Source: Candidatus Babeliales bacterium
Lineage (GTDB): Bacteria > Babelota > Babeliae > Babelales > JANWKD01
Length of the DNA: 64,000 nucleotides
Assembly (NCBI GenBank): GCA_963722255.1
Contig: CAVRJO010000002.1
Location: forward strand, 448,001-512,000
Reading direction: 5' to 3'
Shown here: positions 1-64,000 of the stretch, piece by piece
Layout of the letters: every line of letters starts with the position of its first letter
Numbering within the stretch: the first letter of the stretch is position 1
The notes under the pieces: model-generated
What the model was told of the DNA's origin: nothing
The model's database searches: none
What the model saw: only the letters and a program-made list of their open reading frames with translations
Program-made: the position numbers and the translations under genes

Positions 1-452
1 GATAAAATTGGAACAACATACCCAAGACCCAGAACAGTATGACCGGCAATTAATGTTAACAACCCGGCGGGAATAGAACAATAGGTGAACAACAATAAAA
101 GACCAACTGCAAGCATAATCTCAGGGAAAAAAAGATTTGCATAAAACAGTGAAAGAAAATTTTTTAAACGACTTTGGGTTGAATAAAATACTAAAAAAAT
201 ACCCATTGTTAAGCTAAGAATCACCGATGCTGTCGCAACAATACATGAATTTTTTACCACGTGCCAAATTTCATCAGATTCAAAAAGCTCATGATACCAT
301 TGCCATGAAAACCCAACCCAACGATAGGGAAATGCTACCTCATTAAAAGAAAATAAAACCAATACCGCTATGGGAATATATATAAATAAAAAGCAAAGAC
401 AAATCATTGCCGAAAAAAAATGTGAACCAAAAAATTGTCTAACTATTTTCAC
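1..452 (-). CDS. potC: Spermidine/putrescine ABC permease PotC (5' part; runs off window start)
   Basis: Manual translation from GTG at 452: ...LFIYIPIAVLVLFSFNEVAFPYRWVGFSWQWYHEL...FPEIMLAVGLLLLF...GLLTLIAGHTVLGLGYVV; directly follows potB. Confidence 0.85.
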   Translation of the reverse strand, partial: MKIVRQFFGSHFFSAMICLCFLFIYIPIAVLVLFSFNEVAFPYRWVGFSWQWYHELFESDEIWHVVKNSCIVATASVILSLTMGIFLVFYSTQSRLKNFLSLFYANLFFPEIMLAVGLLLLFTYCSIPAGLLTLIAGHTVLGLGYVVPIL

Positions 453-1323
453 TATCAATCTTTCTTTGATGATCTATTTCTTTGTGTGAAAAAAATCGAA
501 GAAATATAAGCACTAAACAACACAAAATAATACTGCTACCTAAGGTAAATGCTGCACCTAATGGTCGATCTTGGCCTATTAAGAAAAAATGTGAAATTGC
601 TGTACCCACAAACATATACTTATCACCACCCATGAGAAGTGGAATAACAAATTCGCCAAACGCAGGAACAAATACCAATAAAATTCCCGTTTGTATTGCA
701 GGCCTGGTTAATGGTAAAATTATTTTAAAAAATGTTTGTAGATGGGTCGCTCCAAGATCTTGAGAGGCTTCAACAAGAGTCAAATCAAACTTTTCTAAGC
801 TGGTAAATAAAGGCATAATCATGAATGGTAAATAACAATAAAACATAACAATCATAATTGCAAAAAAACTATTAAGCATAAGAATTGGTTCGTGTATTAA
901 ATCAAGCATCAACAATATACGATTTAAAAGACCATCTTTATCAAGAACAAAACTCCAAGCATAGGTCAAAACCAATAAGTTGGTAACAAAAGGTAAAACA
1001 AGAAAAAAAAGAAAAAAATTTTTCCATTTTCTTTTTTTTAATGCAATATAATAGGTCAAAGGATAACCAACCAGTAAGCAAAATAATGCAGTGAAAAAGG
1101 CAACACATAAAGAGCGTGCAATAATATGCACATACTCAGAAGCCAAAATTTGATAATAATGATCGAACGTAAGATTATCAAATGATACCGGTTGTGAAAA
1201 ATCTTTAATGAAGCTCAACACAACAAGAAAAAGTAAAGGAATTCCAAAAAAAACAAACTGCCATACAAAGGCAGGTACCGCTTTAAAGAAAAAAACTTCT
1301 TGTCGTGTTAACTGTTTTTTCAT
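439..1323 (-). CDS. potB: Spermidine/putrescine ABC permease PotB
   Basis: EAA loop LVEASQDLGA, GYPLTYYI, YLPFMIMPL; start taken at MKKQL (ORF track extends to 1356). Confidence 0.9.
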   Translation of the reverse strand: MKKQLTRQEVFFFKAVPAFVWQFVFFGIPLLFLVVLSFIKDFSQPVSFDNLTFDHYYQILASEYVHIIARSLCVAFFTALFCLLVGYPLTYYIALKKRKWKNFFLFFLVLPFVTNLLVLTYAWSFVLDKDGLLNRILLMLDLIHEPILMLNSFFAIMIVMFYCYLPFMIMPLFTSLEKFDLTLVEASQDLGATHLQTFFKIILPLTRPAIQTGILLVFVPAFGEFVIPLLMGGDKYMFVGTAISHFFLIGQDRPLGAAFTLGSSIILCCLVLIFLRFFSHKEIDHQRKIDSENS

Positions 1324-2414
1324 CGTTCTAAGAGCACCGCATTTTCTTTTTGCCAATATAAGTGAACTTGAGTTCCATAGTCTATAATTTCGCGTGTAAA
1401 ATGTTCTTCATTTTGTTCAAAAACATGAATCAATGAGTTATTTTTCAAACGAACATTATATTGCGTTGATCTTCCATGATATACAATAGATTCAACAGTT
1501 CCAATCAAGATGATTTGAAAACCCTTCAACTTCTTTGATACTAATCAAGATTTTTTCAGGTCTTATACTCATAATACAAATTTTTTCCATCCGACATCCA
1601 TTCTTTTTTTTCAGGAAACCAAACTAAAACATTTCCGATTCCCGGAATTTCTAATGCCGGTTTTGTTTCAATATCTCGAAGAAAGCCTTTCAAAATATTA
1701 GTTGTTCCAACGAATTTTGCAACAAATGTTGAAATAGGGAATTCATAAATTTCTTTTGGTGTTCCAATTTGTTCAATAGATCCATAATGATTCATAATCG
1801 CCATCTGATCAGCAACAGTTAATGCTTCAAATTGATCATGGGTAACATATAAAAAAGTTGTTTGTAGTTTATCTTGCAGATCAATCAAGCTCAACAAGAA
1901 TTTTTTCACGTAATTTTAAATCCAGTGCAGCAAGAGGTTCATCAAGCAATAGCACATCAGGTTCATTTATAAGCGCTCGTGCTAAAGCAACGCGCTGTTT
2001 TTGTCCACCTGAAAGTTGATCTATAGATTTATATGCATGATTTTCCATATGCGTTGAGGTTAAAGCTCTCATCACTTTTTGATCAATAACCGAGCGTTCA
2101 AGACCTTTAATACGTTGACTATACGCAACATTATCAAAAACATTTAAATGAGGAAATAAGGCATAACTTTGAAAGACGGTATTAACACGGCGTTTATTAA
2201 TAGGCAAATCAGTAATATCTTCGTCCCCTAAAAATATACGTCCACTATCTACTTTTTCAAATCCTGCAATTAAGCGCAAAATAGTTGTTTTGCCACAGCC
2301 ACTTGGACCAAGCAAGGCAAAAAATTGCCCTGAAGGAATAGTTAAATTCAGATTTGTAAGAATCGTATTCCCATTATAGGACTTCTTGATATTTTCGAGC
2401 CTGATACTTTTCAT
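1320..2414 (-). CDS. potA: Polyamine ABC ATPase PotA, split by about three single-base frameshifts
   Basis: [29 protein letters not shown] and a hidden MSIRPEKI segment spread over ORFs 1881-2456, 1556-1909 and 1320-1529. Confidence 0.85.
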
Positions 2415-3154
2415 TATTTTTTCTCGGCTTTGCAAAAAAAATTGGAACAATAACATCAGCTAAGGTACATGGTACGACAACTGCGACAATAAGAAATAAA
2501 AATAAAAGTCCCATTTGGGGATACCAATTACTGAGTCCTTCTGAAATCAAATAAAATAATGAAGCAAGGGAGCTTATTAAAATATGGCCAAAGTGTGACC
2601 CTACCGAATAAACACTTTTTATTGTTGAATCATGTCTACTCATTGCCAACCCATTGATAAGTCCAATGATGTAAAAAGGAATAACATTGTGCAATTCTGA
2701 AATCAAGCAAATATGAAAATGCATATGCACACCTAAAAACAATACCCGCCAAATAGGGCAAAATTACATCAGATAGGGTGCAAAAGAAAAGCGAAGAAAT
2801 AATAGCAACAACAATCCCTTTGGCAACATTATTAGAAAAGCGAGAAAACGTTACCAAGCATCCGGTCATTGCAAAAATTATATGCAAAAAGTGAAAACTA
2901 TGAAAAAGTACATGCGCTCCTTCCATAGCATGATCGTGTCCATGGCTATGCCCATGATGATGTTCATGGCCTAAGCCAAAAACATCCAATAAGCTTAAAA
3001 TTACTAATCCTAATGCTAGTGAAAAGACCGCATAGGGTAAATGATGTAATAGCTCACCTAAGAGATTACCTTCGTGATGGTCATGCGTTGCACAGGTTTG
3101 CGATGTTTTATGATCCATAATAATCCTATCCATTTTTAAACTTTTTATAAACAA
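2374..3154 (-). CDS. His-rich integral membrane protein (possible metal transporter), frameshifted near 2740
   Basis: HEHHHGHSHGHDH loop, several TM segments, repeated CTL(S/A)DVI motif across ORFs 2636-3154 and 2374-2742. Confidence 0.55.
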
Positions 3155-3223
3155 TGAAAGGCCGTTTGACCGACCTTTATCGTTAACTATAAATTGTTTT
3201 CAAAATAAATCAAAAAAAACTCT

Positions 3224-3257
3224 TTAAAATGCATGGCCAAGGGTTAAAAACAAAGAA
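3224..3257 (-). pseudogene. Stranded copy of the 3' end of the Omp85/BamA-family gene
   Basis: Encodes SLFLTLGHAF*; 29/34 nt identical to 4226-4259 (SWFLTLGHAF*). Confidence 0.8.
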
Positions 3258-3298
3258 AAGCGGTACTTTGTTGAAATTATTCAACAAAGTACCGCTTT
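3257..3298. terminator. Intrinsic terminator-like hairpin
   Basis: aaagcggtactttgttgaa-atta-ttcaacaaagtaccgcttt, 19-bp stem downstream of the 3319-4123 gene. Confidence 0.8.
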
Positions 3299-3318
3299 AT
3301 CATTCTTATTAGTAAATT

Positions 3319-4123
3319 TTAGTACTTACGTTTTAATACCTCAGCAATATCTTCTTTTGTCATAGGAAGAATCTTAATGATTTTTCCATAAGTATCTCCT
3401 AATAGATCGTCATAGCTCACTGTTTTATATGCAGTCTGCTTCATCTTTTCATCAAAATAGGGTTCTACTCGCCAATCTGTTATAGGATGCAAAGCACCTT
3501 TTTCTTTCGTACGAAATAGTAGCCCATGGAATCGACCATGATCTAGCAGGCGGTTTTGTTCCAGGTCTATTATCAATAAAATCAAAATAATCGTCGTTAA
3601 ATGTTAAATTAAGAACCATCGCTCTTATTTCTGGACCCTTTTCCAAATTATCATACTCATAGGTTTGTGTTAAAAATTTTTCAAATTTATCAACATCAAA
3701 AATTAATTTTACTCCTGACTTACCATCAGCTTTACATAAATAAAAAACAATCTGATTAGAGTCCCTTCGTACAATCAACCCTTTGTTCTCGCGAGAATCC
3801 GTTATCAAATAGGGATTGGCGAACATAAAATCAATAGCAATTGGCTTATTGGCTTTGTAGACTTGCATAAATAAACTTGGAGGGCCATAACATTCTTGTT
3901 GAGAGATTGAGTCATTTCCAAATGCACCCTTAAAATAAATCCATTCACCACAACGTATTTCCGTTATTGTGATATCTCCTATCGAATAATTGCCTGAGAC
4001 ATAGTCTCCTTGCGTCAAATTTTTCTTGAACCTATGAGGATCTTGAAAGGGAAATTTAGCTCTTTTTGCACTTAAGGACATAGAAAAAGCTGCTATAATA
4101 ATAAAAAAAATTACTTTCTTCAT
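3319..4123 (-). CDS. Secreted hypothetical protein, frameshifted near 3580
   Basis: Signal peptide MKKVIFFIIIAAFSMSLSA; overlapping ORFs 3452-4123 and 3319-3585. Confidence 0.6.
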
Positions 4124-4225
4124 ACTTTGATCCTCTTAAAAAATCAATTAAAAAAAATTTATTTACTAACAGTATTATTATAGCAAAGTGTCGCACAAAC
4201 GAGCAATAAATTTAAATATAAATTT

Positions 4226-7150
4226 TTAAAATGCGTGGCCGAGCGTTAAAAACCACGAATACCATGATTCTTCTGGAACATGTTTCTTCCATTTCCATCC
4301 TAAATCAAACCGAACAGGTCCAATTGGGGTATAATAACGAATACCAAAACCTGTTCCGGCTAAAAAATGGCTCTTAACAACTTCAGTAATCGAACGATCG
4401 GCCAAAAACCCAATATCTTGAAAAAGAACTCCTCCTATACTCCAAAATAGGGGAAATCTTAACTCAAAGTTCATATTAAACAGAGATTTACCTCCTTGTG
4501 GCACGAGAATATTCTTGCCCTTGTGCTTGAAACTACCCAGTGGAGGGCCAAAGTCTTGATCATAGCTTCTTAAAGAGTTTTGTCCGCCAATAAAAAACGT
4601 AAAGGCGGCATAATATTAGGAAAATCCTGATTAAAAATATGCCCTGCTCTAAAACGCATAGGCCACAACAGATGATATCCATGAAACAGGGAAAAAAACG
4701 GATTGCTCAAAAAGAAACTTAAAAAAAGTTGTGCTTATTCTTCTGAGTGGAACCATGATCTGGCAAGAAGCAACCGTTAACGTTCCATAGGTTGGATTTA
4801 CATCATTATCTAAAAAATTAATTACCAAATCCGGTTCGGTGTAAATATAAGGTACTTGTTTATCGACTAAAACCGTTTCAAAATTAATCGCACGAGCCAT
4901 TTCAAGAGAGAATTTATTGGTTTCCATTACTTCAACACCTATATTTACTCCAAAGTTGACCATTGAACAGCATCTATTTACACCAAATAAAAAACCCTGT
5001 TGAATTGCTTGATACAAAGGTTTATCACTTCCAATATGAACAGGTTGCGTATATTTATTACTGTATCCTTTAATAACCGTATTTAAAGGCATTGAAAAAA
5101 ACCAAGGACGTTGATATTCAACCGAAATATTTCTATAAAATCGAGTAAAATCCGTATCAATACAAAAATAGTCGCCCGCATTAAACGGATTTTTATAGAG
5201 TCCTGTTCCTCCGAATTTATAGGTCGTTCCTTTTCTGAATTCTAATAAGGTTTTACTTACTTGCTGAAATCCTGCTCTTAAACGTATTTCAAAAGGTTCA
5301 TCTTGTAATAGTTTAATAATAATTGCTTTTTGCTCCTCTTGTTGAGCAATATCATACGGTGACAAGTAAATAGTTTCAAAGATTCCTAACTTGCGTAGCC
5401 GCTTTAATGAATCTTCCATTTTTTGCTTTTGCCACACATCACCTTCCTTGAAAGAAAGCTCGCGAACTATATTATTAAAAGGAAAGCTCGTTGATCCGAG
5501 CAGAATAATCTTTCCAAATTTTACAACCTTATCAATTCCTGCAATTTTCCAAATAACAGCAACATCAGAACCGTTATGGGTAATGTCCGGTTTGACATCA
5601 ACGTATAAAAATCCTTTTTTTTGAAAATAATCCATAAGCCATTGTCTCTGAACTTGGATCTGATTAGGATCAAATGGAACTGCTTCCTTACGTAGGCAAC
5701 TATTAAAAGGCGCCATTTTTTCAAGTTCAGGGAAATTCTCAATAATTACTGATTTGAGAAAACGACGTGAACCTTCAATAAGATTAATATATACCTCATA
5801 AATGGCCGGATCCTCTATTTTTTTATAGTCTTGATTGACTATCTTGACGTCTAAAAAACCATGACTTACATAAAAATTGGCCAATTTTTGTAATGATTGA
5901 CGCAAATAGTCTTCATCAAAAGGTTGTTTGAGAAACGATGAAAAAAAAGATTGAAGAATCTTATGGGTAAAACTTTCAGCACCTTGTATGATAACTTTTT
6001 TTATACTACTGCGTGATCCTTCCTTTATTAAAAAATAGTTTCGATGATCTTCTTGCTTAGTAGTAACTTCAACTTCCCAAAAACCTTTTTTTTGATAAGC
6101 ATCGATAATTTCTTGTATTAAAAATGAATCGGGTAATAACGCAGTTGATCGTCCAAAGGCAAAAATAATATCAAACAGTTGCTCATTTGAAAAAAAGTGA
6201 TTCCCAAAAAAAGTTATCATCTTTTTCTGGTTGAGCGTAATAGTAAACTCTAATGCAACAGTTTCTTGGTCAAGCTGCAGCTGTTTATTAACCGTAATTC
6301 GAGCATTTAAAAAACCCTTTTTTGCAAAATATTGCTTCAAAAATTTTTTTTGTTGCGTAACCAGTTCCTGTGTATAGCATTGACCATCCAATCGAGGCAC
6401 AAAAAGATCTCTAACTTTTTTCTGAAACCTTTCAGAAATTTGATCTCCCTCCGTTGATGCTAAAAAGTTCAATTGAACATCGGAAATTATAAATTCATAA
6501 CCGGAATCAATTACTAATGTTACAATGATCGTTTTAGTTTTATTATCATAGTTTAAATAATCAACCACACGCCCTTTAAAAAATCCATCGGCTTTGAGAG
6601 CATCATTAATTTTTTCTAAAGAATGTTCATGTTTTTCTCTGTCAAATTGCTCTCCAAACTCTAATACATAAAGATTTCGATATTTCTCTGCTCCACGCAA
6701 TAATCCTTGCACAATAACCTTCTTAAAGGTCCAAATACTTTCAAGCTTTATGGTTAATTCATTTTCCCCTTTACACCTATGTAGATGTAATTCTGCACGA
6801 GAAAACTTATTTTTCATTTTAATATGCAGGCAAGCCTCTACCAATTGTTGTTGCGTAACAAGATCTCCTTGAGTAAAACCAAGCAGATAGTTTTGCTCAT
6901 GAATTTCCATAGAGACATCTGTTTCAAAACGTAGAGTATCTACCTTAAATGATTCCGGAAATAGTGAAAGAAGCTCTCTTATCTTGGAACGATCGGCTGA
7001 AAAATCAACCGTTACGCTATTGACCAGATCATGAGCTTCATAACAAGATTTTTCTTGATCAGCTTGTATTGCTCTTAGCGAGACTAAGAAAAAAAATAGA
7101 ATAGAAAAGTGCTTTAACCTTTGAATCACTGTTACCCTAATGCTCTTCAA
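4226..7150 (-). CDS. Omp85 (BamA/TamA-family) outer-membrane protein with POTRA domains; two indels near 4600-4660
   Basis: POTRA-like repeats, GG..SLRSY motif, C-terminal GFGIRYYTPIGPVRFDLG...LGHAF. Confidence 0.85.
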
Positions 7151-7394
7151 ATAATGAGAACATCAGTTTAGCATAAGAGCAAAAAAATTTATAAAATGTT
7201 TTCCTGCAGTACGTCGCTGACAAACAACACAAATTCGACAATAATAAATCGTGTAATTGAGCTTATAACTATTGAAAATATACACTTAACAACACAAACA
7301 CTATTTGAATATATATATTTTTTTGCTCTGCTCAAAAGGGTTTTAATAAATTGTAAGAAAAGTTCTTGTTATATAAAATGGGAAAAATATTTTA

Positions 7395-7733
7395 TTATTT
7401 TTTGGTATTTTGCGTAAGACCTAGTGAAGTTACAATACCATTTCGTTCAAGTAAAATATCATAACCAAGACCTTGAAGGACTTTAAATAGGCTTTTGGTA
7501 TTAAAGCTTACTTTAAAGCCAGATTTCATATCTTGCACAATAGTTGGGGATACTCCAGCAAGTTTTGCTAATTTTCTTACCGAAATATCATCTTCTTCCA
7601 TAGCTGCTAAAATTAGTTCGGAAAGTAAAAAATCATGATAGCCTTCTTCATATTCCCGTTTTTGCTCAGGAGTTTTGGCTTCCATAAACTCTTCAAACGT
7701 TGTCTTAACTTTCTTATTTATTCGCTTAGTCAT
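7395..7733 (-). CDS. XRE-family HTH antitoxin
   Basis: ISVRKLAKLAGVSPTIVQ HTH; overlaps the upstream toxin gene. Confidence 0.8.
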   Translation of the reverse strand: MTKRINKKVKTTFEEFMEAKTPEQKREYEEGYHDFLLSELILAAMEEDDISVRKLAKLAGVSPTIVQDMKSGFKVSFNTKSLFKVLQGLGYDILLERNGIVTSLGLTQNTKK

Positions 7734-8109
7734 AATAAGTTCCTTCTTTATATCTTTGAGTGTAATCCACTTTTGCTTTTATAGCACGTTCCTTTTCCCT
7801 TGGAGGCATTTTTTGTGATTGTTTTTTATAGGCATTTGTAATAATTATTCGTGAACCTTCAAAAAAGAAACATAAAAATCTATCTGGCGCCGGTTTAAGC
7901 GCAAAAATTTGGTCACCTTCATTGGTAAATTTTTCTTTATTACCGATTTTTCCCGTATCTGCTAACCTTTGAATTAAATAGAAAGTTCTGTTTTTTTGTT
8001 CCTCGGTTAATTCAAGGAAATATTCAAGTGCACCACTATTGCCTCTATTATTAAAATACCACTCGACAGTAAATTCTAAACCCCGATATGCTATAAATTT
8101 TCTCTTCAT
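7726..8109 (-). CDS. RelE/ParE-like (Gp49-type) toxin, HigBA-like toxin-first order
   Basis: IFALKP..DRFLCFF...IIITNAYKKQSQKMP.REKERA pattern. Confidence 0.8.
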   Translation of the reverse strand: MKRKFIAYRGLEFTVEWYFNNRGNSGALEYFLELTEEQKNRTFYLIQRLADTGKIGNKEKFTNEGDQIFALKPAPDRFLCFFFEGSRIIITNAYKKQSQKMPPREKERAIKAKVDYTQRYKEGTYYD

Positions 8110-8202
8110 TGTTTCCTAAATAAATTATACACACATGAATATCGTACCAGAAATCTAATACAATTTCAATATTTATATGGTTAATAAGGACTGAGATTTT
8201 AC

Positions 8203-8233
8203 TACTGGATTCCACGCTTCGCTCTGAATGACA
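8203..8233 (-). repeat. REP-like unit (GTCATTC...GGAATCCAGT)
   Basis: Same family as 37268-37310 and 59889-60100. Confidence 0.65.
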
Positions 8234-8269
8234 TTTGTGTGCGTTAGCTTGTGTACTACAGCATAGAAA

Positions 8270-8465
8270 TGTATTTTTTAGAAATATTTCCTTTGAGCCC
8301 AACACGTTGAAGGCTTTGCAGCATATCCCAAAAGGGATGTGCGAGAAGCCGCCTTTTGGGCGATAAAGAGAGATCCCTAAGAGAGACTTCTCTTAGGTGC
8401 CCTTGTCTTAAAGGTATTGGGCAAGCAATACCTTTATAAAAAAAAGCTTTGTGGCAAACAAAATA
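8270..8465 (-). repeat. Dispersed hairpin element TAAAGGTATTG-N6-CAATACCTTTA (copy A)
   Basis: Hairpin 8409-8436; related copies at about 10398-10457 and 59678-59830. Confidence 0.7.
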
Positions 8466-8483
8466 CTGCAAAAGATACAACCC

Positions 8484-8762
8484 TTATTCAATAATTCGGA
8501 AAACACCCCTATAATCCCGTTCTTTTATAAAAGGCTCTATCTCAATTGCTTCTGCAGACTTCTTACTCATCTCTTTATGAAGAACATCTACAAACTGATT
8601 AATCGGATCCTTTAGTCCACACACAACAATTAAGATTGCATTATTATCAATTTGTGCCGTACCTTCAAGCGATAATTTTTTAGCGTTCTTTTGGACACAA
8701 TTATGTAAAAAAGCCTCCGAAACATTACATAAAAACCGTATACGTAAACATTGAGCCATCAC
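8484..8762 (-). CDS. Acylphosphatase-like small protein (divergent)
   Basis: Size, VQKNAKKLSLEG..QI and C-terminal F.I pattern; canonical GxVQGV motif degenerate. Confidence 0.55.
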   Translation of the reverse strand: MMAQCLRIRFLCNVSEAFLHNCVQKNAKKLSLEGTAQIDNNAILIVVCGLKDPINQFVDVLHKEMSKKSAEAIEIEPFIKERDYRGVFRIIE

Positions 8763-8922
8763 TTCTCCCTTTTTTAGACTTTTACACTCTTTCTGCAGAA
8801 CTTACCAAATCAATTTTATTAATGTCAAAAAAGTAATAGATTGCCATAACCTGGACTTACAAAAAAGTAATGGTTAAACTCATAATGACAGCTTTTTTTA
8901 AACCTTAAAAATACTCAATGCC

Positions 8923-10362
8923 ATGAATACCATATCGTCTTCGATCCGCGTTCGTTTTGCCCCATCTCCCACCGGAGTTTTACACCTAGGAAGTGTTCGT
9001 ACTGCTCTTTTAAACTATCTCTTTGCACAACAAAAAAATGGGACATTCGTTTTACGTATAGAAGACACCGATCCTGAAAGGAATTTTGATCCCAACGGCA
9101 AAAAACTTATGGAAGATATGGCATGGCTAGGACTTCCCTATACAGAAGGCGGTGAACTTGGTGGTCCTTATGGACCCTATTATCAATCACAACGTACCTC
9201 TCTCTATCAAGAGCAGCTTGATATTTTAAAAACAAAAAATGTTCTCTATCGTTGTTTTTGCACCGCTGAAGAACTCGAGCGCAAAAGAGTTCGTTCATTA
9301 GCTTTAAAAATTGCTCCTCGCTATGATCGAACATGCCTAAAATTAACCGAGTCAGAAATTCAAAAGAAATTAACTGATAATGTCCTTTTTATATGGCGTT
9401 TTAAGATTCCCGATGATTATATTGCTACCGTTCATGACCTTGCTCATGGAAAAATAAATTTTGATCTAAACCATTTTTCAGATTTTCCCGTAAGCCGTTC
9501 CGATGGCACATTTACATTTCTTTTTGCTAACTGCATTGATGATATTCTTATGAAAATTACCCATGTATTGCGCGGTGAAGATCATCTTTCAAATACGGCA
9601 AATCAGATATTGCTTTTTGAAACCTTTGGCGCTCCAACTCCATTGTTTTGGCATTTACCAGTCTTATGCAATGTCGATGGCAAAAAAATGTCAAAAAGGG
9701 ACTTCGGTTTTTCATTACAAGATTTAAAAAATGGTGGATTCCTACCTGAAGCAATTAATAACTATTTAGCTATTACGGGCGGATCATTTACTCACGAAAT
9801 TATGGATATGAAGACCCTTACGAGTGCAATGAATTTCGATTCGATCAAACCGGTCAGTAATATACGCTACGATGTTGAAAAATTAAAATGGGTTAACCAT
9901 AAATGGATTCAGCTCTATGATTCTGAAATGTTACTTGAAAAGGTTTTGCCTTATTTAACAACAGCATATCCAAAAATTACACAAGTAAATCATCAAAAAT
10001 TATTAGAATTAGTTAACACAATAAAATCAGAACTTATCACATTAAATGATGTTGTTCCCATGCTCAATTTTTACTTTGAAAAACCTATCATCACACATGA
10101 AGCAATTCTTGAACATATTCCCGCAAATTTACAAGAATCTATGAAAGCGCTTATAAAGCATGGTATTCATCATGTTACCAATGTTGAAAATTTTTTAGAA
10201 ATAGTAAAAAATGAAGCAAAATCTGCGCAAATACCAACAAAGCTTCTTTTTACCATCTTACGATTATTACTTACCGGATCAACACATGGACCTAGCATTA
10301 AAGATATTATGACTGTTCTTGGTGCGCAAGAAACAGAAGAACGCTTAAACTTATTTTTATAA
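8923..10362 (+). CDS. gltX: Glutamate--tRNA ligase
   Basis: RFAPSPTG..HLGS, LRIEDTD, HVLRGEDH, KMSKR. Confidence 0.96.
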   Translation: MNTISSSIRVRFAPSPTGVLHLGSVRTALLNYLFAQQKNGTFVLRIEDTDPERNFDPNGKKLMEDMAWLGLPYTEGGELGGPYGPYYQSQRTSLYQEQLDILKTKNVLYRCFCTAEELERKRVRSLALKIAPRYDRTCLKLTESEIQKKLTDNVLFIWRFKIPDDYIATVHDLAHGKINFDLNHFSDFPVSRSDGTFTFLFANCIDDILMKITHVLRGEDHLSNTANQILLFETFGAPTPLFWHLPVLCNVDGKKMSKRDFGFSLQDLKNGGFLPEAINNYLAITGGSFTHEIMDMKTLTSAMNFDSIKPVSNIRYDVEKLKWVNHKWIQLYDSEMLLEKVLPYLTTAYPKITQVNHQKLLELVNTIKSELITLNDVVPMLNFYFEKPIITHEAILEHIPANLQESMKALIKHGIHHVTNVENFLEIVKNEAKSAQIPTKLLFTILRLLLTGSTHGPSIKDIMTVLGAQETEERLNLFL

Positions 10363-10397
10363 AAAATAGTTAATAAAAAAGTCTTCTTTTTGTAAGA

Positions 10398-10457
10398 TGT
10401 TTTATTTGCCACAAAGCTTCTTTATAAAGATATTGCACGTCCAATACCTTTAATACA
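10398..10457 (+). repeat. Dispersed hairpin element (copy C)
   Basis: tttgccacaaagctt...taaagatattgcacgtccaatacctttaatac matches the reverse complement of 8405-8465. Confidence 0.7.
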
Positions 10458-10485
10458 TTTTTTTATAATATATTTTTTTAACCTA

Positions 10486-11449
10486 TAGCGCCCCGCTTTA
10501 ATTTCCGCACAAATGTGCTATACTATCCTTAAAATTTTAAAAAGGAGAAGCGAATGGCATTCAGTCTTGATTTAAGAGAACGAGTAATAGGGGCAGTTGA
10601 TGGTGGCATGCATATAGACGAGGCCGCTAAAATATTTGATGTCAGCAGAAGGGTAATTTATGAATGGTTAGAATTACGAAAAAAAACTGGCGAGCTCAAA
10701 CCAAAAACAGGTTATCAAAAAGGCCATAGCCACAAAATTACAGACTTGGAAAAATTCAAAGCATTTGCAAATTCTAATAAGCAATGTACATCCCCACAAA
10801 TGGTTATTAGATGGGAGCAACTTACAGGCGTGAAGGTCTCTGAAGACGTGATGCTACGGATGCTTAAAAAGATTGGTTTTACATCTAAAAAAAAACTTTT
10901 AGCTACGCCGAAGCAAATGCAAAAAAACGTGCCGATTTTTTAGAAGAAATTAAAGACATCGATCCAGCAAAAATCATTTACTCTGATGAAACTGGAATTG
11001 ACGATAATGAGGTCGTTCTTACTGGATGGGCACCACGCGGAGAACGTTGCCATGCGCAAAAAAAAGCTGAACGTAAAACACGTTATAATATCACGGCAGC
11101 ACTGAATTTAAATTTGTTGTTTGCGCCATTTTTGTTTGAAGGATATTCAAATTCTGCTGTTTATGAAACTTACGTAGAACAGGTTTTGGCTCCTGCGTTA
11201 GAACCTGGAATGGTACTTATAATTGACAATGCTAGCTTCCATAAATCTAAAAAAATAATTCAGCTTATCGAAGCCGCTTCGTGCAGAGTTATATTTTTAC
11301 CCCCATATTCACCTGATTTTAACCCAATTGAGCATCATTGGACGGCTGTCAAAAATGCAATCAGAAAAGCTGCTGAAAATATTAAAGATTTTTATGAAGC
11401 AGCTGTTTATGCATTGAGTGAAATGTGCGCGGCTTAACGAGGGGCGCTA
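10486..11449 (+). mobile_element. IS630-family insertion sequence
   Basis: TIRs TAGCGCCCC(GCT/TCG)TTAA (14/16 identical); TA duplication at 10484-10485 and 11450-11451. Confidence 0.93.
10554..11437 (+). CDS. IS630 transposase, -1 frameshift at an A9 run (10887-10895)
   Basis: N-terminal HTH (SLDLRERV); after the shift KKTFSYAEA...YSDETG, IIDNASFH, LPPYSPDFNPIE (DDE). Confidence 0.92.
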
Positions 11450-11506
11450 TAGGTATTTTTATGTCAAAAATACCTAGGTTAAAAAATCAAATAAAGATAT
11501 TAAAAA

Positions 11507-11527
11507 AGGGACCTAAAACAGGTCCCT
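11507..11527 (-). terminator. Intrinsic terminator-like hairpin
   Basis: agggacct-aaaac-aggtccct followed by a T run on the minus strand. Confidence 0.6.
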
Positions 11528-11553
11528 CATACCGTAGTAAAAATTGATATTTT

Positions 11554-12126
11554 TTATTTTGTAGATAATGCTTCTTTAAGCTTACCAATACGTTCTTCAA
11601 TTTCTTGCAATGTAATTCTTTCATTTTGATATCCTTGAGCTTTATAAAGCGCATAGAAAACCAATGGGAAAGATATAAGCAATGCATATGCTTGTGTATC
11701 TTTTGAATGCAAATGATGATTTACACGCTCATTTGAAACATGAGGAAGCAGATCAAATCCACATATTACAGCTAGAATAGCTGATACAAAGAACCCAGAA
11801 AAACCAGCAAATTTCAAATTATTTTCTTTTTTTTCCACTGATGCAATTTTTTCTGCACATTCTTTAAGTACCGCCATAAGAATCGCTTTTACATTGCTAT
11901 TAAATTTATTCTCATCAATCGATGTTGAAGCACTATTGTCATTGAGCAGCATTTGCACATAAGTTATATCTTCTTTGCTTACATTGTGAAGATTTTCATT
12001 TGAATCACGCACTTGCAAAACAAGATCATTTATAACCATAGAATTTTCACCTGCACTAGCAGAAGAATTCATTCCAATAGACCCACCAATGAACACAATG
12101 GAAAGAAACAGAGTAGAAAATTTCAT
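11554..12126 (-). CDS. Secreted hypothetical protein with two TM segments and a coiled coil
   Basis: Signal-like N-terminus, hydrophobic hairpin, heptad C-terminus. Confidence 0.7.
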   Translation of the reverse strand: MKFSTLFLSIVFIGGSIGMNSSASAGENSMVINDLVLQVRDSNENLHNVSKEDITYVQMLLNDNSASTSIDENKFNSNVKAILMAVLKECAEKIASVEKKENNLKFAGFSGFFVSAILAVICGFDLLPHVSNERVNHHLHSKDTQAYALLISFPLVFYALYKAQGYQNERITLQEIEERIGKLKEALSTK

Positions 12127-12330
12127 AAAAAATCCTTATATATAATGGTTTAAAAAAAATCTTATCTTAGTGTACCCCCTTTTAAATAGTTTGCAATCGA
12201 CACTAAATTATTTTTAATCGCATAAGATATATTAATAATTTTTCTATAAATTGATGCAGTGAGAATTTTCAAGCTTTTTAAGAATAGATAAAAAACCGAC
12301 AAAATTTTCTTGAATTGTCGATTTTATAAC

Positions 12331-12594
12331 TTATAATTCAGCAGAAGAATCCATTAATCTATTCGGTAATTTTTGAAAATCAGTTATCATGCCCTGATCT
12401 TGATAATAGTTCATAAGATGCACGAAATATGATTCAAGCTGCGGTGGAACAAAGAATTCAAATAAACATGTTTCTTTGTTCAAGGATCTATCAAAACATA
12501 AATGTTCAAAGCTACGTAATGTTGCTGTCAAAAAACCCGTATCAGGTTTAGAAACCTTTGCTTGATAATAAAGGCAATAAAAATTTTGTTGCAT
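12331..12594 (-). CDS. Small hypothetical protein (DUF4911-like)
   Basis: Start taken at MQQNF; FLTATLRSFEHLCFDRSL...FFVP resembles small ferredoxin-fold proteins. Confidence 0.5.
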   Translation of the reverse strand: MQQNFYCLYYQAKVSKPDTGFLTATLRSFEHLCFDRSLNKETCLFEFFVPPQLESYFVHLMNYYQDQGMITDFQKLPNRLMDSSAEL

Positions 12595-12692
12595 ACATAA
12601 AACCAAATAAAGAAATTGTAAAATAAATCTAACTGTAAACGAAAAATGTTTAAAACAAAAATTTTTTTTAATAAGAAAAATAACCAATGAAT

Positions 12693-12944
12693 GTCATCAC
12701 GAGGAGCTGTCCGGCCGACGCTTATCCAGGCCTTCCGGCTTGGCAAGCTGTGGCGGATCCGCTATTTGCGCTTGTCCGCCGAAGTTTTAACGAAGGCGGA
12801 ACGTGGTGACCCAGTAATTAAAATGAAAAGTCTTTATAACTGGGCCCTCTTACGCCAAGGCTTCAAAGGGCAGGTTGCTACGCCCTGTCCGTCGGAGCTT
12901 ACCAAGCCGGAAGGCCTGGATAAGCATAGTCGGATCGCAATGAC
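12693..12944 (+). repeat. Composite REP/RPE-like palindrome with four nested inserts
   Basis: GTCATCACGAGG...GTGGTGACCCAGT...ACTGGG...TCGCAATGAC backbone shared with 50195-50374 and 52503-52602. Confidence 0.9.
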
Positions 12945-13009
12945 AATTGTGGAATTATTTGCCTAAGCTGTGATTTTATATTTTTATTATCATCGAATTC
13001 GCGTTATTT

Positions 13010-13648
13010 CTAGTTTACACTATGTAACCAATCTTTAATAGCCTCATGTCTCTTTTTTAATGAATCTTCTTTCTGCTTACGCCATGCACTAGTTTTTTCA
13101 TTAGTTATATAGCCCCAGCCGGCAGCTCCAGCACATGCTACAGTAGTAATACCCACTTTTACATACCCATCTATCTCAGAGAAAATTTCATGGGGGACCC
13201 ACGGAGCACAAGCAAGCAATAAAAACCCAATGGTTAAAGCGCCAAATTTTTTAACAGCACCAAATTTTTCTTGCTCGAGCTTATCAAAAGCTGCTATTTC
13301 TTCTATAGCTTCATTAAGCAATAGTTGTTTGTCTACTCTGTATTCATCAAGATTTTGTTTCGATTCATACAATTCAAAATTATCGTATAGTTCTTTATAG
13401 TCGAGTTTTTTTTTATCTTGTGGGGGCTGAATAGCTAATTTCTGAACATACGGAATAGTTTGTTGAGGCTGTTCAGTGGACTTTTGAATCGACGTTTGAG
13501 ATGTTTTCTTTTGTTGTTGCACATTTTCCGGCTGTTTACGCAAACGCATATCGCTCATTAGCTCAATTAAATCTTCCTCTATGTCTTGATTTGCATATAT
13601 AAAACCCTGAAATAGTAACAATCCAAATATGAGTGTTGTATAGTTCAT
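13010..13648 (-). CDS. Secreted hypothetical protein, Q-rich, with C-terminal TM hairpin
   Basis: Signal peptide, polyQ-like linker, two hydrophobic segments. Confidence 0.7.
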   Translation of the reverse strand: MNYTTLIFGLLLFQGFIYANQDIEEDLIELMSDMRLRKQPENVQQQKKTSQTSIQKSTEQPQQTIPYVQKLAIQPPQDKKKLDYKELYDNFELYESKQNLDEYRVDKQLLLNEAIEEIAAFDKLEQEKFGAVKKFGALTIGFLLLACAPWVPHEIFSEIDGYVKVGITTVACAGAAGWGYITNEKTSAWRKQKEDSLKKRHEAIKDWLHSVN

Positions 13649-13766
13649 ATAAAATCTCCCAATACTATTTTTTAAAGTAACCTACAGCAATCTTGTACAA
13701 AAGTATGTCATTTGTATATCCTAAAGCAATCATATGTTACAACCTCTTTTAAAAAGTTAAAAAAAT

Positions 13767-14936
13767 ATGGACAACGAAAATAATCAAAAAATAGGCTTAG
13801 CAACTGCAACAATTGTTGGAATGAATGCAATGATTGGCGCAGGAATTTTTAGTGTTCCCGCCGCCTTAGGCTCATTTGTTGGCCCTGCTGGAATTATAAC
13901 CTATCTTTTTGTAATTATTGCTGTTTGGTTTATGGGATCTTCAATGGCTCGTTTAGCCCAACTTTATCCTGAAGAAGGATCATTTTATACGTATGCATCG
14001 CAATGGGGCGGCCATTATGTGGGATTGCTTTCGGCGGGAGCGTATCTCATTGGCTTGATTATAGCAATGGGGCTTTTGACTCAAATGGCAGGTCAAAATC
14101 TCCATGAAGCATTCCCACAACTCAATGCATATTCTTGGGGACTTATTGTTCTTATAGCACTTATTATTTTTAATCTTGTTGGTGTTACTTTATCAAAAAT
14201 TGGGCAAATGGTTCTTATATGCTGCACCGTATTTCCTATACTTATGACTATAATAATTGGTTTTATGCATGGCAGTGTCAATAATCTTACCCCATTTTTA
14301 CCGTATGGATTTACACATATTTTTACAGCAACTAACGCTGTTATTTTTGGTTTTTTTGGATTTGAATGCGCTGCATCTCTCTTTAGTGTTGTTGAAAATC
14401 CACGAGAAAATGTACCAAAAGCTTTACGTTATTCAATTATCTTAGTGGGTCTTCTTTATTTAGGCTTTGTTGGTTCAATAATATACGCAGTACCTCATTC
14501 ATATTTTACCGATCCAACAATTTCGCTCAGATCAATACTTTCAATTATAGTGCCAAATCATCCATGGCTTCTACATCTCATTCATTTTTCAGTTCTTTCA
14601 GCAATATTAGGAACAGTACATTCTATGATTTGGGGATCAAGTAGTTTACTTGTATCATATTGTAAAAAATTCAAATCTCCTTTGAACATAAGCACACGTA
14701 TGGCTGTATGCATTATAGGAATATGCATTTTTATGACATTCTCTCTTTTAAAAAATATGAATGTTTTTTTTAGCTTAACATCGATCTTCCTTATTTTCGC
14801 TTTTGTTTCTTCAATGATAAGTCTTTTACTGCTTCCTAATGAATGGAAAACAGGACAAAACATTAAAACTATTTTAGGTTTATTGACTGCATTTTTGATT
14901 TTTTATTTTGCTATAACCGGCCTTTTACTTTCTTGA
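13767..14936 (+). CDS. APC-family amino-acid permease
   Basis: GMNAMIGAGIF, GSFYTY, FGFFGFE motifs; multiple TM segments. Confidence 0.9.
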   Translation: MDNENNQKIGLATATIVGMNAMIGAGIFSVPAALGSFVGPAGIITYLFVIIAVWFMGSSMARLAQLYPEEGSFYTYASQWGGHYVGLLSAGAYLIGLIIAMGLLTQMAGQNLHEAFPQLNAYSWGLIVLIALIIFNLVGVTLSKIGQMVLICCTVFPILMTIIIGFMHGSVNNLTPFLPYGFTHIFTATNAVIFGFFGFECAASLFSVVENPRENVPKALRYSIILVGLLYLGFVGSIIYAVPHSYFTDPTISLRSILSIIVPNHPWLLHLIHFSVLSAILGTVHSMIWGSSSLLVSYCKKFKSPLNISTRMAVCIIGICIFMTFSLLKNMNVFFSLTSIFLIFAFVSSMISLLLLPNEWKTGQNIKTILGLLTAFLIFYFAITGLLLS

Positions 14937-15017
14937 AATTTTTGTGAATTGGAGTTGACGTGTATAGGATAAAGATGCTATACAATATCAAAATCTGATT
15001 TCACAGAAAGGAGAGTA

Positions 15018-16640
15018 ATGACTCGGTTAATGAAGAACTATTTTCTAATGCTCTTTATATGCATTTTCTTTAATAGTTCATTATCTGCTCTAAGCTCATT
15101 AGCAAATAATGACCCCTATCCAATTTATAATGCAATATATGATCCTTATTTAACACGATGGCAAAAAGAATGGTTGATTGGTTGCAATGAAATTTGTGAC
15201 GACGATGAAATTTTTAGTTTATCCATTTCGGCATTTTCACAAAAAGCTCGTAGCGGTCGAGATTTTGCTCATACAAAGCAACTTTTAGGCGATCTAACCG
15301 GCCCATGGAATATGGTAGGTATGCTTTATGGTGGACTTCCTATCGGAGAATCGTTGCAAAATACACAACTTGGTGAAGCAAAACTTCATATTTTTTCTGA
15401 CCTGATTCAAAGTCAACTACCTACCCCACAAACTCCCATACCCATCTCCTTTGAAGATATTATTATTTCACCCACGTCAGAACAATCATCAATTTATGTA
15501 TTAACCGATAGCAGTCAAAACATAGGATTCTTTTCAGTACCTATCCATTATCGTAAAGTTGGCGTGAGGTTTGAAGCCACATTAAAACCTTTTGAATGTT
15601 TTGGCCTTACGGTTCAAGCAGGTGTTTCAGAAATTCGTCAAACGGTTACCGGTCTTATTGATCGCACACCGAACATTGCTCCTGAAAATACGGGAAATGA
15701 TTTTAATGGAACGGGTAACTGTCCCGATCTTTTATGCGGTGGGCAGCCTTTTGATAATAACTTTTTTAGAAACATTCCTGTTTTGCTGAATAATAATATT
15801 TACTCAAATTGTAATATTTGCAACCCAAATCCATGTACCATGGCATCAGATTTAACAACCTCATCATGCACAAATCCTTATTTGGAGATCGAAAATCAAC
15901 TCATGGATGCAAGCAAAGCAAGCCTCATTTTTCATCAAATTGGTTTTAATGATTGCAATTTTGAAAAAACATCATTTGAGGATGTTCGCTTTATCTTCTG
16001 GTGGCGAGATATCTTTGAGATTAATAGAGACCGCTGCAGCTGGCCCTACTTCTTATTTACCCCATCAGTAGAGTTCAACTTTGTCATACCAACAGCTAGA
16101 AAGAAGGATCGCAGGGAACTCTATTCACTGCCTTTTGGTAATGATGGCCACTGGGCTTTGGGCTTTGATGCGGGGATTTCGTTTGATTTTGTTGAAACGG
16201 TTGAGATTGCTTTTTATGGTGGCATGAACTACTTTTTTCCAAGAAACGTTTGTAATTATCGCATTCCAACTGACTTATACCAACAAGGAATATTCCCCTT
16301 TGCAACAAACGTTAATGTCTCTCCAGGGTATAACTTTAACTGGCGAGCCGTATTTAATGCATACCACTTTGTTGACAGAGTATCGGCCTATGTTGATTGG
16401 GTTTTTGTAAAACATGAAACGGATAAAATTAAGCTTTGTACCCCAGATCCGGCATTCCCTATCGACATGATTGAAAAAGCAGAATGCACCACAAAGTTTA
16501 TGTCACAATTTGTTGATGCGGCAATTTACTACGATATTTCTCCAAATCTACAGCTTGGAGTCATAGCCCAATTTCCTGTTGCGCAACGTAATGCCTATCG
16601 CTCAACCACCTATTTGTGGACTTTTAGATGTGTATTTTAG
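15018..16640 (+). CDS. Putative outer-membrane beta-barrel protein with a Cys-rich insert
   Basis: Signal peptide, alternating beta-strand patterns, terminal YLWTFRCVF. Confidence 0.55.
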   Translation: MTRLMKNYFLMLFICIFFNSSLSALSSLANNDPYPIYNAIYDPYLTRWQKEWLIGCNEICDDDEIFSLSISAFSQKARSGRDFAHTKQLLGDLTGPWNMVGMLYGGLPIGESLQNTQLGEAKLHIFSDLIQSQLPTPQTPIPISFEDIIISPTSEQSSIYVLTDSSQNIGFFSVPIHYRKVGVRFEATLKPFECFGLTVQAGVSEIRQTVTGLIDRTPNIAPENTGNDFNGTGNCPDLLCGGQPFDNNFFRNIPVLLNNNIYSNCNICNPNPCTMASDLTTSSCTNPYLEIENQLMDASKASLIFHQIGFNDCNFEKTSFEDVRFIFWWRDIFEINRDRCSWPYFLFTPSVEFNFVIPTARKKDRRELYSLPFGNDGHWALGFDAGISFDFVETVEIAFYGGMNYFFPRNVCNYRIPTDLYQQGIFPFATNVNVSPGYNFNWRAVFNAYHFVDRVSAYVDWVFVKHETDKIKLCTPDPAFPIDMIEKAECTTKFMSQFVDAAIYYDISPNLQLGVIAQFPVAQRNAYRSTTYLWTFRCVF

Positions 16641-16741
16641 GATTAATAAGAGCTTTTCAGGCTCTCTTATAGACAAAATTGAAAAAAACTATTAGAATTA
16701 TAGAAGAAAATTTAAAGTAAAATTATAAAGGGATGCTTCTT

Positions 16742-16951
16742 ATGGCAAAAAAATCTAATATTGAGATTAGTGTAAACAATAATCTTGAGCGCGCTATGAA
16801 ACAGTTAAAAAAGAAAATGGAACGTGAAGGCGTTACTCGAGATATGAAACGTATTGTTTACTATGAAGCTCCTACCCAACAACGCCGTAAAAGCTTAATT
16901 CGTGCAAAAAAACAAAACTATATTAGAATGGCATCGATGCGTCCCGCATAA
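16742..16951 (+). CDS. rpsU: 30S ribosomal protein S21
   Basis: NLERAMKQLKKK..REG....KR..YYEAPT..RR. Confidence 0.9.
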   Translation: MAKKSNIEISVNNNLERAMKQLKKKMEREGVTRDMKRIVYYEAPTQQRRKSLIRAKKQNYIRMASMRPA

Positions 16952-16963
16952 AGTTATCCTTTT

Positions 16964-17332
16964 ATGAACGAAACCGTCAAAACAATTAAGCAAGCACAAA
17001 AAGAAAGTCTTCTTTTAAGGGAGATCTCAAATCTTTTTATGAAGACTTCTGCTGATGATCCTCGCTTAATGTCCTTAACTATAAATCGCGTTAGTATATC
17101 GTCTGATAAAGGATATTGCTCAATCTATTTTTATACGCCGGGCGGGCTTCAAGAGTTTGAAAAATTGCTAGAAATTCTTAAGCTCTATAAACCTTCTTTA
17201 CGCACTGCATTAGCTAAATCCATTAAATCTCGTTATACGCCGCAACTTATCTTTAAATTTGACGAACAGTATGAAAAAGAAGAAAAAATGAATAAGCTTC
17301 TTGACTCATTAAAAGAAAAGGGCGAGCTATAA
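16964..17332 (+). CDS. rbfA: Ribosome-binding factor A
   Basis: DPRL..LTINRV..S.D, RYTPQLIFKFD. Confidence 0.9.
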   Translation: MNETVKTIKQAQKESLLLREISNLFMKTSADDPRLMSLTINRVSISSDKGYCSIYFYTPGGLQEFEKLLEILKLYKPSLRTALAKSIKSRYTPQLIFKFDEQYEKEEKMNKLLDSLKEKGEL

Positions 17333-17341
17333 TTGTTTATT

Positions 17342-18078
17342 ATGTTCCTTTTTTTTTAGTCTGGGGATCATTTTTAAATATGCTTGCTTATCGGCTTATC
17401 TCTGGAGATAGCCTTCTACGTTCTCGCTCATTTTGTCCTTCCTGTGATACAACCATTGCTTGGTATGATCTTATTCCCTTAGCATCATGGCTTATTCTTA
17501 GAGGAAAATGTCGCAGCTGTTCAGCCTCTATCTCTCCGCTCTATTTTTTTATTGAATGTATTGCCGCATTAGTTTTTTCAGCTCTTGTTTATACCATGCA
17601 GCCTGATTTTTGGTTTGCCTACTTTATCTTCTTTTCAGCTTTGCTTGTAACTATACGAACTGATCTAGAATTTATGCTTATTTCTCGCTATGCTTCAGTT
17701 TTTCTTATCCCTCTAGGATTTTTTTTTAGCTTTACCTCATTCTTACCCATTTCATTAATAACCAGTTTAGTTGGTGCCTTAACTGCTTATTTATTTTTAA
17801 AGCTTATTACTGCACTCTTTTTTATGTGCACAAAAAAGGTCGGCATGGGAGAAGGCGATGGTGAACTTTTAGCCTTCATTGGTTCATTTCTTGGCATTAC
17901 AGGCTGGTGGATTTCGCTCATTGTGGGATCACTTTTAGGCTCAGTCTGTGGAATAGTATATATGTTTTATACGCAACAAAAGCATTCCATTAAAATGCCC
18001 TTTGGTCCCTTCTTAGCCTTTGGAGCACTAGCATATGTGCTTTTTGAAAAACAGCTTTTAGCTATTTTTGGTTTTTAA
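17342..18078 (+). CDS. pilD: Prepilin peptidase (A24), N-terminus shifted in a T run
   Basis: RSFCPSC, LIPLASWLILRGKCRSC, GMGEGD, PFGPFL; WGSFLN lies in frame upstream of 17380, with ATG 17342 one base out of frame. Confidence 0.88.
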
Positions 18079-19408
18079 GATGATAAGCGCAATCTATCTT
18101 ATGGATTTTCCAATCTTCTTTTTGGCATTCTTTTGAGCAATAATAAACAGCTGGACAAGCACCACACACCAAAAACTCCTTAGATTGTTCTGTTGTCTTG
18201 TGGCATTTTTGGCACTCACGGACTTTCTTTAAACAGTTACGTTTATGAGTAAGCCAATCTTTTTGTTGGCACCCTTTTGAACAATAGTGAACTTCTTTAC
18301 AGCACCCACACACCAAAAATCTTTTTTGCGAAAAATGCTCCCATGTCTTACAAAAATCACAACTTGCAGGCGTTCGAATACAATTTGCTGCTTCAATTAA
18401 CATATTTTTTATACAATTTCTATACGATTGAACAATTTCTTCTTTGTTTACTGCGTTCTTAAACAGAAGTTGGTTTTGTTTTTTTAGTTTCTGCGGAAAA
18501 GTACCAGCATCTATGGGTGAAAATACCTGAGACATTAAAATATATCGTCTCTCTAAATATTTTTGCAAATAAGTAGAATCTGCAAAACCTTGATACAAAA
18601 CAATAACTTTATTTTTATTTTTTAACATCTCTTCAATGCTCAGCTTAGCTATTAGGAAATCAAAATCCAAGACCCAATTCATAAAATTATTTTTAAAATA
18701 AATTAAGTTGTATTTTGTAAATATTTCATATAAAGCTTTTTTTAAGAGTTGACTGCCATCGCTACAATGAGTTTCAAAAAATTTTAGCGCAGATGCTTTT
18801 ATTAGAGCATATTCTTTATGTATAGATTCATCATCTTTTTCATTAAAACAGTGCTCAATAGCCGTTAATGCTTCTTTATATTCATCAACAGTCATATCTG
18901 GTAAATGTAAACTTTTTTCTCTCAATATTTCGCCTAAAATGCATTTTTCATTTTCTTTAAGCTTAAATTTTTTAATATCCCGCACATAATTGTTTATCCA
19001 TACTGCAAATTGAATAGGAATAGAAATTATTGGTATGCGTAAGGTTTGAGAAAATATCAATGCATTACTGTTACCACTTGTAGTGTCTGTAAAAATAGTT
19101 GGCAACTCTCCTTCTATCTTACTATAATAACTAGAAAACAAGTTATACAAAGAATCTGATCGATAATCGGTAAGTACAGTAAAATGAGAATCCTTACGAT
19201 TAATTTTTTTCAGCAAATAAGAGAAGTAATTATTTTCTTTTCCTTGAAGTTCATACAATTCTCTTTCAGACGGTTTTAATAAGCTAATATCGGCATCAAT
19301 CATTACAATAGTATTACCATAGCTTTTATAAACCTTAATAAAATTAAATACCCCCTGCAAGGAAAACACAATGACAAATGGTATGATAAATATTTTTTTC
19401 ACAAACAC
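18062..19408 (-). CDS. Secreted protein with two C-terminal MYND zinc fingers
   Basis: Two CxxC..CxxC...YCSKxCQxxDWxxHKxxC units; signal-like N-terminus. Confidence 0.88.
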   Translation of the reverse strand: MFVKKIFIIPFVIVFSLQGVFNFIKVYKSYGNTIVMIDADISLLKPSERELYELQGKENNYFSYLLKKINRKDSHFTVLTDYRSDSLYNLFSSYYSKIEGELPTIFTDTTSGNSNALIFSQTLRIPIISIPIQFAVWINNYVRDIKKFKLKENEKCILGEILREKSLHLPDMTVDEYKEALTAIEHCFNEKDDESIHKEYALIKASALKFFETHCSDGSQLLKKALYEIFTKYNLIYFKNNFMNWVLDFDFLIAKLSIEEMLKNKNKVIVLYQGFADSTYLQKYLERRYILMSQVFSPIDAGTFPQKLKKQNQLLFKNAVNKEEIVQSYRNCIKNMLIEAANCIRTPASCDFCKTWEHFSQKRFLVCGCCKEVHYCSKGCQQKDWLTHKRNCLKKVRECQKCHKTTEQSKEFLVCGACPAVYYCSKECQKEDWKIHKIDCAYHLKNQK

Positions 19409-19637
19409 CCTTCAAATAGTAATTTCATTTAATTGATACAGAATGTAATTGTATCAAACAAAATTACTCATGCAAAATAATTATCAACTTAAAAAATTAC
19501 TAAAAGATAACCGCTTGATTAATCAAACAAAGGTAATTTGTTGCGCAACATTGTTATCTTGCAAAATTGGTTTCTAAAATTTTATACTCATTTCCTAGGG
19601 GAAAGATAAATGACCTTCGGCAAAGAAAAGCTAGGTT

Positions 19638-20483
19638 ATGACTTGGGGACGATATCTCATTATTTTTTTATTATGCATACTACCTCTTCATGCAACCAGA
19701 TGGAACAAAAGTAAAAGAATCGAATGCAAACATACACCATCTTCTACACACTTTACATTAAAAGAAGTTCCTTACCGGTTTGTACGATGTGCAGCAACCC
19801 TCGTTGAAGAGGCAATTCGCTTAAATCTCAACTTAGTTAGTCTTGACACAGTCAAAGTTTTTACCGCCTTTGTACCATTTTACTTAGTAACACGCATGGC
19901 TGATGCTCAAGTGCATAATAACTTTTATGACATTTCTTGCCATAAAAATATCAATCAGATGCCTAATGCCGTTATTAACACAATTAATAAAGGATGCGAT
20001 CTTGGCATTGTTTTATTAAGTAGCCTTGCATTATTTGCCTGGGATGAAAAATTGCGCCTTACAGCGCGTATTTTTGGAATCGGTGCATTATCGGCCCTTT
20101 ATGCTAAAGATTTTGTCAAAAAAATTGAAGTAAAAAGCTGTTTGCGACCTTGGAATGAACATTTTAGTTCAAAAAAACAGTCTTTTGGCGGCTTTCCTTC
20201 CGGGCATATGATCGAAGCAACCTATATGCTTACCGTTTGGGGACTGCAATATGGGCTTAAAGCTGCTATTCCTTTAGGTCTGTTTGCAGGGCTTTCGTTT
20301 GGTGTGCTTGTTGGAAGCAATCGTCATTATGCTTCTCAAGCGGTTGCAGGTGCAGGATTTGGTGTAGCATTTGGACTTGCTGCTCATAAACTTATACATA
20401 CCAAAATCTCTGAAACAATTGATTGCAGTTTTGCACTAAACAAACAAAAGTTGCCGACCCTTTCTTTAGGATGCAGTTTCTAA
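19638..20483 (+). CDS. PAP2-family phosphatase
   Basis: K..RP, GFPSGH and (NR)HY motifs. Confidence 0.8.
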   Translation: MTWGRYLIIFLLCILPLHATRWNKSKRIECKHTPSSTHFTLKEVPYRFVRCAATLVEEAIRLNLNLVSLDTVKVFTAFVPFYLVTRMADAQVHNNFYDISCHKNINQMPNAVINTINKGCDLGIVLLSSLALFAWDEKLRLTARIFGIGALSALYAKDFVKKIEVKSCLRPWNEHFSSKKQSFGGFPSGHMIEATYMLTVWGLQYGLKAAIPLGLFAGLSFGVLVGSNRHYASQAVAGAGFGVAFGLAAHKLIHTKISETIDCSFALNKQKLPTLSLGCSF

Positions 20484-20594
20484 AAAAAATGTACTTTAAA
20501 AAAATATTTTTACAAAAGAAATTTTCTTTGATATAATTCATATAGAAATATAAAATATTCATTTTTAACAATTAAAAAAAGGATACCAACTTAT

Positions 20595-21293
20595 ATGAAA
20601 AACTATTTTCTTTTACTATTACTTTTCTTTGCATGGTGCAAAGGTATGGAAAACAGGGAAGAACTTCCTTCAATCAGAGAGCAGTTTCCAGATCTTTTCC
20701 AAAACAGAGAAGAATACCCTCATAACCTTGGATTGAGCTTTAATTTCCCACCATATTCAACTGATCAAAACCCTATGCCTGAATACGTAGAAAATTCAGT
20801 CAGTGCTATACAAAATAGTAACATTACCCTCGAAGAATCTGGCAATCCCTATAAATTTCAATGCATTTTCCCCAACTGTGCCATTTTTTCTCTTTGGAAA
20901 AAGTCAATCGACACTCATATACGTTCGCACACTGAAAAAAGACCTTATGTTTGTTCAACACTAAATTGTAATGCAGCTTTTAAGAGAAAAAATGACCTAA
21001 CCCAACACAAAATATCCCATAACCCTGTCAAGAAAGTTACTTGCTCGTTTCGTGGATGTACTAAAACTTTTACAAGACAATCTGATCTAAATAATCACTT
21101 GCTAAAGTTTCATCATATTAGTCTTCAAATTGAATGTAATGAATGTGATGCATCATTTGATAGAATACATTATGAAAAACATTGTAAAGAATTACATCCT
21201 GAATTAATTTATCAATGTTATCTCTGTGGTAAAAGATTTTACTCAGTGAAAGGTAAACGAACCCATTTTTCACAGAATCACAAATCAGCTTAA
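20595..21293 (+). CDS. Secreted C2H2 zinc-finger protein (5 fingers)
   Basis: Signal peptide; CX2-4C..H..H repeats with HTEKRPY linker. Confidence 0.9.
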   Translation: MKNYFLLLLLFFAWCKGMENREELPSIREQFPDLFQNREEYPHNLGLSFNFPPYSTDQNPMPEYVENSVSAIQNSNITLEESGNPYKFQCIFPNCAIFSLWKKSIDTHIRSHTEKRPYVCSTLNCNAAFKRKNDLTQHKISHNPVKKVTCSFRGCTKTFTRQSDLNNHLLKFHHISLQIECNECDASFDRIHYEKHCKELHPELIYQCYLCGKRFYSVKGKRTHFSQNHKSA

Positions 21294-21333
21294 CTATTTT
21301 TACAATCTCTTTATCAGCTTAGGATCTTTTATT

Positions 21334-22338
21334 ATGATAAAAAACTATTTTTTTGCATTATTACTTTCTCTTTCAGCATGCTGCAAAGGCATGGAACATA
21401 ATACCGGACAACTCCATCAGAAACTTCCTCGCATTAAAGATCATTTTTCAGATCTTTTCCCTCAACTTCCATCATTAAACTCTGAGGCCCCGGACATTTT
21501 ACCGCAAGGTGCATACCAATTGCTTTCCTTGGCTTACCGCAATAGCCTAGAACAGAATACTGATAGCATGGAAGAGGACACTGAACAACCCGATCAAACA
21601 GTTCCTTCCCTTAGAGAACTCTTTCCAGATCTTTTCACAATTGGAGAAGAATATCCTCAACATCCACCATTAAATTCTGAAACACAAGACATTTTAGCGC
21701 ACAGAACATACCTAGCTCCTTATGTTGAAGCATCATATAATTATTCCTTAGAAGAGACACCTAATTATCAAGTACAGACACCTCAAGTAAATGAAATCCC
21801 CAGTCCTAAAGAGCAGTTAACTATTATTCAATATAATACTCCACAATCACCGCAAAAATTTTACTGCGCACTTGGATGTGGAGTATTTTCATTGTGGAGA
21901 ACAAGTATAAAAACTCATGAACTTGCCCATACCGATGGAAAAAGAGTTCATACTTGCGATGCACCCAACTGCCATGCAACTTTTACTAATAAAGCTCAGC
22001 TTTCTACACATAAAAGAATGCACAATCCTACAGTGCTCTGCAGGGTCCAAGGCTGCAATAGAGCATTTGCACGAACTGATAATAGAGCAAGACACGAAGC
22101 AAGGCACCTTCAAAAAAAATCCTTCAAATGCGAAAGATGCGGAGCAGGATTTATAGAAAAAAGTGACTACAATAGACATAATGAACAACTTCATGAAAAA
22201 AACCACTTTCAATGCATTAAATGCTGTAAAAAACTATTTAATTCTTTTGGTAGACTACAACAACATTACAATAAGAAGGTCCGTAAAGGCGTACTAGAAA
22301 AATGTGCCGGCAAAATAATTGTTGCAGAAAACGTATAG
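21334..22338 (+). CDS. Secreted C2H2 zinc-finger protein (about 5 fingers)
   Basis: Signal peptide; P/Q/acidic region; fingers such as CRVQGCNRAFARTDNRARHEARH. Confidence 0.9.
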   Translation: MIKNYFFALLLSLSACCKGMEHNTGQLHQKLPRIKDHFSDLFPQLPSLNSEAPDILPQGAYQLLSLAYRNSLEQNTDSMEEDTEQPDQTVPSLRELFPDLFTIGEEYPQHPPLNSETQDILAHRTYLAPYVEASYNYSLEETPNYQVQTPQVNEIPSPKEQLTIIQYNTPQSPQKFYCALGCGVFSLWRTSIKTHELAHTDGKRVHTCDAPNCHATFTNKAQLSTHKRMHNPTVLCRVQGCNRAFARTDNRARHEARHLQKKSFKCERCGAGFIEKSDYNRHNEQLHEKNHFQCIKCCKKLFNSFGRLQQHYNKKVRKGVLEKCAGKIIVAENV

Positions 22339-22352
22339 TTCAAAACTTTCTT

Positions 22353-22505
22353 TTATGCCAAATCATCAACAACGATTTTTATATCATTGTTTGGACTTGC
22401 TCTGCTCATAAACTTATACCTATTAAAATCTCTGAAACAATTGATTGAAATTTTGCCTTAAACAAAGAACAGATGCCAACGGTTTCTTTAGGTTATAATT
22501 TTGTA
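22353..22505. pseudogene. Duplication junction: pilin 3' remnant (minus, 22353-22390) fused to a PAP2 3' remnant (plus)
   Basis: Matches 23660-23697 and about 20370-20483. Confidence 0.85.
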
Positions 22506-22613
22506 AAAGATAATTTTAAATTACCTTTTACAAAAGAGCTTTTCTTTGACATAATTCATATAGAATCATAAAAAATTCATTTTTTAACAACTACAAAAGA
22601 AATATCAACTTAT

Positions 22614-23630
22614 ATGAAAAACTATTTTTTTGCATTATTATTTTTCTTTGCTTGCTGCAAGAGCATGGAACATACTACCGGAAGACTTCCTTCCATTAGA
22701 GAGCAGTTTCCAGAACTTTCCTTTCAACTTCCACCATTAAATTCTGAGACATCAGACATTTTAGCGCACAGTTCACCCCAATTGCTTTCCTTGGCATGCT
22801 ATAATAGAATGGAACAGACCACTGATAGCATGGAAGAGGACACTGAACAACCCGATCAAATACTTCCTTCCATTAGAAAACAGCTTTCAGGTTTTTTCAC
22901 TCAAACTCCACCATTAAATCCTGAACCACAAGACATTTTAGCGCACCGAACATACCTAGCTCCTTATGTTGAAGCATCATATAATTATTCCTTAGAAGAG
23001 ACACCTAATTATCAAGTACAGACACCTCAAGTAAATGAAATCCCCAGCCCTACTGAAGAGCAGTTAACTATTATTCGATACATACCCTCTCCAAAATCAC
23101 CGAACACACTCGCTCCAAACATACCCACTCCAAAATCAGCACAACAATTTTACTGCGCACTCGGATGTGGAGTGTTTTCATTTTGGAGAAAAAGTATAAA
23201 ACTGCATGAACTCGCTCATATCGATGAAAAAAGAATTCGTATTTGCGATGAACCAAATTGCCATGCTGCTTTTAGTGATAATAGTGCACTTACTAGACAT
23301 AAAAATATGCACAGGCCTACACTGCGCTGCCGATTTCAAGGCTGCAATAGAACATTTGCACGAAAGGATAATAGAATAAACCATGAAGAAACACACAAAA
23401 AAAGATCCCTTCAAAAAAGTCTCTTCAAATGTTTAAGATGCAGGGCAAAATTTACAATAGAAGGTGACTACAATAGGCATAATAAACAACGTCATAAAGA
23501 AAATGGCTTTCAATGCATTAGATGCTGTAAAAAACTATTTCATTCTAAAGGTAAATTATGTCAACATTACAATAAAAAGATCCGTAAAGGCATACTAAAA
23601 AAATGTGACGGCAAAATAATTGTTGCATAA
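22614..23630 (+). CDS. Secreted C2H2 zinc-finger protein (about 5 fingers), paralog of 21334-22338
   Basis: Long identical DNA blocks with the 21334 gene; C2H2 repeats. Confidence 0.9.
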   Translation: MKNYFFALLFFFACCKSMEHTTGRLPSIREQFPELSFQLPPLNSETSDILAHSSPQLLSLACYNRMEQTTDSMEEDTEQPDQILPSIRKQLSGFFTQTPPLNPEPQDILAHRTYLAPYVEASYNYSLEETPNYQVQTPQVNEIPSPTEEQLTIIRYIPSPKSPNTLAPNIPTPKSAQQFYCALGCGVFSFWRKSIKLHELAHIDEKRIRICDEPNCHAAFSDNSALTRHKNMHRPTLRCRFQGCNRTFARKDNRINHEETHKKRSLQKSLFKCLRCRAKFTIEGDYNRHNKQRHKENGFQCIRCCKKLFHSKGKLCQHYNKKIRKGILKKCDGKIIVA

Positions 23631-23659
23631 ATTGTATAGTTAAAAATCAAAACTTTCTT

Positions 23660-24142
23660 TTATGCCAAATCATCAACAACGACTTTTATATCATTGTGAT
23701 GATTCACCGTTAATAGATCTGCAGTACCATCTCCATCAATATCTCCGGCTGCTGCAATAATAAATCCTTCTTTATCGGCTTTAGTTGTCCCTAATGCAGA
23801 TTGCGGCGCTGACAATTTGCCAGTAAAATAGTTTTGTCCTTCTTGGCCTTGATTAAATCCATAGGTGTAATTAAATTTTTCTTGCGCTCCACCACCAGAA
23901 TATCCTTCCGGCTTCCAGCCAATACCATCTTTACCAAGAAGCACAGATGAAAAAGTTCCATTTTCAGCCCAATAAGTCTTTTGTGCAACATATAATGAGC
24001 CTAAATTCATGTAAGCCTCGGCTCGTTTAGCCTTTGAAAGAAATTTTAAGAAACTTGGAACAGAAATCATTGATAAAAAACCTATAATAGCTACCACTAT
24101 CATAAGCTCAATCATAGTAAAACCCTGAATATTTCGCTTCAT
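23660..24142 (-). CDS. Type IV pilin (PilA-like)
   Basis: G|FTMIELMIVVAIIGFL class III signal; C-terminal DIDGDG. Confidence 0.9.
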   Translation of the reverse strand: MKRNIQGFTMIELMIVVAIIGFLSMISVPSFLKFLSKAKRAEAYMNLGSLYVAQKTYWAENGTFSSVLLGKDGIGWKPEGYSGGGAQEKFNYTYGFNQGQEGQNYFTGKLSAPQSALGTTKADKEGFIIAAAGDIDGDGTADLLTVNHHNDIKVVVDDLA

Positions 24143-24634
24143 TGACCCTACCCTAACCCTATAAAGCTTTATTGATATCATGATAGTGTAATGAGGATGC
24201 CTAAAGTCAATAATTTTGAAAAAAATAGATTTTCCCAGGAAAAAGCTTTACTAAAAAGATTAGTGATTTCAAAAGTCATATTCCTATTCATTAAAATGGT
24301 TTTTGACCAACCACTAGAAATATTTTCTATTTGAAACAATCAAAAGCTTTAAACCATCACACATAAAGCTATTTATACCTGTAAAACAGCCGCTTATCAT
24401 TTTTAATCTTTTGTAAATACTAGGCAGGTTTTTTCATATATAATTCAATGTTTGACATTTTTAAAAAATATTATACTATTAAATAGAAGATAGGACCCCA
24501 TCAAAGGCAAACTAAACAAGTTCTATATAATTTAAGTATTCGCTTTCATATTATTACTGCTTACCGGCTAATTAATATCAATCAGCAATAATAAATGAAG
24601 AGGTTTTTTAAATACATTCTATTTTGGAGAAAAA

Positions 24635-26107
24635 ATGGCAACCATAAACAAGCAAGATATAGTAACTAAAACAGCTGCGGCTTTAGGTAAACAAAGAAAT
24701 TATAATGAGGTCGTTGAATTTCTGGACTCTAACTGGGTTCATGAACAACCGACTGAAAAAAGCTTTGCACTTATTACTAAGCTTGACCAAGCTTTAAAAA
24801 GCCCTTCAAAAAGTTTAAACGCTATTTTGATTGGCGGAACTAATGGGAAAGGACTTACCATCCATTTTGCCACAAAACTTTTTCAAGAAGAAAAGATTAG
24901 CTCAGGAGCATTTTATTCACCGCACATTTTGAGCTACAATGAACGTTTTACCATCAACAATGAAACTATTTCAAATAAGACGTTTACCGAGTTGGCAAAT
25001 GATGTTATTAACACCGCTGAAGCACATGGTATTCCTGCAACATCATTTGATATTTTAACCATGATGTCCGTTCTTTATTTCACCTCAAACAACGTTGATG
25101 TTGCTTTGCTTGAAATGAAGAATGATAGTCCTTTTGATCCTACCAATATTTGTAAACCAAATATTTTAGCAATTACTCGTATAACTAACGAAAATATAGC
25201 ACCTAAAAATGATAAAACAGCTGAATATATCAAATATATTCTTCAAGGTGTAAAACCTGGAACCCATGTTATTTCAGGCGATCAAAGCAAATTAAATCTT
25301 CAATTGATGGCTGATCAAGTTGAACTTCACAAGGGTATATGGGAAATGCCAATACGTAAACTTGCACCATTAGCATATCCTTTTGAACAACTTCATGGTC
25401 GCTGCGCTGCACTTGCTGAACGCATTTGCCAAATTTATGTTGACGATTTCCTAAAAGATAGCACCTTGGTTTCTAGCGCAAGCCTTCTTGCAAAACCTAA
25501 AGGGCAACGTGGACGTCCAACCTTACAACGTAAAAAAGAATCATTAGAGAATCCTCAAAGAACACTTGAACAATTCTGGAAAGAAGAATCAAGCACGTTG
25601 GCTGGCCGTTTCCAAGTTTTAGATAAAGAAAAACCAACAATCTTACTTGATAATGCAAGTAATGTTGATGCGTTGAAAAATCTTTTACTAGGTATTAGAT
25701 TAATGCATTATCAAAAACCTTTAAAAGGCTTAGCATTTATCTTTGCTTGTGATAAAAACCAAATAAATGTTGAAGAATTTTTACGACTTCTTAGATACTT
25801 CTCTAAGAAAAATTCAGGACAAATTATTTTCTGCCCTATTGAAAGTAATGTTCCCGGCGTTCAAGAAGAATCATGGGATGTTGAACAAATTATCAACAAT
25901 GTACAAAGACTTGGTGATGCATCAGGATCAGGCAAAGCAACAACTATTGCATTGAAGGTCAAGGCTAAACTTGCTAAGAATTTCGAAGAAGCATACGAAA
26001 TGGCTAAAAAGTCAATTAATGATGAGCGCCATGGATTAATGGTTATTTCCGGTTCTCAATCAATTATTAGCCAATACTGGAAATTTAAAGGCATTAAAAA
26101 AATCTAA
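24635..26107 (+). CDS. Divergent FolC-like (Mur-ligase fold) protein
   Basis: GGTNGKG, FYSPHILSYNERFTIN, LAGRFQ, LLDNASN; canonical EVGLGGRLDATN replaced. Confidence 0.7.
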   Translation: MATINKQDIVTKTAAALGKQRNYNEVVEFLDSNWVHEQPTEKSFALITKLDQALKSPSKSLNAILIGGTNGKGLTIHFATKLFQEEKISSGAFYSPHILSYNERFTINNETISNKTFTELANDVINTAEAHGIPATSFDILTMMSVLYFTSNNVDVALLEMKNDSPFDPTNICKPNILAITRITNENIAPKNDKTAEYIKYILQGVKPGTHVISGDQSKLNLQLMADQVELHKGIWEMPIRKLAPLAYPFEQLHGRCAALAERICQIYVDDFLKDSTLVSSASLLAKPKGQRGRPTLQRKKESLENPQRTLEQFWKEESSTLAGRFQVLDKEKPTILLDNASNVDALKNLLLGIRLMHYQKPLKGLAFIFACDKNQINVEEFLRLLRYFSKKNSGQIIFCPIESNVPGVQEESWDVEQIINNVQRLGDASGSGKATTIALKVKAKLAKNFEEAYEMAKKSINDERHGLMVISGSQSIISQYWKFKGIKKI

Positions 26108-26110
26108 TCT

Positions 26111-26386
26111 ATGATAACATCCATCATTGTTGGTTCACTCTTAGGAATTATATATGGGCTTTCTTTCTTTGTCACAAAGAAGAAAGCCCTTTCTTCTTAT
26201 TCTTCACAGGCGACAGTTCTTCGTGTCGCAGCATTTTCATCTTTTCGTCTTCTTTTTATTTCGTTAATATTTTATTATCTATTGCTACAACATAATCTTA
26301 ATTATATACTGGTTTTGGTATCATTTTTAATTACCTTATGGATCACTGTTATAACTAAGAGCGATATGCGTTTATGGAAGGCTTAG
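26111..26386 (+). CDS. ATP synthase protein I-like membrane protein
   Basis: Small TM protein with SSFRLL, immediately upstream of atpB. Confidence 0.55.
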   Translation: MITSIIVGSLLGIIYGLSFFVTKKKALSSYSSQATVLRVAAFSSFRLLFISLIFYYLLLQHNLNYILVLVSFLITLWITVITKSDMRLWKA

Positions 26387-27117
26387 AAGTTTTTAATGTC
26401 GAACATGTATGGCATCCACTTAAATTGCTTGGCATTGATTCATCTATAATCAGTATCACCATCCCAACTGTCATTAATACGTGGATTGTTTTATTCGTTT
26501 TAACGGGATTTATTCTACTTTTTCGATTACTACTTTATAAAAGTAATGTTGTGACTTTTCTTGTACATTCGTTTGTCGATTCATTTATAGAGCTTTCAGT
26601 TCAATCTTTAGGTAGCTTTAACTACACCCATTTTGCTTTCGTTTTTTCTATTTTTGTGTTTATTCTTTTGTGTAATTGGATTGCTCTCATCCCTTTTGTT
26701 GAAGAACCAACAAAGGATATCAATACAACGCTTGCACTGGGATGCATATCGTTTTTTTATAAAGAATTTTATGCGATAAAAACACATGGCTTTCTTGCCT
26801 ATATTAAAGAATTTTTTCATCCTTTTTTTGTAATGTTTCCACTCAATCTCATAAGCCATTTTTCAAAAATCATTTCAATATCATTTCGCCTTTTTGGAAA
26901 TATCTTTGGTGGTTCAATCATTACTCAAATCTATACGAGTGCAATTTCACTCTCGTTCTTAACTGAACTCTTTGGCTTATTATCAGGAATAAATTTTTTA
27001 GTACTTTCTTTTTTTATCCTTTTTGAAGGCTTAATTCAAGCGTTTGTTTTTACTATGTTAACGCTAACCTATCTTGCTATTGCAGTACAAACTGAGGAAG
27101 AAGAGGCACCCATATAA
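26374..27117 (+). CDS. atpB: F0 ATP synthase subunit a
   Basis: PTKDINTTLAL, SFRLFGNIFGG, IQAFVFTML. Confidence 0.93.
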   Translation: MEGLEVFNVEHVWHPLKLLGIDSSIISITIPTVINTWIVLFVLTGFILLFRLLLYKSNVVTFLVHSFVDSFIELSVQSLGSFNYTHFAFVFSIFVFILLCNWIALIPFVEEPTKDINTTLALGCISFFYKEFYAIKTHGFLAYIKEFFHPFFVMFPLNLISHFSKIISISFRLFGNIFGGSIITQIYTSAISLSFLTELFGLLSGINFLVLSFFILFEGLIQAFVFTMLTLTYLAIAVQTEEEEAPI

Positions 27118-28082
27118 TGGAACATATAAGTTCATTTCTTCATTATGGAACAATCTTGTTTATTATTGGTACTACTTCTCTTGGCACCGGTATTGGTGGC
27201 GGCAAAGCAACCATGAAAGCTCTCGATGCACTTAATTGCTCGCCAACATCTTTTCCTGAAATTTTTAGAGCTCTCATCATAGGCCTTGCTCTTATTGAAA
27301 CAAGTGCAATTTTGGGTATCGTTATGGGACTCATTCTTATTCTCGGGCAACCCCTGCAGGACAACGGAAATCTCTTTATTACGCTGGGTGAAATAGGCAT
27401 TGCATTCGCTTTAGGAATATCAGGAGGACTCGTTGGACTTCTTTCAGCATTACCTGTGCAAGAAGCCGTCTATGCTATTGCTCGGCAACCATTTTTTAGT
27501 AACAAAATTTTAAATACAATGCTTTTAACGCAATCAATTGTTCAAACACCGGTAATTTTTAGTTTTTTAATTGCCTTATTTATTAAAGGACAAATAGGCG
27601 CCGTAACTACCTACGCAAATAGTATACGTTTAGTAGCAAGCGGATTATGCATTGGCATTGGAAGCATAGGGCCAACTATTGGCTTAGCTCGTTTTGCACA
27701 AATTGCTAATAGATGTATAGCATTCAATCGAGAAGCCTATTCAACGCTCATGCCATTCATTTTTGTCAGTCAAGCAATTATCGAAACACCTATAATTTTT
27801 GCTGTGCTTGTTACGATTATTTTATTATTTACGCCAATAAAACCTGATAATGAAACATTAGGGGCGCTATCATGTATTGCGGCAGCATTCTGCGCTGCTC
27901 TTGGTACCTTAGGACCCGGTATTAGTTCCGGCAAAATTGCATCTGCTGCATGCAAGGAAATTGCTTTAAATCATGAAAACAGTTCTATCATTTCTCGAAC
28001 AAGCATTTTGGGACAAGGCATTATCGATGCTGCAGCCATGTATGCTTTACTTGTTGCATTGATTATTATAATTTTGAGGTAA
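27117..28082 (+). CDS. atpE: F0 ATP synthase subunit c made of four fused hairpin repeats
   Basis: Four Gly-rich helix/loop/helix units; ARQP loop in repeat 2; ion-site residues LIET, IVQT, IIET, IIDA. Confidence 0.85.
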   Translation: MEHISSFLHYGTILFIIGTTSLGTGIGGGKATMKALDALNCSPTSFPEIFRALIIGLALIETSAILGIVMGLILILGQPLQDNGNLFITLGEIGIAFALGISGGLVGLLSALPVQEAVYAIARQPFFSNKILNTMLLTQSIVQTPVIFSFLIALFIKGQIGAVTTYANSIRLVASGLCIGIGSIGPTIGLARFAQIANRCIAFNREAYSTLMPFIFVSQAIIETPIIFAVLVTIILLFTPIKPDNETLGALSCIAAAFCAALGTLGPGISSGKIASAACKEIALNHENSSIISRTSILGQGIIDAAAMYALLVALIIIILR

Positions 28083-28166
28083 CATGATTTTACCTTCATA
28101 AATCAATACTGATTCATCGAATTCACGTTAATAAAATTAAAAAATAAAAACGGAGAATGAAGCTTT

Positions 28167-29317
28167 ATGAATACTCATGATACTCATGACTTGCATATAG
28201 TATATATTATTACAAAATTGGAGCTTGGGGGTGCACAAAAAGTTTGTTTATCTCTTTTTGAAGGCCTCAAACAATCTGGATACTCCTCAATGCTCATTTC
28301 AGGCACACAAGGACCTCTAGCAGAAGAAGTAAAACACAATCCTTTTGTCTATCTTTTACCCACGCTAACACGAGAAATTTCTTTTATTAGCATTTACAAC
28401 GAAATAAAAACCTTTTTGCACCTTATACACTATCTAAAAGAACTCAAAAAAAAATATCCGCAGCTTATTGTTCACACTCATAGCACAAAGGCAGGAGTTG
28501 TTGGCCGCTGGGCTGCTTTTTTTCAGGAATTAAACAACGTGTTCATACCATTCATGGCTATGCTTTTCACGCGCATCAATCATATTGCGTGTGGTTAATG
28601 ATCTATTTTCTTGAATTGATTACAAGCTTCATAACAACACGTTTTGTTTGCGTCTCATCAGCAGATGTACAAACCGGCATACGATTGTTCCCATTTTTCA
28701 AAAATAAATATTCTATTATTCGTGCTGCTGTTGATTGGGACCAGTTTACAACAATAACTTTTCCTCCTAAGCAAACCCCACAAGATCTCTTTATTATAGG
28801 AACCATTGCCTGCTTTAAAAAACAAAAAAATCTCACTGATCTTATTAAATCATTTCATAGCGCATATCGCGCTAATAAAAATCTGCGATTAGAAATAATA
28901 GGCGATGGAATAATGCGAAATGAAATTGAACAACTCATTAATTTGTATGAAATTCAAGATGTCGTTATACTCCATGGTTGGCAAAAAAATGTCGTTCCTT
29001 TTATGCAATCATGGCATGCCTTTGCCTTAACTTCATTATGGGAAGGACTGCCATGCGCAATAATCGAAGCACGGCTTTTAAAACTTCCAATTCTTGCTTA
29101 TGATACGGGCGGCATTCATGATGTTATAATTAACAAAAAAAATGGCTTTCTTTATGCTCAAAAAGATTGGAGAAGTTTAGCAGAAGGAATGTTAGAGTTA
29201 AGCATCAATAAAGAGCTTTATAATAACATGCGAAATTATAATGAAAATCTACTCGATTATCATGCAACAACGATGATTAATAATCATATTGCATTATATA
29301 AAGAATTAGCTAATTGA
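28167..29317 (+). CDS. GT4-family glycosyltransferase, frameshifted in a T run near 28520
   Basis: GGAQK, VHTHSTKAG, hidden HTIHG, SLWEGLPCAIIEA. Confidence 0.85.
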
Positions 29318-29599
29318 AAGATGTATTTTTTTTCCTAATACTTGTGCTGCTTTTAAAAGAGTATGGAGTGTAAGCGAAGTATTGTTGGGATTAAGTAAAC
29401 GGCTTATCGCTGCTTTGCTCGTTCCCATTTTTTTAGCTAAATCTGCTTGCGTTAAATTTTGTTCAATTAAAAGATCATTAAGTTGAAAAGCAATAATTCT
29501 TTTAAGAGCTACAGCCTGCGTATGCTCTAATATACCTTCTTGTGCAAGAAAACTATCGAGTGTTGATCCATAATGGGGATTATTATTACGAGTAACCAT
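29306..29599 (-). CDS. XRE-family HTH antitoxin
   Basis: HYGSTLDSFLAQEGI; TQADLAKKMGTSKAAISRLL. Confidence 0.85.
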   Translation of the reverse strand: MVTRNNNPHYGSTLDSFLAQEGILEHTQAVALKRIIAFQLNDLLIEQNLTQADLAKKMGTSKAAISRLLNPNNTSLTLHTLLKAAQVLGKKIHLSIS

Positions 29600-29740
29600 A
29601 AGTTCCTATCTTTTTTTTTCTTTTTGTAGCGGTTTCAATTTCATTTTGAGGAGTTTTTTGAGTTTTTTTAACCATTGCTTAACAGGTTCTTTGCCTGAAT
29701 CTTCTTGATAAAAAATTATAGTATATGTTGGTTTAGTCAT
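29586..29740 (-). pseudogene. Internally deleted RelE/Gp49-like toxin
   Basis: MTKPTYTIIFYQEDSGKEPVKQWLKKL joined out of frame to KKTQKTPQNEIETATKR. Confidence 0.8.
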
Positions 29741-30014
29741 ACTAAAAAATAACCTTATGAAAAACAGCTCTACAACTTACTATTTTATAAAAATGTTATC
29801 ATTTTTGGTAACAATAATCAATAGTTAAACCCATAATTAATAACATAAGTAACAAAAAATAGTTTAAAACTCTTGTTATTCTTTGATAAAAAATCTTTAC
29901 AATTTGAAATAAAATGCTGTATTATTAAGAATAAGAGACATATATAAAAAAAAATATACCTATAAAACAGTAATCTTAATTGGCCAATACCTATAGAGAA
30001 AATGGGGAAAACTT

Positions 30015-30479
30015 ATGAAAAATTTTAAAATAATAACATTCACGCTTATACTAATGAGCCAATATTATGCGCTACAAGCTGGACCATGCATACGTCTTGC
30101 TAAGGAACTTTCCAGCAAACAAGGTATAACCGAATCTCCAAAAAGATCATTCGCTACCTGGGGCACCTTAGAGGTTCAAGCATCAAAACCAAGCTATTTG
30201 CGATCAAGCCCGGCCAAATATTTTTCTACATCTGAAGCAAAAAGAAAATCGCATGCATTTCAAACCAGTCCTCGAGAGTCTTTCAAGCCTAGCAAAGAAG
30301 TCGCTGCATTGAGAAAAAGACAAAAACAGCTTCAAAAAGACTTAGTTGAAATCAACAAATTGATTCGAGAATATAAAGAATATAAAAAGAGAGCAAAACA
30401 AGAAAAAATTGAACCATCACATGAGAAATTATTTAAAGATAAATTTGAAACCGCAGAAAAAGAAGAAGAGATCAAATAA
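30015..30479 (+). CDS. Secreted basic protein with a coiled coil (family with 30526, 31575 and 60161)
   Basis: MKNFKII...SQ..LQA signal; R/S/K-rich region; ends EKEEEIK. Confidence 0.75.
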   Translation: MKNFKIITFTLILMSQYYALQAGPCIRLAKELSSKQGITESPKRSFATWGTLEVQASKPSYLRSSPAKYFSTSEAKRKSHAFQTSPRESFKPSKEVAALRKRQKQLQKDLVEINKLIREYKEYKKRAKQEKIEPSHEKLFKDKFETAEKEEEIK

Positions 30480-30525
30480 TTAATTTTATTAACCATTAGT
30501 TAAAAAAATTGGTGAGAGAGAAACA

Positions 30526-31509
30526 ATGAAACATAGTAAAGGGAGAGAAACAATGAAACATTTAAAAATAATAGCACTACTGCTCATTGTAATAAGTCAG
30601 ACGTTTATGCTGCAATCAGCATATCGAAGAGCTGGAGCAACGGGAGCACGAGGCTACTTTTCAAGAACAGGTGGTGCAGCAAGATCATTAACAACCGAAA
30701 CTGGCGCGATATCAAGAACACCAATAACGTGCCCAAACGTCGGTTCCCGATCATTTATGAGCGGACGTTTTCCGGAAACACCCTTAAGAGTTAGAGCTTA
30801 TAAATTTGGAAAACAAGCTGGTGAACAGGCTCGTGAATTTGCCGGGAAACATCGTGGAAAATTGTGGGTTGCTGGTACAGCCGGTGCTGGATATGGGGCT
30901 GGAAAGGCAATACAAAAACATCAAGAAAATGCCGCTCGAGCTCAAATCTATTTAGGTAGTTTTGAAGACTTGATAAATTCATATAATAAAGAAAGAGATG
31001 AAGCGGAAATGATTGAGCTTATTAAAGACTTACAGGAAGTGGGCGGAATCAATACAGGAAATGAGCCCTGGGGACATACGCTTCTTAGAATGGTAATTGA
31101 GGCTAATAGGTTAACAGAAGCTGATAGAGAGGCGATTCTTACATTGGCTATTGAACATGGCGCTCGACCAAAAGAAGTTGAACTTAAAAAAGCATTAGGT
31201 TTAACAGAATATGAGTCTATACCATATGAACGAAGTGGACTTTATAAATTAAACCCTAAGAATAACGTCTTGAAGATTATTTTACCACTTTATGATCAAA
31301 AAACATCGTTGAAGATTATTGACTTGGCTAAAGCTAGAATCAGTAATATTAAGCATGATGTAAGATATCAATCAGAAGAATCGAAAAAAAGAGCACTATC
31401 TACTATAGAAACCTTTAGAGAACTAAAAAATATTGCAGAAGAAAATCTTAATAAACGTAGATTACGCAGCTTAGCAACAACAGGAAAAGAGGAAGCTGAA
31501 TTAAAATAA
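30526..31509 (+). CDS. Secreted protein: R/G/S-rich N-region, G/A-rich hydrophobic segment, ankyrin-like repeat
   Basis: GHTLLRMVI...LAIEHGA; alternative start at 30553. Confidence 0.75.
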   Translation: MKHSKGRETMKHLKIIALLLIVISQTFMLQSAYRRAGATGARGYFSRTGGAARSLTTETGAISRTPITCPNVGSRSFMSGRFPETPLRVRAYKFGKQAGEQAREFAGKHRGKLWVAGTAGAGYGAGKAIQKHQENAARAQIYLGSFEDLINSYNKERDEAEMIELIKDLQEVGGINTGNEPWGHTLLRMVIEANRLTEADREAILTLAIEHGARPKEVELKKALGLTEYESIPYERSGLYKLNPKNNVLKIILPLYDQKTSLKIIDLAKARISNIKHDVRYQSEESKKRALSTIETFRELKNIAEENLNKRRLRSLATTGKEEAELK

Positions 31510-31574
31510 GCAATTTATATTAAGAAATTATATTTTATTAACCATTAGTTAAAAAAATTGGTGAGAGAGAAACA

Positions 31575-32384
31575 ATGAAACATAGTAAAGGGAGAGAAAC
31601 AATGAAACATTTAAAAATAATAGCACTACTGCTCATAGTAATGAGTCAGACGTTTATGCTGCAATCAGCATATCGAAGAGCTGGCGCAACCGCAACGCGT
31701 GGCTACTTTTCAAGAACAAGCGGTGCAGCAAGATCATTAACAACCGAAACTGGCGCGATATCAAGAACACCAGTAAGTTGCCCTAATGTAGGTCGAGCAT
31801 TCGGTCCATCTTCATTTGGTAGCAAAGCGCGTACATTAGGAACTCAAGCTCGTGAATTTGCGGGCAGACATCGTGGAAAACTATGGGCTACTGGAGCTGC
31901 AGCAGGTGCTGCCGGAGCTGTCGCTGCAGGCTATGGCATTAGAAAAGGAATTTCTGAAAAAGAAATGGAAGATAATGTATTGAAACTGATTTCCACGACC
32001 GATTTATCCGATTCTGAAAAAGTAGATATGCTTAAGACTTACATACCACATTTCTCTTCATTTAATGAAGAAACTTTACGAGAGTTGAAACGTTTAGCAC
32101 AGGTAAATATTAATTCTCTAACCAATGACTTAAACTATTTGGAATCAAGGGCACTAGGAAATTTTAGAGCATACCTGCTTTTAACTGAGTACACTGATGA
32201 TCCAAACTATGAAGAATCAATTAATAATAAACTAAACGAAAAAAAAGAATCAATTGAAGCTGATAAAAAACGTATAAAAGCACAACTATCTTCATGGAGA
32301 GAATTAAAAAATAGTGTTAATGAAAATCTTAAGATAAAATTATATCCAAATTTATATTCAAAAAAAGAGTTTCAATTAAAATAA
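31575..32384 (+). CDS. Paralog of the 30526 gene with a different coiled-coil C-terminus
   Basis: Upstream region and first ~70 codons nearly identical to the 30526 gene. Confidence 0.75.
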   Translation: MKHSKGRETMKHLKIIALLLIVMSQTFMLQSAYRRAGATATRGYFSRTSGAARSLTTETGAISRTPVSCPNVGRAFGPSSFGSKARTLGTQAREFAGRHRGKLWATGAAAGAAGAVAAGYGIRKGISEKEMEDNVLKLISTTDLSDSEKVDMLKTYIPHFSSFNEETLRELKRLAQVNINSLTNDLNYLESRALGNFRAYLLLTEYTDDPNYEESINNKLNEKKESIEADKKRIKAQLSSWRELKNSVNENLKIKLYPNLYSKKEFQLK

Positions 32385-32398
32385 CAAAACTTTAAAAT

Positions 32399-32436
32399 AA
32401 TAAACTCTTCCTATAAAATTTTAGGAAGAGTTTATT
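32399..32436. terminator. Bidirectional terminator-like hairpin
   Basis: aataaactcttccta...taggaagagtttatt between convergent genes. Confidence 0.75.
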
Positions 32437-33222
32437 TTAGTACTGACCTAAGCTACCACGTTTTTTTGCAATCTTTTCACAATAAACAAACAAGAATAAA
32501 CCGCCTAAAAAATATAACGCTGAATTGAGCACTAAAAAAATAAGTTTCCCGTTATGCATAAGCATTGCTAATGATTGTCCTTCAAAGATAACATTGCGCA
32601 GTACAATGATTCCTTCAGCAGTGGGAAGCGTGTGAGCAATTTTTTGTATCCAAAAAGGTAACTGTTCAATAGGGAGCATTGAACCGCTCACATAGAAAAG
32701 TAGATTATCAATCAAATCTATAAGCCCGGCAACATTTTTATACAATAATGCCATTCCGGCAATACAAAGACCAAATCCAATAAGACCAATTAAAATAATA
32801 ATAAGTACAGGCAAAGCTGCTATTTGTAAGGGTATGTAAATAGAGCACACGATACTAATAATAAAAGTCATAGCAGCAATCATGAGCGTAGAAGAGACAA
32901 TGGTTGAAATACTCGCACCAATAAAAATCAGAGCAGGATGAACCGGACTCATATACATCTGTTCAAGCGTCCCACTTCTTCCTTCAAGCGTTAAAATTAA
33001 ACTTACTTTCAAAATATAAGACGAATAAACCCAAACAATATACCCAATTAAGGATGGCCCAAACTCTTCCAAATTAGTATTTCCATAATTCATAAGCAAA
33101 GCCGTACCTAAAAAATAGATGCCCAAGGTAATGAATTCACTCACAACATTAAATTTATAATGCCAAGTAACGAGCAATCCTTTTCGAATTTCGTTCAAAA
33201 TTACAAGCAATGCTGTTTTCAT
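32437..33222 (-). CDS. ABC-2 type exporter permease
   Basis: EGRSGTLEQMYMSP, SG...P...LP.W....A..LP. Confidence 0.85.
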   Translation of the reverse strand: MKTALLVILNEIRKGLLVTWHYKFNVVSEFITLGIYFLGTALLMNYGNTNLEEFGPSLIGYIVWVYSSYILKVSLILTLEGRSGTLEQMYMSPVHPALIFIGASISTIVSSTLMIAAMTFIISIVCSIYIPLQIAALPVLIIILIGLIGFGLCIAGMALLYKNVAGLIDLIDNLLFYVSGSMLPIEQLPFWIQKIAHTLPTAEGIIVLRNVIFEGQSLAMLMHNGKLIFLVLNSALYFLGGLFLFVYCEKIAKKRGSLGQY

Positions 33223-33228
33223 CTCTAC

Positions 33229-34176
33229 TTAGTTTTGACTTATGAGTTGAACAAATACTTCTTCTAAATTATTAGTAACTTTTGCAAATGAAACTAACGA
33301 TAATCCAGTGGCTTTAATTTTCTCAATCACAGAATAAAACTCCTGCGCTGTAGATAGTTTTCCGGAGAATACTGTTTTATCATTTTGTTGATCGATAGTA
33401 AATCCGAACTGTGAAAAAAAGTTTGCTTGTTCTCCATTAAGCAATCCTTCTACTTTGATCTGATAATATTCTTGATTAAAAAGAGTAAGAAACTCTTGAA
33501 GAGGTTTATAGGCAATCAAACGACCTTTATTAATCAAAGCAATCTGCCCACATAGCTGTTCTGCTATATCAAGCTGATGCGTAGTGATCACGATAGTTCT
33601 ACCTTGCTCCTGAGCAAGCTTTATAATCCAGTTTTTTACCGTACGTGCAGCCTGAACATCAAGTCCGAGCGTAGGTTCATCAAAAAGAACGATTGATGGA
33701 TTTGCAATCAAGGCGCATGCTATAGCAACCTTTTGCTGTGTACCGCGAGAAAAATCCCCTACAAGATCAAAACGGCAATCCCAAATTTCCAAATCATGTA
33801 GTAACATAAGCGCACGATCATACAATTCTTTACCAAAGTATCCTTTAAGACGTCCATAATAGAGAAGATTTTCTAGAGGGCTCAACTGCCAATAAATGTT
33901 TCGAGCACCCTCCAAAACAACCCCTATCTGATGCATGGCATTATAGCGATGAGTATTAATATCAAAACCATTCAGACGTATCGAACCATGTGTTTGCGTT
34001 ATCAAACCGCAAATCATTTTAAGAATCGTGGTTTTACCTGCCCCATTTGGTCCCAAAAATCCAAAAACTTGTCCCTCGTTAATGGTGATATCTAATGAAT
34101 CAACGGCCTTGAACTCTTCTTTAGTTCCCTGCTCGAAGATTTTACTTACTTTCTTTAACTCGATGGCAACAGCCAC
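33229..34176 (-). CDS. ABC exporter ATP-binding protein
   Basis: GPNGAGKTT, FSRGTQQK, LFDEPTLGLD. Confidence 0.92.
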   Translation of the reverse strand: MAVAIELKKVSKIFEQGTKEEFKAVDSLDITINEGQVFGFLGPNGAGKTTILKMICGLITQTHGSIRLNGFDINTHRYNAMHQIGVVLEGARNIYWQLSPLENLLYYGRLKGYFGKELYDRALMLLHDLEIWDCRFDLVGDFSRGTQQKVAIACALIANPSIVLFDEPTLGLDVQAARTVKNWIIKLAQEQGRTIVITTHQLDIAEQLCGQIALINKGRLIAYKPLQEFLTLFNQEYYQIKVEGLLNGEQANFFSQFGFTIDQQNDKTVFSGKLSTAQEFYSVIEKIKATGLSLVSFAKVTNNLEEVFVQLISQN

Positions 34177-34431
34177 AATTCCCCCAACATGTTAATCTAT
34201 TCACATCAGTTAGCAAACTCATGCAAATTCTGCATGATTCACTGTCAGTATGACTTGATTTTTTTATATAAAACAAGATTCACAAGAGATACTCACAAAA
34301 TTAGCTCTTATGTTCTCTACTTATTTAATGAGATATAGGATATAGAGTAATCAATACTATTGCAAAAGATTTGTTTATTTCTCATTTTTATCTCAATATA
34401 TTGCATATCAGAAAATAAAAAATCCATTATT

Positions 34432-35220
34432 TTAAGGCACGTAGGTTTTTAAACGATTTAACCAACCGGGCATCCATCGTTTTTCATTGGATTCGATTGG
34501 CGCATACGCTATACGTGTTTCCAATACTTCTTGTGCGCAACGAGAAAATTCTTGCAAGGCAGCAGAACCTGGAGCAGCTCCCTTCATTTTTTCTAAAACC
34601 TGCAAAAGCCCCCAACGACATCCTTTATATTGCTCATGCGCTACAATGCCTTCTCCCTTAAAATTAATATAATCAATTAAAGCATAAAAGCCACCTGGAG
34701 ATTGAGCAATACGATAAAACTGTTTTTTTATCTGCTCATGTTGAGCTAAAGGAAGACTTTTAAGCATCGTAGGAAGCGCCTGATTCAAGCGCTGAATAAT
34801 AAAGGTCGTCTGTAGATCAATAGTATCAGCCAAAAAGTTCCGTAAATCCTGCATCGGCTTTGATGAAAAGTTTTTCAAAAACTCTTCCCGGGATTCCCAT
34901 GGACATGCTTTAGATCCTTTTTTTAAAATTCCTACAGGAAGTTTTTTCCCATGTCGTTCAAGAAAAACTACAAGCGAAGGAAATGTCTCTTTAAAAACAC
35001 CCTTCTTATCCTTTGGATACCAAATAAAATGGCCAATACCTAAAGAAGCAAATGCTTCGCCTTCATTCCATGAGGTAAGACCATCTCTCTTTCCCCCACA
35101 TTCATTTTTCCAAATCTTTTGTCCAATAATTTCTGCTTCTTTTGGAGAAACATATCCAGCTAAAAGAGCTGATGAGAAAAATATACAAAAGGTTAGTATG
35201 AAAACTATTCTATAATTCAT
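34432..35220 (-). CDS. Secreted conserved hypothetical protein, possible lysozyme-like fold
   Basis: Signal peptide; IWKNE...SLGIGHFIW; GWLNRL C-terminus. Confidence 0.55.
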   Translation of the reverse strand: MNYRIVFILTFCIFFSSALLAGYVSPKEAEIIGQKIWKNECGGKRDGLTSWNEGEAFASLGIGHFIWYPKDKKGVFKETFPSLVVFLERHGKKLPVGILKKGSKACPWESREEFLKNFSSKPMQDLRNFLADTIDLQTTFIIQRLNQALPTMLKSLPLAQHEQIKKQFYRIAQSPGGFYALIDYINFKGEGIVAHEQYKGCRWGLLQVLEKMKGAAPGSAALQEFSRCAQEVLETRIAYAPIESNEKRWMPGWLNRLKTYVP

Positions 35221-35296
35221 TGTTACCTCTTACGTTAATTCCTGACACCAGCATATCATAAATTAAATTAAAAAATAAATATATTACAAAATGAAA

Positions 35297-36166
35297 TTAT
35301 TTAAAATGATTTGTTCTTGCTTTATAAAGCGCTAAAGAATCGATAGCATCTAATAACTTTAGGTCTTTTGCCTCTTTTTTACTCTGCCAATATGCTTCAC
35401 AATGAATGCTAAGATTCGGAATGCAATAACCATTAAAGTTAAGCCAACTAAACAGTCCGGTTAATCCAACCACACTTCCCAAAAATACGTTTCCCGTTGC
35501 GCATAATGCAAGACTCCCACCGGTACAAATTCCCGAACCATAGGCACAAGTTGAATCACCAAACTTTACGCAGTTTTCCTTAAATGAAGATTTTTTGTTC
35601 CATTGGCGCATCCATTCTAAGAGCGTAATTCTTGATGCCATCCATAATTTAGGTGCATCAGAGAGCTCTTGGAAATTGTCATTAAAATAGTTTGTTTGCT
35701 CTTTTGATAATATTTTTTCAACAGCATCTGCCAAAGCATTATGATCAATAGCTACACGACTAAAAAGATCATACATTTCAAAAGATTTTTCACTAAACGC
35801 AGCTAATGCTGTATCAATAGTAGCATCTTCTTCTAAAGATCTATAAACATTTTCAATATCACTACTTCCATTTTCTTCTACAAATTCTGAATACTCATCA
35901 AATTCAAAATAATAACCATATAGATGCGGCACGTACTTATTCATACGCATTGGAAATTCAAGAGTCTTTTGATAAAGGCTTAATTGGCCATTGTGTTTTG
36001 AAAGATCAGCGCAACTTTTATGAATCACTACCATCGTAGCTATGTGATATACCAATAAGCCATAATTTTTTTGATTAAGAGGAACATCTTCAACAGCGAT
36101 CTCTTTTTCCATCGAAAAAAGTGAACAACTAAACGTCAACAATACAACACATACAAGTTTTTTCAT
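35297..36166 (-). CDS. Secreted hypothetical protein with C-terminal TM hairpin (paralog of 36342)
   Basis: Shares FNDNFQELxDAPKLWMASR with 36342-37169. Confidence 0.75.
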   Translation of the reverse strand: MKKLVCVVLLTFSCSLFSMEKEIAVEDVPLNQKNYGLLVYHIATMVVIHKSCADLSKHNGQLSLYQKTLEFPMRMNKYVPHLYGYYFEFDEYSEFVEENGSSDIENVYRSLEEDATIDTALAAFSEKSFEMYDLFSRVAIDHNALADAVEKILSKEQTNYFNDNFQELSDAPKLWMASRITLLEWMRQWNKKSSFKENCVKFGDSTCAYGSGICTGGSLALCATGNVFLGSVVGLTGLFSWLNFNGYCIPNLSIHCEAYWQSKKEAKDLKLLDAIDSLALYKARTNHFK

Positions 36167-36251
36167 ATACAACTCCTTCTAGCAAGCAGTGAAACACTCA
36201 AGACATGGTAATGAAAAAGTATACTAATTTCAAGTTTGGTCTATAGTCGAC

Positions 36252-36325
36252 TCATCTTTTAGGATAAATGCCAATTCTATGCAATGTTTTATCAACCGAA
36301 GCAAAGTCAAAGTTATGACAATGAA
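36252..36325 (-). pseudogene. Stranded 3' end of the HAD gene 37387-38232
   Basis: Encodes HCHNFDFASVDKTLHRIGIYPKR*; five substitutions vs 37390-37457, all synonymous. Confidence 0.88.
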
Positions 36326-36341
36326 ATCAATGATCAGTGGT

Positions 36342-37169
36342 TTAATTGTTAGTATAACAAGCTAAGGAATCTATTGCTGCTGATAATTTTAAGTCTCTCT
36401 CTTCTCTTTTATTCTGCCAATATTCTGCGCAATTAAAATTTAAATCCTGAATACAATGTCCTTTGAAATTCAAACATGTTGATATCCCCGTAAGCACCAT
36501 AATGGCTCCGAACAAAAAATTCCCACTCGTACATGATGCAATACCTAAACCAGTGCAAACTCCTGGACCATAGGACGTAGCATGATCACAAAACTCTGCA
36601 CTTTTTTCGAAGAATGGGTGTTCCTTATTAACATGCCGCATCCATTCAAGCAGTGCCATTCGAGAAGCCATCCAAAGCTTTGGTGCATCAGTTAACTCTT
36701 GGAAATTGTCATTAAAAAACTCTATTTGCTCTTTTGTTAACATCTCTTTCACAGACTCTTCTAACTGTTTATAATCAATATTTTTACCAGAATAAGCATC
36801 ACGCGCTTCAAACGAACGTTTACAATAGGTATCCAAAACTGCCTCTAAATCATTATCTTCTTCTAATGCTCGAGCTACAGACCTTATGTCACTTTGACCA
36901 TATTTTTTAATAAAACTTTTATACTCTAATTCAGGTAGAGGATGCTTGCACATACATGCCGGAAAAGTAATCACTTTCTGACAACACATAAAACTAACAT
37001 TTCTCATATAAAAATTTGATTTACTTGTATGAATAACCACCATTGCTGCTATATGGTGCGACAATACTTTATCAGTTTCATTAAGAAAAACTTCGGCCGA
37101 AACATCTTCTTCCATTGAAAATAATGATCCACTAAAAATCAATAGCAAACCAAATACCATTTTTTTCAT
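36342..37169 (-). CDS. Secreted hypothetical protein (paralog of 35297)
   Basis: Signal LFS|ME; shared motifs with the 35297 gene. Confidence 0.75.
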   Translation of the reverse strand: MKKMVFGLLLIFSGSLFSMEEDVSAEVFLNETDKVLSHHIAAMVVIHTSKSNFYMRNVSFMCCQKVITFPACMCKHPLPELEYKSFIKKYGQSDIRSVARALEEDNDLEAVLDTYCKRSFEARDAYSGKNIDYKQLEESVKEMLTKEQIEFFNDNFQELTDAPKLWMASRMALLEWMRHVNKEHPFFEKSAEFCDHATSYGPGVCTGLGIASCTSGNFLFGAIMVLTGISTCLNFKGHCIQDLNFNCAEYWQNKREERDLKLSAAIDSLACYTNN

Positions 37170-37267
37170 TATCTACCTCATTTGTATATAATTTTTCTAA
37201 GGCAATACTAAAAAAAATGTTTATTAATTGCAAGATTCTTGTAAATGAAAGGTTAAATTTTTATAAG

Positions 37268-37310
37268 CCTGGATTCCTACGCATTCACAAGGTGAATGCT
37301 CAGAATGACA
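37268..37310 (-). repeat. REP-like unit
   Basis: Reverse complement tgtcattctgagc...ggaatccaggc. Confidence 0.6.
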
Positions 37311-37386
37311 TACTTGATAATGTTCTGCCACTCAACAATTTTAATGCTCATTAAGTATGGTCAACTCAATCCATACAATTCACAAA

Positions 37387-38232
37387 TCATTTTGGATAAA
37401 TGCCAATTCTATGCAATGTTTTATCAACTGAAGCAAAATCAAAATTGTGACAATGAATGCATTTTAGGAACTTTTTATTAAGCGACCGCGCTGCACTAAT
37501 ATTAGATTTTTCATCATCGATAAAGAAGGTCAATTCACTATCAGGATCAATGTCAAAATAGTCAAATGCGTATTCAAAAATTTCTTTTCCAGGCTTCATA
37601 CAACCTGCATGGCCTGAAACAACAATGCCATCACACAAATCTAAAAATTTTTTAATTTCCTTGTTTTCAAATAAAAGAAGAAATGATTCAGCATCCCAAT
37701 TACTTATAATAAAAATTTTATGCATACGATTACCATCTTTGTCTCTTTGCTTGTAACACTTCTTTAATATTTTTACACCCTTTTTTAAAGGAACAATTAC
37801 GCGTACAAAGTGCTCTGGCGTAAAAATAAAGTTTGCAATAGCGTGTAAGAGTTTAACTTTACGCTGACTATCAATTGCCGGAGCCAGTTCATTGAGTTTT
37901 TGGATAACAATTTCTCGAACCTGCTGTGCTGTAAGAAGACCCATATGAAAATCACACATAATTTGCGGTAAAAGCCTGTTTTTATGCATAGCACGAGGAG
38001 TTCCTTCTCGTGGCGGAACTAAAGAATTAAGAAAATCAAAGAAAGTATCTTCAATATGAGCAGGATTAAAAAAACCAAAAAATTTTGTAGGACCAATATG
38101 CCAAAAACTGCCCGATTGAGTTACTAAAACACCATTCATATCAAAAATAATGTTGGCAGAAAATAGATTCCCTATACCGAGAATTATGGCAAACAATAGT
38201 ATAAATTTATTTTTTATTTGAAATATATTCAC
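37387..38232 (-). CDS. HAD-family hydrolase with a signal-like N-terminus
   Basis: IIFDMNGVL, ISNW, MKP..EIF, FFIDDE..N. Confidence 0.85.
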   Translation of the reverse strand: MNIFQIKNKFILLFAIILGIGNLFSANIIFDMNGVLVTQSGSFWHIGPTKFFGFFNPAHIEDTFFDFLNSLVPPREGTPRAMHKNRLLPQIMCDFHMGLLTAQQVREIVIQKLNELAPAIDSQRKVKLLHAIANFIFTPEHFVRVIVPLKKGVKILKKCYKQRDKDGNRMHKIFIISNWDAESFLLLFENKEIKKFLDLCDGIVVSGHAGCMKPGKEIFEYAFDYFDIDPDSELTFFIDDEKSNISAARSLNKKFLKCIHCHNFDFASVDKTLHRIGIYPK

Positions 38233-38368
38233 AAAAAATCCTTTTTAAAAATAACATCCAATACAGTATAAGCATAACGTATTTTAATAAAAAGAATATT
38301 ATTAACGGTATATTGTATGTCAAAATAGTTTATTAAAAAAATGCTTTTATAGTGATACTCTACTAAGG

Positions 38369-39130
38369 TTATAAGATCCCTTTTTTCTTAATAAGAGAAT
38401 GTAAAGCTGAAGGTTTTACGCAATGAATAGTTTCCATACCAAGGCCCTGTGCTGCTTTAATATTTTCAATTTGATCATCAATAAAACAACAATCACGGGG
38501 ATTGAGGCCATACTTAGTAAAGAGATAATCAAAAATAGCAACGTCAGGCTTTAAAAAATGGCTATAACAAGAGGTTACAATACCATCAAAATTGCTAAAA
38601 ATGTCCTTATGCAAAGCTTCTAAGCCATCAATAGTTTCTTTATCGATATTAGATAAAATATATAATTTATAGGTTCCACTCTTTCTGAGCTTTTGTATTA
38701 AATTCACGGTTGATTTAATAGGCTTAAAAGCATCTAAACTTTTTTCGGAATTAAATAAATCATACAATAACTCAAAAAGAATCTTTTTATGCTGACTATT
38801 CTTAAAATAGTTCTGTGTATCAAGATGAGTAAAATAATCACGAATTTGTTCAAATGCTTGTGCTGCCGAAATCAATCCTTGATTCCACTGAACAAAACAA
38901 AGAGGCAAATAGGTACCTTTATAACCAACTATTTCCTGATATTGCCCCGGCACTTCTTTGCGCATTTTATCAAGAATCATTATTCCTTCATCAACAGGAT
39001 TCTTTCTTTGTTTCAAAAAGTATACAAGCAGGTCCTTGCTTGCTATATTACGCATTATTTTCATCTTATGAATAGCAAATATAACACCTGTCAAATCAAA
39101 AACAAAGACATTAATTGGGGGTGAGCTCAT
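38369..39130 (-). CDS. HAD-family phosphatase
   Basis: FVFDLTGV, LSN, LKPD..IF, FIDDQ.EN. Confidence 0.88.
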   Translation of the reverse strand: MSSPPINVFVFDLTGVIFAIHKMKIMRNIASKDLLVYFLKQRKNPVDEGIMILDKMRKEVPGQYQEIVGYKGTYLPLCFVQWNQGLISAAQAFEQIRDYFTHLDTQNYFKNSQHKKILFELLYDLFNSEKSLDAFKPIKSTVNLIQKLRKSGTYKLYILSNIDKETIDGLEALHKDIFSNFDGIVTSCYSHFLKPDVAIFDYLFTKYGLNPRDCCFIDDQIENIKAAQGLGMETIHCVKPSALHSLIKKKGIL

Positions 39131-39499
39131 TGCGCATCTTTCTTTTATTGCACAAATTGTTTTTTTTCTAGAATACTACAAAGATTATAAAAGCAATAGA
39201 CCCCGCACTATCTCTTCTCATGCCCCCAAATGCATCCTGGTTAGATAAAATACTGCAGTTACTGCTGCAATCTTTAAGATAAAAATTATAGATTTATTCT
39301 TTTTCATAACCCTAACCCCTCTCGTTAATTTTTAATTTTAATTACAAATTGATTATAAAAAAAATTACTATAAAAAGTATAGAGTTTTAACAATTAAGCT
39401 ATTTACCTATCTTAAATACCTTAACCTAAATATGGCCCTGCGCCAGCCGGCACAGGGCCATATTTTGATAATAATTTTCAAATTCGGTATCATAGAGAT

Positions 39500-39883
39500 A
39501 TGAATCTTTATGAAAAAAACCTTATCAATCATTATCATAATCCAAAAAATTACGGAACTCTTAATCAGCCTCATTTTGTCATTGAAGAGTATAATCCTTC
39601 CTGCGGCGATCGCATCACCATACAAGGACAAATTACAAATTCCGTTATACAAGAGCTGCGATTTACCGCCGAAGGCTGCATTATTAGCAAAGCGACAGCT
39701 TCGCTTTTAACGCAAAATTGCATAGGCAAATCGATCGAATTTGGATCCTCATTAACCAATGAAGATATTCTTAATCTCATTGGGATTTCACTAGGTCCCT
39801 TACGCCTTAAATGCGCGTTAATGCCTTTACAAGCACTTAAATGCGGCCTTGCAAAGTACACCCAAAAAAATAGAGAAAAGTAG
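39500..39883 (+). CDS. Fe-S scaffold/sulfur-transfer protein (SufU/IscU-type)
   Basis: HY.NPKNYG, NPSCGD, GC.IS.A.AS, RLKCA. Confidence 0.9.
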   Translation: MNLYEKNLINHYHNPKNYGTLNQPHFVIEEYNPSCGDRITIQGQITNSVIQELRFTAEGCIISKATASLLTQNCIGKSIEFGSSLTNEDILNLIGISLGPLRLKCALMPLQALKCGLAKYTQKNREK

Positions 39884-39885
39884 CT

Positions 39886-41007
39886 ATGCTTGATCGACCA
39901 AAGGTAATGAAAGAACTGCAAGAAAGCGCTGAACAACTATTTCTCAACCTTTCTTCAGAATTTGAACTGGCTCGTTCTATTTGGCACTCTATAGCAGATG
40001 ACCCTTCTTTTGCCAAAGCAATTGCTGAAAGTAGATCTCCTTGGCTTATTCCTTCTTGGGATGGCCTGTTAGGCGATAGCCAGAGCATTACACCAACCAA
40101 AGTTGACTACAGTGTATTCTCAATCGATGGATCACAAATTTATCCTGATCGCCATCAAGGAACTTCCTGCTGTTTACTTAATATTGGCTCTGTTGCATTA
40201 TCCTATGGCGCCAATAATCATCTCTTTTTTAACTCAAAACCATCAATATATATTCCCAATAAACATTCAGAATCAGAAAATCCAATCGAATTAGTAAATT
40301 GTCGACGCTTAGAACTAGAACTCCATGAAGGGGTCATGCTTGCAAAAGAACTTATCAAAAAAGAACCCGAAGTTCCTCTTATTGGAATGTTTGATGGTTC
40401 ATTGATATTTTGGCACCTTGAAGGTAAAGAAGAAGCAATTAAAGATGAATTTATTGCAAAATATATTCAATCGCTTTATCAACTTTATATTCTAAAAATA
40501 CCTTGCATTGGATATATTAGCTTACCGCATAGTAAAGAACTCGTTAATCTAATTCGGATGAAGCTTGCTAACTTTGATCCTAATACCAATAAAGAATATA
40601 AGAAGATTGAACATCTTGTTGATACTCATATTGCAGATTTTTTTCTTGAACCTTATGAGCGAACTACCTTCTTTGCAAGCCATTCGCATATCATTGACTA
40701 CTATCCAAGTTATCTTAAACCACATTTTTTTTATCTTCACCTTGGGCAAGAAATTGTCCGTATTGAATTACCTGCATGGCTTATACATGATAAACCTCTC
40801 ATAGATTTCATATGCAAGGTAATTATTGATCAAGCAAAAAAAGGACAAGGATACCCAATTTGCTTGGCAGAGGCCCATGAACAAGCAGTTGTTAAAGGGC
40901 CTGACAGAGATTTTTTTTATCATGTAATCCAAAAGATTGGATTTGAACATAAACAACGCTTATATTTTTCTCAAAAAAGTCTCAAAAAGCGCTGTATTGG
41001 AATTTAA
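39886..41007 (+). CDS. nurA: NurA-family nuclease
   Basis: IDGSQ, FDGSLI, GYP.CL.EAHEQAVV. Confidence 0.88.
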   Translation: MLDRPKVMKELQESAEQLFLNLSSEFELARSIWHSIADDPSFAKAIAESRSPWLIPSWDGLLGDSQSITPTKVDYSVFSIDGSQIYPDRHQGTSCCLLNIGSVALSYGANNHLFFNSKPSIYIPNKHSESENPIELVNCRRLELELHEGVMLAKELIKKEPEVPLIGMFDGSLIFWHLEGKEEAIKDEFIAKYIQSLYQLYILKIPCIGYISLPHSKELVNLIRMKLANFDPNTNKEYKKIEHLVDTHIADFFLEPYERTTFFASHSHIIDYYPSYLKPHFFYLHLGQEIVRIELPAWLIHDKPLIDFICKVIIDQAKKGQGYPICLAEAHEQAVVKGPDRDFFYHVIQKIGFEHKQRLYFSQKSLKKRCIGI

Positions 41008-41073
41008 ACTAAAAACTCAACTCTTGAAAAATCCCGAGCCCCCTTTTTATACTTTTCTAAACGAGTATGCAGT

Positions 41074-41994
41074 ATGGGTGGGAAAATGAAGTATCGCTAT
41101 TTTTATTCTTTTCTGTTCCTCTTTTCATCTTCTTATACGCAACCCTTTGATGTAATACCTTATATCAGTCCTATTTTTTCTTTCATGGTAGGCACATTCA
41201 CCTATTTTTCTTTCATCACCGATCATTTTATCCCCGCTTCTAGGCAAGAACTTTATACTACTGAGCAAAGAATCACAAAAATGCATGAAAACAACAGATG
41301 CATTATGCAAGAATATGCTCAAAAAAATATTCGCGAGCAGTATGAGCAAACAAAAACGGAAGTTGAAGCTAAAATAGATAGTGCAATTGCTACCTGTTAT
41401 CAAAAATCACGGGCAATAAAAGAAGCATTAGATTCCACACAAACACTCATTATAAAAAAAATAGAAAGAAGTCATCGCATCAGAATGCAATCACTCAAAA
41501 ATAATCTTGCATCCTATGCAGATTCTACGCAAGAAGATATCACTGCGCTCATAAAAAAATTAACTCTTGCATATGAAAAACGAGAGAGTCAAATTCAACA
41601 CCAATGCACTCAAATTCTCAATCTACTGAGCAACTTTCAAAAAAAATTGCATCAAAAAACAATAACTACACAACGGATTATACAAAATACCACTCAAGAA
41701 CATACAAATCTGCTCACAAACAATCATGATCAAATAAAAAACAACTATGACCAGACTGCAGAAAAATGTAACCATTTTTTTATACAAACTTCTGAAAAAC
41801 TAGACGCCATCGAACGATTGTGTTGCATCCTTAAAGGAGTCATTGCAGAACAAAAACAAAAAAATATTGCACTCTATAAGCAAATTCTTGCATTAAAAAA
41901 ACTACGAAAAAATGATTCACTTCTCTCTATTAAAAATGCATTTGGTTCAAATAAATCTTTAAAGAATTATAGTAACTTGGATTACAAACAATGA
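41074..41994 (+). CDS. Membrane-anchored coiled-coil protein
   Basis: Signal, hydrophobic segment, long Q/K/T-rich heptads. Confidence 0.7.
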   Translation: MGGKMKYRYFYSFLFLFSSSYTQPFDVIPYISPIFSFMVGTFTYFSFITDHFIPASRQELYTTEQRITKMHENNRCIMQEYAQKNIREQYEQTKTEVEAKIDSAIATCYQKSRAIKEALDSTQTLIIKKIERSHRIRMQSLKNNLASYADSTQEDITALIKKLTLAYEKRESQIQHQCTQILNLLSNFQKKLHQKTITTQRIIQNTTQEHTNLLTNNHDQIKNNYDQTAEKCNHFFIQTSEKLDAIERLCCILKGVIAEQKQKNIALYKQILALKKLRKNDSLLSIKNAFGSNKSLKNYSNLDYKQ

Positions 41995-42932
41995 TTTCAG
42001 TTTTTTGTAAAAACTCAATGAGAACAACAATCTTCCTCATAGTAAGCACTCTATTCTTTCAAATAAACTGCATGGAAAGAAATCAACTCATCCTTTTAGT
42101 AATAAAACAAATTCTTGCCTCTATTAAACCGATTCAAGAACCAATAAGTAAATCATTTTTACAACAATCGCTAGAAACGACCAAAGATATTTCTTTAAAA
42201 CTTTTTATCGCATGTTATAAACATCCAAAGATCATTATTGGCGCTACAACTTTGACCCTTCTTTTAATTTCGCTCAAAAAATCTTCTCTTTTGCCGATTA
42301 CCATACATAATTTAAAAAAATTTGAGCAGAAATGCGCAAAAAAAGCACAAAATCAGATAAGAAAATTTATGGAAAACACTGCGAAATCTTCTCAAGAAGC
42401 TTCTCGGCAACTTACTACCTCAATTGATGCATCACAAACACAATTGTTTGTGCTTAACGATGAACTTGAACAAAACCAACAAGTTCTCATGCAAATGCCT
42501 GAAGAAATTGCACAATCAGTTGCTTTATACAATGTTCAAGAAGAAAAAAACCACGATGAACTTTTTTCACATGCACATAGACAAAGAACGACACAGCTTA
42601 ATACGTTAGAAACGCATGCCAGGAATCTTATGGATAATGACGAGATTATTGTTACTGACTTTTTAAAAAAATTTCTTACTGAAACGACTCAATTAGATAA
42701 TTCATTGGATTTTAACATTGAAACCATTGTGAACTCATTAGCGCAAGAAACGGCACTACTTCATCAGACTATGCATCAAAACAATCACCAAGAAAACCTA
42801 CAGCTTACTCGCCTGAATTCAACGGTAGATAATCAGCATAATAATTTGGCCGAACGTGTTGACTCTCTAATTATTCTTCTTACAGGATTAGTTGATACAT
42901 CTGAAGAGTTGGTGTATGAAAAGACATTATGA
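41991..42932 (+). CDS. Membrane-anchored coiled-coil protein
   Basis: Signal INC|ME, HPK followed by a TM segment, heptads. Confidence 0.7.
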   Translation: MISVFCKNSMRTTIFLIVSTLFFQINCMERNQLILLVIKQILASIKPIQEPISKSFLQQSLETTKDISLKLFIACYKHPKIIIGATTLTLLLISLKKSSLLPITIHNLKKFEQKCAKKAQNQIRKFMENTAKSSQEASRQLTTSIDASQTQLFVLNDELEQNQQVLMQMPEEIAQSVALYNVQEEKNHDELFSHAHRQRTTQLNTLETHARNLMDNDEIIVTDFLKKFLTETTQLDNSLDFNIETIVNSLAQETALLHQTMHQNNHQENLQLTRLNSTVDNQHNNLAERVDSLIILLTGLVDTSEELVYEKTL

Positions 42933-43058
42933 AACAAAAATAATGATTAGAATATCCTCGTTGTATACGTGTTTTTTTATTGTATATTGATATTTTTTAT
43001 AATCAAAGTACAATCGTTTCAAATACAACTGTTTTTATTACATTAATGTTGGAATGCT

Positions 43059-44057
43059 ATGACTTACAAACGTTCATCAATCTTTTTTACCGCATTATTG
43101 TTTTTTTTGTTGCAGCACCAATCTGTACAAACAATGGAAAATCAATCACAACCTTCACATTCAAATAAATTGAGTATCTTCAATCCATTATCCTGGGTTT
43201 ATGGATTATACTCTAGCTTTTATTATAATTTTGGATGGATGACAGATGCTGCTTGTGAAGAAAAAATAACAGCATCATTTAATAAATTGGAGAAATTCAT
43301 TCAAGTGATGTTTGCAGATATCCTTGATGGAAATCATAGCTTTGCTCAGCAAATTTTAGAAGATGGTAAAAACTTACATGACATACTCAATTCTACCACA
43401 ATAAATGTCCAAGATTTAAAACTCTTTTTTTTAGGAAAAATACAATCATTAGAGAAAGAACGACAAATAACAAATGCAATATTTGAAAAAACTATTAATG
43501 ATTTAAGAAAAACACTACAAAGGTTTTCAAAAACTCGCCAGACTGTAAGTAACCTTGAGAAGCAATTTTCAATTTATAGCCAACTAACTCAAGAAGAAAT
43601 TGAACAAAATAATCAAAGTTTAAGCTCACTTGGAGAAAAGTACAAAGATAAAATTAAAAGTTTATATCGTCTTCAAGAAAAACATCACAAAGAACACCAA
43701 ATCCAAGTATCACAACTTCAGTCTCAACAACAAGACTTTTATCAGCAAACAACAGAAAGTCTTAAAGCTGTCCAACAAACAACGCAACAATGCCAAGAAG
43801 AATGCGAAAAGAAACAAGATAAGGGAACTCAAGAAGGAGAAACTATTCTTGAGTTATTACAAAAAATACGAGAAAATGATGTTGCTTTACAGAAAGTATT
43901 AAACATACTGCCTAATTCAACTAACCACGTTCAAGCAACTCCCAAAAAGTCAAAGCAAAAATCTCTTAACACCTCAGTCTTTCCTAACCGATTAAGAAAA
44001 GAATTTAAAGTTTTTGCTCCACCCATAGGTACTTCCATATATGGACGAGATATATAA
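43059..44057 (+). CDS. Secreted coiled-coil protein
   Basis: Signal VQT|ME, aromatic segment, Q/E/K heptads. Confidence 0.7.
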   Translation: MTYKRSSIFFTALLFFLLQHQSVQTMENQSQPSHSNKLSIFNPLSWVYGLYSSFYYNFGWMTDAACEEKITASFNKLEKFIQVMFADILDGNHSFAQQILEDGKNLHDILNSTTINVQDLKLFFLGKIQSLEKERQITNAIFEKTINDLRKTLQRFSKTRQTVSNLEKQFSIYSQLTQEEIEQNNQSLSSLGEKYKDKIKSLYRLQEKHHKEHQIQVSQLQSQQQDFYQQTTESLKAVQQTTQQCQEECEKKQDKGTQEGETILELLQKIRENDVALQKVLNILPNSTNHVQATPKKSKQKSLNTSVFPNRLRKEFKVFAPPIGTSIYGRDI

Positions 44058-44093
44058 GTTTATTAATTTAATTTACTCAATGGAGATATTTTT

Positions 44094-45074
44094 ATGATTC
44101 AAGGAACACAAAGCATGAGAATTTTATTGTTATCATTATTCTTTACACAAGCTTGGTGTATGGAAAGCTCACAGCTAGTTATTGTTAAATTTGAAGATTT
44201 AAAAGAACTTGTTCAGCAGTGCAGCAAAGAAGCTGTTGCTGCAGCAATAAAGAAAGAATCCCCTTCTTTTTTTTCATCAACTTTTAAATTCATTGCAAAT
44301 CATCCAAAAGAACTGTGGGCAACAGTAGCATATGGTGCTATAGTTGCTACTTTCCTGGGATTTTCAAGAAGTAAATTTTTCTGGAGCACCCCAAAAAAAT
44401 TCGATGCTTTATTAGAAGCAAAAGAAACTGAACTTGTGAACGAGCTCTATGATATAAAAAATCTTATTGAAGCATCCCGTGCAAATGTAGGTTCAGCATA
44501 CCTCAATACTATGAACGGTCTTAATGCTGGTATAGCCGCCATCGATAACTCCCTGGGAGAATCTAAAAGAGAAGTGGAAGATGTTTATAGCAAAGCTCTT
44601 GCTCGTGAACTCAATCGCCGTTTAGTGCTTATTCAAAAAGCTACCATTACCTCACGTTTTACTCAAAACGGCATAAATACCCTTGATTCATCGCTTTTTT
44701 CTTTACAGTGCTCCGCTCTGCAAGAACAAGAAAAAATCAAGGATGAACTTGCGCAACAAGGAGAAGCAATCGCCGCTCTTGATGAAGACACTGAAAAGGA
44801 ATTTGATACAACAACCAACACGATGACCTCTAATCATGATGAGGAATCACGATCATTACATTCCTTGGGCAATCAAATGTCAGGAAATAATGAAGATATT
44901 CGAGAAACACTTCTTCACGTTGAGATTACTACAAGGGTTCTTGCAAAAAAACTTCCTACAGTTGATGATACCAATGAAGAAAATAAAGAAAATATCCGGG
45001 AAGCATTTAAAATTATTGAAAACCAAGCTCACCTCATTGCTCAACTTCAGGGCTTAGTGCAGGAAACTCAGTAG
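44094..45074 (+). CDS. Membrane-anchored coiled-coil protein
   Basis: Signal AWC|ME, HPK followed by a TM segment, heptads. Confidence 0.7.
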   Translation: MIQGTQSMRILLLSLFFTQAWCMESSQLVIVKFEDLKELVQQCSKEAVAAAIKKESPSFFSSTFKFIANHPKELWATVAYGAIVATFLGFSRSKFFWSTPKKFDALLEAKETELVNELYDIKNLIEASRANVGSAYLNTMNGLNAGIAAIDNSLGESKREVEDVYSKALARELNRRLVLIQKATITSRFTQNGINTLDSSLFSLQCSALQEQEKIKDELAQQGEAIAALDEDTEKEFDTTTNTMTSNHDEESRSLHSLGNQMSGNNEDIRETLLHVEITTRVLAKKLPTVDDTNEENKENIREAFKIIENQAHLIAQLQGLVQETQ

Positions 45075-45122
45075 CTTCCAGTAACTATTTCGATCTTAAT
45101 TAATTAATGCTATACTTTTACT

Positions 45123-46331
45123 ATGGCTATAACTAAAAAAGATTTCCCACTTTTATCTTCATCTTCACTGATTTACCTTGATAATGCAGCAACAACGCAC
45201 AAACCGGAACAAGTTATCGAGGCAATAAATGACTTTTATCGAACCGGCTATGCAACGGTCCATAGAGGAATTTATCATCTCAGTGAAAGAGCTACAGAAC
45301 AGTTTGAGCATGTACGTTCATTAGTAGCAAAGTTCATTAATGCACAACCGCATGAAATTATTTTTACACAAGGAACTACGCATGGCATAAACTTTATAGC
45401 CACGGCTTGGGCTTTAAATACCTTGCAGCATGGGGATGAAATTGTTCTTACTGAGCTTGAACATCATGCAAATATAGTTCCTTGGCAACAAGTGGCTCAA
45501 AAAACGGGTGCATGTTTACGATATATACCCGTCTTGCCCAATGGCGCCTTGGATCTTGCCAATCTTTCAACCATCATTACTGAACGAACAAAAATTGTCA
45601 GTATAGTGCATACCTCAAATGCGCTGGGGACTCATAATGAGATTGCTCATATTGCAAAATGTGCACGCAACGTGGGTGCAAAGATTCTTCTTGATGCAGC
45701 GCAATCCGTTGCGCATCAACGTCTTGATCTACAAAAACTTGATGTAGATTTCTTACTATTTTCCGGCCATAAACTAGTAGGCCCAACTGGAATTGGTGTT
45801 TTGTATATTCGTTCAAGCGTGCAAGAAGATGTTCCTCCCTATCAATTTGGTGGCGGTATGGTATTTCATGCAGACTATTATACTGCAAATTGGCGAACTG
45901 CACCTGAATGCTATGAAGCCGGCACTCCACCCATTGCTGAAGTCATAGGGCTAGGAGCTGCTCTTGCCTATATACAGAATAATAATGATTATGCTGAACA
46001 GCAAAAGCATGAAGCACAATTGTGTACCTTAGTTATTGATGAATTACAACAATTTTCTCAAATTCGCCTCTTAGGCCCTCTTGATCAATTACGAACATGC
46101 GGTCATATGGTAAGCTTTACTGTTGAAGGTTGGCATCCTCATGATGTTGGAGCCTATTTAGATCAGCATAACATTGCTGTACGAACCGGACACTATTGCG
46201 CTCAACCACTCGCAAACAAGTTAGGAATTCCACAAGGATCTATTCGATTAAGTTTTTACGCATATAACTCTCTAGAAGATGTTGAGTATTGCATAAAAAT
46301 TATAAAAAAATTAGTTACCAAACATTCTTAA
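45123..46331 (+). CDS. sufS: Cysteine desulfurase (SufS group)
   Basis: YLDNAATTHKP, EHHANIVPW, FSGHKLVGPTGIG, VRTGHYCA. Confidence 0.93.
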   Translation: MAITKKDFPLLSSSSLIYLDNAATTHKPEQVIEAINDFYRTGYATVHRGIYHLSERATEQFEHVRSLVAKFINAQPHEIIFTQGTTHGINFIATAWALNTLQHGDEIVLTELEHHANIVPWQQVAQKTGACLRYIPVLPNGALDLANLSTIITERTKIVSIVHTSNALGTHNEIAHIAKCARNVGAKILLDAAQSVAHQRLDLQKLDVDFLLFSGHKLVGPTGIGVLYIRSSVQEDVPPYQFGGGMVFHADYYTANWRTAPECYEAGTPPIAEVIGLGAALAYIQNNNDYAEQQKHEAQLCTLVIDELQQFSQIRLLGPLDQLRTCGHMVSFTVEGWHPHDVGAYLDQHNIAVRTGHYCAQPLANKLGIPQGSIRLSFYAYNSLEDVEYCIKIIKKLVTKHS

Positions 46332-46406
46332 AGCTAATAAATCATTGTTTTAGCACTCTTAAATTCTGTAACGTATTTCTTAGTGCATATCACCTCAAGG
46401 AGCTTT

Positions 46407-47099
46407 ATGAAAATCGGTATTCTTGCAAAATTCTTAGTTTGCATACTTTTAATTACAGCATTCACTATCTTTTTATGGCAGGGCAATCTAAAGAATTACT
46501 TAACATTAGAATATATTCAACATCACCAAGAAATTATTAAGAACTTGATCAATGATCACTATAGTAAAGCTTGCCTGATATATATAGTTCTTTATGCAAC
46601 TATTGTAGTTTGTATGCTTTCTTGCACGCTTATACTAACAACCTACGCAGGGTTCCTTTTTGGCTTCATCCCGGGAACAGTTTTAAGCATTACAGGGGCA
46701 TTGGTGGGGTGCACACTTTCATTTTTAGCAATACGCTACCTTTTTCATCATTGGCTAACAAATCGTTATCATAACGCTCTTGAAAAATTTTCAAAAAAAT
46801 TTAAAGAACATGGTGTACTTTATTTATTAACACTTTACTTTTTTCCCCTCACTCCCTATGCACTTATCACAACGCTTGCAGCTCTTTCTGATATTTCTCT
46901 TATAACGTTTTTATGGACAACCGCAGTTGGTATTTTTCCTATAACAACGCTATGTTCTTTTGCAGGCAGAAAAGTTGCAACACTTTCTTCGATCAAAGAT
47001 ATTGTTTCTTTACCCATGCTTTTAGCACTTATCACACTTTCATTGTTAGCAGTAGTCCCCACTCTCTTAAAAATAGAAAAAAAGGTAACAACCAAATGA
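46407..47099 (+). CDS. TVP38/TMEM64 (VTT/DedA-like) membrane protein
   Basis: GFLFG...G......GA..G....F...RY; AGGAG RBS before ATG 46407. Confidence 0.85.
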   Translation: MKIGILAKFLVCILLITAFTIFLWQGNLKNYLTLEYIQHHQEIIKNLINDHYSKACLIYIVLYATIVVCMLSCTLILTTYAGFLFGFIPGTVLSITGALVGCTLSFLAIRYLFHHWLTNRYHNALEKFSKKFKEHGVLYLLTLYFFPLTPYALITTLAALSDISLITFLWTTAVGIFPITTLCSFAGRKVATLSSIKDIVSLPMLLALITLSLLAVVPTLLKIEKKVTTK

Positions 47100-47124
47100 G
47101 ATCTTATGTAATAAACAGTCGATT

Positions 47125-47556
47125 TTATTGAGAATGTGCCTTCTTCTGTTTATTATATTTCTTTCGTATAGTTTCATAGCCCATCTTCGCGTCTTCGTCT
47201 TCAAGAATATGGTTATACATCTTGCTTCGATCTATTTCTTTTCGTGGACCTACTGTATACATCAGTTTACCATACCAAGTACATTTTTTTCCTCTACACT
47301 TTGTACGAGAAAAATAGATTTCCTTAATCTCTTCACTATTGCGAACCATCAAAGAATAGGCATATATTTTTATTCCGCTTTCTTTATTTTTTTCAACTTT
47401 TCTTTTTATAGTGCAATCAGTTTCATTAATTAATCTCTTCAATTGAATTTTATCTATTGTTTTTTTTGGATATCTATCTTGCAAATCTTCTTCCATACAG
47501 TAAAAACTGGTATTACCGATAAGAAAACTCAAAAATAAGATAGTAAATAATCTCAT
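47125..47556 (-). CDS. Secreted hypothetical protein
   Basis: Signal FYC|ME; basic mature part. Confidence 0.7.
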   Translation of the reverse strand: MRLFTILFLSFLIGNTSFYCMEEDLQDRYPKKTIDKIQLKRLINETDCTIKRKVEKNKESGIKIYAYSLMVRNSEEIKEIYFSRTKCRGKKCTWYGKLMYTVGPRKEIDRSKMYNHILEDEDAKMGYETIRKKYNKQKKAHSQ

Positions 47557-47745
47557 AGTAATTCTCCCTAAGATACTATTCTTACCCTAAGAAAATTGTT
47601 CAAACAAAGTAAACACTAAAGAAACTTACCTTCCAACAAAGACACAACGCCTTGCCAAAAAGTTACTCTCTACATAAAAAAATTGAGGAGCTCTTTTATA
47701 AGAAGAACTCCCCAAATTATTTTTCAACACAACTAACGCTATTAT

Positions 47746-48495
47746 TTACAGCAATAATGACCCTAACTGAGTGCTTAAAGCATCAATCTTATTTTCAAAA
47801 AAGTACTCATCATAAGCACCTGAAATTCTGCTTATTGAATTAACATCCCATGCTTTTTGCTGCTCAATAGCATTTTTTAAAGTAGCCAAATCAAGTTGTG
47901 CTATAGCAACCGCTAAAGAAGCATTATTTTGATATTTTGCTTTGTCATTAGTTTCATTAGCAGCTGCTGCAATGATACTGTCTAATGCCGCCCCTACAGA
48001 TTTTTTAACAAGGTCAAAGTGATCGAGTATCCCTTGTTTTACGGAACGTATTTGAGCAATTGCAGGAATTTTTTGAATATTTTTTTCAAGATCCTGAAGA
48101 CTTTTATTGAGAGAAATAATCATATATAATTGCGCTAATTCATTTTGTGCTTGTGCAGTAGCTTGTTTAAAATCAAACGTAGTTTTACTCACAGCAGCCG
48201 GATCTGTTTGATAAAGATTACCAAAATCAGCTTGCAACTGATCTAATTGCGTGGTTGAACGATTAGGAACACCGCTATTAAATGCAGTATTTAAGGAGAT
48301 AACAGCATCATTAACTGCTTTATAAAAGTTCTTTTGTATTGCAGATTGATTTACACCATTTAATGTTTTAATAGCCTGCTTTACTTTATCTAAGTCTCTA
48401 AGGATAACAGGCTTATACTGTTGGATATATTGTTGACAATATAATGTTGAACTAGCACCTACAACTAGTAGCGCTACATACAGCATCTTCTTCAT
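47746..48495 (-). CDS. Secreted helical hypothetical protein
   Basis: Signal peptide, AGGAG RBS, Ala/Gln-rich amphipathic helices. Confidence 0.75.
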   Translation of the reverse strand: MKKMLYVALLVVGASSTLYCQQYIQQYKPVILRDLDKVKQAIKTLNGVNQSAIQKNFYKAVNDAVISLNTAFNSGVPNRSTTQLDQLQADFGNLYQTDPAAVSKTTFDFKQATAQAQNELAQLYMIISLNKSLQDLEKNIQKIPAIAQIRSVKQGILDHFDLVKKSVGAALDSIIAAAANETNDKAKYQNNASLAVAIAQLDLATLKNAIEQQKAWDVNSISRISGAYDEYFFENKIDALSTQLGSLLL

Positions 48496-48619
48496 TAAAC
48501 TCTCCTTTTAGTATGGTCTTTCTTTTTAAGCGTATCATATATTTAATTCAGGTTGCAATATTTATATTTTTTTAAAATACACTGTAGCTGTTTTAAAATT
48601 ATGTTGCATATTTTCGACC

Positions 48620-49969
48620 CTAATTTTGTTTTTTAAGTCTTAAATCTAAATCAGCTAAGGAATAATTAGTTACCTTTGAAGAATAGTCAACTAAGCAGAC
48701 ATTCGTATCATAAAACCATACTGATTTTGGACTTTCTATTCCTGTTAGCAAGACTTTACCAACTTTTCGCTCTTTCGGATCATGGCAATTCATAAAATTT
48801 AAATAAAGAAGTTGAAAACTCGTAACAAGAATAATTTGATGAGAGTCGCAAGGATTAACGGCAAAATTCTTTAAAAATATTGGATAAGTTTTTTCTTTAT
48901 TACTAATTTTTTGTTGTTCTGAACGAATGCTACTGCTCTCTTCATCTAATCCAAAACTAAATAATCTTCCAAATTCAGAAAGACCCAATAAGATCTTTGG
49001 CGTTATAAAACTAAGTTTTTTGATTGTATCACCTCTATGATCTTCATGAAATGATCCAAAACCAATTCGTCTTAGTGCTGTCTCATGTTCATGATTCATT
49101 TTTCGTTTTTTACGTTTAGGAGAACAGGGCAGTTCATCGCAATTTTTTACCTCAAACAGTGATATGCCCGCTTGATCGGCAATTGCAAAACGATTTTTAG
49201 TTCTACAAAGAGCTAATGCTAAAATAGAACCTACTATCCTTGTGGATATAAAATCAAATTTATTAGTATCTTTTTGAGAAAAATTATGACTTTCATAGAA
49301 TTCTTTGCAATCAGAAGTAAACCGTCCTACATAATATTCATATACCGCTTGTTGATTTTCAACAAGTTGAAGATCATCTTTTTCTAACCCTTCTTCATGT
49401 GCATAATCTTCTTCACCACATGATAGATTTTCTTCTGATTTTGAATTTCCAGCAATGACAAATACGTTATTTTTATTAGGACCATCAAAAAAAGGCTCTG
49501 TAATTTCAAGATTAGCTGATGTCACAAAGTGCATTTTTTGAATATCATCTTCAATTACATATTTCGTAGCACTATAAACCCTAAGAAGGGGCTTATCATC
49601 GCTATACCAACATTGTATGGGAAAAAGGAAATGCCTTCTGTCTCTTGTATTTACAAATCCAGATTCAGGGTTTAAATTAATCGATGGAGCCCATTCATGG
49701 ATACTAAATAATGTAATATCATGTAAAACATCTCTATTCTCCTCACGCGGCCCAAATTGAAAACATGATTTTCTATCCGAACTAAACTCAATTTCAGCAT
49801 CAGAATTTGTCGCTAATTCTATAATATGAACTAAGAGCTCATCTGGAACCATATCGGCAATGTTTATGAACTCTTCTTCTTTATCAACTTCAGATTGTTC
49901 CATGGAATAAAGATCGTTTTGCATCATCATTGCTACATTGAATAGTAAAAAAATGATCTTTTTATTCAT
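48620..49969 (-). CDS. Secreted protein with an F-box-like motif and a beta-rich (WD40-like) region
   Basis: MVPDELLVHIIEL; NLS-like PKRKKRK; beta-strand repeats. Confidence 0.6.
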   Translation of the reverse strand: MNKKIIFLLFNVAMMMQNDLYSMEQSEVDKEEEFINIADMVPDELLVHIIELATNSDAEIEFSSDRKSCFQFGPREENRDVLHDITLFSIHEWAPSINLNPESGFVNTRDRRHFLFPIQCWYSDDKPLLRVYSATKYVIEDDIQKMHFVTSANLEITEPFFDGPNKNNVFVIAGNSKSEENLSCGEEDYAHEEGLEKDDLQLVENQQAVYEYYVGRFTSDCKEFYESHNFSQKDTNKFDFISTRIVGSILALALCRTKNRFAIADQAGISLFEVKNCDELPCSPKRKKRKMNHEHETALRRIGFGSFHEDHRGDTIKKLSFITPKILLGLSEFGRLFSFGLDEESSSIRSEQQKISNKEKTYPIFLKNFAVNPCDSHQIILVTSFQLLYLNFMNCHDPKERKVGKVLLTGIESPKSVWFYDTNVCLVDYSSKVTNYSLADLDLRLKKQN

Positions 49970-50121
49970 AAAAATTTCTATTTACAGTGTAATAAGCTCA
50001 ATGACATCATAAGATAGTATTCTGCGGTATAAAAAAAATGCAATGAATATGTTAGGATCTTTGAGCGCTTTATTGTGCACTCCTTAGCAATCATAAATTC
50101 CATAACCAGCCTGATAAATCC

Positions 50122-50481
50122 CAGGGCAACCGCACTATAAAGATTGAATTTATAAGAGAAAAATACGTTTGGAACGGCAGCTAAATTCACGCTTGTCATT
50201 GCGAGCGAACGCGCGGCAACCCAGTTATAAAGACTTCTCATTTTAACAACTGGGTCACCACGTTCCGCCTTCGTTAAAACTTCGGCGGACAAGCGCAAAT
50301 AATAGCGGATCCGCCACAGCTTGCCAAGCCGGAAGGCCTGGATAAGCGTCGGCTGGACAGCTCCTCGTGATGACATTGGTGTTTATTGTTGATTGTACTT
50401 TGATAAATTAAAGTTAATTTTTCCAAACACCTTTATTAATAAAAGTAGCTTAAATCCTGGATTTGTAGTGCGGTTGCCCTG
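50122..50481. mobile_element. 360-bp MITE with CAGGG ends (ISAs1-like) carrying a nested REP-like element
   Basis: TIR CAGGGCAACCGCACTA(T/C)AAA (19/20); 10-bp direct repeat TGATAAATCC at 50112-50121 and 50482-50491. Confidence 0.88.
50195..50374 (-). repeat. Composite REP-like palindrome with two nested inserts
   Basis: Nearly identical to 12693-12944 but lacks the two right-hand inserts. Confidence 0.9.
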
Positions 50482-50571
50482 TGATAAATCCCCATAGATT
50501 CGCAAAAATATAAAATATTCTGTACTATAAATAGTAATTAACGGAAAGCTATCTATTTTCAGGGGTATTCT

Positions 50572-51102
50572 ATGAATATATATTTATTTCTAATGGCGTT
50601 ATTTATTACGCCGCAACTATTATTTTCTAATCATGAGAATAATAATAAAAAATTTTCTCCATCCCAACTACATTCGCAAAAATTTAATCCTTCATCTTCA
50701 GAGTTCATTAATATAGAAAATAAAATTCTTCCTAATAAAGACAAGGATAAATTACAAGCTTTAAAAAACAAATTAAATACTAAATTGCTCAAAAATGAGC
50801 AATTGCAAAATAACCATGAAGGGCGGTTTAAAAAATTATTTGCTTTGTCACTGGCTAGCGCTGTAGTTAGAAGTTTAATCCCCTTCTTTGGCGAAGGTCT
50901 GATTATGACTCCATTTATCGCTATTGCTGACGGACTTTGTTTTTTTAGTTTTTGTGAAGGATGGGCATCTTTATCCAAAGCAAAGGATTGCGCTAATAAT
51001 GTTTGCATTACTCAAACGAAGCTTCAATCAGTTGATATGTCACTACAAGCCATTGAATCAAATTTAGAGGATATAAAAAAAGAAAAATCTAATCAACAAT
51101 AG
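50572..51102 (+). CDS. Secreted hypothetical protein with a TM hairpin
   Basis: Signal peptide; near-identical truncated copy at 56195. Confidence 0.75.
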   Translation: MNIYLFLMALFITPQLLFSNHENNNKKFSPSQLHSQKFNPSSSEFINIENKILPNKDKDKLQALKNKLNTKLLKNEQLQNNHEGRFKKLFALSLASAVVRSLIPFFGEGLIMTPFIAIADGLCFFSFCEGWASLSKAKDCANNVCITQTKLQSVDMSLQAIESNLEDIKKEKSNQQ

Positions 51103-51129
51103 AAAATAAGCTTCTAATAAACAAAGGTA

Positions 51130-52248
51130 TCATAATATAATTTTACTTTCTTTATATCGGATATGATCATAAATATCGGCATTAATCGAATAATACCACG
51201 CACTTATCAAGCCTATTGCAACCCCCCCTAAAATATATACATTTTGATATTCATTAGATTCGCTTTGCTTACCGGAATTGAGTAAAGGCAAATTATTTAT
51301 ATATGAAGCACCAAAACCCCCAACCCCAAATGCTATTGGGCGAATGGCCATATTAACAACTAATGTAATACGGTCAAAAGAGCAAAAAAGGCGTCTATGC
51401 CAGTCTTTTAAAGGCCGCATATAATTCCACTTAGTTGCATTCAAAGCAATAACCTTAGCTTGATCTGATAATGGATTATTCCTAAGATCAACCACACACC
51501 CTTCGTTGACTTTAAAAACCGGAATTGTTACAAGCATATTGTTTGACAGATTTAAGATAAAAAAATCCGGTAAACGATAGGGTAATTTTATTTGCTCCAA
51601 TTGATTATGACCAAGATCAAGTTGCTTTAAATTTGGAAATAACTTAAAAAGTTTATTTACGTTTACAAATCTTAATCGATTGTTATTTAAATTTATTGAT
51701 TCAGTAGAATCATTTGCCAGAGCACGAATTCCACCCAAATAACATACTTTTTTATCTACAAAATATAATTTTTTGGAACCAATTAATTCTCTTGAAACGG
51801 AAGCAATTGATTTTAGGCATTCATATAATCCCGGTAATTCTTTATTAATTTCATTTAAAGGCAAAATATCCCAAGCTCTTTTTTTAATTTTCTTAAGAAT
51901 TTTTTTTGGTGCTTCTAATGCATCAGCCAGTATAAAAATATCTTTTATTTTTTCCGCTTTACATCTTTCAGCCATTTCGTGTTTCATAATAAAGGATAAT
52001 AGTTGAAGGTTATCTTTGGAAAAAGCAGGTGTATCTTGTAATGAAAACTTAGTTACACTATCATCCTTTATGTCATCAGATTTTATATTCCATTTTTCTA
52101 TCACACCAAGCAGGCAAGCATCATCTTCAGGAATGCCAAATACAATTCCGTCAGCATCTTCGATAATAATTTCTTTGTTTTGTCGTTCCATAGCTACAAG
52201 AATAGAATTAGATAACAATAGAAATGAAAGCAGCAATAGTTTACGCAT
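51130..52248 (-). CDS. Secreted BTB/Skp1-like + leucine-rich-repeat protein with a C-terminal TM pair
   Basis: IIIEDADGIVFGI...IFILADALE; LRRs LDLGHNQL, LNLSNNML, VDLRNNPL; start MRKLL. Confidence 0.72.
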   Translation of the reverse strand: MRKLLLLSFLLLSNSILVAMERQNKEIIIEDADGIVFGIPEDDACLLGVIEKWNIKSDDIKDDSVTKFSLQDTPAFSKDNLQLLSFIMKHEMAERCKAEKIKDIFILADALEAPKKILKKIKKRAWDILPLNEINKELPGLYECLKSIASVSRELIGSKKLYFVDKKVCYLGGIRALANDSTESINLNNNRLRFVNVNKLFKLFPNLKQLDLGHNQLEQIKLPYRLPDFFILNLSNNMLVTIPVFKVNEGCVVDLRNNPLSDQAKVIALNATKWNYMRPLKDWHRRLFCSFDRITLVVNMAIRPIAFGVGGFGASYINNLPLLNSGKQSESNEYQNVYILGGVAIGLISAWYYSINADIYDHIRYKESKIIL

Positions 52249-52441
52249 TATAGAAGCCTTAAGAAAGATATAATTATTTTTAGTATTTAAATATAACAAG
52301 ATGATAACAATTATGAGCTGGTTGCTCAATAGTATTATTTAATGATAATCATCAATACAAAAATATTTATTGCTTCTCTTGAAGATATTTTTTCTCTATG
52401 AAAATATGCAAGGTAAACCGCCTGCGCTAAAAACTTATATA

Positions 52442-52680
52442 ACTCGAATTCGATAATTTAAATTACAAGTCTACAAGCAAGAATTGTATGAACATCAATA
52501 ATGTCATCACGAGGAACGAAACAAAGTGTAGTGACGTGGTGACCCAGTAATAAAATGAAAAAGTCTTTATAACTGGGTTGCTTCGCATTCACTCGCAATG
52601 ACAATCGTAAAATTATTCTCTAAAGCAAAGTATTGATTTTATGCTGATTTTTTCATTTTTTGTTACTATCGAATTCGAAT
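52442..52680. mobile_element. MITE with A(C/T)TCGAATTCGATA ends (IS982-like) containing the minimal REP copy (52503-52602)
   Basis: Inverted ends at 52442-52455 and 52667-52680, flanked by TATATA on both sides. Confidence 0.7.
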
Positions 52681-55382
52681 TATATAAGCTTGTATTGCTT
52701 CAAGCGACGATTAATAGATGATCTATTAACCCCTAAGAAATCAGCAACCCTGCTTTGCGTTTTGAGCTTACGCAAAAGCATAGCTAGTACTTTCGGATCT
52801 TTGAGTGCTTTTTTCCCTAATTTAGCAGCTTGGGCTAATTCAGGATCAGAAATTGAATACGCTGCTTCAAACTTAATTTCATGAAAAATATCTTGTTTTT
52901 GCGATTTTTTCACTAATGCATTTTTCACTTTGGTTTTAAATTCATGCAAACTTATTGCACGCTCTTGCATCATTCTATACTTTTCATGCGCTGACAACTC
53001 AAGAAGATTCTTTAAAGGAGAGGCTGCAACTGCTTGTTCAGTAAATCCACTTATAAGTTCATCAAGTTCTTGTTCAGGCAACGTTAAAAATGATGGTAAA
53101 GTTAAGGTAGTTTCCTTAAGTTCATCAAAAAGAACCTTAGAAAATTTACCCTCCTGCACAAGATTTTGTAAGTCTTGATTTGTTGAACATAAGATACGCA
53201 CTGAGCTGAAAAGTTTATACGTACTTTTATACATGCAGTAGTGGCCATACTTAATATAATTTGCCAACATAGCCTGAATGTCTAAATCTAACAGATGAAT
53301 ATTTTCAATAAAAAGTGTTCCGGATTCTTGCAATTGCTCAAACAGAGGTTTCTCTCCATCATTTTGCTGAGCCTTGCTATATAAAGGGTTAATACCAAAA
53401 AGCCTGATGGCAACGTCAGCCATGGATGCTTCTTGATCGATCACAAAATGGTAGAGCGCTTTACGCAATGAAATATAGTGAATTATTTCAGCTGTTGGCA
53501 AAAGGTCATCCTGTGGCATATCTAGCAACAAAGCCTTTTTACTAATCGACATACTCAAAAGATCAATTTTAAAACGCATTAATTGCGCACCGGAACCCGG
53601 AATCATTTGATTAATCAACTGCCCTGATTTTGTTGTTTCAAGGCAAAGCACATAATGCCAATCGGTTGGATTACCAATTTTATCCATTTGATATTTAAGA
53701 ACATCAGAGATCTCGGGATAATAGGCAATAATAATTACATTATTACGTTCCAAATTCGGAATGCCTAATAAAACGAGCTTATTTCCCTGAGCATCATAGG
53801 TAAAAATCGTTTGCGTTGATTTATAATTTTCAACCTCCTGTGCGACACGTTTTAATGCCTGGGCAAGAGGATGTCCTTCTTGCATATTAACATTAATGGT
53901 AATGATCTCTTTTGCAGCCTGATTTGCAAAAACGAATTTACGATATTTATAGAAAAGCAGCCCTATCTTACGTTGTTTATCATTGCGCATAAATGCACTA
54001 ATCGATTCTTGATAATGAGTAATCTCTCGATGCTGATGATAAACCTCTTCGCTTAATGCTTTTTCGCGCTCTAAAACACTGTTTAAGGTGCTATAATGGA
54101 GAAGATTGATGACTTTGCCTAAATATCCGGCAACTACAACAAGTTCATCATGCTCTACATCGCTGAAAAATTTATTATGACGAGCATCGCATTCTATGAT
54201 AACATACCCAACGAGAATATTTTTTTCAAAAATTGGCAAAAAGACATCTGCTCGTAATTGATCAAGAAACTCTATGATTGTTGTTAATGATTCTTGTTCT
54301 TGATAAAAATTACTAAAAACCAGTTCATCTTTAATAAAAATTTTCGCTTTTTTCATGAGACCAATAATCGAATCATTATTGGCCAATATATTTTCTACTA
54401 TCGTTTCTTGAGCAGATAATTTTCGTACATCATCTTGAGCTGAGTAGATCAATTCGTTTTTACGTAAATAAATGTTAACTTTACTTGGGCTCACATCAAA
54501 TGCTTCTTTGAAAAATCCTTGAACTATATGGCCCATTTCGCCTAACGTAGTGCTATGACTTAGATCTTCTAAGACCCTTTTAAATTCTGTTATGAAATCG
54601 AATTTCTCCGGAGATTGCACATGTTCTTGGAAATTGAGGAATCGCAGACCCATTATTTTATGAATACAGAAACAAATTGCTATGGTAAGGAGCAACGTAG
54701 AAATACTACTTGTTAAATAGCTATTTTTAAAAAAAGAAACCAGAAAAAAACTCTGCGCACATTCTGCAAAAATATAGGGAAAAATAAGATAGGTAAGCAG
54801 TATCGTACATTGCCTTTTCAATATTTTGGGGAATGAAGCTTTTTTTAATCTTCTTAAAGACAGCAAACTTGGCAATACAAGCATTAAAAACATATATACT
54901 GAACTAAAACCAATAACCTTTTTCTCAAGCCACGAACGCTCATAAAGATTTATATCGAATTGGAAAAATGCAAGATACATAAAATATAGTATAATACAAC
55001 CATTAAAAATCAGCAGTATAGATTGATATAAGTGTATTTTATACTTCTTTTCACAAATACTTTCAAGAAGAGCACTTAATGATTGAAATTGAATTAAACT
55101 AAACGCCCAAGACAGACGAACAAAAAAAATTATAATTCGATAATCCAACGTAATAAAAAAATTCTCTCTTAACAGCTTAATAATCCAAGTAAAATCAGCA
55201 AACATTCCACCTATCAATACTCCAAACAAAAGCAATAAAGGTTTGGTAATATTACTTTTTTTTAGCGCTTGCATACCCAAAAAAAACACAATATACAATT
55301 TGACAATAAATGCTAATATTTCAACACTCAAAAGCAAAAGTGAACTTTGAAAAATTGTACTTATACTAAATAAATTTGTCAT
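52680..55382 (-). CDS. Membrane-bound (multi-TM) regulator with GAF-like, degenerate NtrC-type AAA and Fis-like HTH domains
   Basis: GTLFIENI, VRILCSTNQDL...VQEGKF; C-terminal QSRVADFLGVNRSSINRRLK. Confidence 0.78.
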   Translation of the reverse strand: MTNLFSISTIFQSSLLLLSVEILAFIVKLYIVFFLGMQALKKSNITKPLLLLFGVLIGGMFADFTWIIKLLRENFFITLDYRIIIFFVRLSWAFSLIQFQSLSALLESICEKKYKIHLYQSILLIFNGCIILYFMYLAFFQFDINLYERSWLEKKVIGFSSVYMFLMLVLPSLLSLRRLKKASFPKILKRQCTILLTYLIFPYIFAECAQSFFLVSFFKNSYLTSSISTLLLTIAICFCIHKIMGLRFLNFQEHVQSPEKFDFITEFKRVLEDLSHSTTLGEMGHIVQGFFKEAFDVSPSKVNIYLRKNELIYSAQDDVRKLSAQETIVENILANNDSIIGLMKKAKIFIKDELVFSNFYQEQESLTTIIEFLDQLRADVFLPIFEKNILVGYVIIECDARHNKFFSDVEHDELVVVAGYLGKVINLLHYSTLNSVLEREKALSEEVYHQHREITHYQESISAFMRNDKQRKIGLLFYKYRKFVFANQAAKEIITINVNMQEGHPLAQALKRVAQEVENYKSTQTIFTYDAQGNKLVLLGIPNLERNNVIIIAYYPEISDVLKYQMDKIGNPTDWHYVLCLETTKSGQLINQMIPGSGAQLMRFKIDLLSMSISKKALLLDMPQDDLLPTAEIIHYISLRKALYHFVIDQEASMADVAIRLFGINPLYSKAQQNDGEKPLFEQLQESGTLFIENIHLLDLDIQAMLANYIKYGHYCMYKSTYKLFSSVRILCSTNQDLQNLVQEGKFSKVLFDELKETTLTLPSFLTLPEQELDELISGFTEQAVAASPLKNLLELSAHEKYRMMQERAISLHEFKTKVKNALVKKSQKQDIFHEIKFEAAYSISDPELAQAAKLGKKALKDPKVLAMLLRKLKTQSRVADFLGVNRSSINRRLKQYKLI

Positions 55383-55815
55383 ACCAATTGCTCTCTAATT
55401 AATATTCTCGTATACTACTTTTTGTATAATCTTTAATTTATCACTCATTTATAAAGGTGCCCCATGGTAAACAATAATTTAATTGTTTCACTTATTTGTA
55501 ACATTAACAAAATCTTGTTAGTAGCTTTGCTTTTAGTTGATGTGTTTCCTCCATGTGATTAATCCATTGTGATTAATTATAGCATAAAACACTGATTTAT
55601 AAACAAAAGCATAAAAAAAGATTAGAATGAGCATAGTATAAAAAGGCTAGAAATTCATAAAGAAATTCTAGCCTTTATCTCTTTATCGCAATTTAATTCA
55701 ATTATAAAATATCTGCCATAATTTTAACCTCTTTTTACAAACTCTTGTTCTGCACAACAAAAACTCAGTACTTTCAAAAATAATATTTTCATACTCTCAA
55801 ATAAGGAGACTCGCT

Positions 55816-55995
55816 ATGTTTTTAGATTGGTCAATTATCTTCTTTGTTCTTGCTTTAATAGCAGGATTTCTTGGTTTTTCAGGAATTTCAGCTGAAGCCG
55901 CAGGAATTGCAAAAATTTTATTCTTTATTTTTTTAATAGTATTCGTGATCTCATTCTTAATGCGCATGATGGGCAAAAAACCTCCTGTTGAATAA
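55816..55995 (+). CDS. DUF1328/UPF0391 small membrane protein (not in ORF track)
   Basis: MFLDWSIIFFVLALIAGFLGFSGISAEAAGIAKILFFIFL...; AAGGAG RBS. Confidence 0.9.
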   Translation: MFLDWSIIFFVLALIAGFLGFSGISAEAAGIAKILFFIFLIVFVISFLMRMMGKKPPVE

Positions 55996-56109
55996 AAAGA
56001 AATATCTCTTATTTTAAACTAAGGAGCCCAATATTTTCTGGGGCCCTTTTAACATACGGTATTTTGAAGAAACAAATTACCCTACTATCTTATTAGAAGC
56101 TGATTATAA

Positions 56110-56659
56110 AAATCCCCATAGATTCGCAAAATATAAAATATTTTGTACTATAAATAGTAATTAACTAAAAGATGTCAATTTTGAGGGGTATTCTATGAAT
56201 ATATATTTATTTCTAATGGCATTATTTATTGCGCCGCAACTAGCATTTTCTAATCATGAGAATAATAATAAAAAATTTTCTCCACCCCAACTACATTCGC
56301 AAAAATTTAATCCTTCATCTTCAGAGTTCATTAATATAGAAAATAAAATTCTTCCTAATAAAGACAAGGATGAATTACAAGCTTTAAAAAATAAATTAAA
56401 TACTAAATTGCTCAAAAATGAGCAATTGCAAAATAACCATGAAGGGCGGTTTAAAAAATTATTTGCTTTGTCACTGGCTAGCGCTGTAGTTAGAAGTTTA
56501 ATCCCCTTCTTTGGCGAAGGTCTGATTATGACTCCATTTATCGCTATTGCTGACGGACTTTGTTTTTTTAGTTTTTGTGAAGGATGGGCATCTTTATCCA
56601 AAGCAAAGGATTGCGCTAATAATGTTTGCATTACTCAAACGAAGCTTCAATCAGTTGAT
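56110..56659 (+). repeat. About 550-bp direct repeat of 50486-51036, containing the 3'-truncated gene copy 56195-56680
   Basis: Near-identical DNA up to ...tcagttgat, then unrelated sequence. Confidence 0.92.
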
Positions 56660-56729
56660 GTGGCTCTTTTTTCATCATGAAATATTATTAATAAGGTATT
56701 TTTATTGCCAAAAATACTGTAAAAATACC

Positions 56730-57323
56730 TTAACTAGCCACTTTATTCTTGCGATTTTGTTTATCAAAATCACGTTGTTCGTGCACAAATCTATAATCAG
56801 TAACCACTAGACGGCGAATACGTTCAAGCTTATTAACCAGAATATCTATCTGATTTCTTGTAGCCGCATCCGTATATAAAAATTCAGAAAGCCATAAACG
56901 ACGAATATACCAATCTAGATTGTTTTTATAATATAACAATGGATAATTTTTATATTTACTCTGTATAAAGAAATAGAGGCTATTATTGCGATCATGCTGC
57001 TCAAGAATAAATGGTATCAGCTCCTCTTGCAATACTTGCTCATTAAACGTTGCACGCAATAAAAGATCAAGCTCTGCTTCATAACGATAGAGAGCTACTG
57101 AATAGATACCGGCACTACAAAGACGCGCAATAAGATAACAACCTGCTGCACTAACAACTACCCCGGTAGTAGCAAGCGCAATATCTTTGATCGACATTCC
57201 TTGTTCATGAGTACCATGGGTAGAATAGGGATCATTCTGCCGAGTAGCATTAGATGAAGCGGTTATCAGATTTAGTAGTAAGATTACACAAAAAAATCGT
57301 TTACTTTTATGAATAGTGACCAT
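56730..57323 (-). CDS. Secreted hypothetical protein with a TM segment
   Basis: Signal-like N-terminus and a hydrophobic segment; start uncertain. Confidence 0.65.
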   Translation of the reverse strand: MVTIHKSKRFFCVILLLNLITASSNATRQNDPYSTHGTHEQGMSIKDIALATTGVVVSAAGCYLIARLCSAGIYSVALYRYEAELDLLLRATFNEQVLQEELIPFILEQHDRNNSLYFFIQSKYKNYPLLYYKNNLDWYIRRLWLSEFLYTDAATRNQIDILVNKLERIRRLVVTDYRFVHEQRDFDKQNRKNKVAS

Positions 57324-57425
57324 TATTTTTTTCCTTAAAGTACAATTAGAAGTATTTACTCTACTCAACCATTATCTTACCTATTTCTAATTAAAAAGTC
57401 ATGAAACATTATTTACAGACTTTGT

Positions 57426-58481
57426 TTACACAATATTTTCTTTTTCTTGAACTGAAAAATCAATAAGATCTTGTGGTCCAACATCCAATGCAGTTCGTGT
57501 TTTGACAATAGATTCTTGTATTTTTTTATATATATTTTTTTTGTGCCTATAGCCCGGAATGGCCGATTTTTTACACATACGCAATGACCATAACATCCAG
57601 GCTGAACCTACCAAAGCATTAAGAGATCCTAGTGCAATACATGAATTTTTATACTCAAAATCTGCACTCGTTGAAAAAAATAGTAAAAAAATATTAAGGC
57701 TAAAAAAACTAATCGACGCCGTATTCATCGATGTTAAACAAAAATTCCAACCCAAAGGCTTCTTAGGATTTCTATCGTGCGCTTTTTTTAGTAAAAAATC
57801 GAGATGTGCCAGATATACATGATGAATCTCTAAATATTCATCAGCTTCAGGAACTAAAAATAGTTCACATTTCAAATCCTCAAGACTATTCAACTGATCA
57901 CCCCATTGCAAGCGCGCTGTTTCCCGTTTTACCGATTGTGTAAAATCTTTCAGTTCATTTTCAAAATCACGAAGATCTGAAAGCTCCTGTGTGCAATAAT
58001 TCTCCAATGAAAATAAGGTATGTAAATAATTCCTACATTGTTTATGAATTGAATTATTGTGTAAGGGTGGTACATAATGCTGAAATTTAAGCAATTCATC
58101 GAGTATCCTTGCACGTTCAAGAGAAATATCTTTTGTTGGATCACTCTTATGAAACTGTCCAATTAATGAACCTATTTTAGCCCTCACAATTGCATTAACA
58201 ACATCTTGATTTGGTTCATAATGATGAATCAAATAGTTCAATCCAATGCCATGCGGATCACAATAACGGAAAATTATATCTATTAATTCGATAGGCAACC
58301 TGTCAAATAATGATTGTTCTTTGAATGAATCATAGCTTTGTATAGCCTGATCTGTAAGCAAGGGTGTTTTTGATAAATTCTTGCAATCACCTTCCATACT
58401 GTTGAGCGCTAGAATACTCATAACGCAAAGATCTAATAAGAGCACTATAAATAAAACTATTCTTTTTTTGACAAAGAGCAT
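57426..58481 (-). CDS. Secreted F-box-like protein with a C-terminal TM pair
   Basis: LFDRLPIELIDIIFRYC; start MLFVKK. Confidence 0.72.
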   Translation of the reverse strand: MLFVKKRIVLFIVLLLDLCVMSILALNSMEGDCKNLSKTPLLTDQAIQSYDSFKEQSLFDRLPIELIDIIFRYCDPHGIGLNYLIHHYEPNQDVVNAIVRAKIGSLIGQFHKSDPTKDISLERARILDELLKFQHYVPPLHNNSIHKQCRNYLHTLFSLENYCTQELSDLRDFENELKDFTQSVKRETARLQWGDQLNSLEDLKCELFLVPEADEYLEIHHVYLAHLDFLLKKAHDRNPKKPLGWNFCLTSMNTASISFFSLNIFLLFFSTSADFEYKNSCIALGSLNALVGSAWMLWSLRMCKKSAIPGYRHKKNIYKKIQESIVKTRTALDVGPQDLIDFSVQEKENIV

Positions 58482-58616
58482 ATGCACCCCCCTTATACAA
58501 AGCTTGAATATGCAAAATGTCCCTTGCATTCACTGCATTTATTTATTATTCTCACCTATATAAAGTTCCATAAAACAAATCTATCATCTTATTGCTCAAT
58601 AAGGGAACAGTTCGCC

Positions 58617-59537
58617 ATGAAAACAAAAACAGTTTTAGAAGCCATCGGCAATACACCGATTGTAGAAGTTAATTTTGATACTCCGCCTACCATTTTAGCA
58701 AAACTTGAATATCTTAATCCCGGCGGTAGCATAAAAGACCGTTCAGCTCTTTTCATGATTGAAGAAGCAGAAAAAAAAGGTATTTTAAAACCGGGTGGAA
58801 CTCTACTTGAGGCATCATCAGGAAACCAAGGAATAGCAACAGCTCTGATTGGTGCTGCAAAAGGGTATAGGGTTATTATCACAACAAATAATAAATTCAG
58901 TTCAGAAAAAATTAATACCATACGCGCTTATGGTGCTGAAATTGTTATGTGTCCTGCAACAAAATTTGTAGATGATCCAGAAAGTTACCACAGTACTGCG
59001 GTAGCATTACAAAAAAAAATTCCCAACTCATTTCTTTTAAATCAATATTATAATATGTCCAACGCAAAAGCTCATTATAGTTCTCTCGGACCTGAAATTT
59101 GGCAGCAAACAGATGGGAAGATTACACACTTTTTTGCTGCTGCAGGAACATGCGGAACCATTACGGGTGTAGCGCGCTCTTTAAAAGAAAAAAATTCATT
59201 AATCAAAACAATAGCCTGCGATGCGGCAACGTCATTTCATGCAACAAAAGGCAATCCAATCAGCTACAAGCTTGAAGGTATTGGCGTAGATTTTGAAACA
59301 CCAATTCTTAACGCTTATCAAAATCATATTGACGAATTTATAGGCGTTACCGATAATGATGGACTTGCAATGCTCAAAACTATGGCACGTAATCATGGTA
59401 TATTGTGCGGTCCTAGCAGCGGTGCGGTTGCGCATGCAGTCTATGAATATTCAAAAAAACTGTCGCCAAATGATATTGTCGTGATGATTATGGGCGATTC
59501 TGGAAGAGCGTATTTAAGCAAAGAATATTATTATTAA
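58617..59537 (+). CDS. PLP-dependent cysteine synthase / cystathionine beta-synthase family
   Basis: IGNTP, KLEYLNPGGSIKDR, SSGNQG, GTCGT, GPSSG. Confidence 0.93.
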   Translation: MKTKTVLEAIGNTPIVEVNFDTPPTILAKLEYLNPGGSIKDRSALFMIEEAEKKGILKPGGTLLEASSGNQGIATALIGAAKGYRVIITTNNKFSSEKINTIRAYGAEIVMCPATKFVDDPESYHSTAVALQKKIPNSFLLNQYYNMSNAKAHYSSLGPEIWQQTDGKITHFFAAAGTCGTITGVARSLKEKNSLIKTIACDAATSFHATKGNPISYKLEGIGVDFETPILNAYQNHIDEFIGVTDNDGLAMLKTMARNHGILCGPSSGAVAHAVYEYSKKLSPNDIVVMIMGDSGRAYLSKEYYY

Positions 59538-59607
59538 AGCTATTTTTGTTCAGCAAAATAGCTTTAATACAAAAACAATTTAACATAAAAATAATTTTAT
59601 TTAATAA

Positions 59608-59830
59608 AAATCCCCGCAGCAAGCTGCTGAGTATTTTTCTATGAAACGAAGCAAGCTTCGGGGAATTAAACCGCAAGGTATTAAAGGTATTGCATGCCCA
59701 ATACCTTTAATACAAGGGCACCAACAGTTCCTTTGGATCCCTTCTCCCGCACAAATGATGAACCACTCCATCATTGATGCTTGTAGCATCAAGATTCCGG
59801 ATTCACAATGCGCTACCGGAAACATTTTTT
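59608..59830 (+). repeat. Palindromic element cluster (GCAGCAAGCTGC / GAAGCAAGCTTC hairpins plus hairpin element copy B)
   Basis: 15-bp stem 59678-59713 followed by AAGGGCACC, as in copy A. Confidence 0.65.
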
Positions 59831-59888
59831 AAGTTTTTAATAAGTACAACAAAACTTATATATCAATGCTGAAAACAAGTACACAACC

Positions 59889-60100
59889 GTCATCCCGAGC
59901 GAATGCGTGGGGACCCAGTTATACAATTAAGTCCTATTGTCATCCAGAGAATTTTCACGTAGTGAAATTCGTGCGTGGCGTGCCAGCCAAAGCTTGCCAA
60001 GCAGGAAGGCCTGGATAAGCGGCGGCTGGGGGACCCAGTAATAAATCAACTTCCTATGTCATCCAGAAGATTTTACTTCATAAAATCTGTGGGATCCAGT
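59889..60100 (+). repeat. Three tandem REP-like units GTCATCC...GGGA(C/T)CCAGT
   Basis: Units 59889-59919, 59939-60039 (with nested insert) and 60058-60100. Confidence 0.8.
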
Positions 60101-60160
60101 TATAAAATCAAATTCCAATAAACTTACGTTTATTGGAAAAATCTCTAGCATCAATATTAC

Positions 60161-61234
60161 TTATTTAAGCTCAGCTTCTTCTTTTTGAGGTGTTCCAAAT
60201 TTGACTTTGTAAAGGCTTTCTTTGGCAATAGTTTTCAACTCACTAAACAATTTTGTTTCGGCTCTAAACTTCTCTTGTCGATCTTTCATAATATCTATTG
60301 ATTCTCGAATTGATACAATTTTTCTACCAATATCAGATATTTCTTCAGATTTTTGCTCTTCGGGTTGTTTTGACAACTTTTCTCGACTCTCAAGTAAATA
60401 TTCTAATTGCTTTTCATAATCATGTTCTTTTGAAAGCGTTTCTTCTAAATGATTATTAATTTTAATAATTTTGCTTTCGGCTAAATCAACAAGATTCGAT
60501 AGTGTTTTCTGATCATAATAAGGTAAAATAACTTTCAAAACTTCGTTCTTCGGCTTAACATCAGCCCATGCTAACAAAAGTTGCGATGATTCTGACGGCA
60601 TAGCAGCAACACTTGTTAAACCAAACGCGTTTTTAAGTTCATTTTCTTGTGGTTTAGCTCCATGCTCAATAAGCAACTTAAGAATAGCCGCTTTTTCACT
60701 ATCATTAATACCCAATCTAATAACCAAGATCATAGGCGTATTTTTATATTCATCTTTCTCATTAATTTCACCTTTTTTCTCTAATTTTTCAATAAAAGCT
60801 ATAATGCGTTCTTTTTCAGAAGATCGCAAAACATTTCGGAATTCATTTAAATCTGATTGAATCTGTTTTTGTTTTTCCTCATCTGACAATGTTGTAGCTC
60901 CAACAACCCCAGCGACACCCAATGTTGCACCCCATCTATTCCCATACCGGCGCTCTGAAAACTTACCAGCATTAATGTCTAATTTACCTGCTCCACGACC
61001 CACTGATGATTTAGAAAATGATTTTGTAAAAATTGATTGTGAGGCACCTTTTTGTGGACACGTAACTTGTGTTCCAGTTTTGGGAGTTACTAATCCTTTC
61101 CCTAATTGACCGACAGAACTTCTGGTGACTATTTCACGACCGGCTAAAGAACTTTTCCTACGCCAAGCTGCTTCTAATATAAATGACTGACTCAACACCA
61201 TAATCATAACGGCTATTAATTTTAAATTTTTCAT
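60161..61234 (-). CDS. Secreted protein of the 30526 family with an ankyrin-like repeat and coiled coil
   Basis: MKNLKLI..SQSFILEA; TCP; INEKDEYKNTP...LLIEHGA; ends KEEAELK. Confidence 0.78.
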   Translation of the reverse strand: MKNLKLIAVMIMVLSQSFILEAAWRRKSSLAGREIVTRSSVGQLGKGLVTPKTGTQVTCPQKGASQSIFTKSFSKSSVGRGAGKLDINAGKFSERRYGNRWGATLGVAGVVGATTLSDEEKQKQIQSDLNEFRNVLRSSEKERIIAFIEKLEKKGEINEKDEYKNTPMILVIRLGINDSEKAAILKLLIEHGAKPQENELKNAFGLTSVAAMPSESSQLLLAWADVKPKNEVLKVILPYYDQKTLSNLVDLAESKIIKINNHLEETLSKEHDYEKQLEYLLESREKLSKQPEEQKSEEISDIGRKIVSIRESIDIMKDRQEKFRAETKLFSELKTIAKESLYKVKFGTPQKEEAELK

Positions 61235-61549
61235 AAGATCTCGCTTTATAATAAAAGAGTTCATTAAATACCATAGTTTTTTCGCAAAGGCTTTTGCGCT
61301 CATGCTCCATTTTCTTAATGATACAGTAATTTACTTCAGCTTGTAAATATATTAAAAACAAACTATTACTATTTTTACAACTTCCTAAAAAATTAAAAAT
61401 GATTTTGTTCCATTTTCTTCATAAATACAAAGTTCAATAGCGTCAGCACATGAAGCACTCATGATATTTAATGAAACACTATTATGGGTGCCATCATGAG
61501 AAAGAAAACGGGTGTAAATGGTTGCACATAGATTGGTTGTATGCGTTGA

Positions 61550-62008
61550 TCAAATGACTCTAAACTCTAAAATATCCCGGAAATCAACATTCCATTCAGA
61601 AATTTTATTTCCACTTTCGGTAATTGTTTCCCTTGGGGTTACATATAAGTAACAGGTATTTGCATCAAAAGGTGGCAAACCTTTTGATCTTTCTTGAAAT
61701 ATTTCATAAAACAAACAATGGTTTTGCACAAATACCGTATTATTTTCTTTATATAAAACCCAAAGGGCAATCCATGGATTTTCTATGGGTCCAGCAAATT
61801 TTACTACAAAACAGGAAAAGCTGTGAGTTTTAATTCTTTCAATGGCTTCTCTCCATTGTTGTTTATATTCATCAACAGTCCACATATCAAGCGCCATATA
61901 AAAAGTTTCTTTTAAATCACCAATCGTAATTTGTCCTCTATACGCTTTAATATTATTAATAGTTTCCGGTTTTTTGCTTATTACTTCGATATTAAAATTT
62001 TTTATCAA
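61550..62008 (-). CDS. CdiI-like immunity protein
   Basis: G.I.IGD..ETF....D.W..DEYK.QW, WVLY.E...V.VQN, RET....G..ISEW. Confidence 0.7.
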   Translation of the reverse strand: MIKNFNIEVISKKPETINNIKAYRGQITIGDLKETFYMALDMWTVDEYKQQWREAIERIKTHSFSCFVVKFAGPIENPWIALWVLYKENNTVFVQNHCLFYEIFQERSKGLPPFDANTCYLYVTPRETITESGNKISEWNVDFRDILEFRVI

Positions 62009-62081
62009 TTTTTATTAACTTTCAATTGAAGTTTTATCTCTTTTACTTATAAAATCTCCGGTTATCCAAGCAGATTTAGGA

Positions 62082-62543
62082 TCAAATAACTCTAAACTCT
62101 AAAATATCCTGTAAATCAACACTCCATTCAGAAATTTTATCGCCATCTTCAGTTGTTGTTTCTCTAGGTAATATAATATATAAATAACACGAATTCGCAT
62201 CAAAAGGTGGCAACCCCTTCGATCGTTCTTGAAATATCTCATAAAATAAGTATTGATTGTGAATATAAATAACACTTTCTTCTTTATATAAAGTCCAAAG
62301 GACAATCCTTGGACTTTTTAATGTACCCTCAAAACACACAACGAGACATGAACTATCATGAGTTTTAATTCTTTCAATGCCTTCTTTCCATTGTTGTTTA
62401 TATTCATCTATCGACCAATTATCATAAGACATAATAAAAGTTTCAGTAAAATCCCCTACTGTAATTCTACCCCTATAATATTTTCTTCTATAAATAGTTT
62501 CTGCCTTTTTACTTATTACCTCGATATTAAAATTTTTTATCAA
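62082..62543 (-). CDS. CdiI-like immunity protein
   Basis: Paralog with the same motifs. Confidence 0.7.
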   Translation of the reverse strand: MIKNFNIEVISKKAETIYRRKYYRGRITVGDFTETFIMSYDNWSIDEYKQQWKEGIERIKTHDSSCLVVCFEGTLKSPRIVLWTLYKEESVIYIHNQYLFYEIFQERSKGLPPFDANSCYLYIILPRETTTEDGDKISEWSVDLQDILEFRVI

Positions 62544-62616
62544 TTTTTATTAACTTTCAATTGAAGTTTTATCTCTTTTACTTATAAAATCTCTGGTTAT
62601 CCAAGGAGATTTGGCA

Positions 62617-63066
62617 TCAAATGACTCTAAACTCTAGAACATCTTTCAAATCAATTTTCCACTCAGAAATTTTATAACCATCTGTAATGGTTTCACGCGG
62701 TTTTACATATAAATAACATGTTTTTACATCGAACAGAGGCAATCCTTTAGCTATTTCATGAAACCCATCAAAAAAACAATGATTTTGCACAAAAACCATA
62801 TCATTTTCTTTATATAAAACCCAAAGTTCCACCCATGGATTTTCTTGTAGTCCGGTAAAATCTGCCACAAGACACGAACGATCGTGAGTTTTAATCCTTT
62901 CAATAGCTTCTTTCCATTGTTCTTTATACTCGTCTATAGTCCAATTATCAAAGGACATTAGAAAGGTTTCAGTAAAGTCTCCAACCGTGATTCTACCTCT
63001 ATAATATTTTTTTCTATTAACTGTTTCTGGTTTCTTACTTATTACTTCTATATTAAAATTTTTCAT
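62617..63066 (-). CDS. CdiI-like immunity protein
   Basis: Paralog with the same motifs. Confidence 0.7.
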   Translation of the reverse strand: MKNFNIEVISKKPETVNRKKYYRGRITVGDFTETFLMSFDNWTIDEYKEQWKEAIERIKTHDRSCLVADFTGLQENPWVELWVLYKENDMVFVQNHCFFDGFHEIAKGLPLFDVKTCYLYVKPRETITDGYKISEWKIDLKDVLEFRVI

Positions 63067-63293
63067 AGATTATTTGAACTCTTGATAGCTAAGTAAGAAA
63101 AAATTTTCATAAATCCTATCATTTTATTACAACCCTATCAATAAATTCTTTTTACTGGCTTGATTTATCTATTTTTTCGTGTAATATAAGCTACAATATA
63201 AAAATAGCTTTACAAAAAGCTACGCCCCTGGTAGCATTTATGCATATAAAATTTTGAACTAGAAACAAAACAAAATATACGAAAGGTACTATA

Positions 63294-63593
63294 TTGAGCT
63301 TACTAATAAATGAACTTAAAGATCCAACCTTTGCATTCGGCGAAATTTGCGCAATATTAGACCAAAAACCTATGCCAATCAGCGATCTAAATTTATGTAT
63401 TCAGAATAATATCATAGCACAAGGCGGTTTTGCTAATTTCTCAAAAAAAACAGGATTAGATGTAAATTATCTTCAGAATATTTTGCATCCATTAAATAAA
63501 CTGTTACTTCATGAGCTAAATTTTCTACTACAAGCTTTGGGTTTCTCATTTAATAAAAATCTAGAAAACATACTACTAACAGCAATGGTTTAA
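63294..63593 (+). CDS. Degenerate HI1420-type addiction-module antidote HTH protein
   Basis: IIAQGGFANFSKKTGL....L..ILHP....L....LL.ALGF. Confidence 0.6.
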   Translation: MSLLINELKDPTFAFGEICAILDQKPMPISDLNLCIQNNIIAQGGFANFSKKTGLDVNYLQNILHPLNKLLLHELNFLLQALGFSFNKNLENILLTAMV

Positions 63594-63680
63594 TTTTTCT
63601 CAAATAATTCACGCTTAATGCTTCTTTTCCAGTGCCAATTCACGATCAAAACATTAATAATAAGCGAATTAGAAATATCT

Positions 63681-64000
63681 ATGAAAGAAAAAATACTAAA
63701 CTTAAAAGAAAAAAATATCGCCTCAGAATATCTTAATTCTACTGCAAAACAAAATAATACCGGCGAAATACTCCTGGCTTTACACAATATTGCTATAGCT
63801 CAAGGGGGATTCACAAAACTAGCAAAAAATACAAATTTAAACCGTGAAAATCTCTACAAAATTTTACATCCTGAAGGGAATCCACAATTAAATACTTTTA
63901 TATTAATTTTGAACTGGCTTGGATTTGATCTTGCTTTTAAAGAAAAATCAACTCTCTTTAAACACGAAACAAAATTAAACACTATAGCGGACGCTTATCC
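63681..64000 (+). CDS. HI1420-type antidote HTH protein (runs off window end; not in ORF track)
   Basis: EYLN...LLALHNIAIAQGGFTKLAKNTNLNRENLYKILHPEGNPQLNTF. Confidence 0.8.
   Translation, partial: MKEKILNLKEKNIASEYLNSTAKQNNTGEILLALHNIAIAQGGFTKLAKNTNLNRENLYKILHPEGNPQLNTFILILNWLGFDLAFKEKSTLFKHETKLNTIADAY

Follow-up and report, generated by a model that had tools for sequence, protein, structure and literature searches.

Tandem C2H2 zinc-finger genes with signal-peptide-like leaders in a Candidatus Babeliales bacterium: candidate exported, host-directed nucleic acid-binding proteins

Introduction

TAL effectors of Xanthomonas and Ralstonia read host DNA by tandem repeats, and they also have an NLS and an acidic region for activation. 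The Ros/MucR proteins are bacterial DNA-binding proteins with a Cys2His2 zinc site. In C2H2 zinc-finger arrays, TGEKP linkers and variability at helix positions -1, +3 and +6 are hallmarks of DNA reading, and arrays such as those of TFIIIA and WT1 bind RNA too.

According to the available text of PMC5570926, one effector family alone was known by 2017 to target DNA directly. For the phylum studied here (Babeliales/Dependentiae type, TM6), the available texts report two gspD copies as core to TM6 genomes (PMC4776705), signal peptides on 44% of the coding sequences of Chromulinavorax (PMC6561590) and leader-bearing ankyrin proteins in Babela massiliensis (PMC4378268). The terms "C2H2" and "MYND" are absent from the available text of PMC4378268 and PMC6561590, in which "zinc" occurs only for ion transport. 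The literature searched on Dependentiae/Babeliales/TM6 zinc fingers, C2H2 nucleomodulins, C2H2 effectors and eukaryotic-like proteins of bacterial genomes and amoebal endosymbionts contained no account of polydactyl C2H2 proteins exported by bacteria; the supplementary tables of Dependentiae genome papers may list such domains.

Organization of the gene cluster

A first-pass annotation claimed three neighbouring open reading frames (here P1, P2 and P3) in a 64,000-nucleotide window of contig CAVRJO010000002.1 (assembly GCA_963722255.1), to which all nucleotide positions refer. All three were found as tandem paralogues at the coordinates given in Table 1. The trio lies on a 712-kb bacterial contig with even GC, among genes for a prepilin peptidase, a pilin, a FolC-like protein and ATP synthase. 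The frames are intact, and this setting marks the genes as bacterial and excludes eukaryotic contamination as their source.

Table 1. Features of the zinc-finger gene cluster and its surroundings
Feature	Position	Strand	Properties
Prepilin peptidase (PilD-type), conserved left flank	17380..18078	+	Pfam A24_N_bact 2.4e-22, Peptidase_A24 3.3e-11
Island gene 1, 448 aa, N-terminal hydrophobic leader, two C-terminal MYND fingers	18062..19408	-	zf-MYND 8.8e-19, two stretches
Island gene 2, leader-bearing membrane phosphatase of the PAP2 superfamily	19638..20483	+	PF01569 30.3 vs 27.2 bits
Promoter-like site upstream of P1	20509..20537	+	TTTACA-17-TATAAT with TG; 11/12 matches, best in region
P1	20595-21293	+	232 aa; residues 1-17 leader, 18-86 acidic linker, 90-229 five C2H2 fingers
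P2	21334-22338	+	334 aa; residues 1-19 leader, 20-174 acidic P/Q linker, 178-287 four canonical fingers
Promoter-like site upstream of P3	22527..22555	+	TTTACA-17-CATAAT with TG; 10/12 matches; homologous to P1 promoter region (repeat families D7, D8)
P3	22614-23630	+	338 aa; residues 1-17 leader, 18-177 acidic P/Q linker, 181-294 four canonical fingers
Type IV pilin-like protein, conserved right flank	23660..24181	-	N_methyl 1.5e-7

The trio is part of a 5.6-kb island that also contains the MYND-finger gene and the PAP2 gene. On genome comparison, the island is lineage-specific: it is absent from G108 (same genus) and G110 (same family), in which the PilD gene adjoins the pilin gene. A functional link of the trio to the flanking pilus genes was rejected because the island is missing between the same genes in these two genomes. 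The MYND fingers of island gene 1 are the sole MYND matches in the genome, none of 14 control genomes has a match, and no SET-domain gene was found in this 93%-complete genome.

The repeat scan detected internal duplications only, with no flanking repeats or mobile-element ends. The 3' end of the PAP2 gene (20380-20486) is duplicated at 22402-22508, and the segment 20508-20651, which covers the promoter, 5'UTR and leader of P1, recurs ahead of P3 at 22526-22670 with about 82% identity; the leaders of P1 and P3 are conserved together with the promoter and 5'UTR. Taken together, promoter-like sites are no more frequent in the region than expected by chance (24 found vs 22.2 expected). No RNA data set was listed for the locus, and the only data sets listed, two metagenomic DNA runs, had small shares (0.09 and 0.07).

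Architecture of the encoded proteins

Each protein had been described as a Sec-type signal peptide, a P/Q/acidic low-complexity region and about five C2H2 fingers. A signal-peptide-like leader of 17-19 aa is present in P1, P2 and P3, as called solely by an in-house heuristic based on hydrophobicity and the -3/-1 residues. The leaders of P1, P2 and P3 are MKNYFLLLLLFFAWCKG, MIKNYFFALLLSLSACCKG and MKNYFFALLFFFACCKS, respectively, each followed by ME. They consist of a basic MK(N) start, 11-13 hydrophobic residues and C-K-[G/S], after which comes the M. Small residues thus occupy positions -3 (C) and -1 (G/S), and the Cys at -3 is invariant in the trio.

The low-complexity region was borne out in all three linkers by composition (P 11.5-13.8%, Q 5.8-10.8%, D+E 12.5-17.4%) and by negative charge. 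The net charges of the linkers are -9, -15 and -11, and those of the finger regions +14, +19 and +26, in P1, P2 and P3, respectively. The LPSIREQFPDLF motif occurs once in the P1 linker (FPDLF, aa 31-35) and twice in that of P2 (FSDLF, aa 38-42, and FPDLF, aa 97-101).

The canonical fingers are located at aa 90-112, 120-142, 150-174, 181-201 and 208-229 of P1, at aa 178-199, 208-230, 236-258 and 266-287 of P2, and at aa 181-202, 211-233, 239-261 and 273-294 of P3. The count of about five therefore holds for P1 and is generous for P2 and P3, in which four canonical fingers are followed by a degenerate fifth (aa 294-324 and 301-331, respectively) with C-X2-C-C-X12-H, then a distant Cys, and with the last His lost. 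The ligand pattern C-X2-4-C-X12-H-X3-5-H describes the 13 canonical fingers (5+4+4), one of which has X11. The CX4C spacing, noted earlier as frequent, is found in 7 of these 13, CX3C in two and CX2C in four. The Krueppel-like HTEKRPY linker was located at aa 112-118 of P1 (nt 20928-20948); it is the only one of its kind among the 10 inter-finger linkers of the trio, which span 5-8 residues.

The reported basic patches are also present, KKVRK at aa 314-318 of P2 and KKIRK at aa 321-325 of P3. As short basic stretches within an already very basic domain, they say little in favour of an NLS. By residue count the mature proteins would have 215-321 aa, which we take to be small enough for diffusion into the nucleus.

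Classification of the fingers

The fingers were compared with the Pfam families PF00096 and PF13465. P1 scores above both curated cut-offs (zf-H2C2_2, 44 vs 40 bits; zf-C2H2, 33 vs 25.2 bits), whereas P2 (24.4) and P3 (19.3) fall just under the zf-C2H2 cut-off of 25.2. In a phmmer search of the PDB, the best match of P1 was TFIIIA (1tf6, E 5e-16), with fingers 1-3 aligned to TFIIIA fingers 1-3 and the same CX4C spacing. Of the 105 matches in this search, the 60 listed are C2H2 zinc-finger proteins of eukaryotes or of artificial design. The ESM Atlas returned generic zf-C2H2 clusters only, mostly without taxa.

An AF2 model of P1 aa 85-232, built from a 22-sequence alignment, has a mean pLDDT of 83.3 and predicts a beta-beta-alpha unit (EE-EE-helix) in fingers 1-4; finger 5 has a pLDDT of 48-66. 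Foldseek searches with this model gave DNA-bound CTCF, WT1, TFIIIA, ZNF410 and GLI as top matches with a probability of 1.00 and E values down to 6.7e-8 (CTCF, WT1, TFIIIA), and the WT1-RNA complex 6wlh was also matched. The model of whole P3, built from three sequences, has a mean pLDDT of 42.9, too low for it to be relied on, with values of 60-79 in fingers 2-4 and below 50 in aa 1-206; the latter is compatible with disorder and is no proof of it.

In the Pfam scan of the trio, no KRAB, BTB, SCAN or other eukaryotic partner domain was detected, and ROS_MUCR gave no match at E up to 0.1. Repeats of 33-35 aa with RVDs were not found in the three proteins. The trio encodes classical eukaryote-type tandem C2H2 fingers, for which zinc and nucleic-acid binding are predicted. 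C2H2 fingers are also able to bind RNA or proteins, a point against DNA reading.

Divergence of the paralogues

P2 and P3 are 69-70% identical. All 16 zinc ligands of their four fingers are kept at 67% identity, which would have a chance of about 0.0016 if the changes were evenly spread. The dN/dS ratio of P2 vs P3 is 0.82 overall, 1.01 in the linker, 0.77 in the fingers and 0.26 in the leader; that of the fingers of P1 vs P3 is 0.22. Values near 1 in the linker and of 0.77 in the fingers are compatible with both diversifying selection and relaxed constraint. The excess of P2-P3 changes at specificity positions (9/16 vs 12/32 elsewhere) is not significant (p = 0.24).

A finger family across the phylum

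The finger profile is matched in 63 of 261 genomes of the phylum, often in tandem clusters. The earlier statement that tandem C2H2 arrays are eukaryotic in type and rare in bacteria accordingly stands as to type and does not hold within this phylum. A family sample of 61 complete open reading frames with at least three fingers was assembled from the genome itself and from 21 of 22 loci fetched from 21 relatives. The leader hydrophobicity threshold is passed by 60 of the 61; an ME-type motif ends the leader in 39, an acidic linker is present in 48 and a basic finger region in 56. Over 386 family fingers, the framework residues F and L are kept in 329 and 355, respectively, and entropy peaks at helix positions -1, +3 and +6. 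Most of the family linkers (264/303) have 7 aa with the consensus TGEKP[Y/F]x. The trio is a divergent member of this family: only 1 of its 10 linkers is Krueppel-like, and the hydrophobic core of finger 1 is off-register. The architecture across the phylum, the leader class, and the pattern of linkers and finger positions in the family are new here.

Close relatives of the trio were sought in several collections. A word-indexed search of 5.8 billion proteins gave 397 candidates, and the only relatives among these were the two paralogues from the trio itself; alignment of the trio against genome contigs and of P1 against viral contigs gave no relatives, and orthologues were not found even in the same genus. 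A search with the acidic linker of P3 against 1.84 billion representatives retrieved only P2 and one repeat-rich protein of 1766 aa. The latter match (13 stretches, 28% identity) was read as compositional.

Predicted export and the Met-Glu leader class

Of 632 leader-like open reading frames, 144 have the motif [AGSC]-M-[EDQ] after the hydrophobic stretch, compared with 6 at control positions 40-60; the motif is found in 28 of 897 frames without a leader. The trio shares the [A/G/S]-Met-Glu leader end with about 144 other open reading frames of the genome, including those of ankyrin, beta-propeller and J-domain proteins. Among 47 sampled proteins with an ME leader, 12 have a Pfam match, which for 10 of them is to an ankyrin, beta-propeller, Skp1-POZ, C2H2 or J domain. 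In the eight housekeeping proteins of the envelope that were inspected, the +1 residues are ordinary. The genome contains two signal peptidase I genes, one LspA gene and two secretin genes.

The lipobox pattern [LVI][ASTVI][GAS]-C is fitted by LSAC in P2; FFAC in P3 satisfies only the looser PROSITE-style rule, and FAWC in P1 does not fit. Membrane anchoring of P2 and P3 is possible because their leaders fit a lipobox-like pattern. The inference that the trio is exported, as predicted from the leaders, has good support; entry into the host, a nuclear target, DNA rather than RNA as ligand and an effect on transcription are inferred only. For such entry the evidence is indirect: the leader, the two secretin genes and the published leader-bearing ankyrin proteins. 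The Cys-rich fingers would cross the periplasm unfolded or oxidised, which is a point against this route.

Proposed function and alternative explanations

In the best explanation, the three genes would be recent tandem duplicates that belong to a large, fast-evolving, leader-bearing polydactyl zinc-finger family across a phylum of protist parasites, and their exported products would reach the host and bind host nucleic acid, most probably nuclear DNA, as transcription-factor mimics. Taken as a whole, this explanation is given an about even chance of being right. The suggestion that the proteins are nucleomodulins is the leading hypothesis, and it is supported indirectly by the architecture kept across the family, by its TGEKP linkers and by the variable base-contact residues of its fingers.

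The pre-protein would have three parts: a Sec-type, signal-peptidase-I-type leader cut before Met-Glu; an acidic, probably disordered region with one or two LPSIREQFPDLF-like motif copies; and a basic array of four to five TFIIIA/Krueppel-type fingers. It would be exported by Sec with cleavage of the leader, and would then be released from the envelope through the type II secretion-type secretins of the phylum or through vesicles. Zinc-dependent folding would follow in the reducing host cytosol. The fingers would finally bind host nucleic acid, most probably nuclear DNA, in a sequence-specific manner, with the acidic region as an effector or activation-like module.

A bolder extension is held tentatively and is doubtful as a whole. 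The phylum may possess an arsenal of secreted Krueppel-type polydactyl transcription-factor mimics, each with an acidic activation-like head and a DNA-reading array, as a zinc-finger counterpart of TAL effectors with host sites readable in principle. Their signal peptides would be cut before Met-Glu/Asp/Gln/Asn, which would give a start normal for the eukaryotic cytosol. Such a start is a NatB-type N-terminus and Met is a stabilizing N-terminal residue, so that it would help the proteins to escape host N-degron surveillance.

Among the alternatives, the proteins might reach the host and bind RNA or proteins in its cytoplasm or organelles, with the acidic region as a docking motif. The match to the WT1-RNA complex, the scarcity of canonical TGEKP linkers in the trio, the protein-binding MYND module of the neighbouring island gene and the same leader type on ankyrin, WD and J-domain proteins, which are protein binders, all agree with such a role, which is nevertheless unlikely: the family has TGEKP linkers and peak variability at -1, +3 and +6, the pattern of DNA reading, and the finger regions bear a strong positive charge (+14 to +26). 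It is more improbable that the exported proteins remain with the producing cell, whether periplasmic, lipid-anchored or surface-bound, and bind zinc or extracellular or incoming DNA (pilus-linked uptake, nucleotide scavenging). The location of the trio, flanked by genes for a prepilin peptidase and a pilin, the lipobox-like LSAC and FFAC, the invariant Cys at -3 and the room for 4-5 zinc ions in each protein would suit this role, but the pilus neighbourhood is not conserved (PilD and pilin genes are adjacent in G108 and G110), the family genes of relatives sit in tandem clusters of their own, P1 has a misfitting W at -1 of the putative lipobox, and the leader belongs to a genome-wide class, with A, G or S before the cut and ME after it, that needs no Cys.

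The genes could also be arrivals of eukaryotic origin that drift to loss with no maintained function. The P2-P3 ratios of 0.82 overall and 1.01 in the linker, the fifth finger without its last His and the lack of orthologues even in the same genus are in line with such decay. It is very improbable given three intact frames, the retention of 16/16 ligands between P2 and P3 (chance about 0.0016), the low ratios of the leader (0.26) and of the P1-P3 fingers (0.22), the conserved promoter regions and the same architecture in 60 of 61 relatives. The least probable of the readings has translation start at the internal Met (ME...), as every leader is directly followed by Met, and makes the products cytoplasmic regulators of the cell's own genes, perhaps of their own promoters. 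The leaders, however, are open, begin with ATG and a basic residue, and keep the residues at -1 and -3 small, which would be a senseless constraint on untranslated DNA; their dN/dS of 0.26 indicates purifying selection. In P1 and P2, AGGA-type boxes are spaced 9-11 nt from the first ATG but abut the internal ATG directly, and 60 of 61 family members have a leader.

Significance

If the host nucleus is reached, the family would represent a second, independent bacterial system of modular-repeat reading of host DNA, after TAL effectors. Finger-to-base rules exist for C2H2 arrays, and the host targets of this uncultured phylum might therefore be predicted from sequence, and the manipulation of hosts by Dependentiae would become directly testable. 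With several hundred bacterial fingers that turn over rapidly, the family is also a natural data set. The likely host-directed secretome of the phylum could be picked by a simple sequence rule, the Met-Glu leader class.

Comparison with known systems

The trio shares the ligand pattern, the predicted beta-beta-alpha units and the tandem array with eukaryotic polydactyl C2H2 transcription factors (TFIIIA, CTCF, WT1, ZNF410 and GLI). It differs from them in being bacterial, in its predicted signal peptide and lineage-specific acidic linker, and in having no partner domains. The Ros/MucR proteins have a single larger, non-classical domain and are cytoplasmic without a leader, whereas the trio combines tandem fingers with a leader. 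With TAL effectors the trio would share a bacterial origin and DNA reading by tandem repeats. This likeness is a working analogy only, since RVD repeats and type III secretion are found there and zinc fingers and a Sec leader here, and the two are not homologous.

The signal-peptide-bearing eukaryote-like proteins of Babela massiliensis and Chromulinavorax destructans (ankyrin, WD40, F-box and Ulp1-like) resemble the trio in the Sec leader on a eukaryote-type module and in their expanded, clustered families; as described in the available texts, those modules bind proteins and not nucleic acids (PMC4378268, PMC6561590). MoHTR1 and MoHTR2 of the rice blast fungus, in which secretion is eukaryotic and of which MoHTR2 has 110 aa and one finger domain, are likened to the trio by their description in the available text of PMC12488382. 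They carry a signal peptide and a C2H2 finger, are secreted by the pathogen and act in the host nucleus, and are the closest working analogue of the trio.

Organization of the zinc-finger genes

Three tandem C2H2 zinc-finger paralogues (P1, P2 and P3, together the trio) are encoded on the forward strand, exactly as described in the first-pass annotation. P2 and P3 share 69-70% identity; for the fingers of P1 and P3 the figure is 39-45%. Each protein consists of a leader, an acidic P/Q-rich stretch and a basic finger region. The leaders comprise 17-19 residues, beginning with MKNYF and continuing with 11-13 hydrophobic residues and C-K-G/S. The acidic P/Q-rich stretch, which that annotation had also reported, is present in all three proteins; it contains 69-160 residues, spanning residues 18-86 in P1, and carries net charges of -9, -15 and -11 in P1, P2 and P3, respectively. 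The finger regions are strongly basic, with net charges of +14, +19 and +26, respectively. A repeated LPSIREQFPDLF-type motif occurs once in the acidic part of P1 and twice in those of P2 and P3, and we take its F-[S/P]-D-L-F core to resemble short acidic-hydrophobic activation motifs such as that of p53. The reported HTEKRPY, KKVRK and KKIRK motifs were all found in place.

Features discussed in the text. Locations refer to the window unless prefixed; G000 is the genome under study (contigs C1 and C2), and L-numbers are fetched loci with local coordinates.
Feature	Location	Strand	Remarks
IS630-type transposase	10554-11437	+	HTH part 10554-10943; DDE_3 part 11114-11437
MYND protein	18062-19408	-	448 aa
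P1	20595-21293	+	232 aa
P2	21334-22338	+	334 aa
P3	22614-23630	+	338 aa
Long repeat	20380-20651 and 22402-22670		~82% identical
Short repeat	22340-22390 and 23647-23697		98% identical
P2/P3 internal tract	21656-21808 and 22900-23052		153 nt, 96% identical
ORF with ATP synthase subunit c match	27117-28082	+	321 aa
Leader-class example	35297-36172	-
Leader-class example	36342-37169	-
Leader-class example	41991-42932	+
Leader-class example	43059-44057	+
Leader-class example	44094-45074	+
Leader-class example	47125-47556	-
Leader-class example	51130-52329	-
Three CdiI_N genes	61550-63066	-	E 1e-21 to 2e-24
J-domain protein	G000:C1:792392-793132 (L098:12392-13132)	-
J-domain protein	G000:C1:795708-796313 (L098:15708-16313)	-
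738-aa paralogue	G000:C1:503535-505751	-
738-aa paralogue	G000:C1:505879-508095	-
DOT1-like protein	G000:C1:415495-416184 (L079:15495-16184)	-	229 aa; PF08123, E 3.4e-17
Signal peptidase I paralogue	G000:C2:137986-138699	-
Signal peptidase I paralogue	G000:C2:701964-702665	+
Family ORF below leader threshold	L109:2545-3189
Family ORF, atypical-looking	L105:3373-3897

Class and fold of the fingers

The trio fingers belong to the classical C2H2 class. Five fingers of P1 match C-X2-4-C-X11-12-H-X3-5-H, whereas P2 and P3 each contain four such fingers and a fifth unit without the last histidine; the earlier count of about five per protein holds for P1 and becomes four canonical fingers plus a degenerate fifth for the other two. 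The CX4C spacing is frequent, as had been claimed, and occurs in 7 of the 13 canonical fingers. P1 exceeds the curated Pfam cut-offs; P2 and P3 fall slightly under them. When PDB sequences were searched by phmmer with P1, 105 matches resulted; the 60 listed among them were C2H2 zinc-finger proteins of eukaryotic or designed origin. The best was fingers 1-3 of Xenopus TFIIIA (E 5e-16), which have identical CX4C spacing. Between P2 and P3, the four canonical fingers retain all 16 of their zinc ligands, although the region is just 67% identical.

An AlphaFold2 model of the whole of P3 built from the three paralogues only was poor (mean pLDDT 42.9, residues 1-206 below 50). The finger region of P1, modelled by AlphaFold2 from an alignment of 22 finger regions from the phylum, reached a mean pLDDT of 83.3 and showed strand-strand-helix units in fingers 1-4, the fifth being weak. 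Foldseek matched this model to DNA-bound CTCF, WT1, TFIIIA, ZNF410, PRDM9 and GLI with a probability of 1.00.

Bacterial origin and island setting of the locus

The locus is bacterial. The eukaryotic contamination raised as an alternative in the first-pass annotation was dismissed because the window lies within a 712-kb contig, GC content is even over the trio locus, and the neighbours are bacterial genes (a BamA-type POTRA protein, GltX, RbfA, prepilin peptidase, pilin, ATP synthase a and c, IscU and IscS). The best match of IscS among genome contigs was a 'Candidatus Babeliales bacterium' MAG (55% identity), all others being at most 46% identical. The genome (1.62 Mb, 34% GC, 93% complete) encodes two secretins and many ankyrin proteins, and 632 of its 1529 ORFs (41%) are leader-bearing by our heuristic, which is consistent with published features of the Dependentiae: two genome papers report two gspD copies in all TM6 genomes (PMC4776705) and a signal-peptide-bearing share of 44% in Chromulinavorax (PMC6561590).

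In two relatives, one of the same genus (G108) and one of the same family (G110), the gene order is RbfA, PilD (prepilin peptidase), pilin, at most one gene and FolC, and the PilD-pilin interval is empty. The same interval in this genome contains a 5.6-kb island with a MYND protein, a PAP2 protein and the trio. The MYND protein carries a hydrophobic leader at its N-terminus, then a region that lacks known domains, and at its C-terminus two MYND fingers (E 8.8e-19), which are the sole MYND matches in the genome; none were found in 14 control genomes. MYND fingers, a eukaryotic type of module, bind co-repressors.

Repeats around the trio document its origin. The first copy of the long repeat takes in the terminal part of the PAP2 gene, then a promoter-like site (TTTACA-17-TATAAT) and the 5'UTR and leader of P1; the second copy lies upstream of P3 and reaches into it. 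A second, short repeat is nearly perfect. The identity of the internal P2/P3 tract, set against ~80% elsewhere in the pair, suggests recent gene conversion between these paralogues.

Three further features of the window were recorded. The IS630-type transposase is split into two parts and is probably broken. The 321-aa ORF matches ATP synthase subunit c in its C-terminal part only (best stretch, residues 254-317); either this c subunit is unusually long or the start of the ORF was placed too far upstream. Three tandem genes, each with a CdiI_N immunity-protein domain, may form an orphan immunity array.

Related proteins in the phylum

Orthologues of the trio were not found outside this genome in the protein database, genome contigs and 261 phylum genomes. 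A trio profile matched 63 of these 261 genomes and 39 of 145 genera, always in the finger part and often in tandem clusters (18 matches in genome G024 and 13 in G013). The large clusters lie at about 1.02-1.03 Mb in G024 and at about 234-241 kb in G013. This genome itself contains about nine C2H2 genes. A family set was assembled from its ORFs and 22 loci from 21 relatives; after six contig-edge ORFs were dropped, 61 complete ORFs with at least three fingers remained, from this genome and 21 loci. The threshold of leader hydrophobicity was exceeded in 60 of the 61, including an atypical-looking ORF in locus L105, the exception being in locus L109. An ME-type motif ends the leader in 39 ORFs, the linker is net-acidic in 48 and the finger region is net-basic in 56.

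Among 386 canonical family fingers, the framework Phe is present in 329 and Leu in 355, and entropy is maximal at helix positions -1, +3 and +6 (3.46, 3.51 and 3.56 bits, respectively). The inter-finger linkers have exactly 7 residues in 264 of 303 cases, with the consensus T-G-E-K-P-Y/F-x. TGEKP linkers, a kept framework and variable -1, +3 and +6 positions are marks of DNA-reading Krueppel-type arrays. The trio itself is divergent within this family; it has only one Krueppel-like linker and its finger 1 is off-register.

The Met-Glu leader class

The Sec-type signal peptide proposed at first pass stands in so far as all three proteins have leader features by our own simple hydrophobicity heuristic, namely a basic start together with a 10-residue window that reaches at least 2.0 on the Kyte-Doolittle scale and contains no acidic residue. 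Genome-wide, [AGSC]-M-[EDQ] directly follows the hydrophobic stretch in 144 of the 632 leader-like ORFs; the control counts are 6 at positions 40-60 within these ORFs and 28 among 897 leaderless ORFs. Position -1 is occupied by A, G, S or C, and L, I, A, S or V predominate at position -3. The residue after the leader Met is E in 112, N in 27, Q in 17 and D in 13 of 265 cases, the background rate of E after Met being 5%. Samples of 400 kb from two other families of the phylum had the Met-type motif in 46 leader-like ORFs out of 173 and in 24 out of 151, with 2 and 3 occurrences at control positions. Leaders ending in [A/G/S/C]-Met-[Glu/Asn/Gln/Asp] form a distinct signal-peptide-like class. Eukaryotic NatB acts on N-termini with Met before E, D, N or Q.

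A 400-kb sample of this genome contained 47 motif-bearing ORFs, 35 without a Pfam match. The 12 with a match comprise four ankyrin, two beta-propeller, one Skp1-POZ, one C2H2 and two J-domain proteins, together with one thioredoxin and one beta-lactamase-fold protein. The same sample held 124 leader-like ORFs without the motif; 32 of the 95 scanned had a Pfam match, mostly to envelope or membrane proteins or enzymes (for example SBP, TamB, BamD, M48, M3, thioredoxins, and glycosyl- and methyltransferases), with three ankyrin, two WD40 and one DOT1-like protein also present. Met at the likely +1 position was found in none of eight envelope housekeeping proteins inspected. The trio thus has the leader type of a class in which orphan and eukaryote-type proteins abound, in keeping with a possible host-directed secretome.

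Several proteins with leaders were recorded individually. The two J-domain (DnaJ) proteins, with Met-Glu/Met-Gln leaders, look like putative exported co-chaperone-like proteins. Two tandem 738-aa paralogues have identical leaders; one gave matches to beta-propeller models, all far short of the curated cut-offs (top E 3.7e-9), and the second matched a Skp1-POZ model (E 9.9e-7). The DOT1-like protein of the histone-methyltransferase family has a hydrophobic leader or anchor at its N-terminus; according to a review (PMC10117894), the DOT1 homologues of Dependentiae group with the Legionella, amoebal and giant-virus ones. The genome also encodes two signal peptidase I paralogues, one of which might serve the Met-Glu leader class.

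Export, function and selection

Export of the trio across the inner membrane is strongly indicated. Release to the host is plausible in view of the secretins and of the literature, since the leader-bearing eukaryote-like proteins of the phylum are treated as secreted into the host (PMC4378268). Nuclear DNA binding, as in the nucleomodulin role first proposed, would be the best-fitting use of such finger arrays. The exported proteins could instead bind host RNA or protein, to which we give a low but appreciable probability. Retention at the bacterial envelope is rather improbable; lipobox-like sequences (LSAC or FFAC) in P2 and P3 favour it, whereas P1 has none.

The overall dN/dS between P2 and P3 is 0.82; by part, it is 1.01 for the linker, 0.77 for the fingers and 0.26 for the leader. 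For the fingers of P1 and P3 it is 0.22, with dS saturated. Changes between P2 and P3 at specificity positions (9 of 16) were not in significant excess over those at other positions (12 of 32; p = 0.24). Such rapid divergence under retention of the zinc ligands could reflect either an arms race or relaxed constraint. Neutral decay of the trio is very unlikely, and use in the cytoplasm after a start from an internal Met is slightly less probable still.

Comparison with known systems

The trio proteins are not members of the Ros/MucR regulators, nor of the TAL effectors, although the latter are their closest bacterial working analogue. Literature searches, supplementary tables aside, turned up no account of polydactyl C2H2 proteins that bacteria export. 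A passage search of the Dependentiae genome papers (PMC6561590, PMC4776705 and PMC4378268) gave no occurrence of 'C2H2' or 'MYND', and 'zinc' only in connection with ion transport. The closest working analogues of the trio are MoHTR1 and MoHTR2, secreted C2H2 nuclear effectors of a fungus (PMC12488382). The trio would count among the leader-bearing eukaryote-like effectors of Dependentiae.

Follow-up and report, generated by a model that had tools for sequence, protein, structure and literature searches.

In Bacteroidota, a short acidic motif located directly after the cleavage site is described as directing lipoproteins to the cell surface and into vesicles (PMC5080379, PMC6222051, PMC10319031). 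This lipoprotein export signal (LES), reported as C-X-K-(D/E)2 or SDDDD, is acidic, lies at a fixed distance from position +1, and takes proteins across the outer membrane (PMC5080379, PMC10319031). In Plasmodium, PEXEL processing is reported to expose an N-terminus with Glu, Gln, or Asp as the second residue, which marks exported as opposed to resident vacuolar proteins; the mature N-terminus is described as deciding export even when it is generated by signal peptidase (PMC10653839). For published Dependentiae genomes, type II secretion is described as the sole system, and most of their ankyrin proteins as bearing signal peptides (PMC4378268, PMC4776705).

The proteins considered here resemble several known systems in part. 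As in the LES, a very short motif immediately after signal peptide cleavage would set the compartment, in this case Met-Glu followed by Glu enrichment to approximately position +10. In proteobacterial lipoproteins, the +2 "Lol avoidance" rule makes the residue after the lipidated Cys+1 decisive for the final compartment. However, both the LES and the +2 rule involve a lipidated Cys+1 and signal peptidase II, whereas our proteins have no lipobox, an invariant Met, and Cys, if any, at -1. PEXEL offers a parallel in the hundreds of host-directed Plasmodium effectors with a hydrophobic targeting sequence, but it is eukaryotic, plasmepsin V cuts after RxL, and no Met is involved; the present case concerns a bacterium, with Ala, Ser, Gly, or Cys at -1, no Arg among the common -3 residues, and no known PTEX-like machine. 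Type II substrates likewise carry a Sec signal peptide and then undergo a periplasmic export step, and secretins and T2SSE ATPases are encoded in this genome. To our knowledge, type II substrates possess no linear N-terminal signal, recognition being thought to depend on the fold, and we found no such signal for them in the literature. Met-Asp/Glu/Asn/Gln N-termini, which constitute the NatB substrate class, are matched by the dipeptide in 140/170 Met junctions of the genome, but the eukaryotic Met is the initiator residue, modified while still on the ribosome, whereas the Met considered here would be uncovered by signal peptidase after leaving the bacterial cytoplasm. Finally, type IV prepilins (true example, 23660-24181) also have an N-terminal processing site followed by Phe or Met with Glu nearby; in contrast to the Met-Glu class, in which the core precedes the cut and Glu is at +2, the prepilin hydrophobic stretch follows the cut, with Gly at -1 and Glu at +5. 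In this small, parasite-like bacterial genome, roughly one in seven proteins has an ordinary export signal with Met, usually Met-Glu, right behind it. We found no description of such a tag in the literature, and it looks like a new kind of address label for proteins destined for the host cell.

Met-Glu junctions in the window

The window, i.e., the whole analyzed stretch of 64,000 nucleotides, contains 12 genes with the junction (a slash marks the predicted cleavage site).

20595..21293, + strand: C2H2 zinc-finger protein; signal peptide 20595-20645; CKG/ME, ATG-GAA at 20646-20651
21334..22338, + strand: C2H2 zinc-finger paralogue; signal peptide 21334-21390; CKG/ME at 21391-21396
22614..23630, + strand: C2H2 zinc-finger paralogue; signal peptide 22614-22664; CKS/ME at 22665-22670
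35297..36172, - strand: orphan with C-terminal hydrophobic segments; signal peptide 36113-36172; LFS/ME at 36107-36112
36342..37169, - strand: paralogue of 35297..36172; signal peptide 37116-37169; LFS/ME at 37110-37115
41991..42932, + strand: orphan, probably coiled-coil; signal peptide to 42071; INC/ME at 42072-42077
43059..44057, + strand: orphan coiled-coil protein; signal peptide 43059-43133; VQT/ME at 43134-43139
44094..45074, + strand: orphan; signal peptide to 44159; AWC/ME at 44160-44165
47125..47556, - strand: small orphan; signal peptide 47497-47556; FYC/ME at 47491-47496
48620..49969, - strand: LPxEL (F-box-like) helices and beta-propeller; signal peptide 49904-49969; LYS/ME at 49898-49903
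51130..52248, - strand: leucine-rich-repeat (LRR) protein with C-terminal hydrophobic segments; signal peptide 52192-52248; LVA/ME at 52186-52191
57426..58481, - strand: orphan with LPIELIDII stretch and C-terminal hydrophobic segments; signal peptide 58398-58481; LNS/ME at 58392-58397

The first-pass annotation had proposed that these 12 proteins, mostly unrelated to one another, share the junction. An open reading frame (ORF) was recovered for each, with an n-region, a hydrophobic core, and a small -1 residue before Met-Glu. Position -1 holds, in the order listed, G, G, S, S, S, C, T, C, C, S, A, and S, the weakest site being that of 43059..44057 with Thr, and the junction codon pair is ATGGAA in all 12. 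The longest ORF extends to 52329 for 51130..52248 and to 58529 for 57426..58481. The proteins are indeed mostly unrelated, as they fall into nine blastp clusters. Among the annotated domains, Pfam supported the C2H2 assignment of all three zinc-finger proteins and gave a weak LRR in 51130..52248, while F-box and BTB were unconfirmed at an E value of ≤0.001; the family of 48620..49969 (the 48620 family) shows a conserved LPxEL stretch followed by the beta-propeller. Three neighbors annotated as lacking the junction do lack it, namely the Omp85 (4649-7150; IQA/DQEK), HAD (37387-38232; LFS/ANII), and pilin (23660-24181; prepilin N-methylation motif) proteins. Genes with such a junction are spread across the genome rather than being local (1 to 11 per 40-kb bin), with the window at the high end.

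Two classes of predicted Sec substrates

Genome-wide, the ORF set is a crude one obtained by simply taking the longest ORF, and cleavage sites are predictions from purpose-built matrices applied to it. A Sec-type signal peptide with Ala, Ser, Gly, or Cys at -1 and then Met was found in 204/1535 ORFs, 137 of them with Met-Glu. Met occupied +1 in 170/406 signal-peptide-like ORFs, compared with 2.2% Met overall. At these 170 junctions, the +2 residue was E in 103, Q in 16, N in 15, K in 9, D and H in 6 each, T and S in 4 each, L in 3, and Y and R in 2 each. The chance expectation, f(M) × f(E), is 0.00135. ME lay behind a hydrophobic core in 134/1535 ORFs but in only 19/1314 ORFs for a same-sized internal window, and a Met-anchored scan retrieved 219 to 250 ORFs against an internal-window null of 1 to 4/950. 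Chance does not account for these junctions, and the Met class comprises approximately 200 to 250 proteins, or 13 to 16% of ORFs.

At ME sites, the -1 residue was A, S, G, or C in 123/134 (A49, S31, G23, and C20), the -3 residue was L, I, S, A, V, T, or C in 120/134 (L41, I22, S15, A14, and V12), and the hydrophobic core covered -14 to -7. Signal peptides had median lengths of 22 (Met class) and 22.5 (non-Met class); precursor position 2 was Lys in 42% of signal peptide proteins. The n-region, core, and small -1/-3 residues are those of a Sec/signal peptidase I substrate, and the genome holds two Peptidase_S26 genes. By their predicted sites, Met and non-Met Sec substrates obey one signal peptidase I cleavage grammar. 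Cleavage directly before Met, as the first-pass annotation held, is predicted both by this grammar and by a matrix trained on non-Met sites alone, and would take place at the junction bond. Glu made up 12.9% of mature positions 3 to 10 in the Met class versus 5.8% in non-Met secreted proteins. In the model of the 48620 protein, the tag sits in a low-pLDDT tail before the first folded element, and the tail bearing Met-Glu is probably flexible. No further hydrophobic segment was present in 184/204 Met-class proteins, which look soluble.

Other N-terminal signals were considered and rejected. Lipoprotein processing by signal peptidase II calls for Cys at +1, where these proteins have Met; Cys is found at -1 in 20/134, preceded by F, Y, N, W, and others rather than G, A, or S. 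TatC (PF00902) was not found in the 93%-complete genome. A type IV prepilin leader does not fit a core that precedes the cut and Glu at +2, and the N_methyl motif was present in the window in the 23660-24181 pilin only. For a PEXEL-type element, -1 is A, S, G, or C and Arg is absent among the common -3 residues.

The 204 Met-class proteins form 156 blastp clusters, including 134 singletons. A Pfam scan of 76 found a domain in 17 (Ank, 7; beta-propeller, 4 [WD40]; C2H2, 3; F-box-like, 1; AAA, 1; and methyltransferase, 1) and none in 59, most Met-class proteins being orphans; no envelope housekeeping protein was among the 76. The 140 non-Met secreted proteins include BamA, OmpH/Skp, peptidase S41, M23, Amidase_3, SpoIID, and many inner-membrane proteins. 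Among 34 ankyrin ORFs, 18 were Met class by automatic call and approximately 25 on inspection. The first-pass annotation had named two observations that would speak against it: cleavage elsewhere than immediately before Met, and ME equally common after the signals of ordinary periplasmic proteins. Neither was made, because cleavage is predicted before Met and the BamA, Skp, S41, M23, amidase, and SpoIID proteins have ordinary junctions.

Conservation and lineage distribution of the junction

The 48620 family comprises 37 matches with 25 to 46% identity to the query, and 27/28 members having a hydrophobic core show a small residue followed by Met. Aligned on the junction, Met is present in 27/27 and Glu in at least 19/27, while neighboring columns reach at most 14/27; M23 is one of 12 columns that are ≥90% conserved in the family alignment. 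Among homologues in two relatives (G001 and G003), Met-class queries had 12 Met and 4 non-Met partners, and non-Met queries had 47 non-Met and 2 Met partners. The G001 homologues of C1:784833-785453 keep A/ME despite a 20-residue insertion before the homologous domain. These patterns point to purifying selection on the junction Met. Met-Glu as the rule stood only in part: Met is invariant and Glu is preferred, but the mix at +2 shows that Glu is not obligatory. In sampled relatives, Met was followed by E, D, N, or Q in 28/39 (G001), 21/25 (G003), and 15/21 (G020) junctions, with shifts between Glu and Asp (G020, D8 and E4; G024, D5 and E3). Met at +1 followed by an acidic or amide residue at +2 describes the rule better than a strict Met-Glu.

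In sampled stretches of relatives, Met junctions were present in four families of the same order (23 to 44%) and rare or absent in six others (0 to 11%), which have many signal-peptide-like ORFs. In relatives without the tag, the +1 residue of many secreted proteins is Asp, Glu, Gln, Ile, or Leu. We are highly confident that this description, comprising the motif, predicted cleavage position, class specificity, purifying selection, and lineage distribution, is correct.

Three accounts would make the junction something other than a selected protein feature. It might have arisen from crude ORF calling, from an AT-rich composition, or from circularity in the scoring matrix, given the longest-ORF rule and a first matrix trained on ME sites. 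The probability of such an artefact is close to nil: the matrix trained on non-Met sites alone still gives Met at +1 in 147/420 ORFs (35%), a rule-based count still ranks M first at +1 (146/855 sites), internal-window nulls are 0 to 4/950, Met is at +1 in 0/23 in unrelated genomes and 0 to 11% in relatives of similar GC content, and the upstream real starts carry Shine-Dalgarno-like motifs. Alternatively, signal peptides could have been added before old start codons, de novo or as the captured cassette that the first-pass annotation had offered as its alternative, leaving Met as a neutral relic. This would account for +1 Met in young, fast-evolving genes (59/76 Met-class proteins are without Pfam domains). 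We consider it highly improbable and largely refuted, since Met is invariant in the 48620 family while adjacent columns vary, homologues in other genera retain the Met class, ME persists beside the insertion in G001, and position 2 of ordinary cytoplasmic proteins is Glu in just 7.3% (Lys, 20%; Asn, 12.5%), compared with 61% at the junction. Moreover, 5' sequence is shared by only 20/20706 gene pairs, 17 of which are paralogues, leaving 3 pairs without a shared mature part. Third among these accounts is use of the junction ATG as a second start, each gene yielding one product that is secreted and another that lacks the signal and stays in the cytoplasm, with Met conserved for that reason. The invariant Met of the 48620 family agrees with this, several family entries in public collections begin at ME (P0025 equals the mature part of P0038), and U-rich signal peptide codons could act as an unstructured leader. 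However, a Shine-Dalgarno-like motif precedes 4% of junction ATGs versus 48% of signal peptide starts and 43% of ordinary starts, ordinary position 2 favors Lys and Asn over Glu, the -1 and -3 residues follow the peptidase rule, cytoplasmic copies of approximately 200 host-directed proteins have no evident use, and the signal-less entries may reflect cut contigs or gene-caller choices. A second start is thus quite unlikely. The GAA/GAG choice at the junction equals the genome bias, and the junction signal appears from these sequence comparisons to act at the protein level rather than in translation.

Possible sorting and host-side roles

The genome encodes two secretins and two T2SSE ATPases, and a pilin/pseudopilin lies at 23660-24181 in the window. 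TatC, VirB4, FHIPEP, VipB, and TolC/OEP were not found in this 93%-complete genome. The tagged proteins are candidate type II substrates, with a predicted Sec signal peptide and a type II apparatus in the same genome. The two-step export route envisaged by the first-pass annotation fits, since the only export parts detected were Sec and components like those of type II secretion/type IV pili; secretion itself is putative.

Under the sorting reading, the two Sec substrate classes would share one signal peptidase I grammar, and cleavage of one class would leave a mature Met N-terminus, usually followed by Glu and less often by Gln, Asn, Asp, or Lys, and then by a short, Glu-enriched, probably flexible tail. 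Once exported and cleaved, this tag would separate host-directed effectors (with ankyrin, WD40, C2H2, F-box-like, or LRR domains, or orphans) from resident periplasmic and outer-membrane proteins, and it would commit them to a further export stage that takes them out of the cell. Candidates for this stage are the type II secretion/type IV pilus-like apparatus, which was the sole additional system found, outer-membrane vesicles, and an event at the host interface. We put forward tentatively, at somewhat below even chances, that the Met-acidic N-terminus left by signal peptidase I is under selection as a tag by which host-directed effectors are sorted. Of the earlier interpretation, cleavage before Met, the class split, and the two-step fit are retained, while the captured cassette is not.

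Several observations count against sorting. The tag would have to be read, and no reader was found among the candidates compared across relatives: the second Omp85 of the window occurs in genomes both with and without the trait, and LepB copy number does not follow it (G014, one copy with the trait; G052, two copies without). The six low families export secreted proteins without needing a tag. In the source genome, the junction is of the non-Met type in approximately 7/34 ankyrin proteins and in many secreted orphans, and one Met-class protein has a thioredoxin fold, its G001 homologue being without Met. A host-side role of the N-terminus fits the data about as well. In that case, the eukaryote-like Met-Asp/Glu/Asn/Gln end would avoid N-degrons or permit acetylation or docking in the host cytosol. 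We regard this as rather unlikely, although it and sorting may both hold. N-terminal acetyltransferases act mainly on nascent chains, so any NatB action on delivered effectors would be hypothetical. By the classical N-end rule, small +1 residues would stabilize as well, but Met is used almost exclusively; Glu enrichment extends to approximately +10, beyond the NatB reading range; and tagless relatives use the other +1 residues named above in many secreted proteins. In favor of the host-side role, +2 is E, Q, N, or D in 140/170 Met junctions versus 66/236 non-Met junctions, and the ankyrin, WD40, C2H2, F-box-like, and AAA domains of the Met class act in the eukaryotic cytosol or nucleus. The Glu/Asp shifts in G020 and G024 are neutral for NatB-type specificity.

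Met at predicted signal peptidase I sites

Where signal peptidase I is predicted to cut a large and mainly effector-like group of proteins in the genome under study (G000; 1.62 Mb, 34% GC, two contigs), a Met residue, often followed by an acidic one, is under selection. All 12 ORFs named in the first-pass annotation of the window (contig 2, positions 448001-512000) were recovered; in each, a short, positively charged N-terminus leads into a hydrophobic core, and Met-Glu follows a small -1 residue. As that annotation held, they encode mostly unrelated proteins (nine blastp clusters), and the Omp85, HAD-like, and pilin proteins of the window lack the junction. No curated NCBIfam family was found for any of the 12. 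Word-based homologue searches with the ORFs starting at 36342, 57426, and 51130 retrieved the query itself and zero or one relative each; the sole relative found for 51130 (P0042, 46% identity) keeps ..LVA↓ME (arrow, predicted cut).

For genome-wide counts, our own, crude calling (longest-ORF rule plus overlap filter) gave 1535 ORFs of ≥90 residues. Directly after a strong hydrophobic core, ME occurred in 134 ORFs, MN in 45, MQ in 40, MK in 32, and MD in 16, while an internal-window control of equal size gave ME in 19/1314 ORFs. Aligned on ME (n = 134), the sites carried A (49), S (31), G (23), or C (20) at -1 and L (41), I (22), S (15), A (14), or V (12) at -3, with the hydrophobic core at -14 to -7. 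Judged by sequence, this is classical signal peptidase I grammar.

Signal peptides were predicted with our own, crude weight matrices, and all cleavage sites are predicted. The first matrix (positions -15 to -1, trained on ME sites, with a cutoff passing 1.7% of internal windows) retrieved 406 signal-peptide-like ORFs. Met was by far the most frequent +1 residue (170, 42%), followed by Ala (24) and Ser (23); +2 after Met was E103, Q16, N15, K9, D6, H6, T4, S4, L3, Y2, and R2. Because this matrix was built from ME sites, it was retrained on the 236 non-Met sites only, and Met still stood at +1 in 147/420 ORFs (35%), versus 2.2% Met overall. A Met-anchored scan retrieved 219 to 250 ORFs, compared with 1 to 4 of 950 internal windows, and the same scan of 14 loci from unrelated bacteria gave 0/23. 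Pooling the two main definitions yielded 204 ORFs with Met at +1 (the Met class), 137 of them ME. These genes lie on both contigs, at 1 to 11 per 40 kb, and make up about 1 ORF in 7. Taken together, the counts by all definitions turn the proposed signal peptide-Met-Glu rule into one of a signal peptide followed by Met: Met at +1 stood, Glu is preferred at +2, and the strict Met-Glu form fell. An artefactual origin of the junction is essentially excluded.

Carriers and conservation of the junction

A Pfam scan covered the signal-peptide-like ORFs of contig 2 and of contig 1 as far as 116 kb (216/406). Among the 76 Met-class proteins scanned, 59 matched no Pfam family; the remaining 17 comprised ankyrin (n = 7), beta-propeller/WD40 (n = 4), C2H2 (n = 3), F-box-like, AAA, and methyltransferase proteins (n = 1 each). 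One Met-class member is a thioredoxin-fold protein; thus, the class is not purely eukaryote-like. Fifty of the 140 non-Met proteins matched a Pfam family. The junction is absent from envelope housekeeping proteins: the non-Met set includes BamA/Omp85, OmpH/Skp, peptidase S41, M23, Amidase_3, and SpoIID. GH3, SIMPL, and numerous inner-membrane proteins, in which the first helix is scored as a signal, are in the set as well. The set also holds one WD40 and three ankyrin proteins, one of the latter really reading ..SFG↓ME, its site having been misassigned by the matrix. Of 34 ankyrin ORFs genome-wide, 18 fell automatically into the Met class and seven more have a small residue followed by Met 1 to 4 residues off the called site; the junction is of another kind in about seven, and two lack a signal.

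Beyond +2, Glu makes up 12.9% of mature positions 3 to 10 in the Met class versus 5.8% in non-Met secreted proteins, a gap that fades by position 20. At the C-terminus, the class showed no feature in common, and a shared C-terminal signal was rejected, as the last 20 residues lack clear enrichment. A shared promoter word was likewise rejected: the upstream regions gave weak AT-rich words only, the best being TTTGTA (47/204 Met-class genes versus 108/958; p = 1.8e-5 over 499 tests).

Four Met-Glu proteins of the window have one or two long C-terminal hydrophobic segments:
35297-36172, minus strand
36342-37169, minus strand
51130-52248, minus strand
57426-58481, minus strand
They could be membrane-inserted effectors and presumably resemble chlamydial inclusion-membrane proteins.

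Selection on the junction was assessed in the family of window ORF 48620-49969, for which a full HMMER search retrieved 37 representatives (25 to 46% identity). A hydrophobic N-terminal core is present in 28 of these, and 27 of the 28 have a small residue followed by Met within 20 residues after the core. Anchored on that site, Met is found in 27/27 and Glu in at least 19/27, with flanking columns reaching at most 14/27; in a MAFFT alignment, M23 is among only 12 columns at ≥90%. The nine coreless members are fragments or start straight at ME. Public gene calls of five members (P0004, P0017, P0025, P0031, and P0032) lack the signal peptide and begin at the junction ME. Since P0025 is identical to the mature part of another member, P0038, some database entries begin at the junction ATG; annotation may thus hide signal peptides in this family, and annotators should be aware of the loss. 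In the AlphaFold model of the 48620 protein (mean pLDDT, 84), residues 2 to 17 form the signal helix, pLDDT is <50 at residues 17 to 24 and 27 to 29, and the first folded element begins at residue 34, followed by helices with a conserved LPxEL stretch and then a beta-propeller. The tag therefore sits in a low-confidence tail, which the model suggests is probably flexible.

Class membership was compared with sampled parts of a same-genus (G001) and a same-family (G003) genome. Partners of Met-class queries were Met in 12 cases and non-Met in four (two of the four being off-by-one calls), and those of non-Met queries were non-Met in 47 and Met in two. Across these sampled parts, membership is kept between homologues, with the Met-class pairs listed at 22 to 36% identity. 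Three G001 homologues of C1:784833-785453 (contig 1) retain A↓ME despite about 20 extra residues before the homologous domain.

All 60 phylum-level relatives listed belong to the same order. The 11 relatives tabulated are represented by genome parts of 100 to 400 kb each.

Met at +1 among signal-peptide-like ORFs of sampled relatives
Genome; relationship or family; Met at +1
G001; same genus; 39/104
G003; same family; 25/61
G020; f17; 21/48
G024; f18; 14/48
G014; f11; 9/39
G051; f6; 4/45
G052; f12; 0/25
G058; f3; 1/16 (small sample)
G007; f4; 0/10 (small sample)
G008; f5; 3/28 (small sample)
G057; f13; 0/19 (small sample)

These sampled counts indicate that the junction varies by lineage, being common to several families and rare or absent in others. 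Glu dominates at +2 after the junction Met in the genome under study, G001, and G003; in 200 kb sampled from each, Asp exceeds Glu in G020 (D8 E4) and G024 (D5 E3). In G051, the four Met junctions all carry residues other than Glu and Asp at +2. At one locus of the closest named relative, a "Candidatus Babeliales bacterium" MAG (SufS, 55% identity), 4/7 junctions are Met (ME, MD, MN, and MH).

Possible roles of the Met-acidic N-terminus

The first-pass annotation had offered, as its alternative, a signal cassette captured ahead of a former start codon. This idea did not survive: the 150 nt upstream of the junction is common to only 20/20706 gene pairs (17 paralogous, 3 not), position 2 of proteins lacking a signal peptide is Lys (20%) or Asn (12.5%) ahead of Glu (7.3%), and Met is kept family-wide. 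The mature parts form 156 blastp clusters, 134 of them singletons, among the 204 proteins. A relic origin of the junction Met is essentially excluded, and its +2 Glu would not, from these sequences, be predicted by an old or second start codon. That the junction ATG serves as a second start is very improbable; Shine-Dalgarno-like sequences, which this genome uses, precede 4% of junction ATGs, compared with 48% of signal-peptide starts and 43% of ordinary ones, leaving a Shine-Dalgarno-led internal start unsupported. A nucleotide-level signal was also rejected, as junction Glu codons (GAA 81, GAG 22) are used at the genome-wide ratio and the sequence 5' of the junction shows neither a purine-rich nor a -10-like pattern.

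We infer that the Met-acidic N-terminus is an address tag. Our favored reading, held at somewhat less than even odds, is that it drives a sorting step on the bacterial side, i.e., exit from the periplasm, which would take place through a type II-like apparatus, in vesicles, or by a step at the interface with the host. We favor it because the signal continues into an acidic tail, its end is probably flexible, and its nearest precedents work in this way. Those precedents are, in Bacteroidota, the acidic lipoprotein export signal, a case of sorting by the mature N-terminus (PMC5080379, PMC10319031), and, in Plasmodium, the mature N-terminus export signal (PMC10653839). A role within the host, where the N-terminus would be of NatB type or free of N-degrons, accounts for the +2 spectrum just as well; we consider it unlikely, and the two roles may coexist.

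Slightly more doubtful than bacterial-side sorting as such is the fuller proposal that a linear Met-acidic tag, exposed by signal peptidase I and read by a putative machine in some families of the order, moves >200 effectors from periplasm to host. If true, bacteria would have an equivalent of the Plasmodium signal, and two-step export (Sec, then outer membrane) would have its first linear signal. In the openly accessible full texts searched and in passages of Dependentiae genome papers, we found no description of the Met junction.

Protists are widely parasitized by members of this phylum, for which type II is the sole secretion system on record; the tag would bear on how hundreds of eukaryote-like proteins reach the host. 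Carried by 13 to 16% of the proteome, two residues would provide a simple rule for listing candidate effectors, including orphans beyond domain searches, and a directly testable hypothesis for telling exported from resident periplasmic proteins.

Export route, candidate readers, and neighboring genes

The genome (93% complete) encodes two secretins, two T2SSE ATPases, and a pilin or pseudopilin; TatC, VirB4, FHIPEP, VipB, and TolC/OEP were not found in it. Comparative papers on Babela and TM6 likewise report type II only for other members, with signal peptides on most ankyrin proteins (PMC4378268, PMC4776705). For Chromulinavorax, signal sequences are reported on 44% of its proteins, along with the release of vesicles. 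Genes considered here were as follows:
G000:C2:137884-138756 (contig 2), minus strand, signal peptidase I paralogue, ~2.4 kb from a T2SSE ATPase gene that is preceded by an MshEN-domain ORF
G000:C2:701907-702764, plus strand, signal peptidase I paralogue (66% identity to the former)
G000:C2:360928-363618, BamA
Window 4649-7150, minus strand, second Omp85/POTRA protein
The LepB duplication was rejected as the tag reader because copy number does not track the trait, as was the second Omp85, which has orthologues in 10/11 relatives searched, irrespective of the trait. Because some families have the trait and others lack it, phylogenetic profiling could reveal a reader, and comparing tagged with untagged families could point to the machine.

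Several other window features were recorded:
18062-19408, minus strand, eukaryote-like MYND zinc-finger protein with a hydrophobic N-terminus, lacking a Met junction
30526-31509 and 31575-32384, plus strand, tandem paralogues near-identical over the first ~60 residues, including the signal peptide, and divergent thereafter (non-Met junction ..LQSA↓YRRAG)
50505-50804 and 56128-56427, 300-nt direct repeat (95% identity) spanning the 5' parts of paralogous small secreted proteins 50572-51102 and 56195-56680 (non-Met junction ..LFS↓NHEN)
28167-28598 and 28589-29317, plus strand, family 4/group 1 glycosyltransferase in two overlapping ORFs
26374-27117, ATP synthase A chain gene
27117-28082, plus strand, 321-residue ORF with four ATP-synt_C stretches
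Between the repeat copies lie an LRR effector and a membrane protein of 900 residues that contains a sigma-54 interaction domain. The split glycosyltransferase (28167-29317) may reflect a frameshift, a pseudogene, or a sequencing error. The 321-residue product, encoded directly 3' of the A chain gene, is apparently a fused multicopy c subunit.

Follow-up and report, generated by a model that had tools for sequence, protein, structure and literature searches.

A fused four-hairpin F-type subunit c retained beside a canonical subunit c across Dependentiae: a candidate large subunit of a hybrid rotor

Background

The number of ion sites in a c-ring sets the ion/ATP ratio, which fixes the gradient that an ATP-driven pump can build or the minimum that a synthase needs. 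The canonical F-type subunit c is a single hairpin, as in the Na+ c11 ring of Ilyobacter tartaricus (1YCE). The closest described relatives of the protein reported here are found in Acetobacterium woodii, where c1 (4BEM chain J) joins two hairpins in one chain and keeps one site, the Gln hairpin being an empty ion site, and where the c genes share one operon. According to the available parts of PMC9171764, the rotor of this species consists of nine one-hairpin c subunits and one V-type c. Fused hairpins and fewer ion sites are also features of V/A-type proteolipids, such as NtpK of Enterococcus hirae (2BL2), the c, c' and c'' subunits of eukaryotic V-ATPases and the archaeal c of 2, 3 or 13 hairpins (PMC9171764 and PMC2359735, both in part). 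The hairpin numbers given for c subunits in the available text of PMC9171764 are 1, 2, 3 or 13, and that text includes no four-hairpin form.

A. woodii was the only experimentally characterised case of a fused, partly silenced F-type c found by our literature search. The same search returned no paper on the four-hairpin protein of Dependentiae, here called c4, although hybrid-rotor surveys may still list forms with more than two hairpins, and no paper on multi-hairpin c genes of the Desulfobacterota type; in a term search, 'Dependentiae' and 'Desulfo' were absent from preprint 10.64898/2026.10.01.756066.

Here we describe c4 from a 64,000-nt stretch of a Candidatus Babeliales genome (the window) and compare it with other fused c subunits. 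The reading that we favour, with confidence a little above even, is a hybrid ring of c4 and a separate canonical c in one F1Fo enzyme, run as an ATP-driven, probably Na+, pump.

Results and discussion

The c4 gene and its domains

Within the window, c4 closes a three-gene unit:

26111..26386, + strand: small membrane protein in the AtpI position, 91 aa, first gene of the unit with atpB and c4
26374..27117, + strand: atpB, Fo subunit a, 247 aa (PF00119, E 1.3e-37; TIGR01131, 106.6 bits, cut-off 102.6)
27117..28082, + strand: c4, four-hairpin fused F-type subunit c, 321 aa plus stop (Pfam, NCBIfam, AlphaFold2)

The c4 reading frame is intact from its ATG to the stop TAA at 28080-28082. It overlaps atpB by one base, the atpB stop TAA occupying 27115-27117 and the c4 ATG 27117-27119. 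This atpB, whose translation shows the FRLFGN motif including the Arg, is the one PF00119 match in the entire genome, and c4 is translationally coupled to it. The arrangement recurs throughout Dependentiae, c4 being immediately preceded by atpB at each of 73 loci. The 91-aa frame shares 13 nt with the start of atpB, and no Pfam or NCBIfam model matched it above cut-off; a homologue was found by tblastn directly 5' of atpB in 44 of the 73 loci, and its putative AtpI role is taken from gene position alone. A scan for promoters and terminators between 25900 and 28400 gave sites no commoner than in shuffled sequence.

A sequence-only reading of the window had proposed a 321-aa frame after atpB with four c-like repeats, expected to give four ATP-synt_C domains, and profile searches bear this out. 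PF00137 (ATP-synt_C) matches c4 in four stretches (E 5.3e-26, 91.1 bits, cut-off 24), each hairpin being covered along its full length, and in a six-frame search of the genome the stretches singly scored 36.0, 29.0, 25.6 and 36.6 bits, all above the 24-bit cut-off. The NCBIfam models of F0F1 subunit C likewise found four stretches, the top model being NF009998 (129.7 bits, cut-off 116), whereas the best NCBIfam model of the V-type K subunit reached 22 bits against a cut-off of 101, which does not place c4 in the V/A type. Its assignment as an F-type subunit c follows from the profile score above cut-off, the F-type partners and a carboxylate in hairpins 1, 3 and 4 only. The E/Q/E/D pattern given by the same reading was recovered when the four repeats were aligned with the genome's own short c: the carboxylate column holds E61, Q143, E223 and D304, within the motifs LIETS, IVQTP, IIETP and IIDAA of hairpins 1 to 4.

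27117..27362, + strand: hairpin 1, aa 1-82, with E61 (GAA 27297-27299); column E in 71 and D in 3 of 74 species
27363..27605, + strand: hairpin 2, aa 83-163, with Gln143 (CAA 27543-27545); column Q in 62, E in 11 and G in 1 of 74 species
27606..27845, + strand: hairpin 3, aa 164-243, with E223 (GAA 27783-27785); column E in 72 and Q in 2 of 74 species
27846..28079, + strand: hairpin 4, aa 244-321, with D304 (GAT 28026-28028); column D in 45, E in 28 and G in 1 of 74 species

Compared with the canonical c, the four units are only 17-26% identical to one another and each has its own conserved character; such low identity points to an old fusion and not to an assembly duplication. Hairpins 2 and 3 lack the Tyr at +5, hairpin 4 has Asp as carboxylate, and hairpin 1 carries Gly28 here, against Gln or Glu in 61 of 74 relatives. 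E61, E223 and the RQPF of the cytoplasmic loop of hairpin 2 are invariant in alignment A1, and Y309 of hairpin 4 is present in 74 of 74 species; judged from these alignments, c4 is under constraint. The AlphaFold2 model (pLDDT 93.1, pTM 0.90) contains eight long helices and predicts a confident arc of four hairpins.

A separate canonical c and the remaining F1Fo genes

The genome holds five PF00137 matches, four of them within c4 and the fifth in a second gene:

G000:C1:443238-443480: canonical short c, 81 aa (PF00137, 53.4 bits), on a contig other than that of c4

This gene leads a separate cluster with b'-like, b-like, delta and alpha genes and is preceded by a 133-nt region in which promoter-like TTGCAA / TACAAT elements and an AAAGGAA ribosome-binding site were recognised by eye. 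The protein is of the I. tartaricus type (E 3.2e-10 to 1yce_A), c4 amounting to four such units per chain, and its top matches are ordinary F-type c subunits. It carries the full sodium-type signature Q...ESSxxY; alignment A2, of 24 rows, shows no change at Q30, E63 or Y68, and each of 30 short-c sequences has the GQG glutamine, the carboxylate Glu with Ser/Thr next to it (+1), and a Tyr at +5. From these residues, the short c looks fully functional.

The partners of c4 are F-type as well, with subunit a adjacent and an OSCP-type delta, alpha, gamma, beta and epsilon elsewhere in the genome. Gamma and epsilon, as atpB, have one match each; an alpha gene and a beta gene are present, plus one weaker third match to PF00006. 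The two b-like genes had no Pfam match, and only the first had a weak NCBIfam match to subunit B (23.3 bits, cut-off 131).

Conservation across Dependentiae

Of 261 Dependentiae species genomes, 259 gave a match to c4, as did every high-quality one (189/189); the short c gave the same counts (259/261 and 189/189), of which the weak rows may be cross-matches of c4. At all 30 loci compared, the short c is the first gene of the stator/F1 cluster. Neither delta nor alpha lies within 4 kb of c4 in any of 73 Dependentiae loci, and atpB was found within 1.5-4 kb of the short c in none of the 30. Both c genes share a contig in 32 genomes, where, from a reading of the table, 23 kb to more than 1 Mb separates them.

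A true loss of the short c in some lineages was considered and rejected. The suspects were G110, G113, G141, G145 and G202, which have weak short-c matches and in which PF00137 found the four c4 repeats only. G113, G141, G145 and G202 are 66-86% complete, and in G110 delta occupies bases 383-898 at the contig start, so that the short c is cut off there and its absence is not shown. An extra weak match in G110, taken up as a possible short c, was discarded, being a 239-aa multi-pass membrane protein and no c subunit.

This retention bears on a ring built from c4 only, in multiples of four hairpins, with the short c as a spare, expressed at a low level or otherwise employed. Such a ring would suit a c gene that stands beside atpB and is coupled to it, that keeps three or four carboxylates and that is modelled as a confident four-hairpin arc. 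Against it, the short c is found almost throughout the phylum, stands first in its cluster at each of the 30 loci, shows no variation in its ion-site residues and, with a mean pairwise identity of 57.7%, exceeds every c4 hairpin (38-49%), a degree of conservation that in reduced genomes sits badly with dispensability. We hold a c4-only ring to be quite improbable. The sequence-only reading had envisaged a ring in multiples of four and had named a canonical short atpE forming the real ring among the outcomes that would overturn it; a gene of this kind, the 81-aa c, is present, whatever its share in the ring, and the proposal is left unsupported.

The opposite arrangement, a ring of short c only with c4 in a non-rotating or accessory role, for example as a scaffold during assembly or in partnership with subunit a, would agree with the more canonical and more conserved character of the short c and with its best matches among ordinary F-type c subunits. 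Yet c4 has kept rotor residues, with E61, E223 and the RQPF loop invariant, D or E at 304 in all but one of the 74 species and Y309 in every one, which is unexpected of a mere scaffold, and its nearest solved relative is a ring member. This arrangement is in our judgement highly improbable.

On the tree of hairpins, every hairpin forms its own clan (SH-aLRT 98, 99, 99 and 87 for hairpins 1 to 4, and 97 for the short c), from which it follows that the fusion predates the sampled radiation. The silenced site has a different history. Nine species, forming one deep clade, have Glu in all four hairpins (EEEE), and a separate short c is present in five of five genomes of this clade. On a tree of 74 c4 proteins, three changes at hairpin 2 suffice, the tree being unrooted and the order of Gln and Glu therefore unpolarised. 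The lost site noticed from the letters thus stands for most of the phylum, with Gln in 62 of 74 species, but not as a general feature, since hairpin 2 carries Glu in 11 of 74 and one clade is all-Glu; on the sequences compared, the silenced carboxylate is for this reason not the conserved core of c4.

Several observations are recorded here as counter-points to the favoured reading of a hybrid Na+ ring: across Dependentiae c4 and the short c stand in separate operons; the silenced site is not universal, given the 11 species with Glu at hairpin 2; the hairpins of this c4 depart from the sodium-type site at Gly28, at +5 in hairpins 2 and 3 and through the Asp of hairpin 4; and the two b-like genes go without a Pfam match.

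Comparison with fused c subunits of other organisms

The parallel with Acetobacterium c1, drawn beforehand from the letters, is upheld in both sequence and fold. A. woodii c1 (4bem_J) is the top PDB sequence match of both proteins (E 2.8e-16 for the short c and 4e-11 for c4) and the top fold match of the c4 model (E 8.8e-5, target TM 0.78, rmsd 1.7 A), while A. woodii c2 (4bem_A) likewise matches both. In the PDB alignment, hairpin 2 of A. woodii c1 reads AQTT where hairpin 1 reads AETS. Both c1 and c4 have more than one F-type hairpin per chain, one with Gln for the carboxylate, and both genes follow atpB in genomes that also encode a normal one-hairpin c bearing the Na+ signature. The two differ in that c1 keeps one site in two hairpins, whereas c4 keeps three, or in some species four, in four hairpins. 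As in the large c of hybrid rotors, at least two F-type hairpins and a Gln-replaced carboxylate occur in c4 together with a complete-site one-hairpin c in the genome; the Gln replacement is lacking in the nine EEEE species, and at the Dependentiae loci compared the genes for the large and the small c are not neighbours within an atp operon. Here the two c genes lie on different contigs, unlike the single operon of A. woodii. V/A-type proteolipids are also among the fold matches of c4 (target TM 0.6-0.88), from which c4 differs in its F-type sequence and partner subunits.

Multi-hairpin F-type c subunits were also found in Desulfobacterota and other bacteria, in forms of 3, 4, 5 and 6 hairpins (250, 324, about 405 and 486 aa), under the database name 'ATP synthase F0 subunit C'. 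Their genes lie between atpB and a normal Na+-motif c in the same operon, whereas the c4 of Dependentiae is apart from the short c. Gene order in outgroup locus L108 is atpB, 3-hairpin c, short c, b', b, delta, alpha, and in L109 atpB, 6-hairpin c, short c, b', b. Those examined keep zero to two carboxylates (S/Q/Q, E/Q/Q/Q, E/Q/Q/Q/Q, E/Q/Q/Q/E and E/Q/Q/Q/Q/Q), in contrast to three or four in Dependentiae. The last hairpin of the outgroup proteins is best matched by the Dependentiae hairpin-4 profile, by a margin of at least 10 bits, and the middle hairpin of L108 groups with Dependentiae hairpin 2 (SH-aLRT 97). The adjacency of multi-hairpin and short c in one operon fits co-assembly.

These operons also weigh on a third alternative, in which the same stator and F1 would take either a c4-only or a short-c-only ring and so obtain two gear ratios; three c4, for example, would give 12 hairpins with 9 carboxylates, and the gears might serve the free infectious and the intracellular stage. 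The c genes are indeed in distant, separate transcription units, the short c with its own promoter-like upstream region and c4 coupled to atpB, and both are retained phylum-wide. However, the outgroup operons pair the two kinds of c, the sole atpB sits with c4, so that a short-c ring would still need the c4 locus to be transcribed, and we know of no F-type enzyme with exchangeable rings. Two interchangeable rotors are, in our view, rather unlikely.

A proposed hybrid rotor

In the hybrid rotor that we favour, the one F1Fo ATPase of this organism would use c4 as its large rotor subunit, in the manner of c1. The four hairpins of c4 would lie next to one another along an arc of the c-ring, copies of the 81-aa c would fill the remaining positions, and the resulting heteromeric 'hybrid' rotor, as solved for A. 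woodii, would rotate against the single a subunit whose gene is coupled to c4. Ions would be carried by hairpins 1, 3 and 4 on E61, E223 and D304, while the Gln143 hairpin would cross the a/c interface empty, so that the ions per turn would equal the hairpin number minus one. One Gln hairpin in a hybrid ring would change the ion/ATP ratio only slightly. Co-assembly is demonstrated for A. woodii (PMC9171764, in part), whereas for Dependentiae we infer it, together with the stoichiometry, the working direction and the coupling ion.

Predicted as a complex, c4 and the short c scored 0.58, which passes the mark, against 0.00 for the best of three controls, in a case where memory of the solved like complex (4BEM) is possible. 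The runs had a contact agreement of at least 98% and a partner pLDDT of at least 80. Among solved complexes the mark used for such predictions is reached by 116 of 157, among mismatched pairs by 2 of 215, and a score of 0.60 or lower with the mark reached is seen in 18 of the 157 solved complexes and in both passing mismatches, counts which apply only approximately here because the alignments were custom-made. The prediction lends weak support to a ring of c4 and short c.

A more specific proposal is that gene fusion programmes the rotor, c4 acting as a fixed-size asymmetric block that sets the hairpin number, with one silent position each; c4 would then either form a rotor exchangeable for a short-c one on the same stator or impose an exact c4:c stoichiometry. 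We consider this unlikely.

Direction of work and coupling ion

The suggestion that the enzyme works in an energy parasite fits the gene content. A profile search of the genome, which is 93% complete, found three TLC nucleotide-transporter genes (four matched stretches) and one membrane PPase, and no match to Proton_antipo_M, Rnf-Nqr, cytochrome bd or COX1 (PF00361, PF02508, PF01654 and PF00115). For TM6, the available part of PMC4776705 describes a lack of the TCA cycle and of an electron transport chain, and ATP hydrolysis as a possible means to maintain the gradient. Given ATP import and no respiratory chain found, the enzyme probably works for the most part in reverse, pumping ions at the expense of ATP and so generating the membrane potential.

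As far as residues can tell, the coupling ion is more likely to be Na+. The short c satisfies both the Na+ rule of a helix-1 E/Q plus E[STQ][STQ]xxY (bioRxiv 10.64898/2026.10.01.756066, in part) and the Na+ ligand set of PMC2359735 (in part). The motif is no proof, because Sporomusa ovata has a c subunit with Q...ET/S and yet an ATPase that is not stimulated by Na+ (PMC9430772, in part).

Conclusions

A whole phylum of ATP-importing intracellular bacteria retains a four-hairpin c beside a normal one. Within it, the all-Glu clade separates two questions, namely the reason for the fusion of hairpins and the reason for the silencing of a site. All-Glu forms, one-Gln forms and the near-carboxylate-free forms of the outgroups make up a natural series for the effects of rotor asymmetry on torque, ion slip and direction. 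Some Dependentiae are cultivable in amoebae or protists. With such members, and with an A. woodii enzyme that was produced in E. coli (PMC9171764, in part), tests of rotor asymmetry look feasible. If c4 does act as a fixed-size block, then, taken together with the 3- to 6-hairpin forms elsewhere, the tuning of the ion/ATP ratio of F-type enzymes by fused, partly silenced segments would be far wider than A. woodii.

A four-hairpin subunit c behind atpB

A fused F-type subunit c with four hairpins (c4; hairpins r1 to r4) is encoded by the final gene of a tight three-gene unit, in which the atpB stop codon and the c4 ATG overlap as TAATG. The unit and the ORFs 3' of it are as follows.

26111-26386, + strand: 91-aa membrane ORF at the AtpI position, without a family match and placed by position
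26374-27117, + strand: atpB (PF00119, E 1.3e-37)
27117-28082, + strand: c4, ATG start, 321 aa
28167-28598, + strand: glycosyltransferase ORF 1, weak GT4 N-terminal domain matches
28589-29317, + strand: glycosyltransferase ORF 2, Glycos_transf_1, E 1e-31

PF00137 (ATP-synt_C) was matched in four stretches of c4 (Pfam, E 5.3e-26), which scored 36.0, 29.0, 25.6 and 36.6 bits when the whole genome was searched in six frames, all above the 24-bit cut-off, and NCBIfam models of F0F1 subunit C likewise matched four stretches. The NCBIfam V-type K models reached 22 bits at most in c4 against a cut-off of 101. Alignment of the repeats with the short, one-hairpin subunit c of the same genome placed the following residues in the carboxylate column.

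r1: E61, GAA at 27297
r2: Q143, CAA at 27543
r3: E223, GAA at 27783
r4: D304, GAT at 28026

The sequence-only reading, which had described four c-like hairpins with an E/Q/E/D pattern and expected four ATP-synt_C matches, is confirmed on both points. The four repeats are just 17-26% identical to one another, which argues for an old fusion, and the AlphaFold2 model, built with 48 relatives as input, consists of eight long helices (pLDDT 93.1, pTM 0.90).

Other genes of the window

A 490-aa ORF (24635-26107, +) stops 3 nt short of the AtpI-position ORF; its Mur_ligase_C match is weak (24.9 bits, cut-off 28.4), and it may be a divergent FolC/Mur-type ligase. The glycosyltransferase gene 3' of c4 (28167-29317, +) is split between two frames, with ORFs that overlap, and could be a frameshifted pseudogene or reflect a sequencing error. 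Two pairs of tandem paralogues were also observed. The first (21334-22338 and 22614-23630, +; 334 and 338 aa) combines a hydrophobic N-terminus with Cys/His-rich C-terminal halves that matched C2H2 zinc fingers weakly (24.4 and 19.3 bits against a cut-off of 25.2), and these may be eukaryote-like proteins of a parasite. The second (30526-31509 and 31575-32384, +) is near-identical over the first ~60 residues (MKHSKGRETMKHLKIIALLLIV...) and divergent beyond, with no Pfam match at E <= 0.01. At 23660-24181 (-) lies a gene for a type IV pilin-like protein of 173 aa, with an N-terminal methylation motif (PF07963, 31.1 bits) and weak matches to FG-GAP.

One F1Fo enzyme with two c genes

The window is C2:448001-512000 of the genome, which comprises 1.62 Mb in two contigs and is 93% complete. 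The genome encodes one atpB, one gamma, one alpha and one epsilon adjoining beta, together with a third, weaker PF00006 match. Its fifth and strongest PF00137 match (53.4 bits) is a canonical 81-aa short c on the other contig (C1:443238-443480), so that the separate short atpE which the earlier reading had proposed to look for does exist. The short c is first in a cluster and is followed by two b-like genes, of 120 and then 165 aa, delta (OSCP, E 7.5e-23) and alpha; the b-like labels are based on position and shape, a weak subunit B match being found for the first only. The genome thus has one F1Fo enzyme, distributed over four loci and equipped with two different c genes.

The operon ends, after alpha, with a 509-aa PF09820 "AAA-ATPase_like" gene (12433-13962 of L006, the 19-kb region C1:434000-453000; E 5e-56). 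Two more apparent copies of this type lie upstream within L006, one intact (5676-7235) and one split (443-1559), as judged by eye, the 509-aa copy alone having been scanned with Pfam. As gamma, beta and epsilon are at other loci, this repeated family sits at a break point of the old operon.

Occurrence and gene order across Dependentiae

A word-indexed search with c4 scored 8000 candidates and returned 473 proteins at E <= 1e-3; the best 120 comprised 119 of 315-323 aa and one 217-aa fragment, and all named sources were Dependentiae or Babeliales. When 1.84 billion cluster representatives were searched exhaustively, 423 proteins passed E <= 1e-3 and 141 passed E <= 1e-30, the best 150 being mostly colinear and 298-329 aa long. 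Both c4 and the short c were matched in 259 of 261 Dependentiae species genomes, including all 189 of high quality, and the two genomes matching neither are 64% and 70% complete. In five genomes the short-c matches were weak, and PF00137 finds just the c4 repeats there. The only near-complete one among them (G110, 95%) was considered as a case of true absence, which was rejected, since delta sits right at the start of a contig and the short c is cut off.

Gene order is conserved on both sides. The gene immediately 5' of c4 is atpB at 73/73 loci, with an AtpI-position ORF detectable at 44 of them and neither delta nor alpha within 4 kb at any of the 73. The short c is followed on the same strand by delta at 30/30 loci, and by alpha wherever the locus is long enough; one or both b-like genes were detected between short c and delta at 26 of the 30, and atpB near the short c at none. 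The split between (AtpI-like, a, c4) and (c, b', b, delta, alpha) is thus old within Dependentiae.

Ion sites and hairpin trees

The site residues were surveyed in 74 species-level c4 proteins, that of this genome and 73 further loci.

Ion-site patterns of c4 (r1 to r4)
EQED: 41 species
EQEE: 17 species
EEEE: 9 species
DQED: 3 species
EEED, EQEG, EGQE, EEQE: 1 species each

Hairpin 2 carries Gln in 62/74 species, and its residue needs just three changes on the c4 tree. The nine EEEE proteins form, with EGQE and EEQE, one long-branched clade (SH-aLRT 100), a separate short c being present in 5/5 genomes of this clade. In a single-hairpin tree of 97 rows and 83 columns, few columns for that many rows, r1, r2, r3, r4 and the short c each formed one clan (support 98, 99, 99, 87 and 97), which places the fusion before the sampled radiation; site loss would be a later, lineage-specific layer upon the fusion.

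The interpretation made from sequence is partly supported, the kind of protein and its context having been read correctly. The proposed ring in multiples of four hairpins is not supported, as a conserved canonical c exists, a result which the sequence-only reading had itself named as counting against it. The lost site was given too much weight, since one clade has Glu in all four hairpins.

No c4 hairpin is as well conserved as the short c, whose mean pairwise identity is 57.7% against 38-49% for the c4 hairpins. Gln30, Glu63, Ser/Thr64 and Tyr68 occur in 30/30 sequences, corresponding to the Na+ ligand set in the portion of PMC2359735 consulted and satisfying the "helix-1 E/Q plus E[STQ][STQ]xxY" rule as excerpted from a 2026 preprint (bioRxiv 10.64898/2026.10.01.756066). 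The full set is not present in every c4 hairpin. In this genome, hairpin 1 has Gly28, a position occupied by Gln or Glu in 61/74 relatives, the site is followed by Thr-Pro..Phe in hairpins 2 and 3, and hairpin 4 has Asp at the site with the Tyr present.

Comparison with known multi-hairpin c subunits

For both proteins, the closest match of known structure is the ring of Acetobacterium woodii (PDB 4BEM). The short c matches its two-hairpin c1 (chain J) at E 2.8e-16 and its one-hairpin c2 (chain A) at E 1.5e-11. c4 matches c1 by sequence (E 4e-11) and, as a model, by fold (E 8.8e-5, target TM 0.78, rmsd 1.7 A, 158 columns), with V-type proteolipids ranking behind and no PDB chain among the hits covering more than half of c4. 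A. woodii c1 reads AETS in hairpin 1 and AQTT in hairpin 2, where Gln stands in for Glu just as it does in hairpin 2 of c4. The A. woodii rotor contains nine one-hairpin c and one V-type c according to an excerpt of PMC9171764, which lists archaeal c subunits of 1, 2, 3 or 13 hairpins; the part of PMC2359735 consulted gives 2, 3 and 13. Unlike the A. woodii-type large c, one of whose defining features is an operon shared with the small c, c4 is encoded apart from it, and it is filed as a variant of that hybrid-rotor subunit, with co-assembly putative. A literature search, covering the closest literature in part, found no paper mentioning c4.

A pattern scan brought two loci from outside Dependentiae, in both of which a multi-hairpin c sits between atpB and a normal Na+-motif c.

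L108, GC-rich bacterium, c genes at 3968-5083: atpB, 250-aa three-hairpin c, 85-aa c, b', b, delta, alpha
L109, Desulfobacterales MAG, c genes at 1704-3444: atpB, 486-aa six-hairpin c, short c, b', b

The three-hairpin protein reads S/Q/Q, without any carboxylate, and the six-hairpin one E/Q/Q/Q/Q/Q, with a single Glu. A search with the latter returned 1824 proteins at E <= 1e-5, the best 120 being mostly about 324, 405 or 486 aa, with Desulfobacterales, Desulfarculaceae, Desulfosalsimonas and Thermodesulfobacteriota as named sources; three proteins examined read E/Q/Q/Q, E/Q/Q/Q/Q and E/Q/Q/Q/E. The last hairpin of each outgroup protein scores best against the r4 profile, by at least 10 bits. 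In the L108 protein the middle hairpin fits the r2 profile best, with a margin of 19 bits, and groups with r2 at 97 on the hairpin tree. The c4 of Dependentiae thus belongs, as one branch, to a larger group of F-type c subunits with several hairpins that accompany a normal c and are apparently undescribed. What sets it apart from the outgroup proteins is that three or four carboxylates are retained and that its gene is separate from the short c.

Proposed rotor and direction of the enzyme

We read c4 and the short c as sharing one heteromeric ring, in which c4 would form a four-hairpin arc and the short c the remainder. The grounds are that both genes are under constraint in a small-genome phylum, that there is a single a and a single F1, that a pair of this kind shares a ring in the nearest solved system, and that the outgroups encode theirs in a single operon. 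A complex prediction for the pair scored 0.58 (best of three controls 0.00), with own alignments and an only rough calibration; at least 98% of contacts are common to its runs, and the pLDDT of the partner is 80 or higher. Of 157 solved complexes 116 reached the mark, as did 2 of 215 mismatched pairs; just 18 of the 157, and both passing mismatches, reached it at 0.60 or under. The pass may be memory of a like solved complex, and as support for the pairing the prediction is weak and carries little weight. One c4 with seven short c would reproduce the A. woodii numbers of 11 hairpins and 10 sites, which is arithmetic and not evidence.

The motif of the short c points to Na+ as the coupling ion, and such a motif can mislead, as noted in an excerpt of PMC9430772. 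The genome holds three TLC nucleotide-transporter genes and a membrane pyrophosphatase, and at 93% completeness gave no match to complex-I-type antiporter subunits, Rnf/Nqr, cytochrome bd or haem-copper oxidase, a content which agrees with the picture of TM6 in the consulted part of PMC4776705. With TLC transporters and no respiratory match, the enzyme probably hydrolyses imported ATP and thereby energises the membrane.
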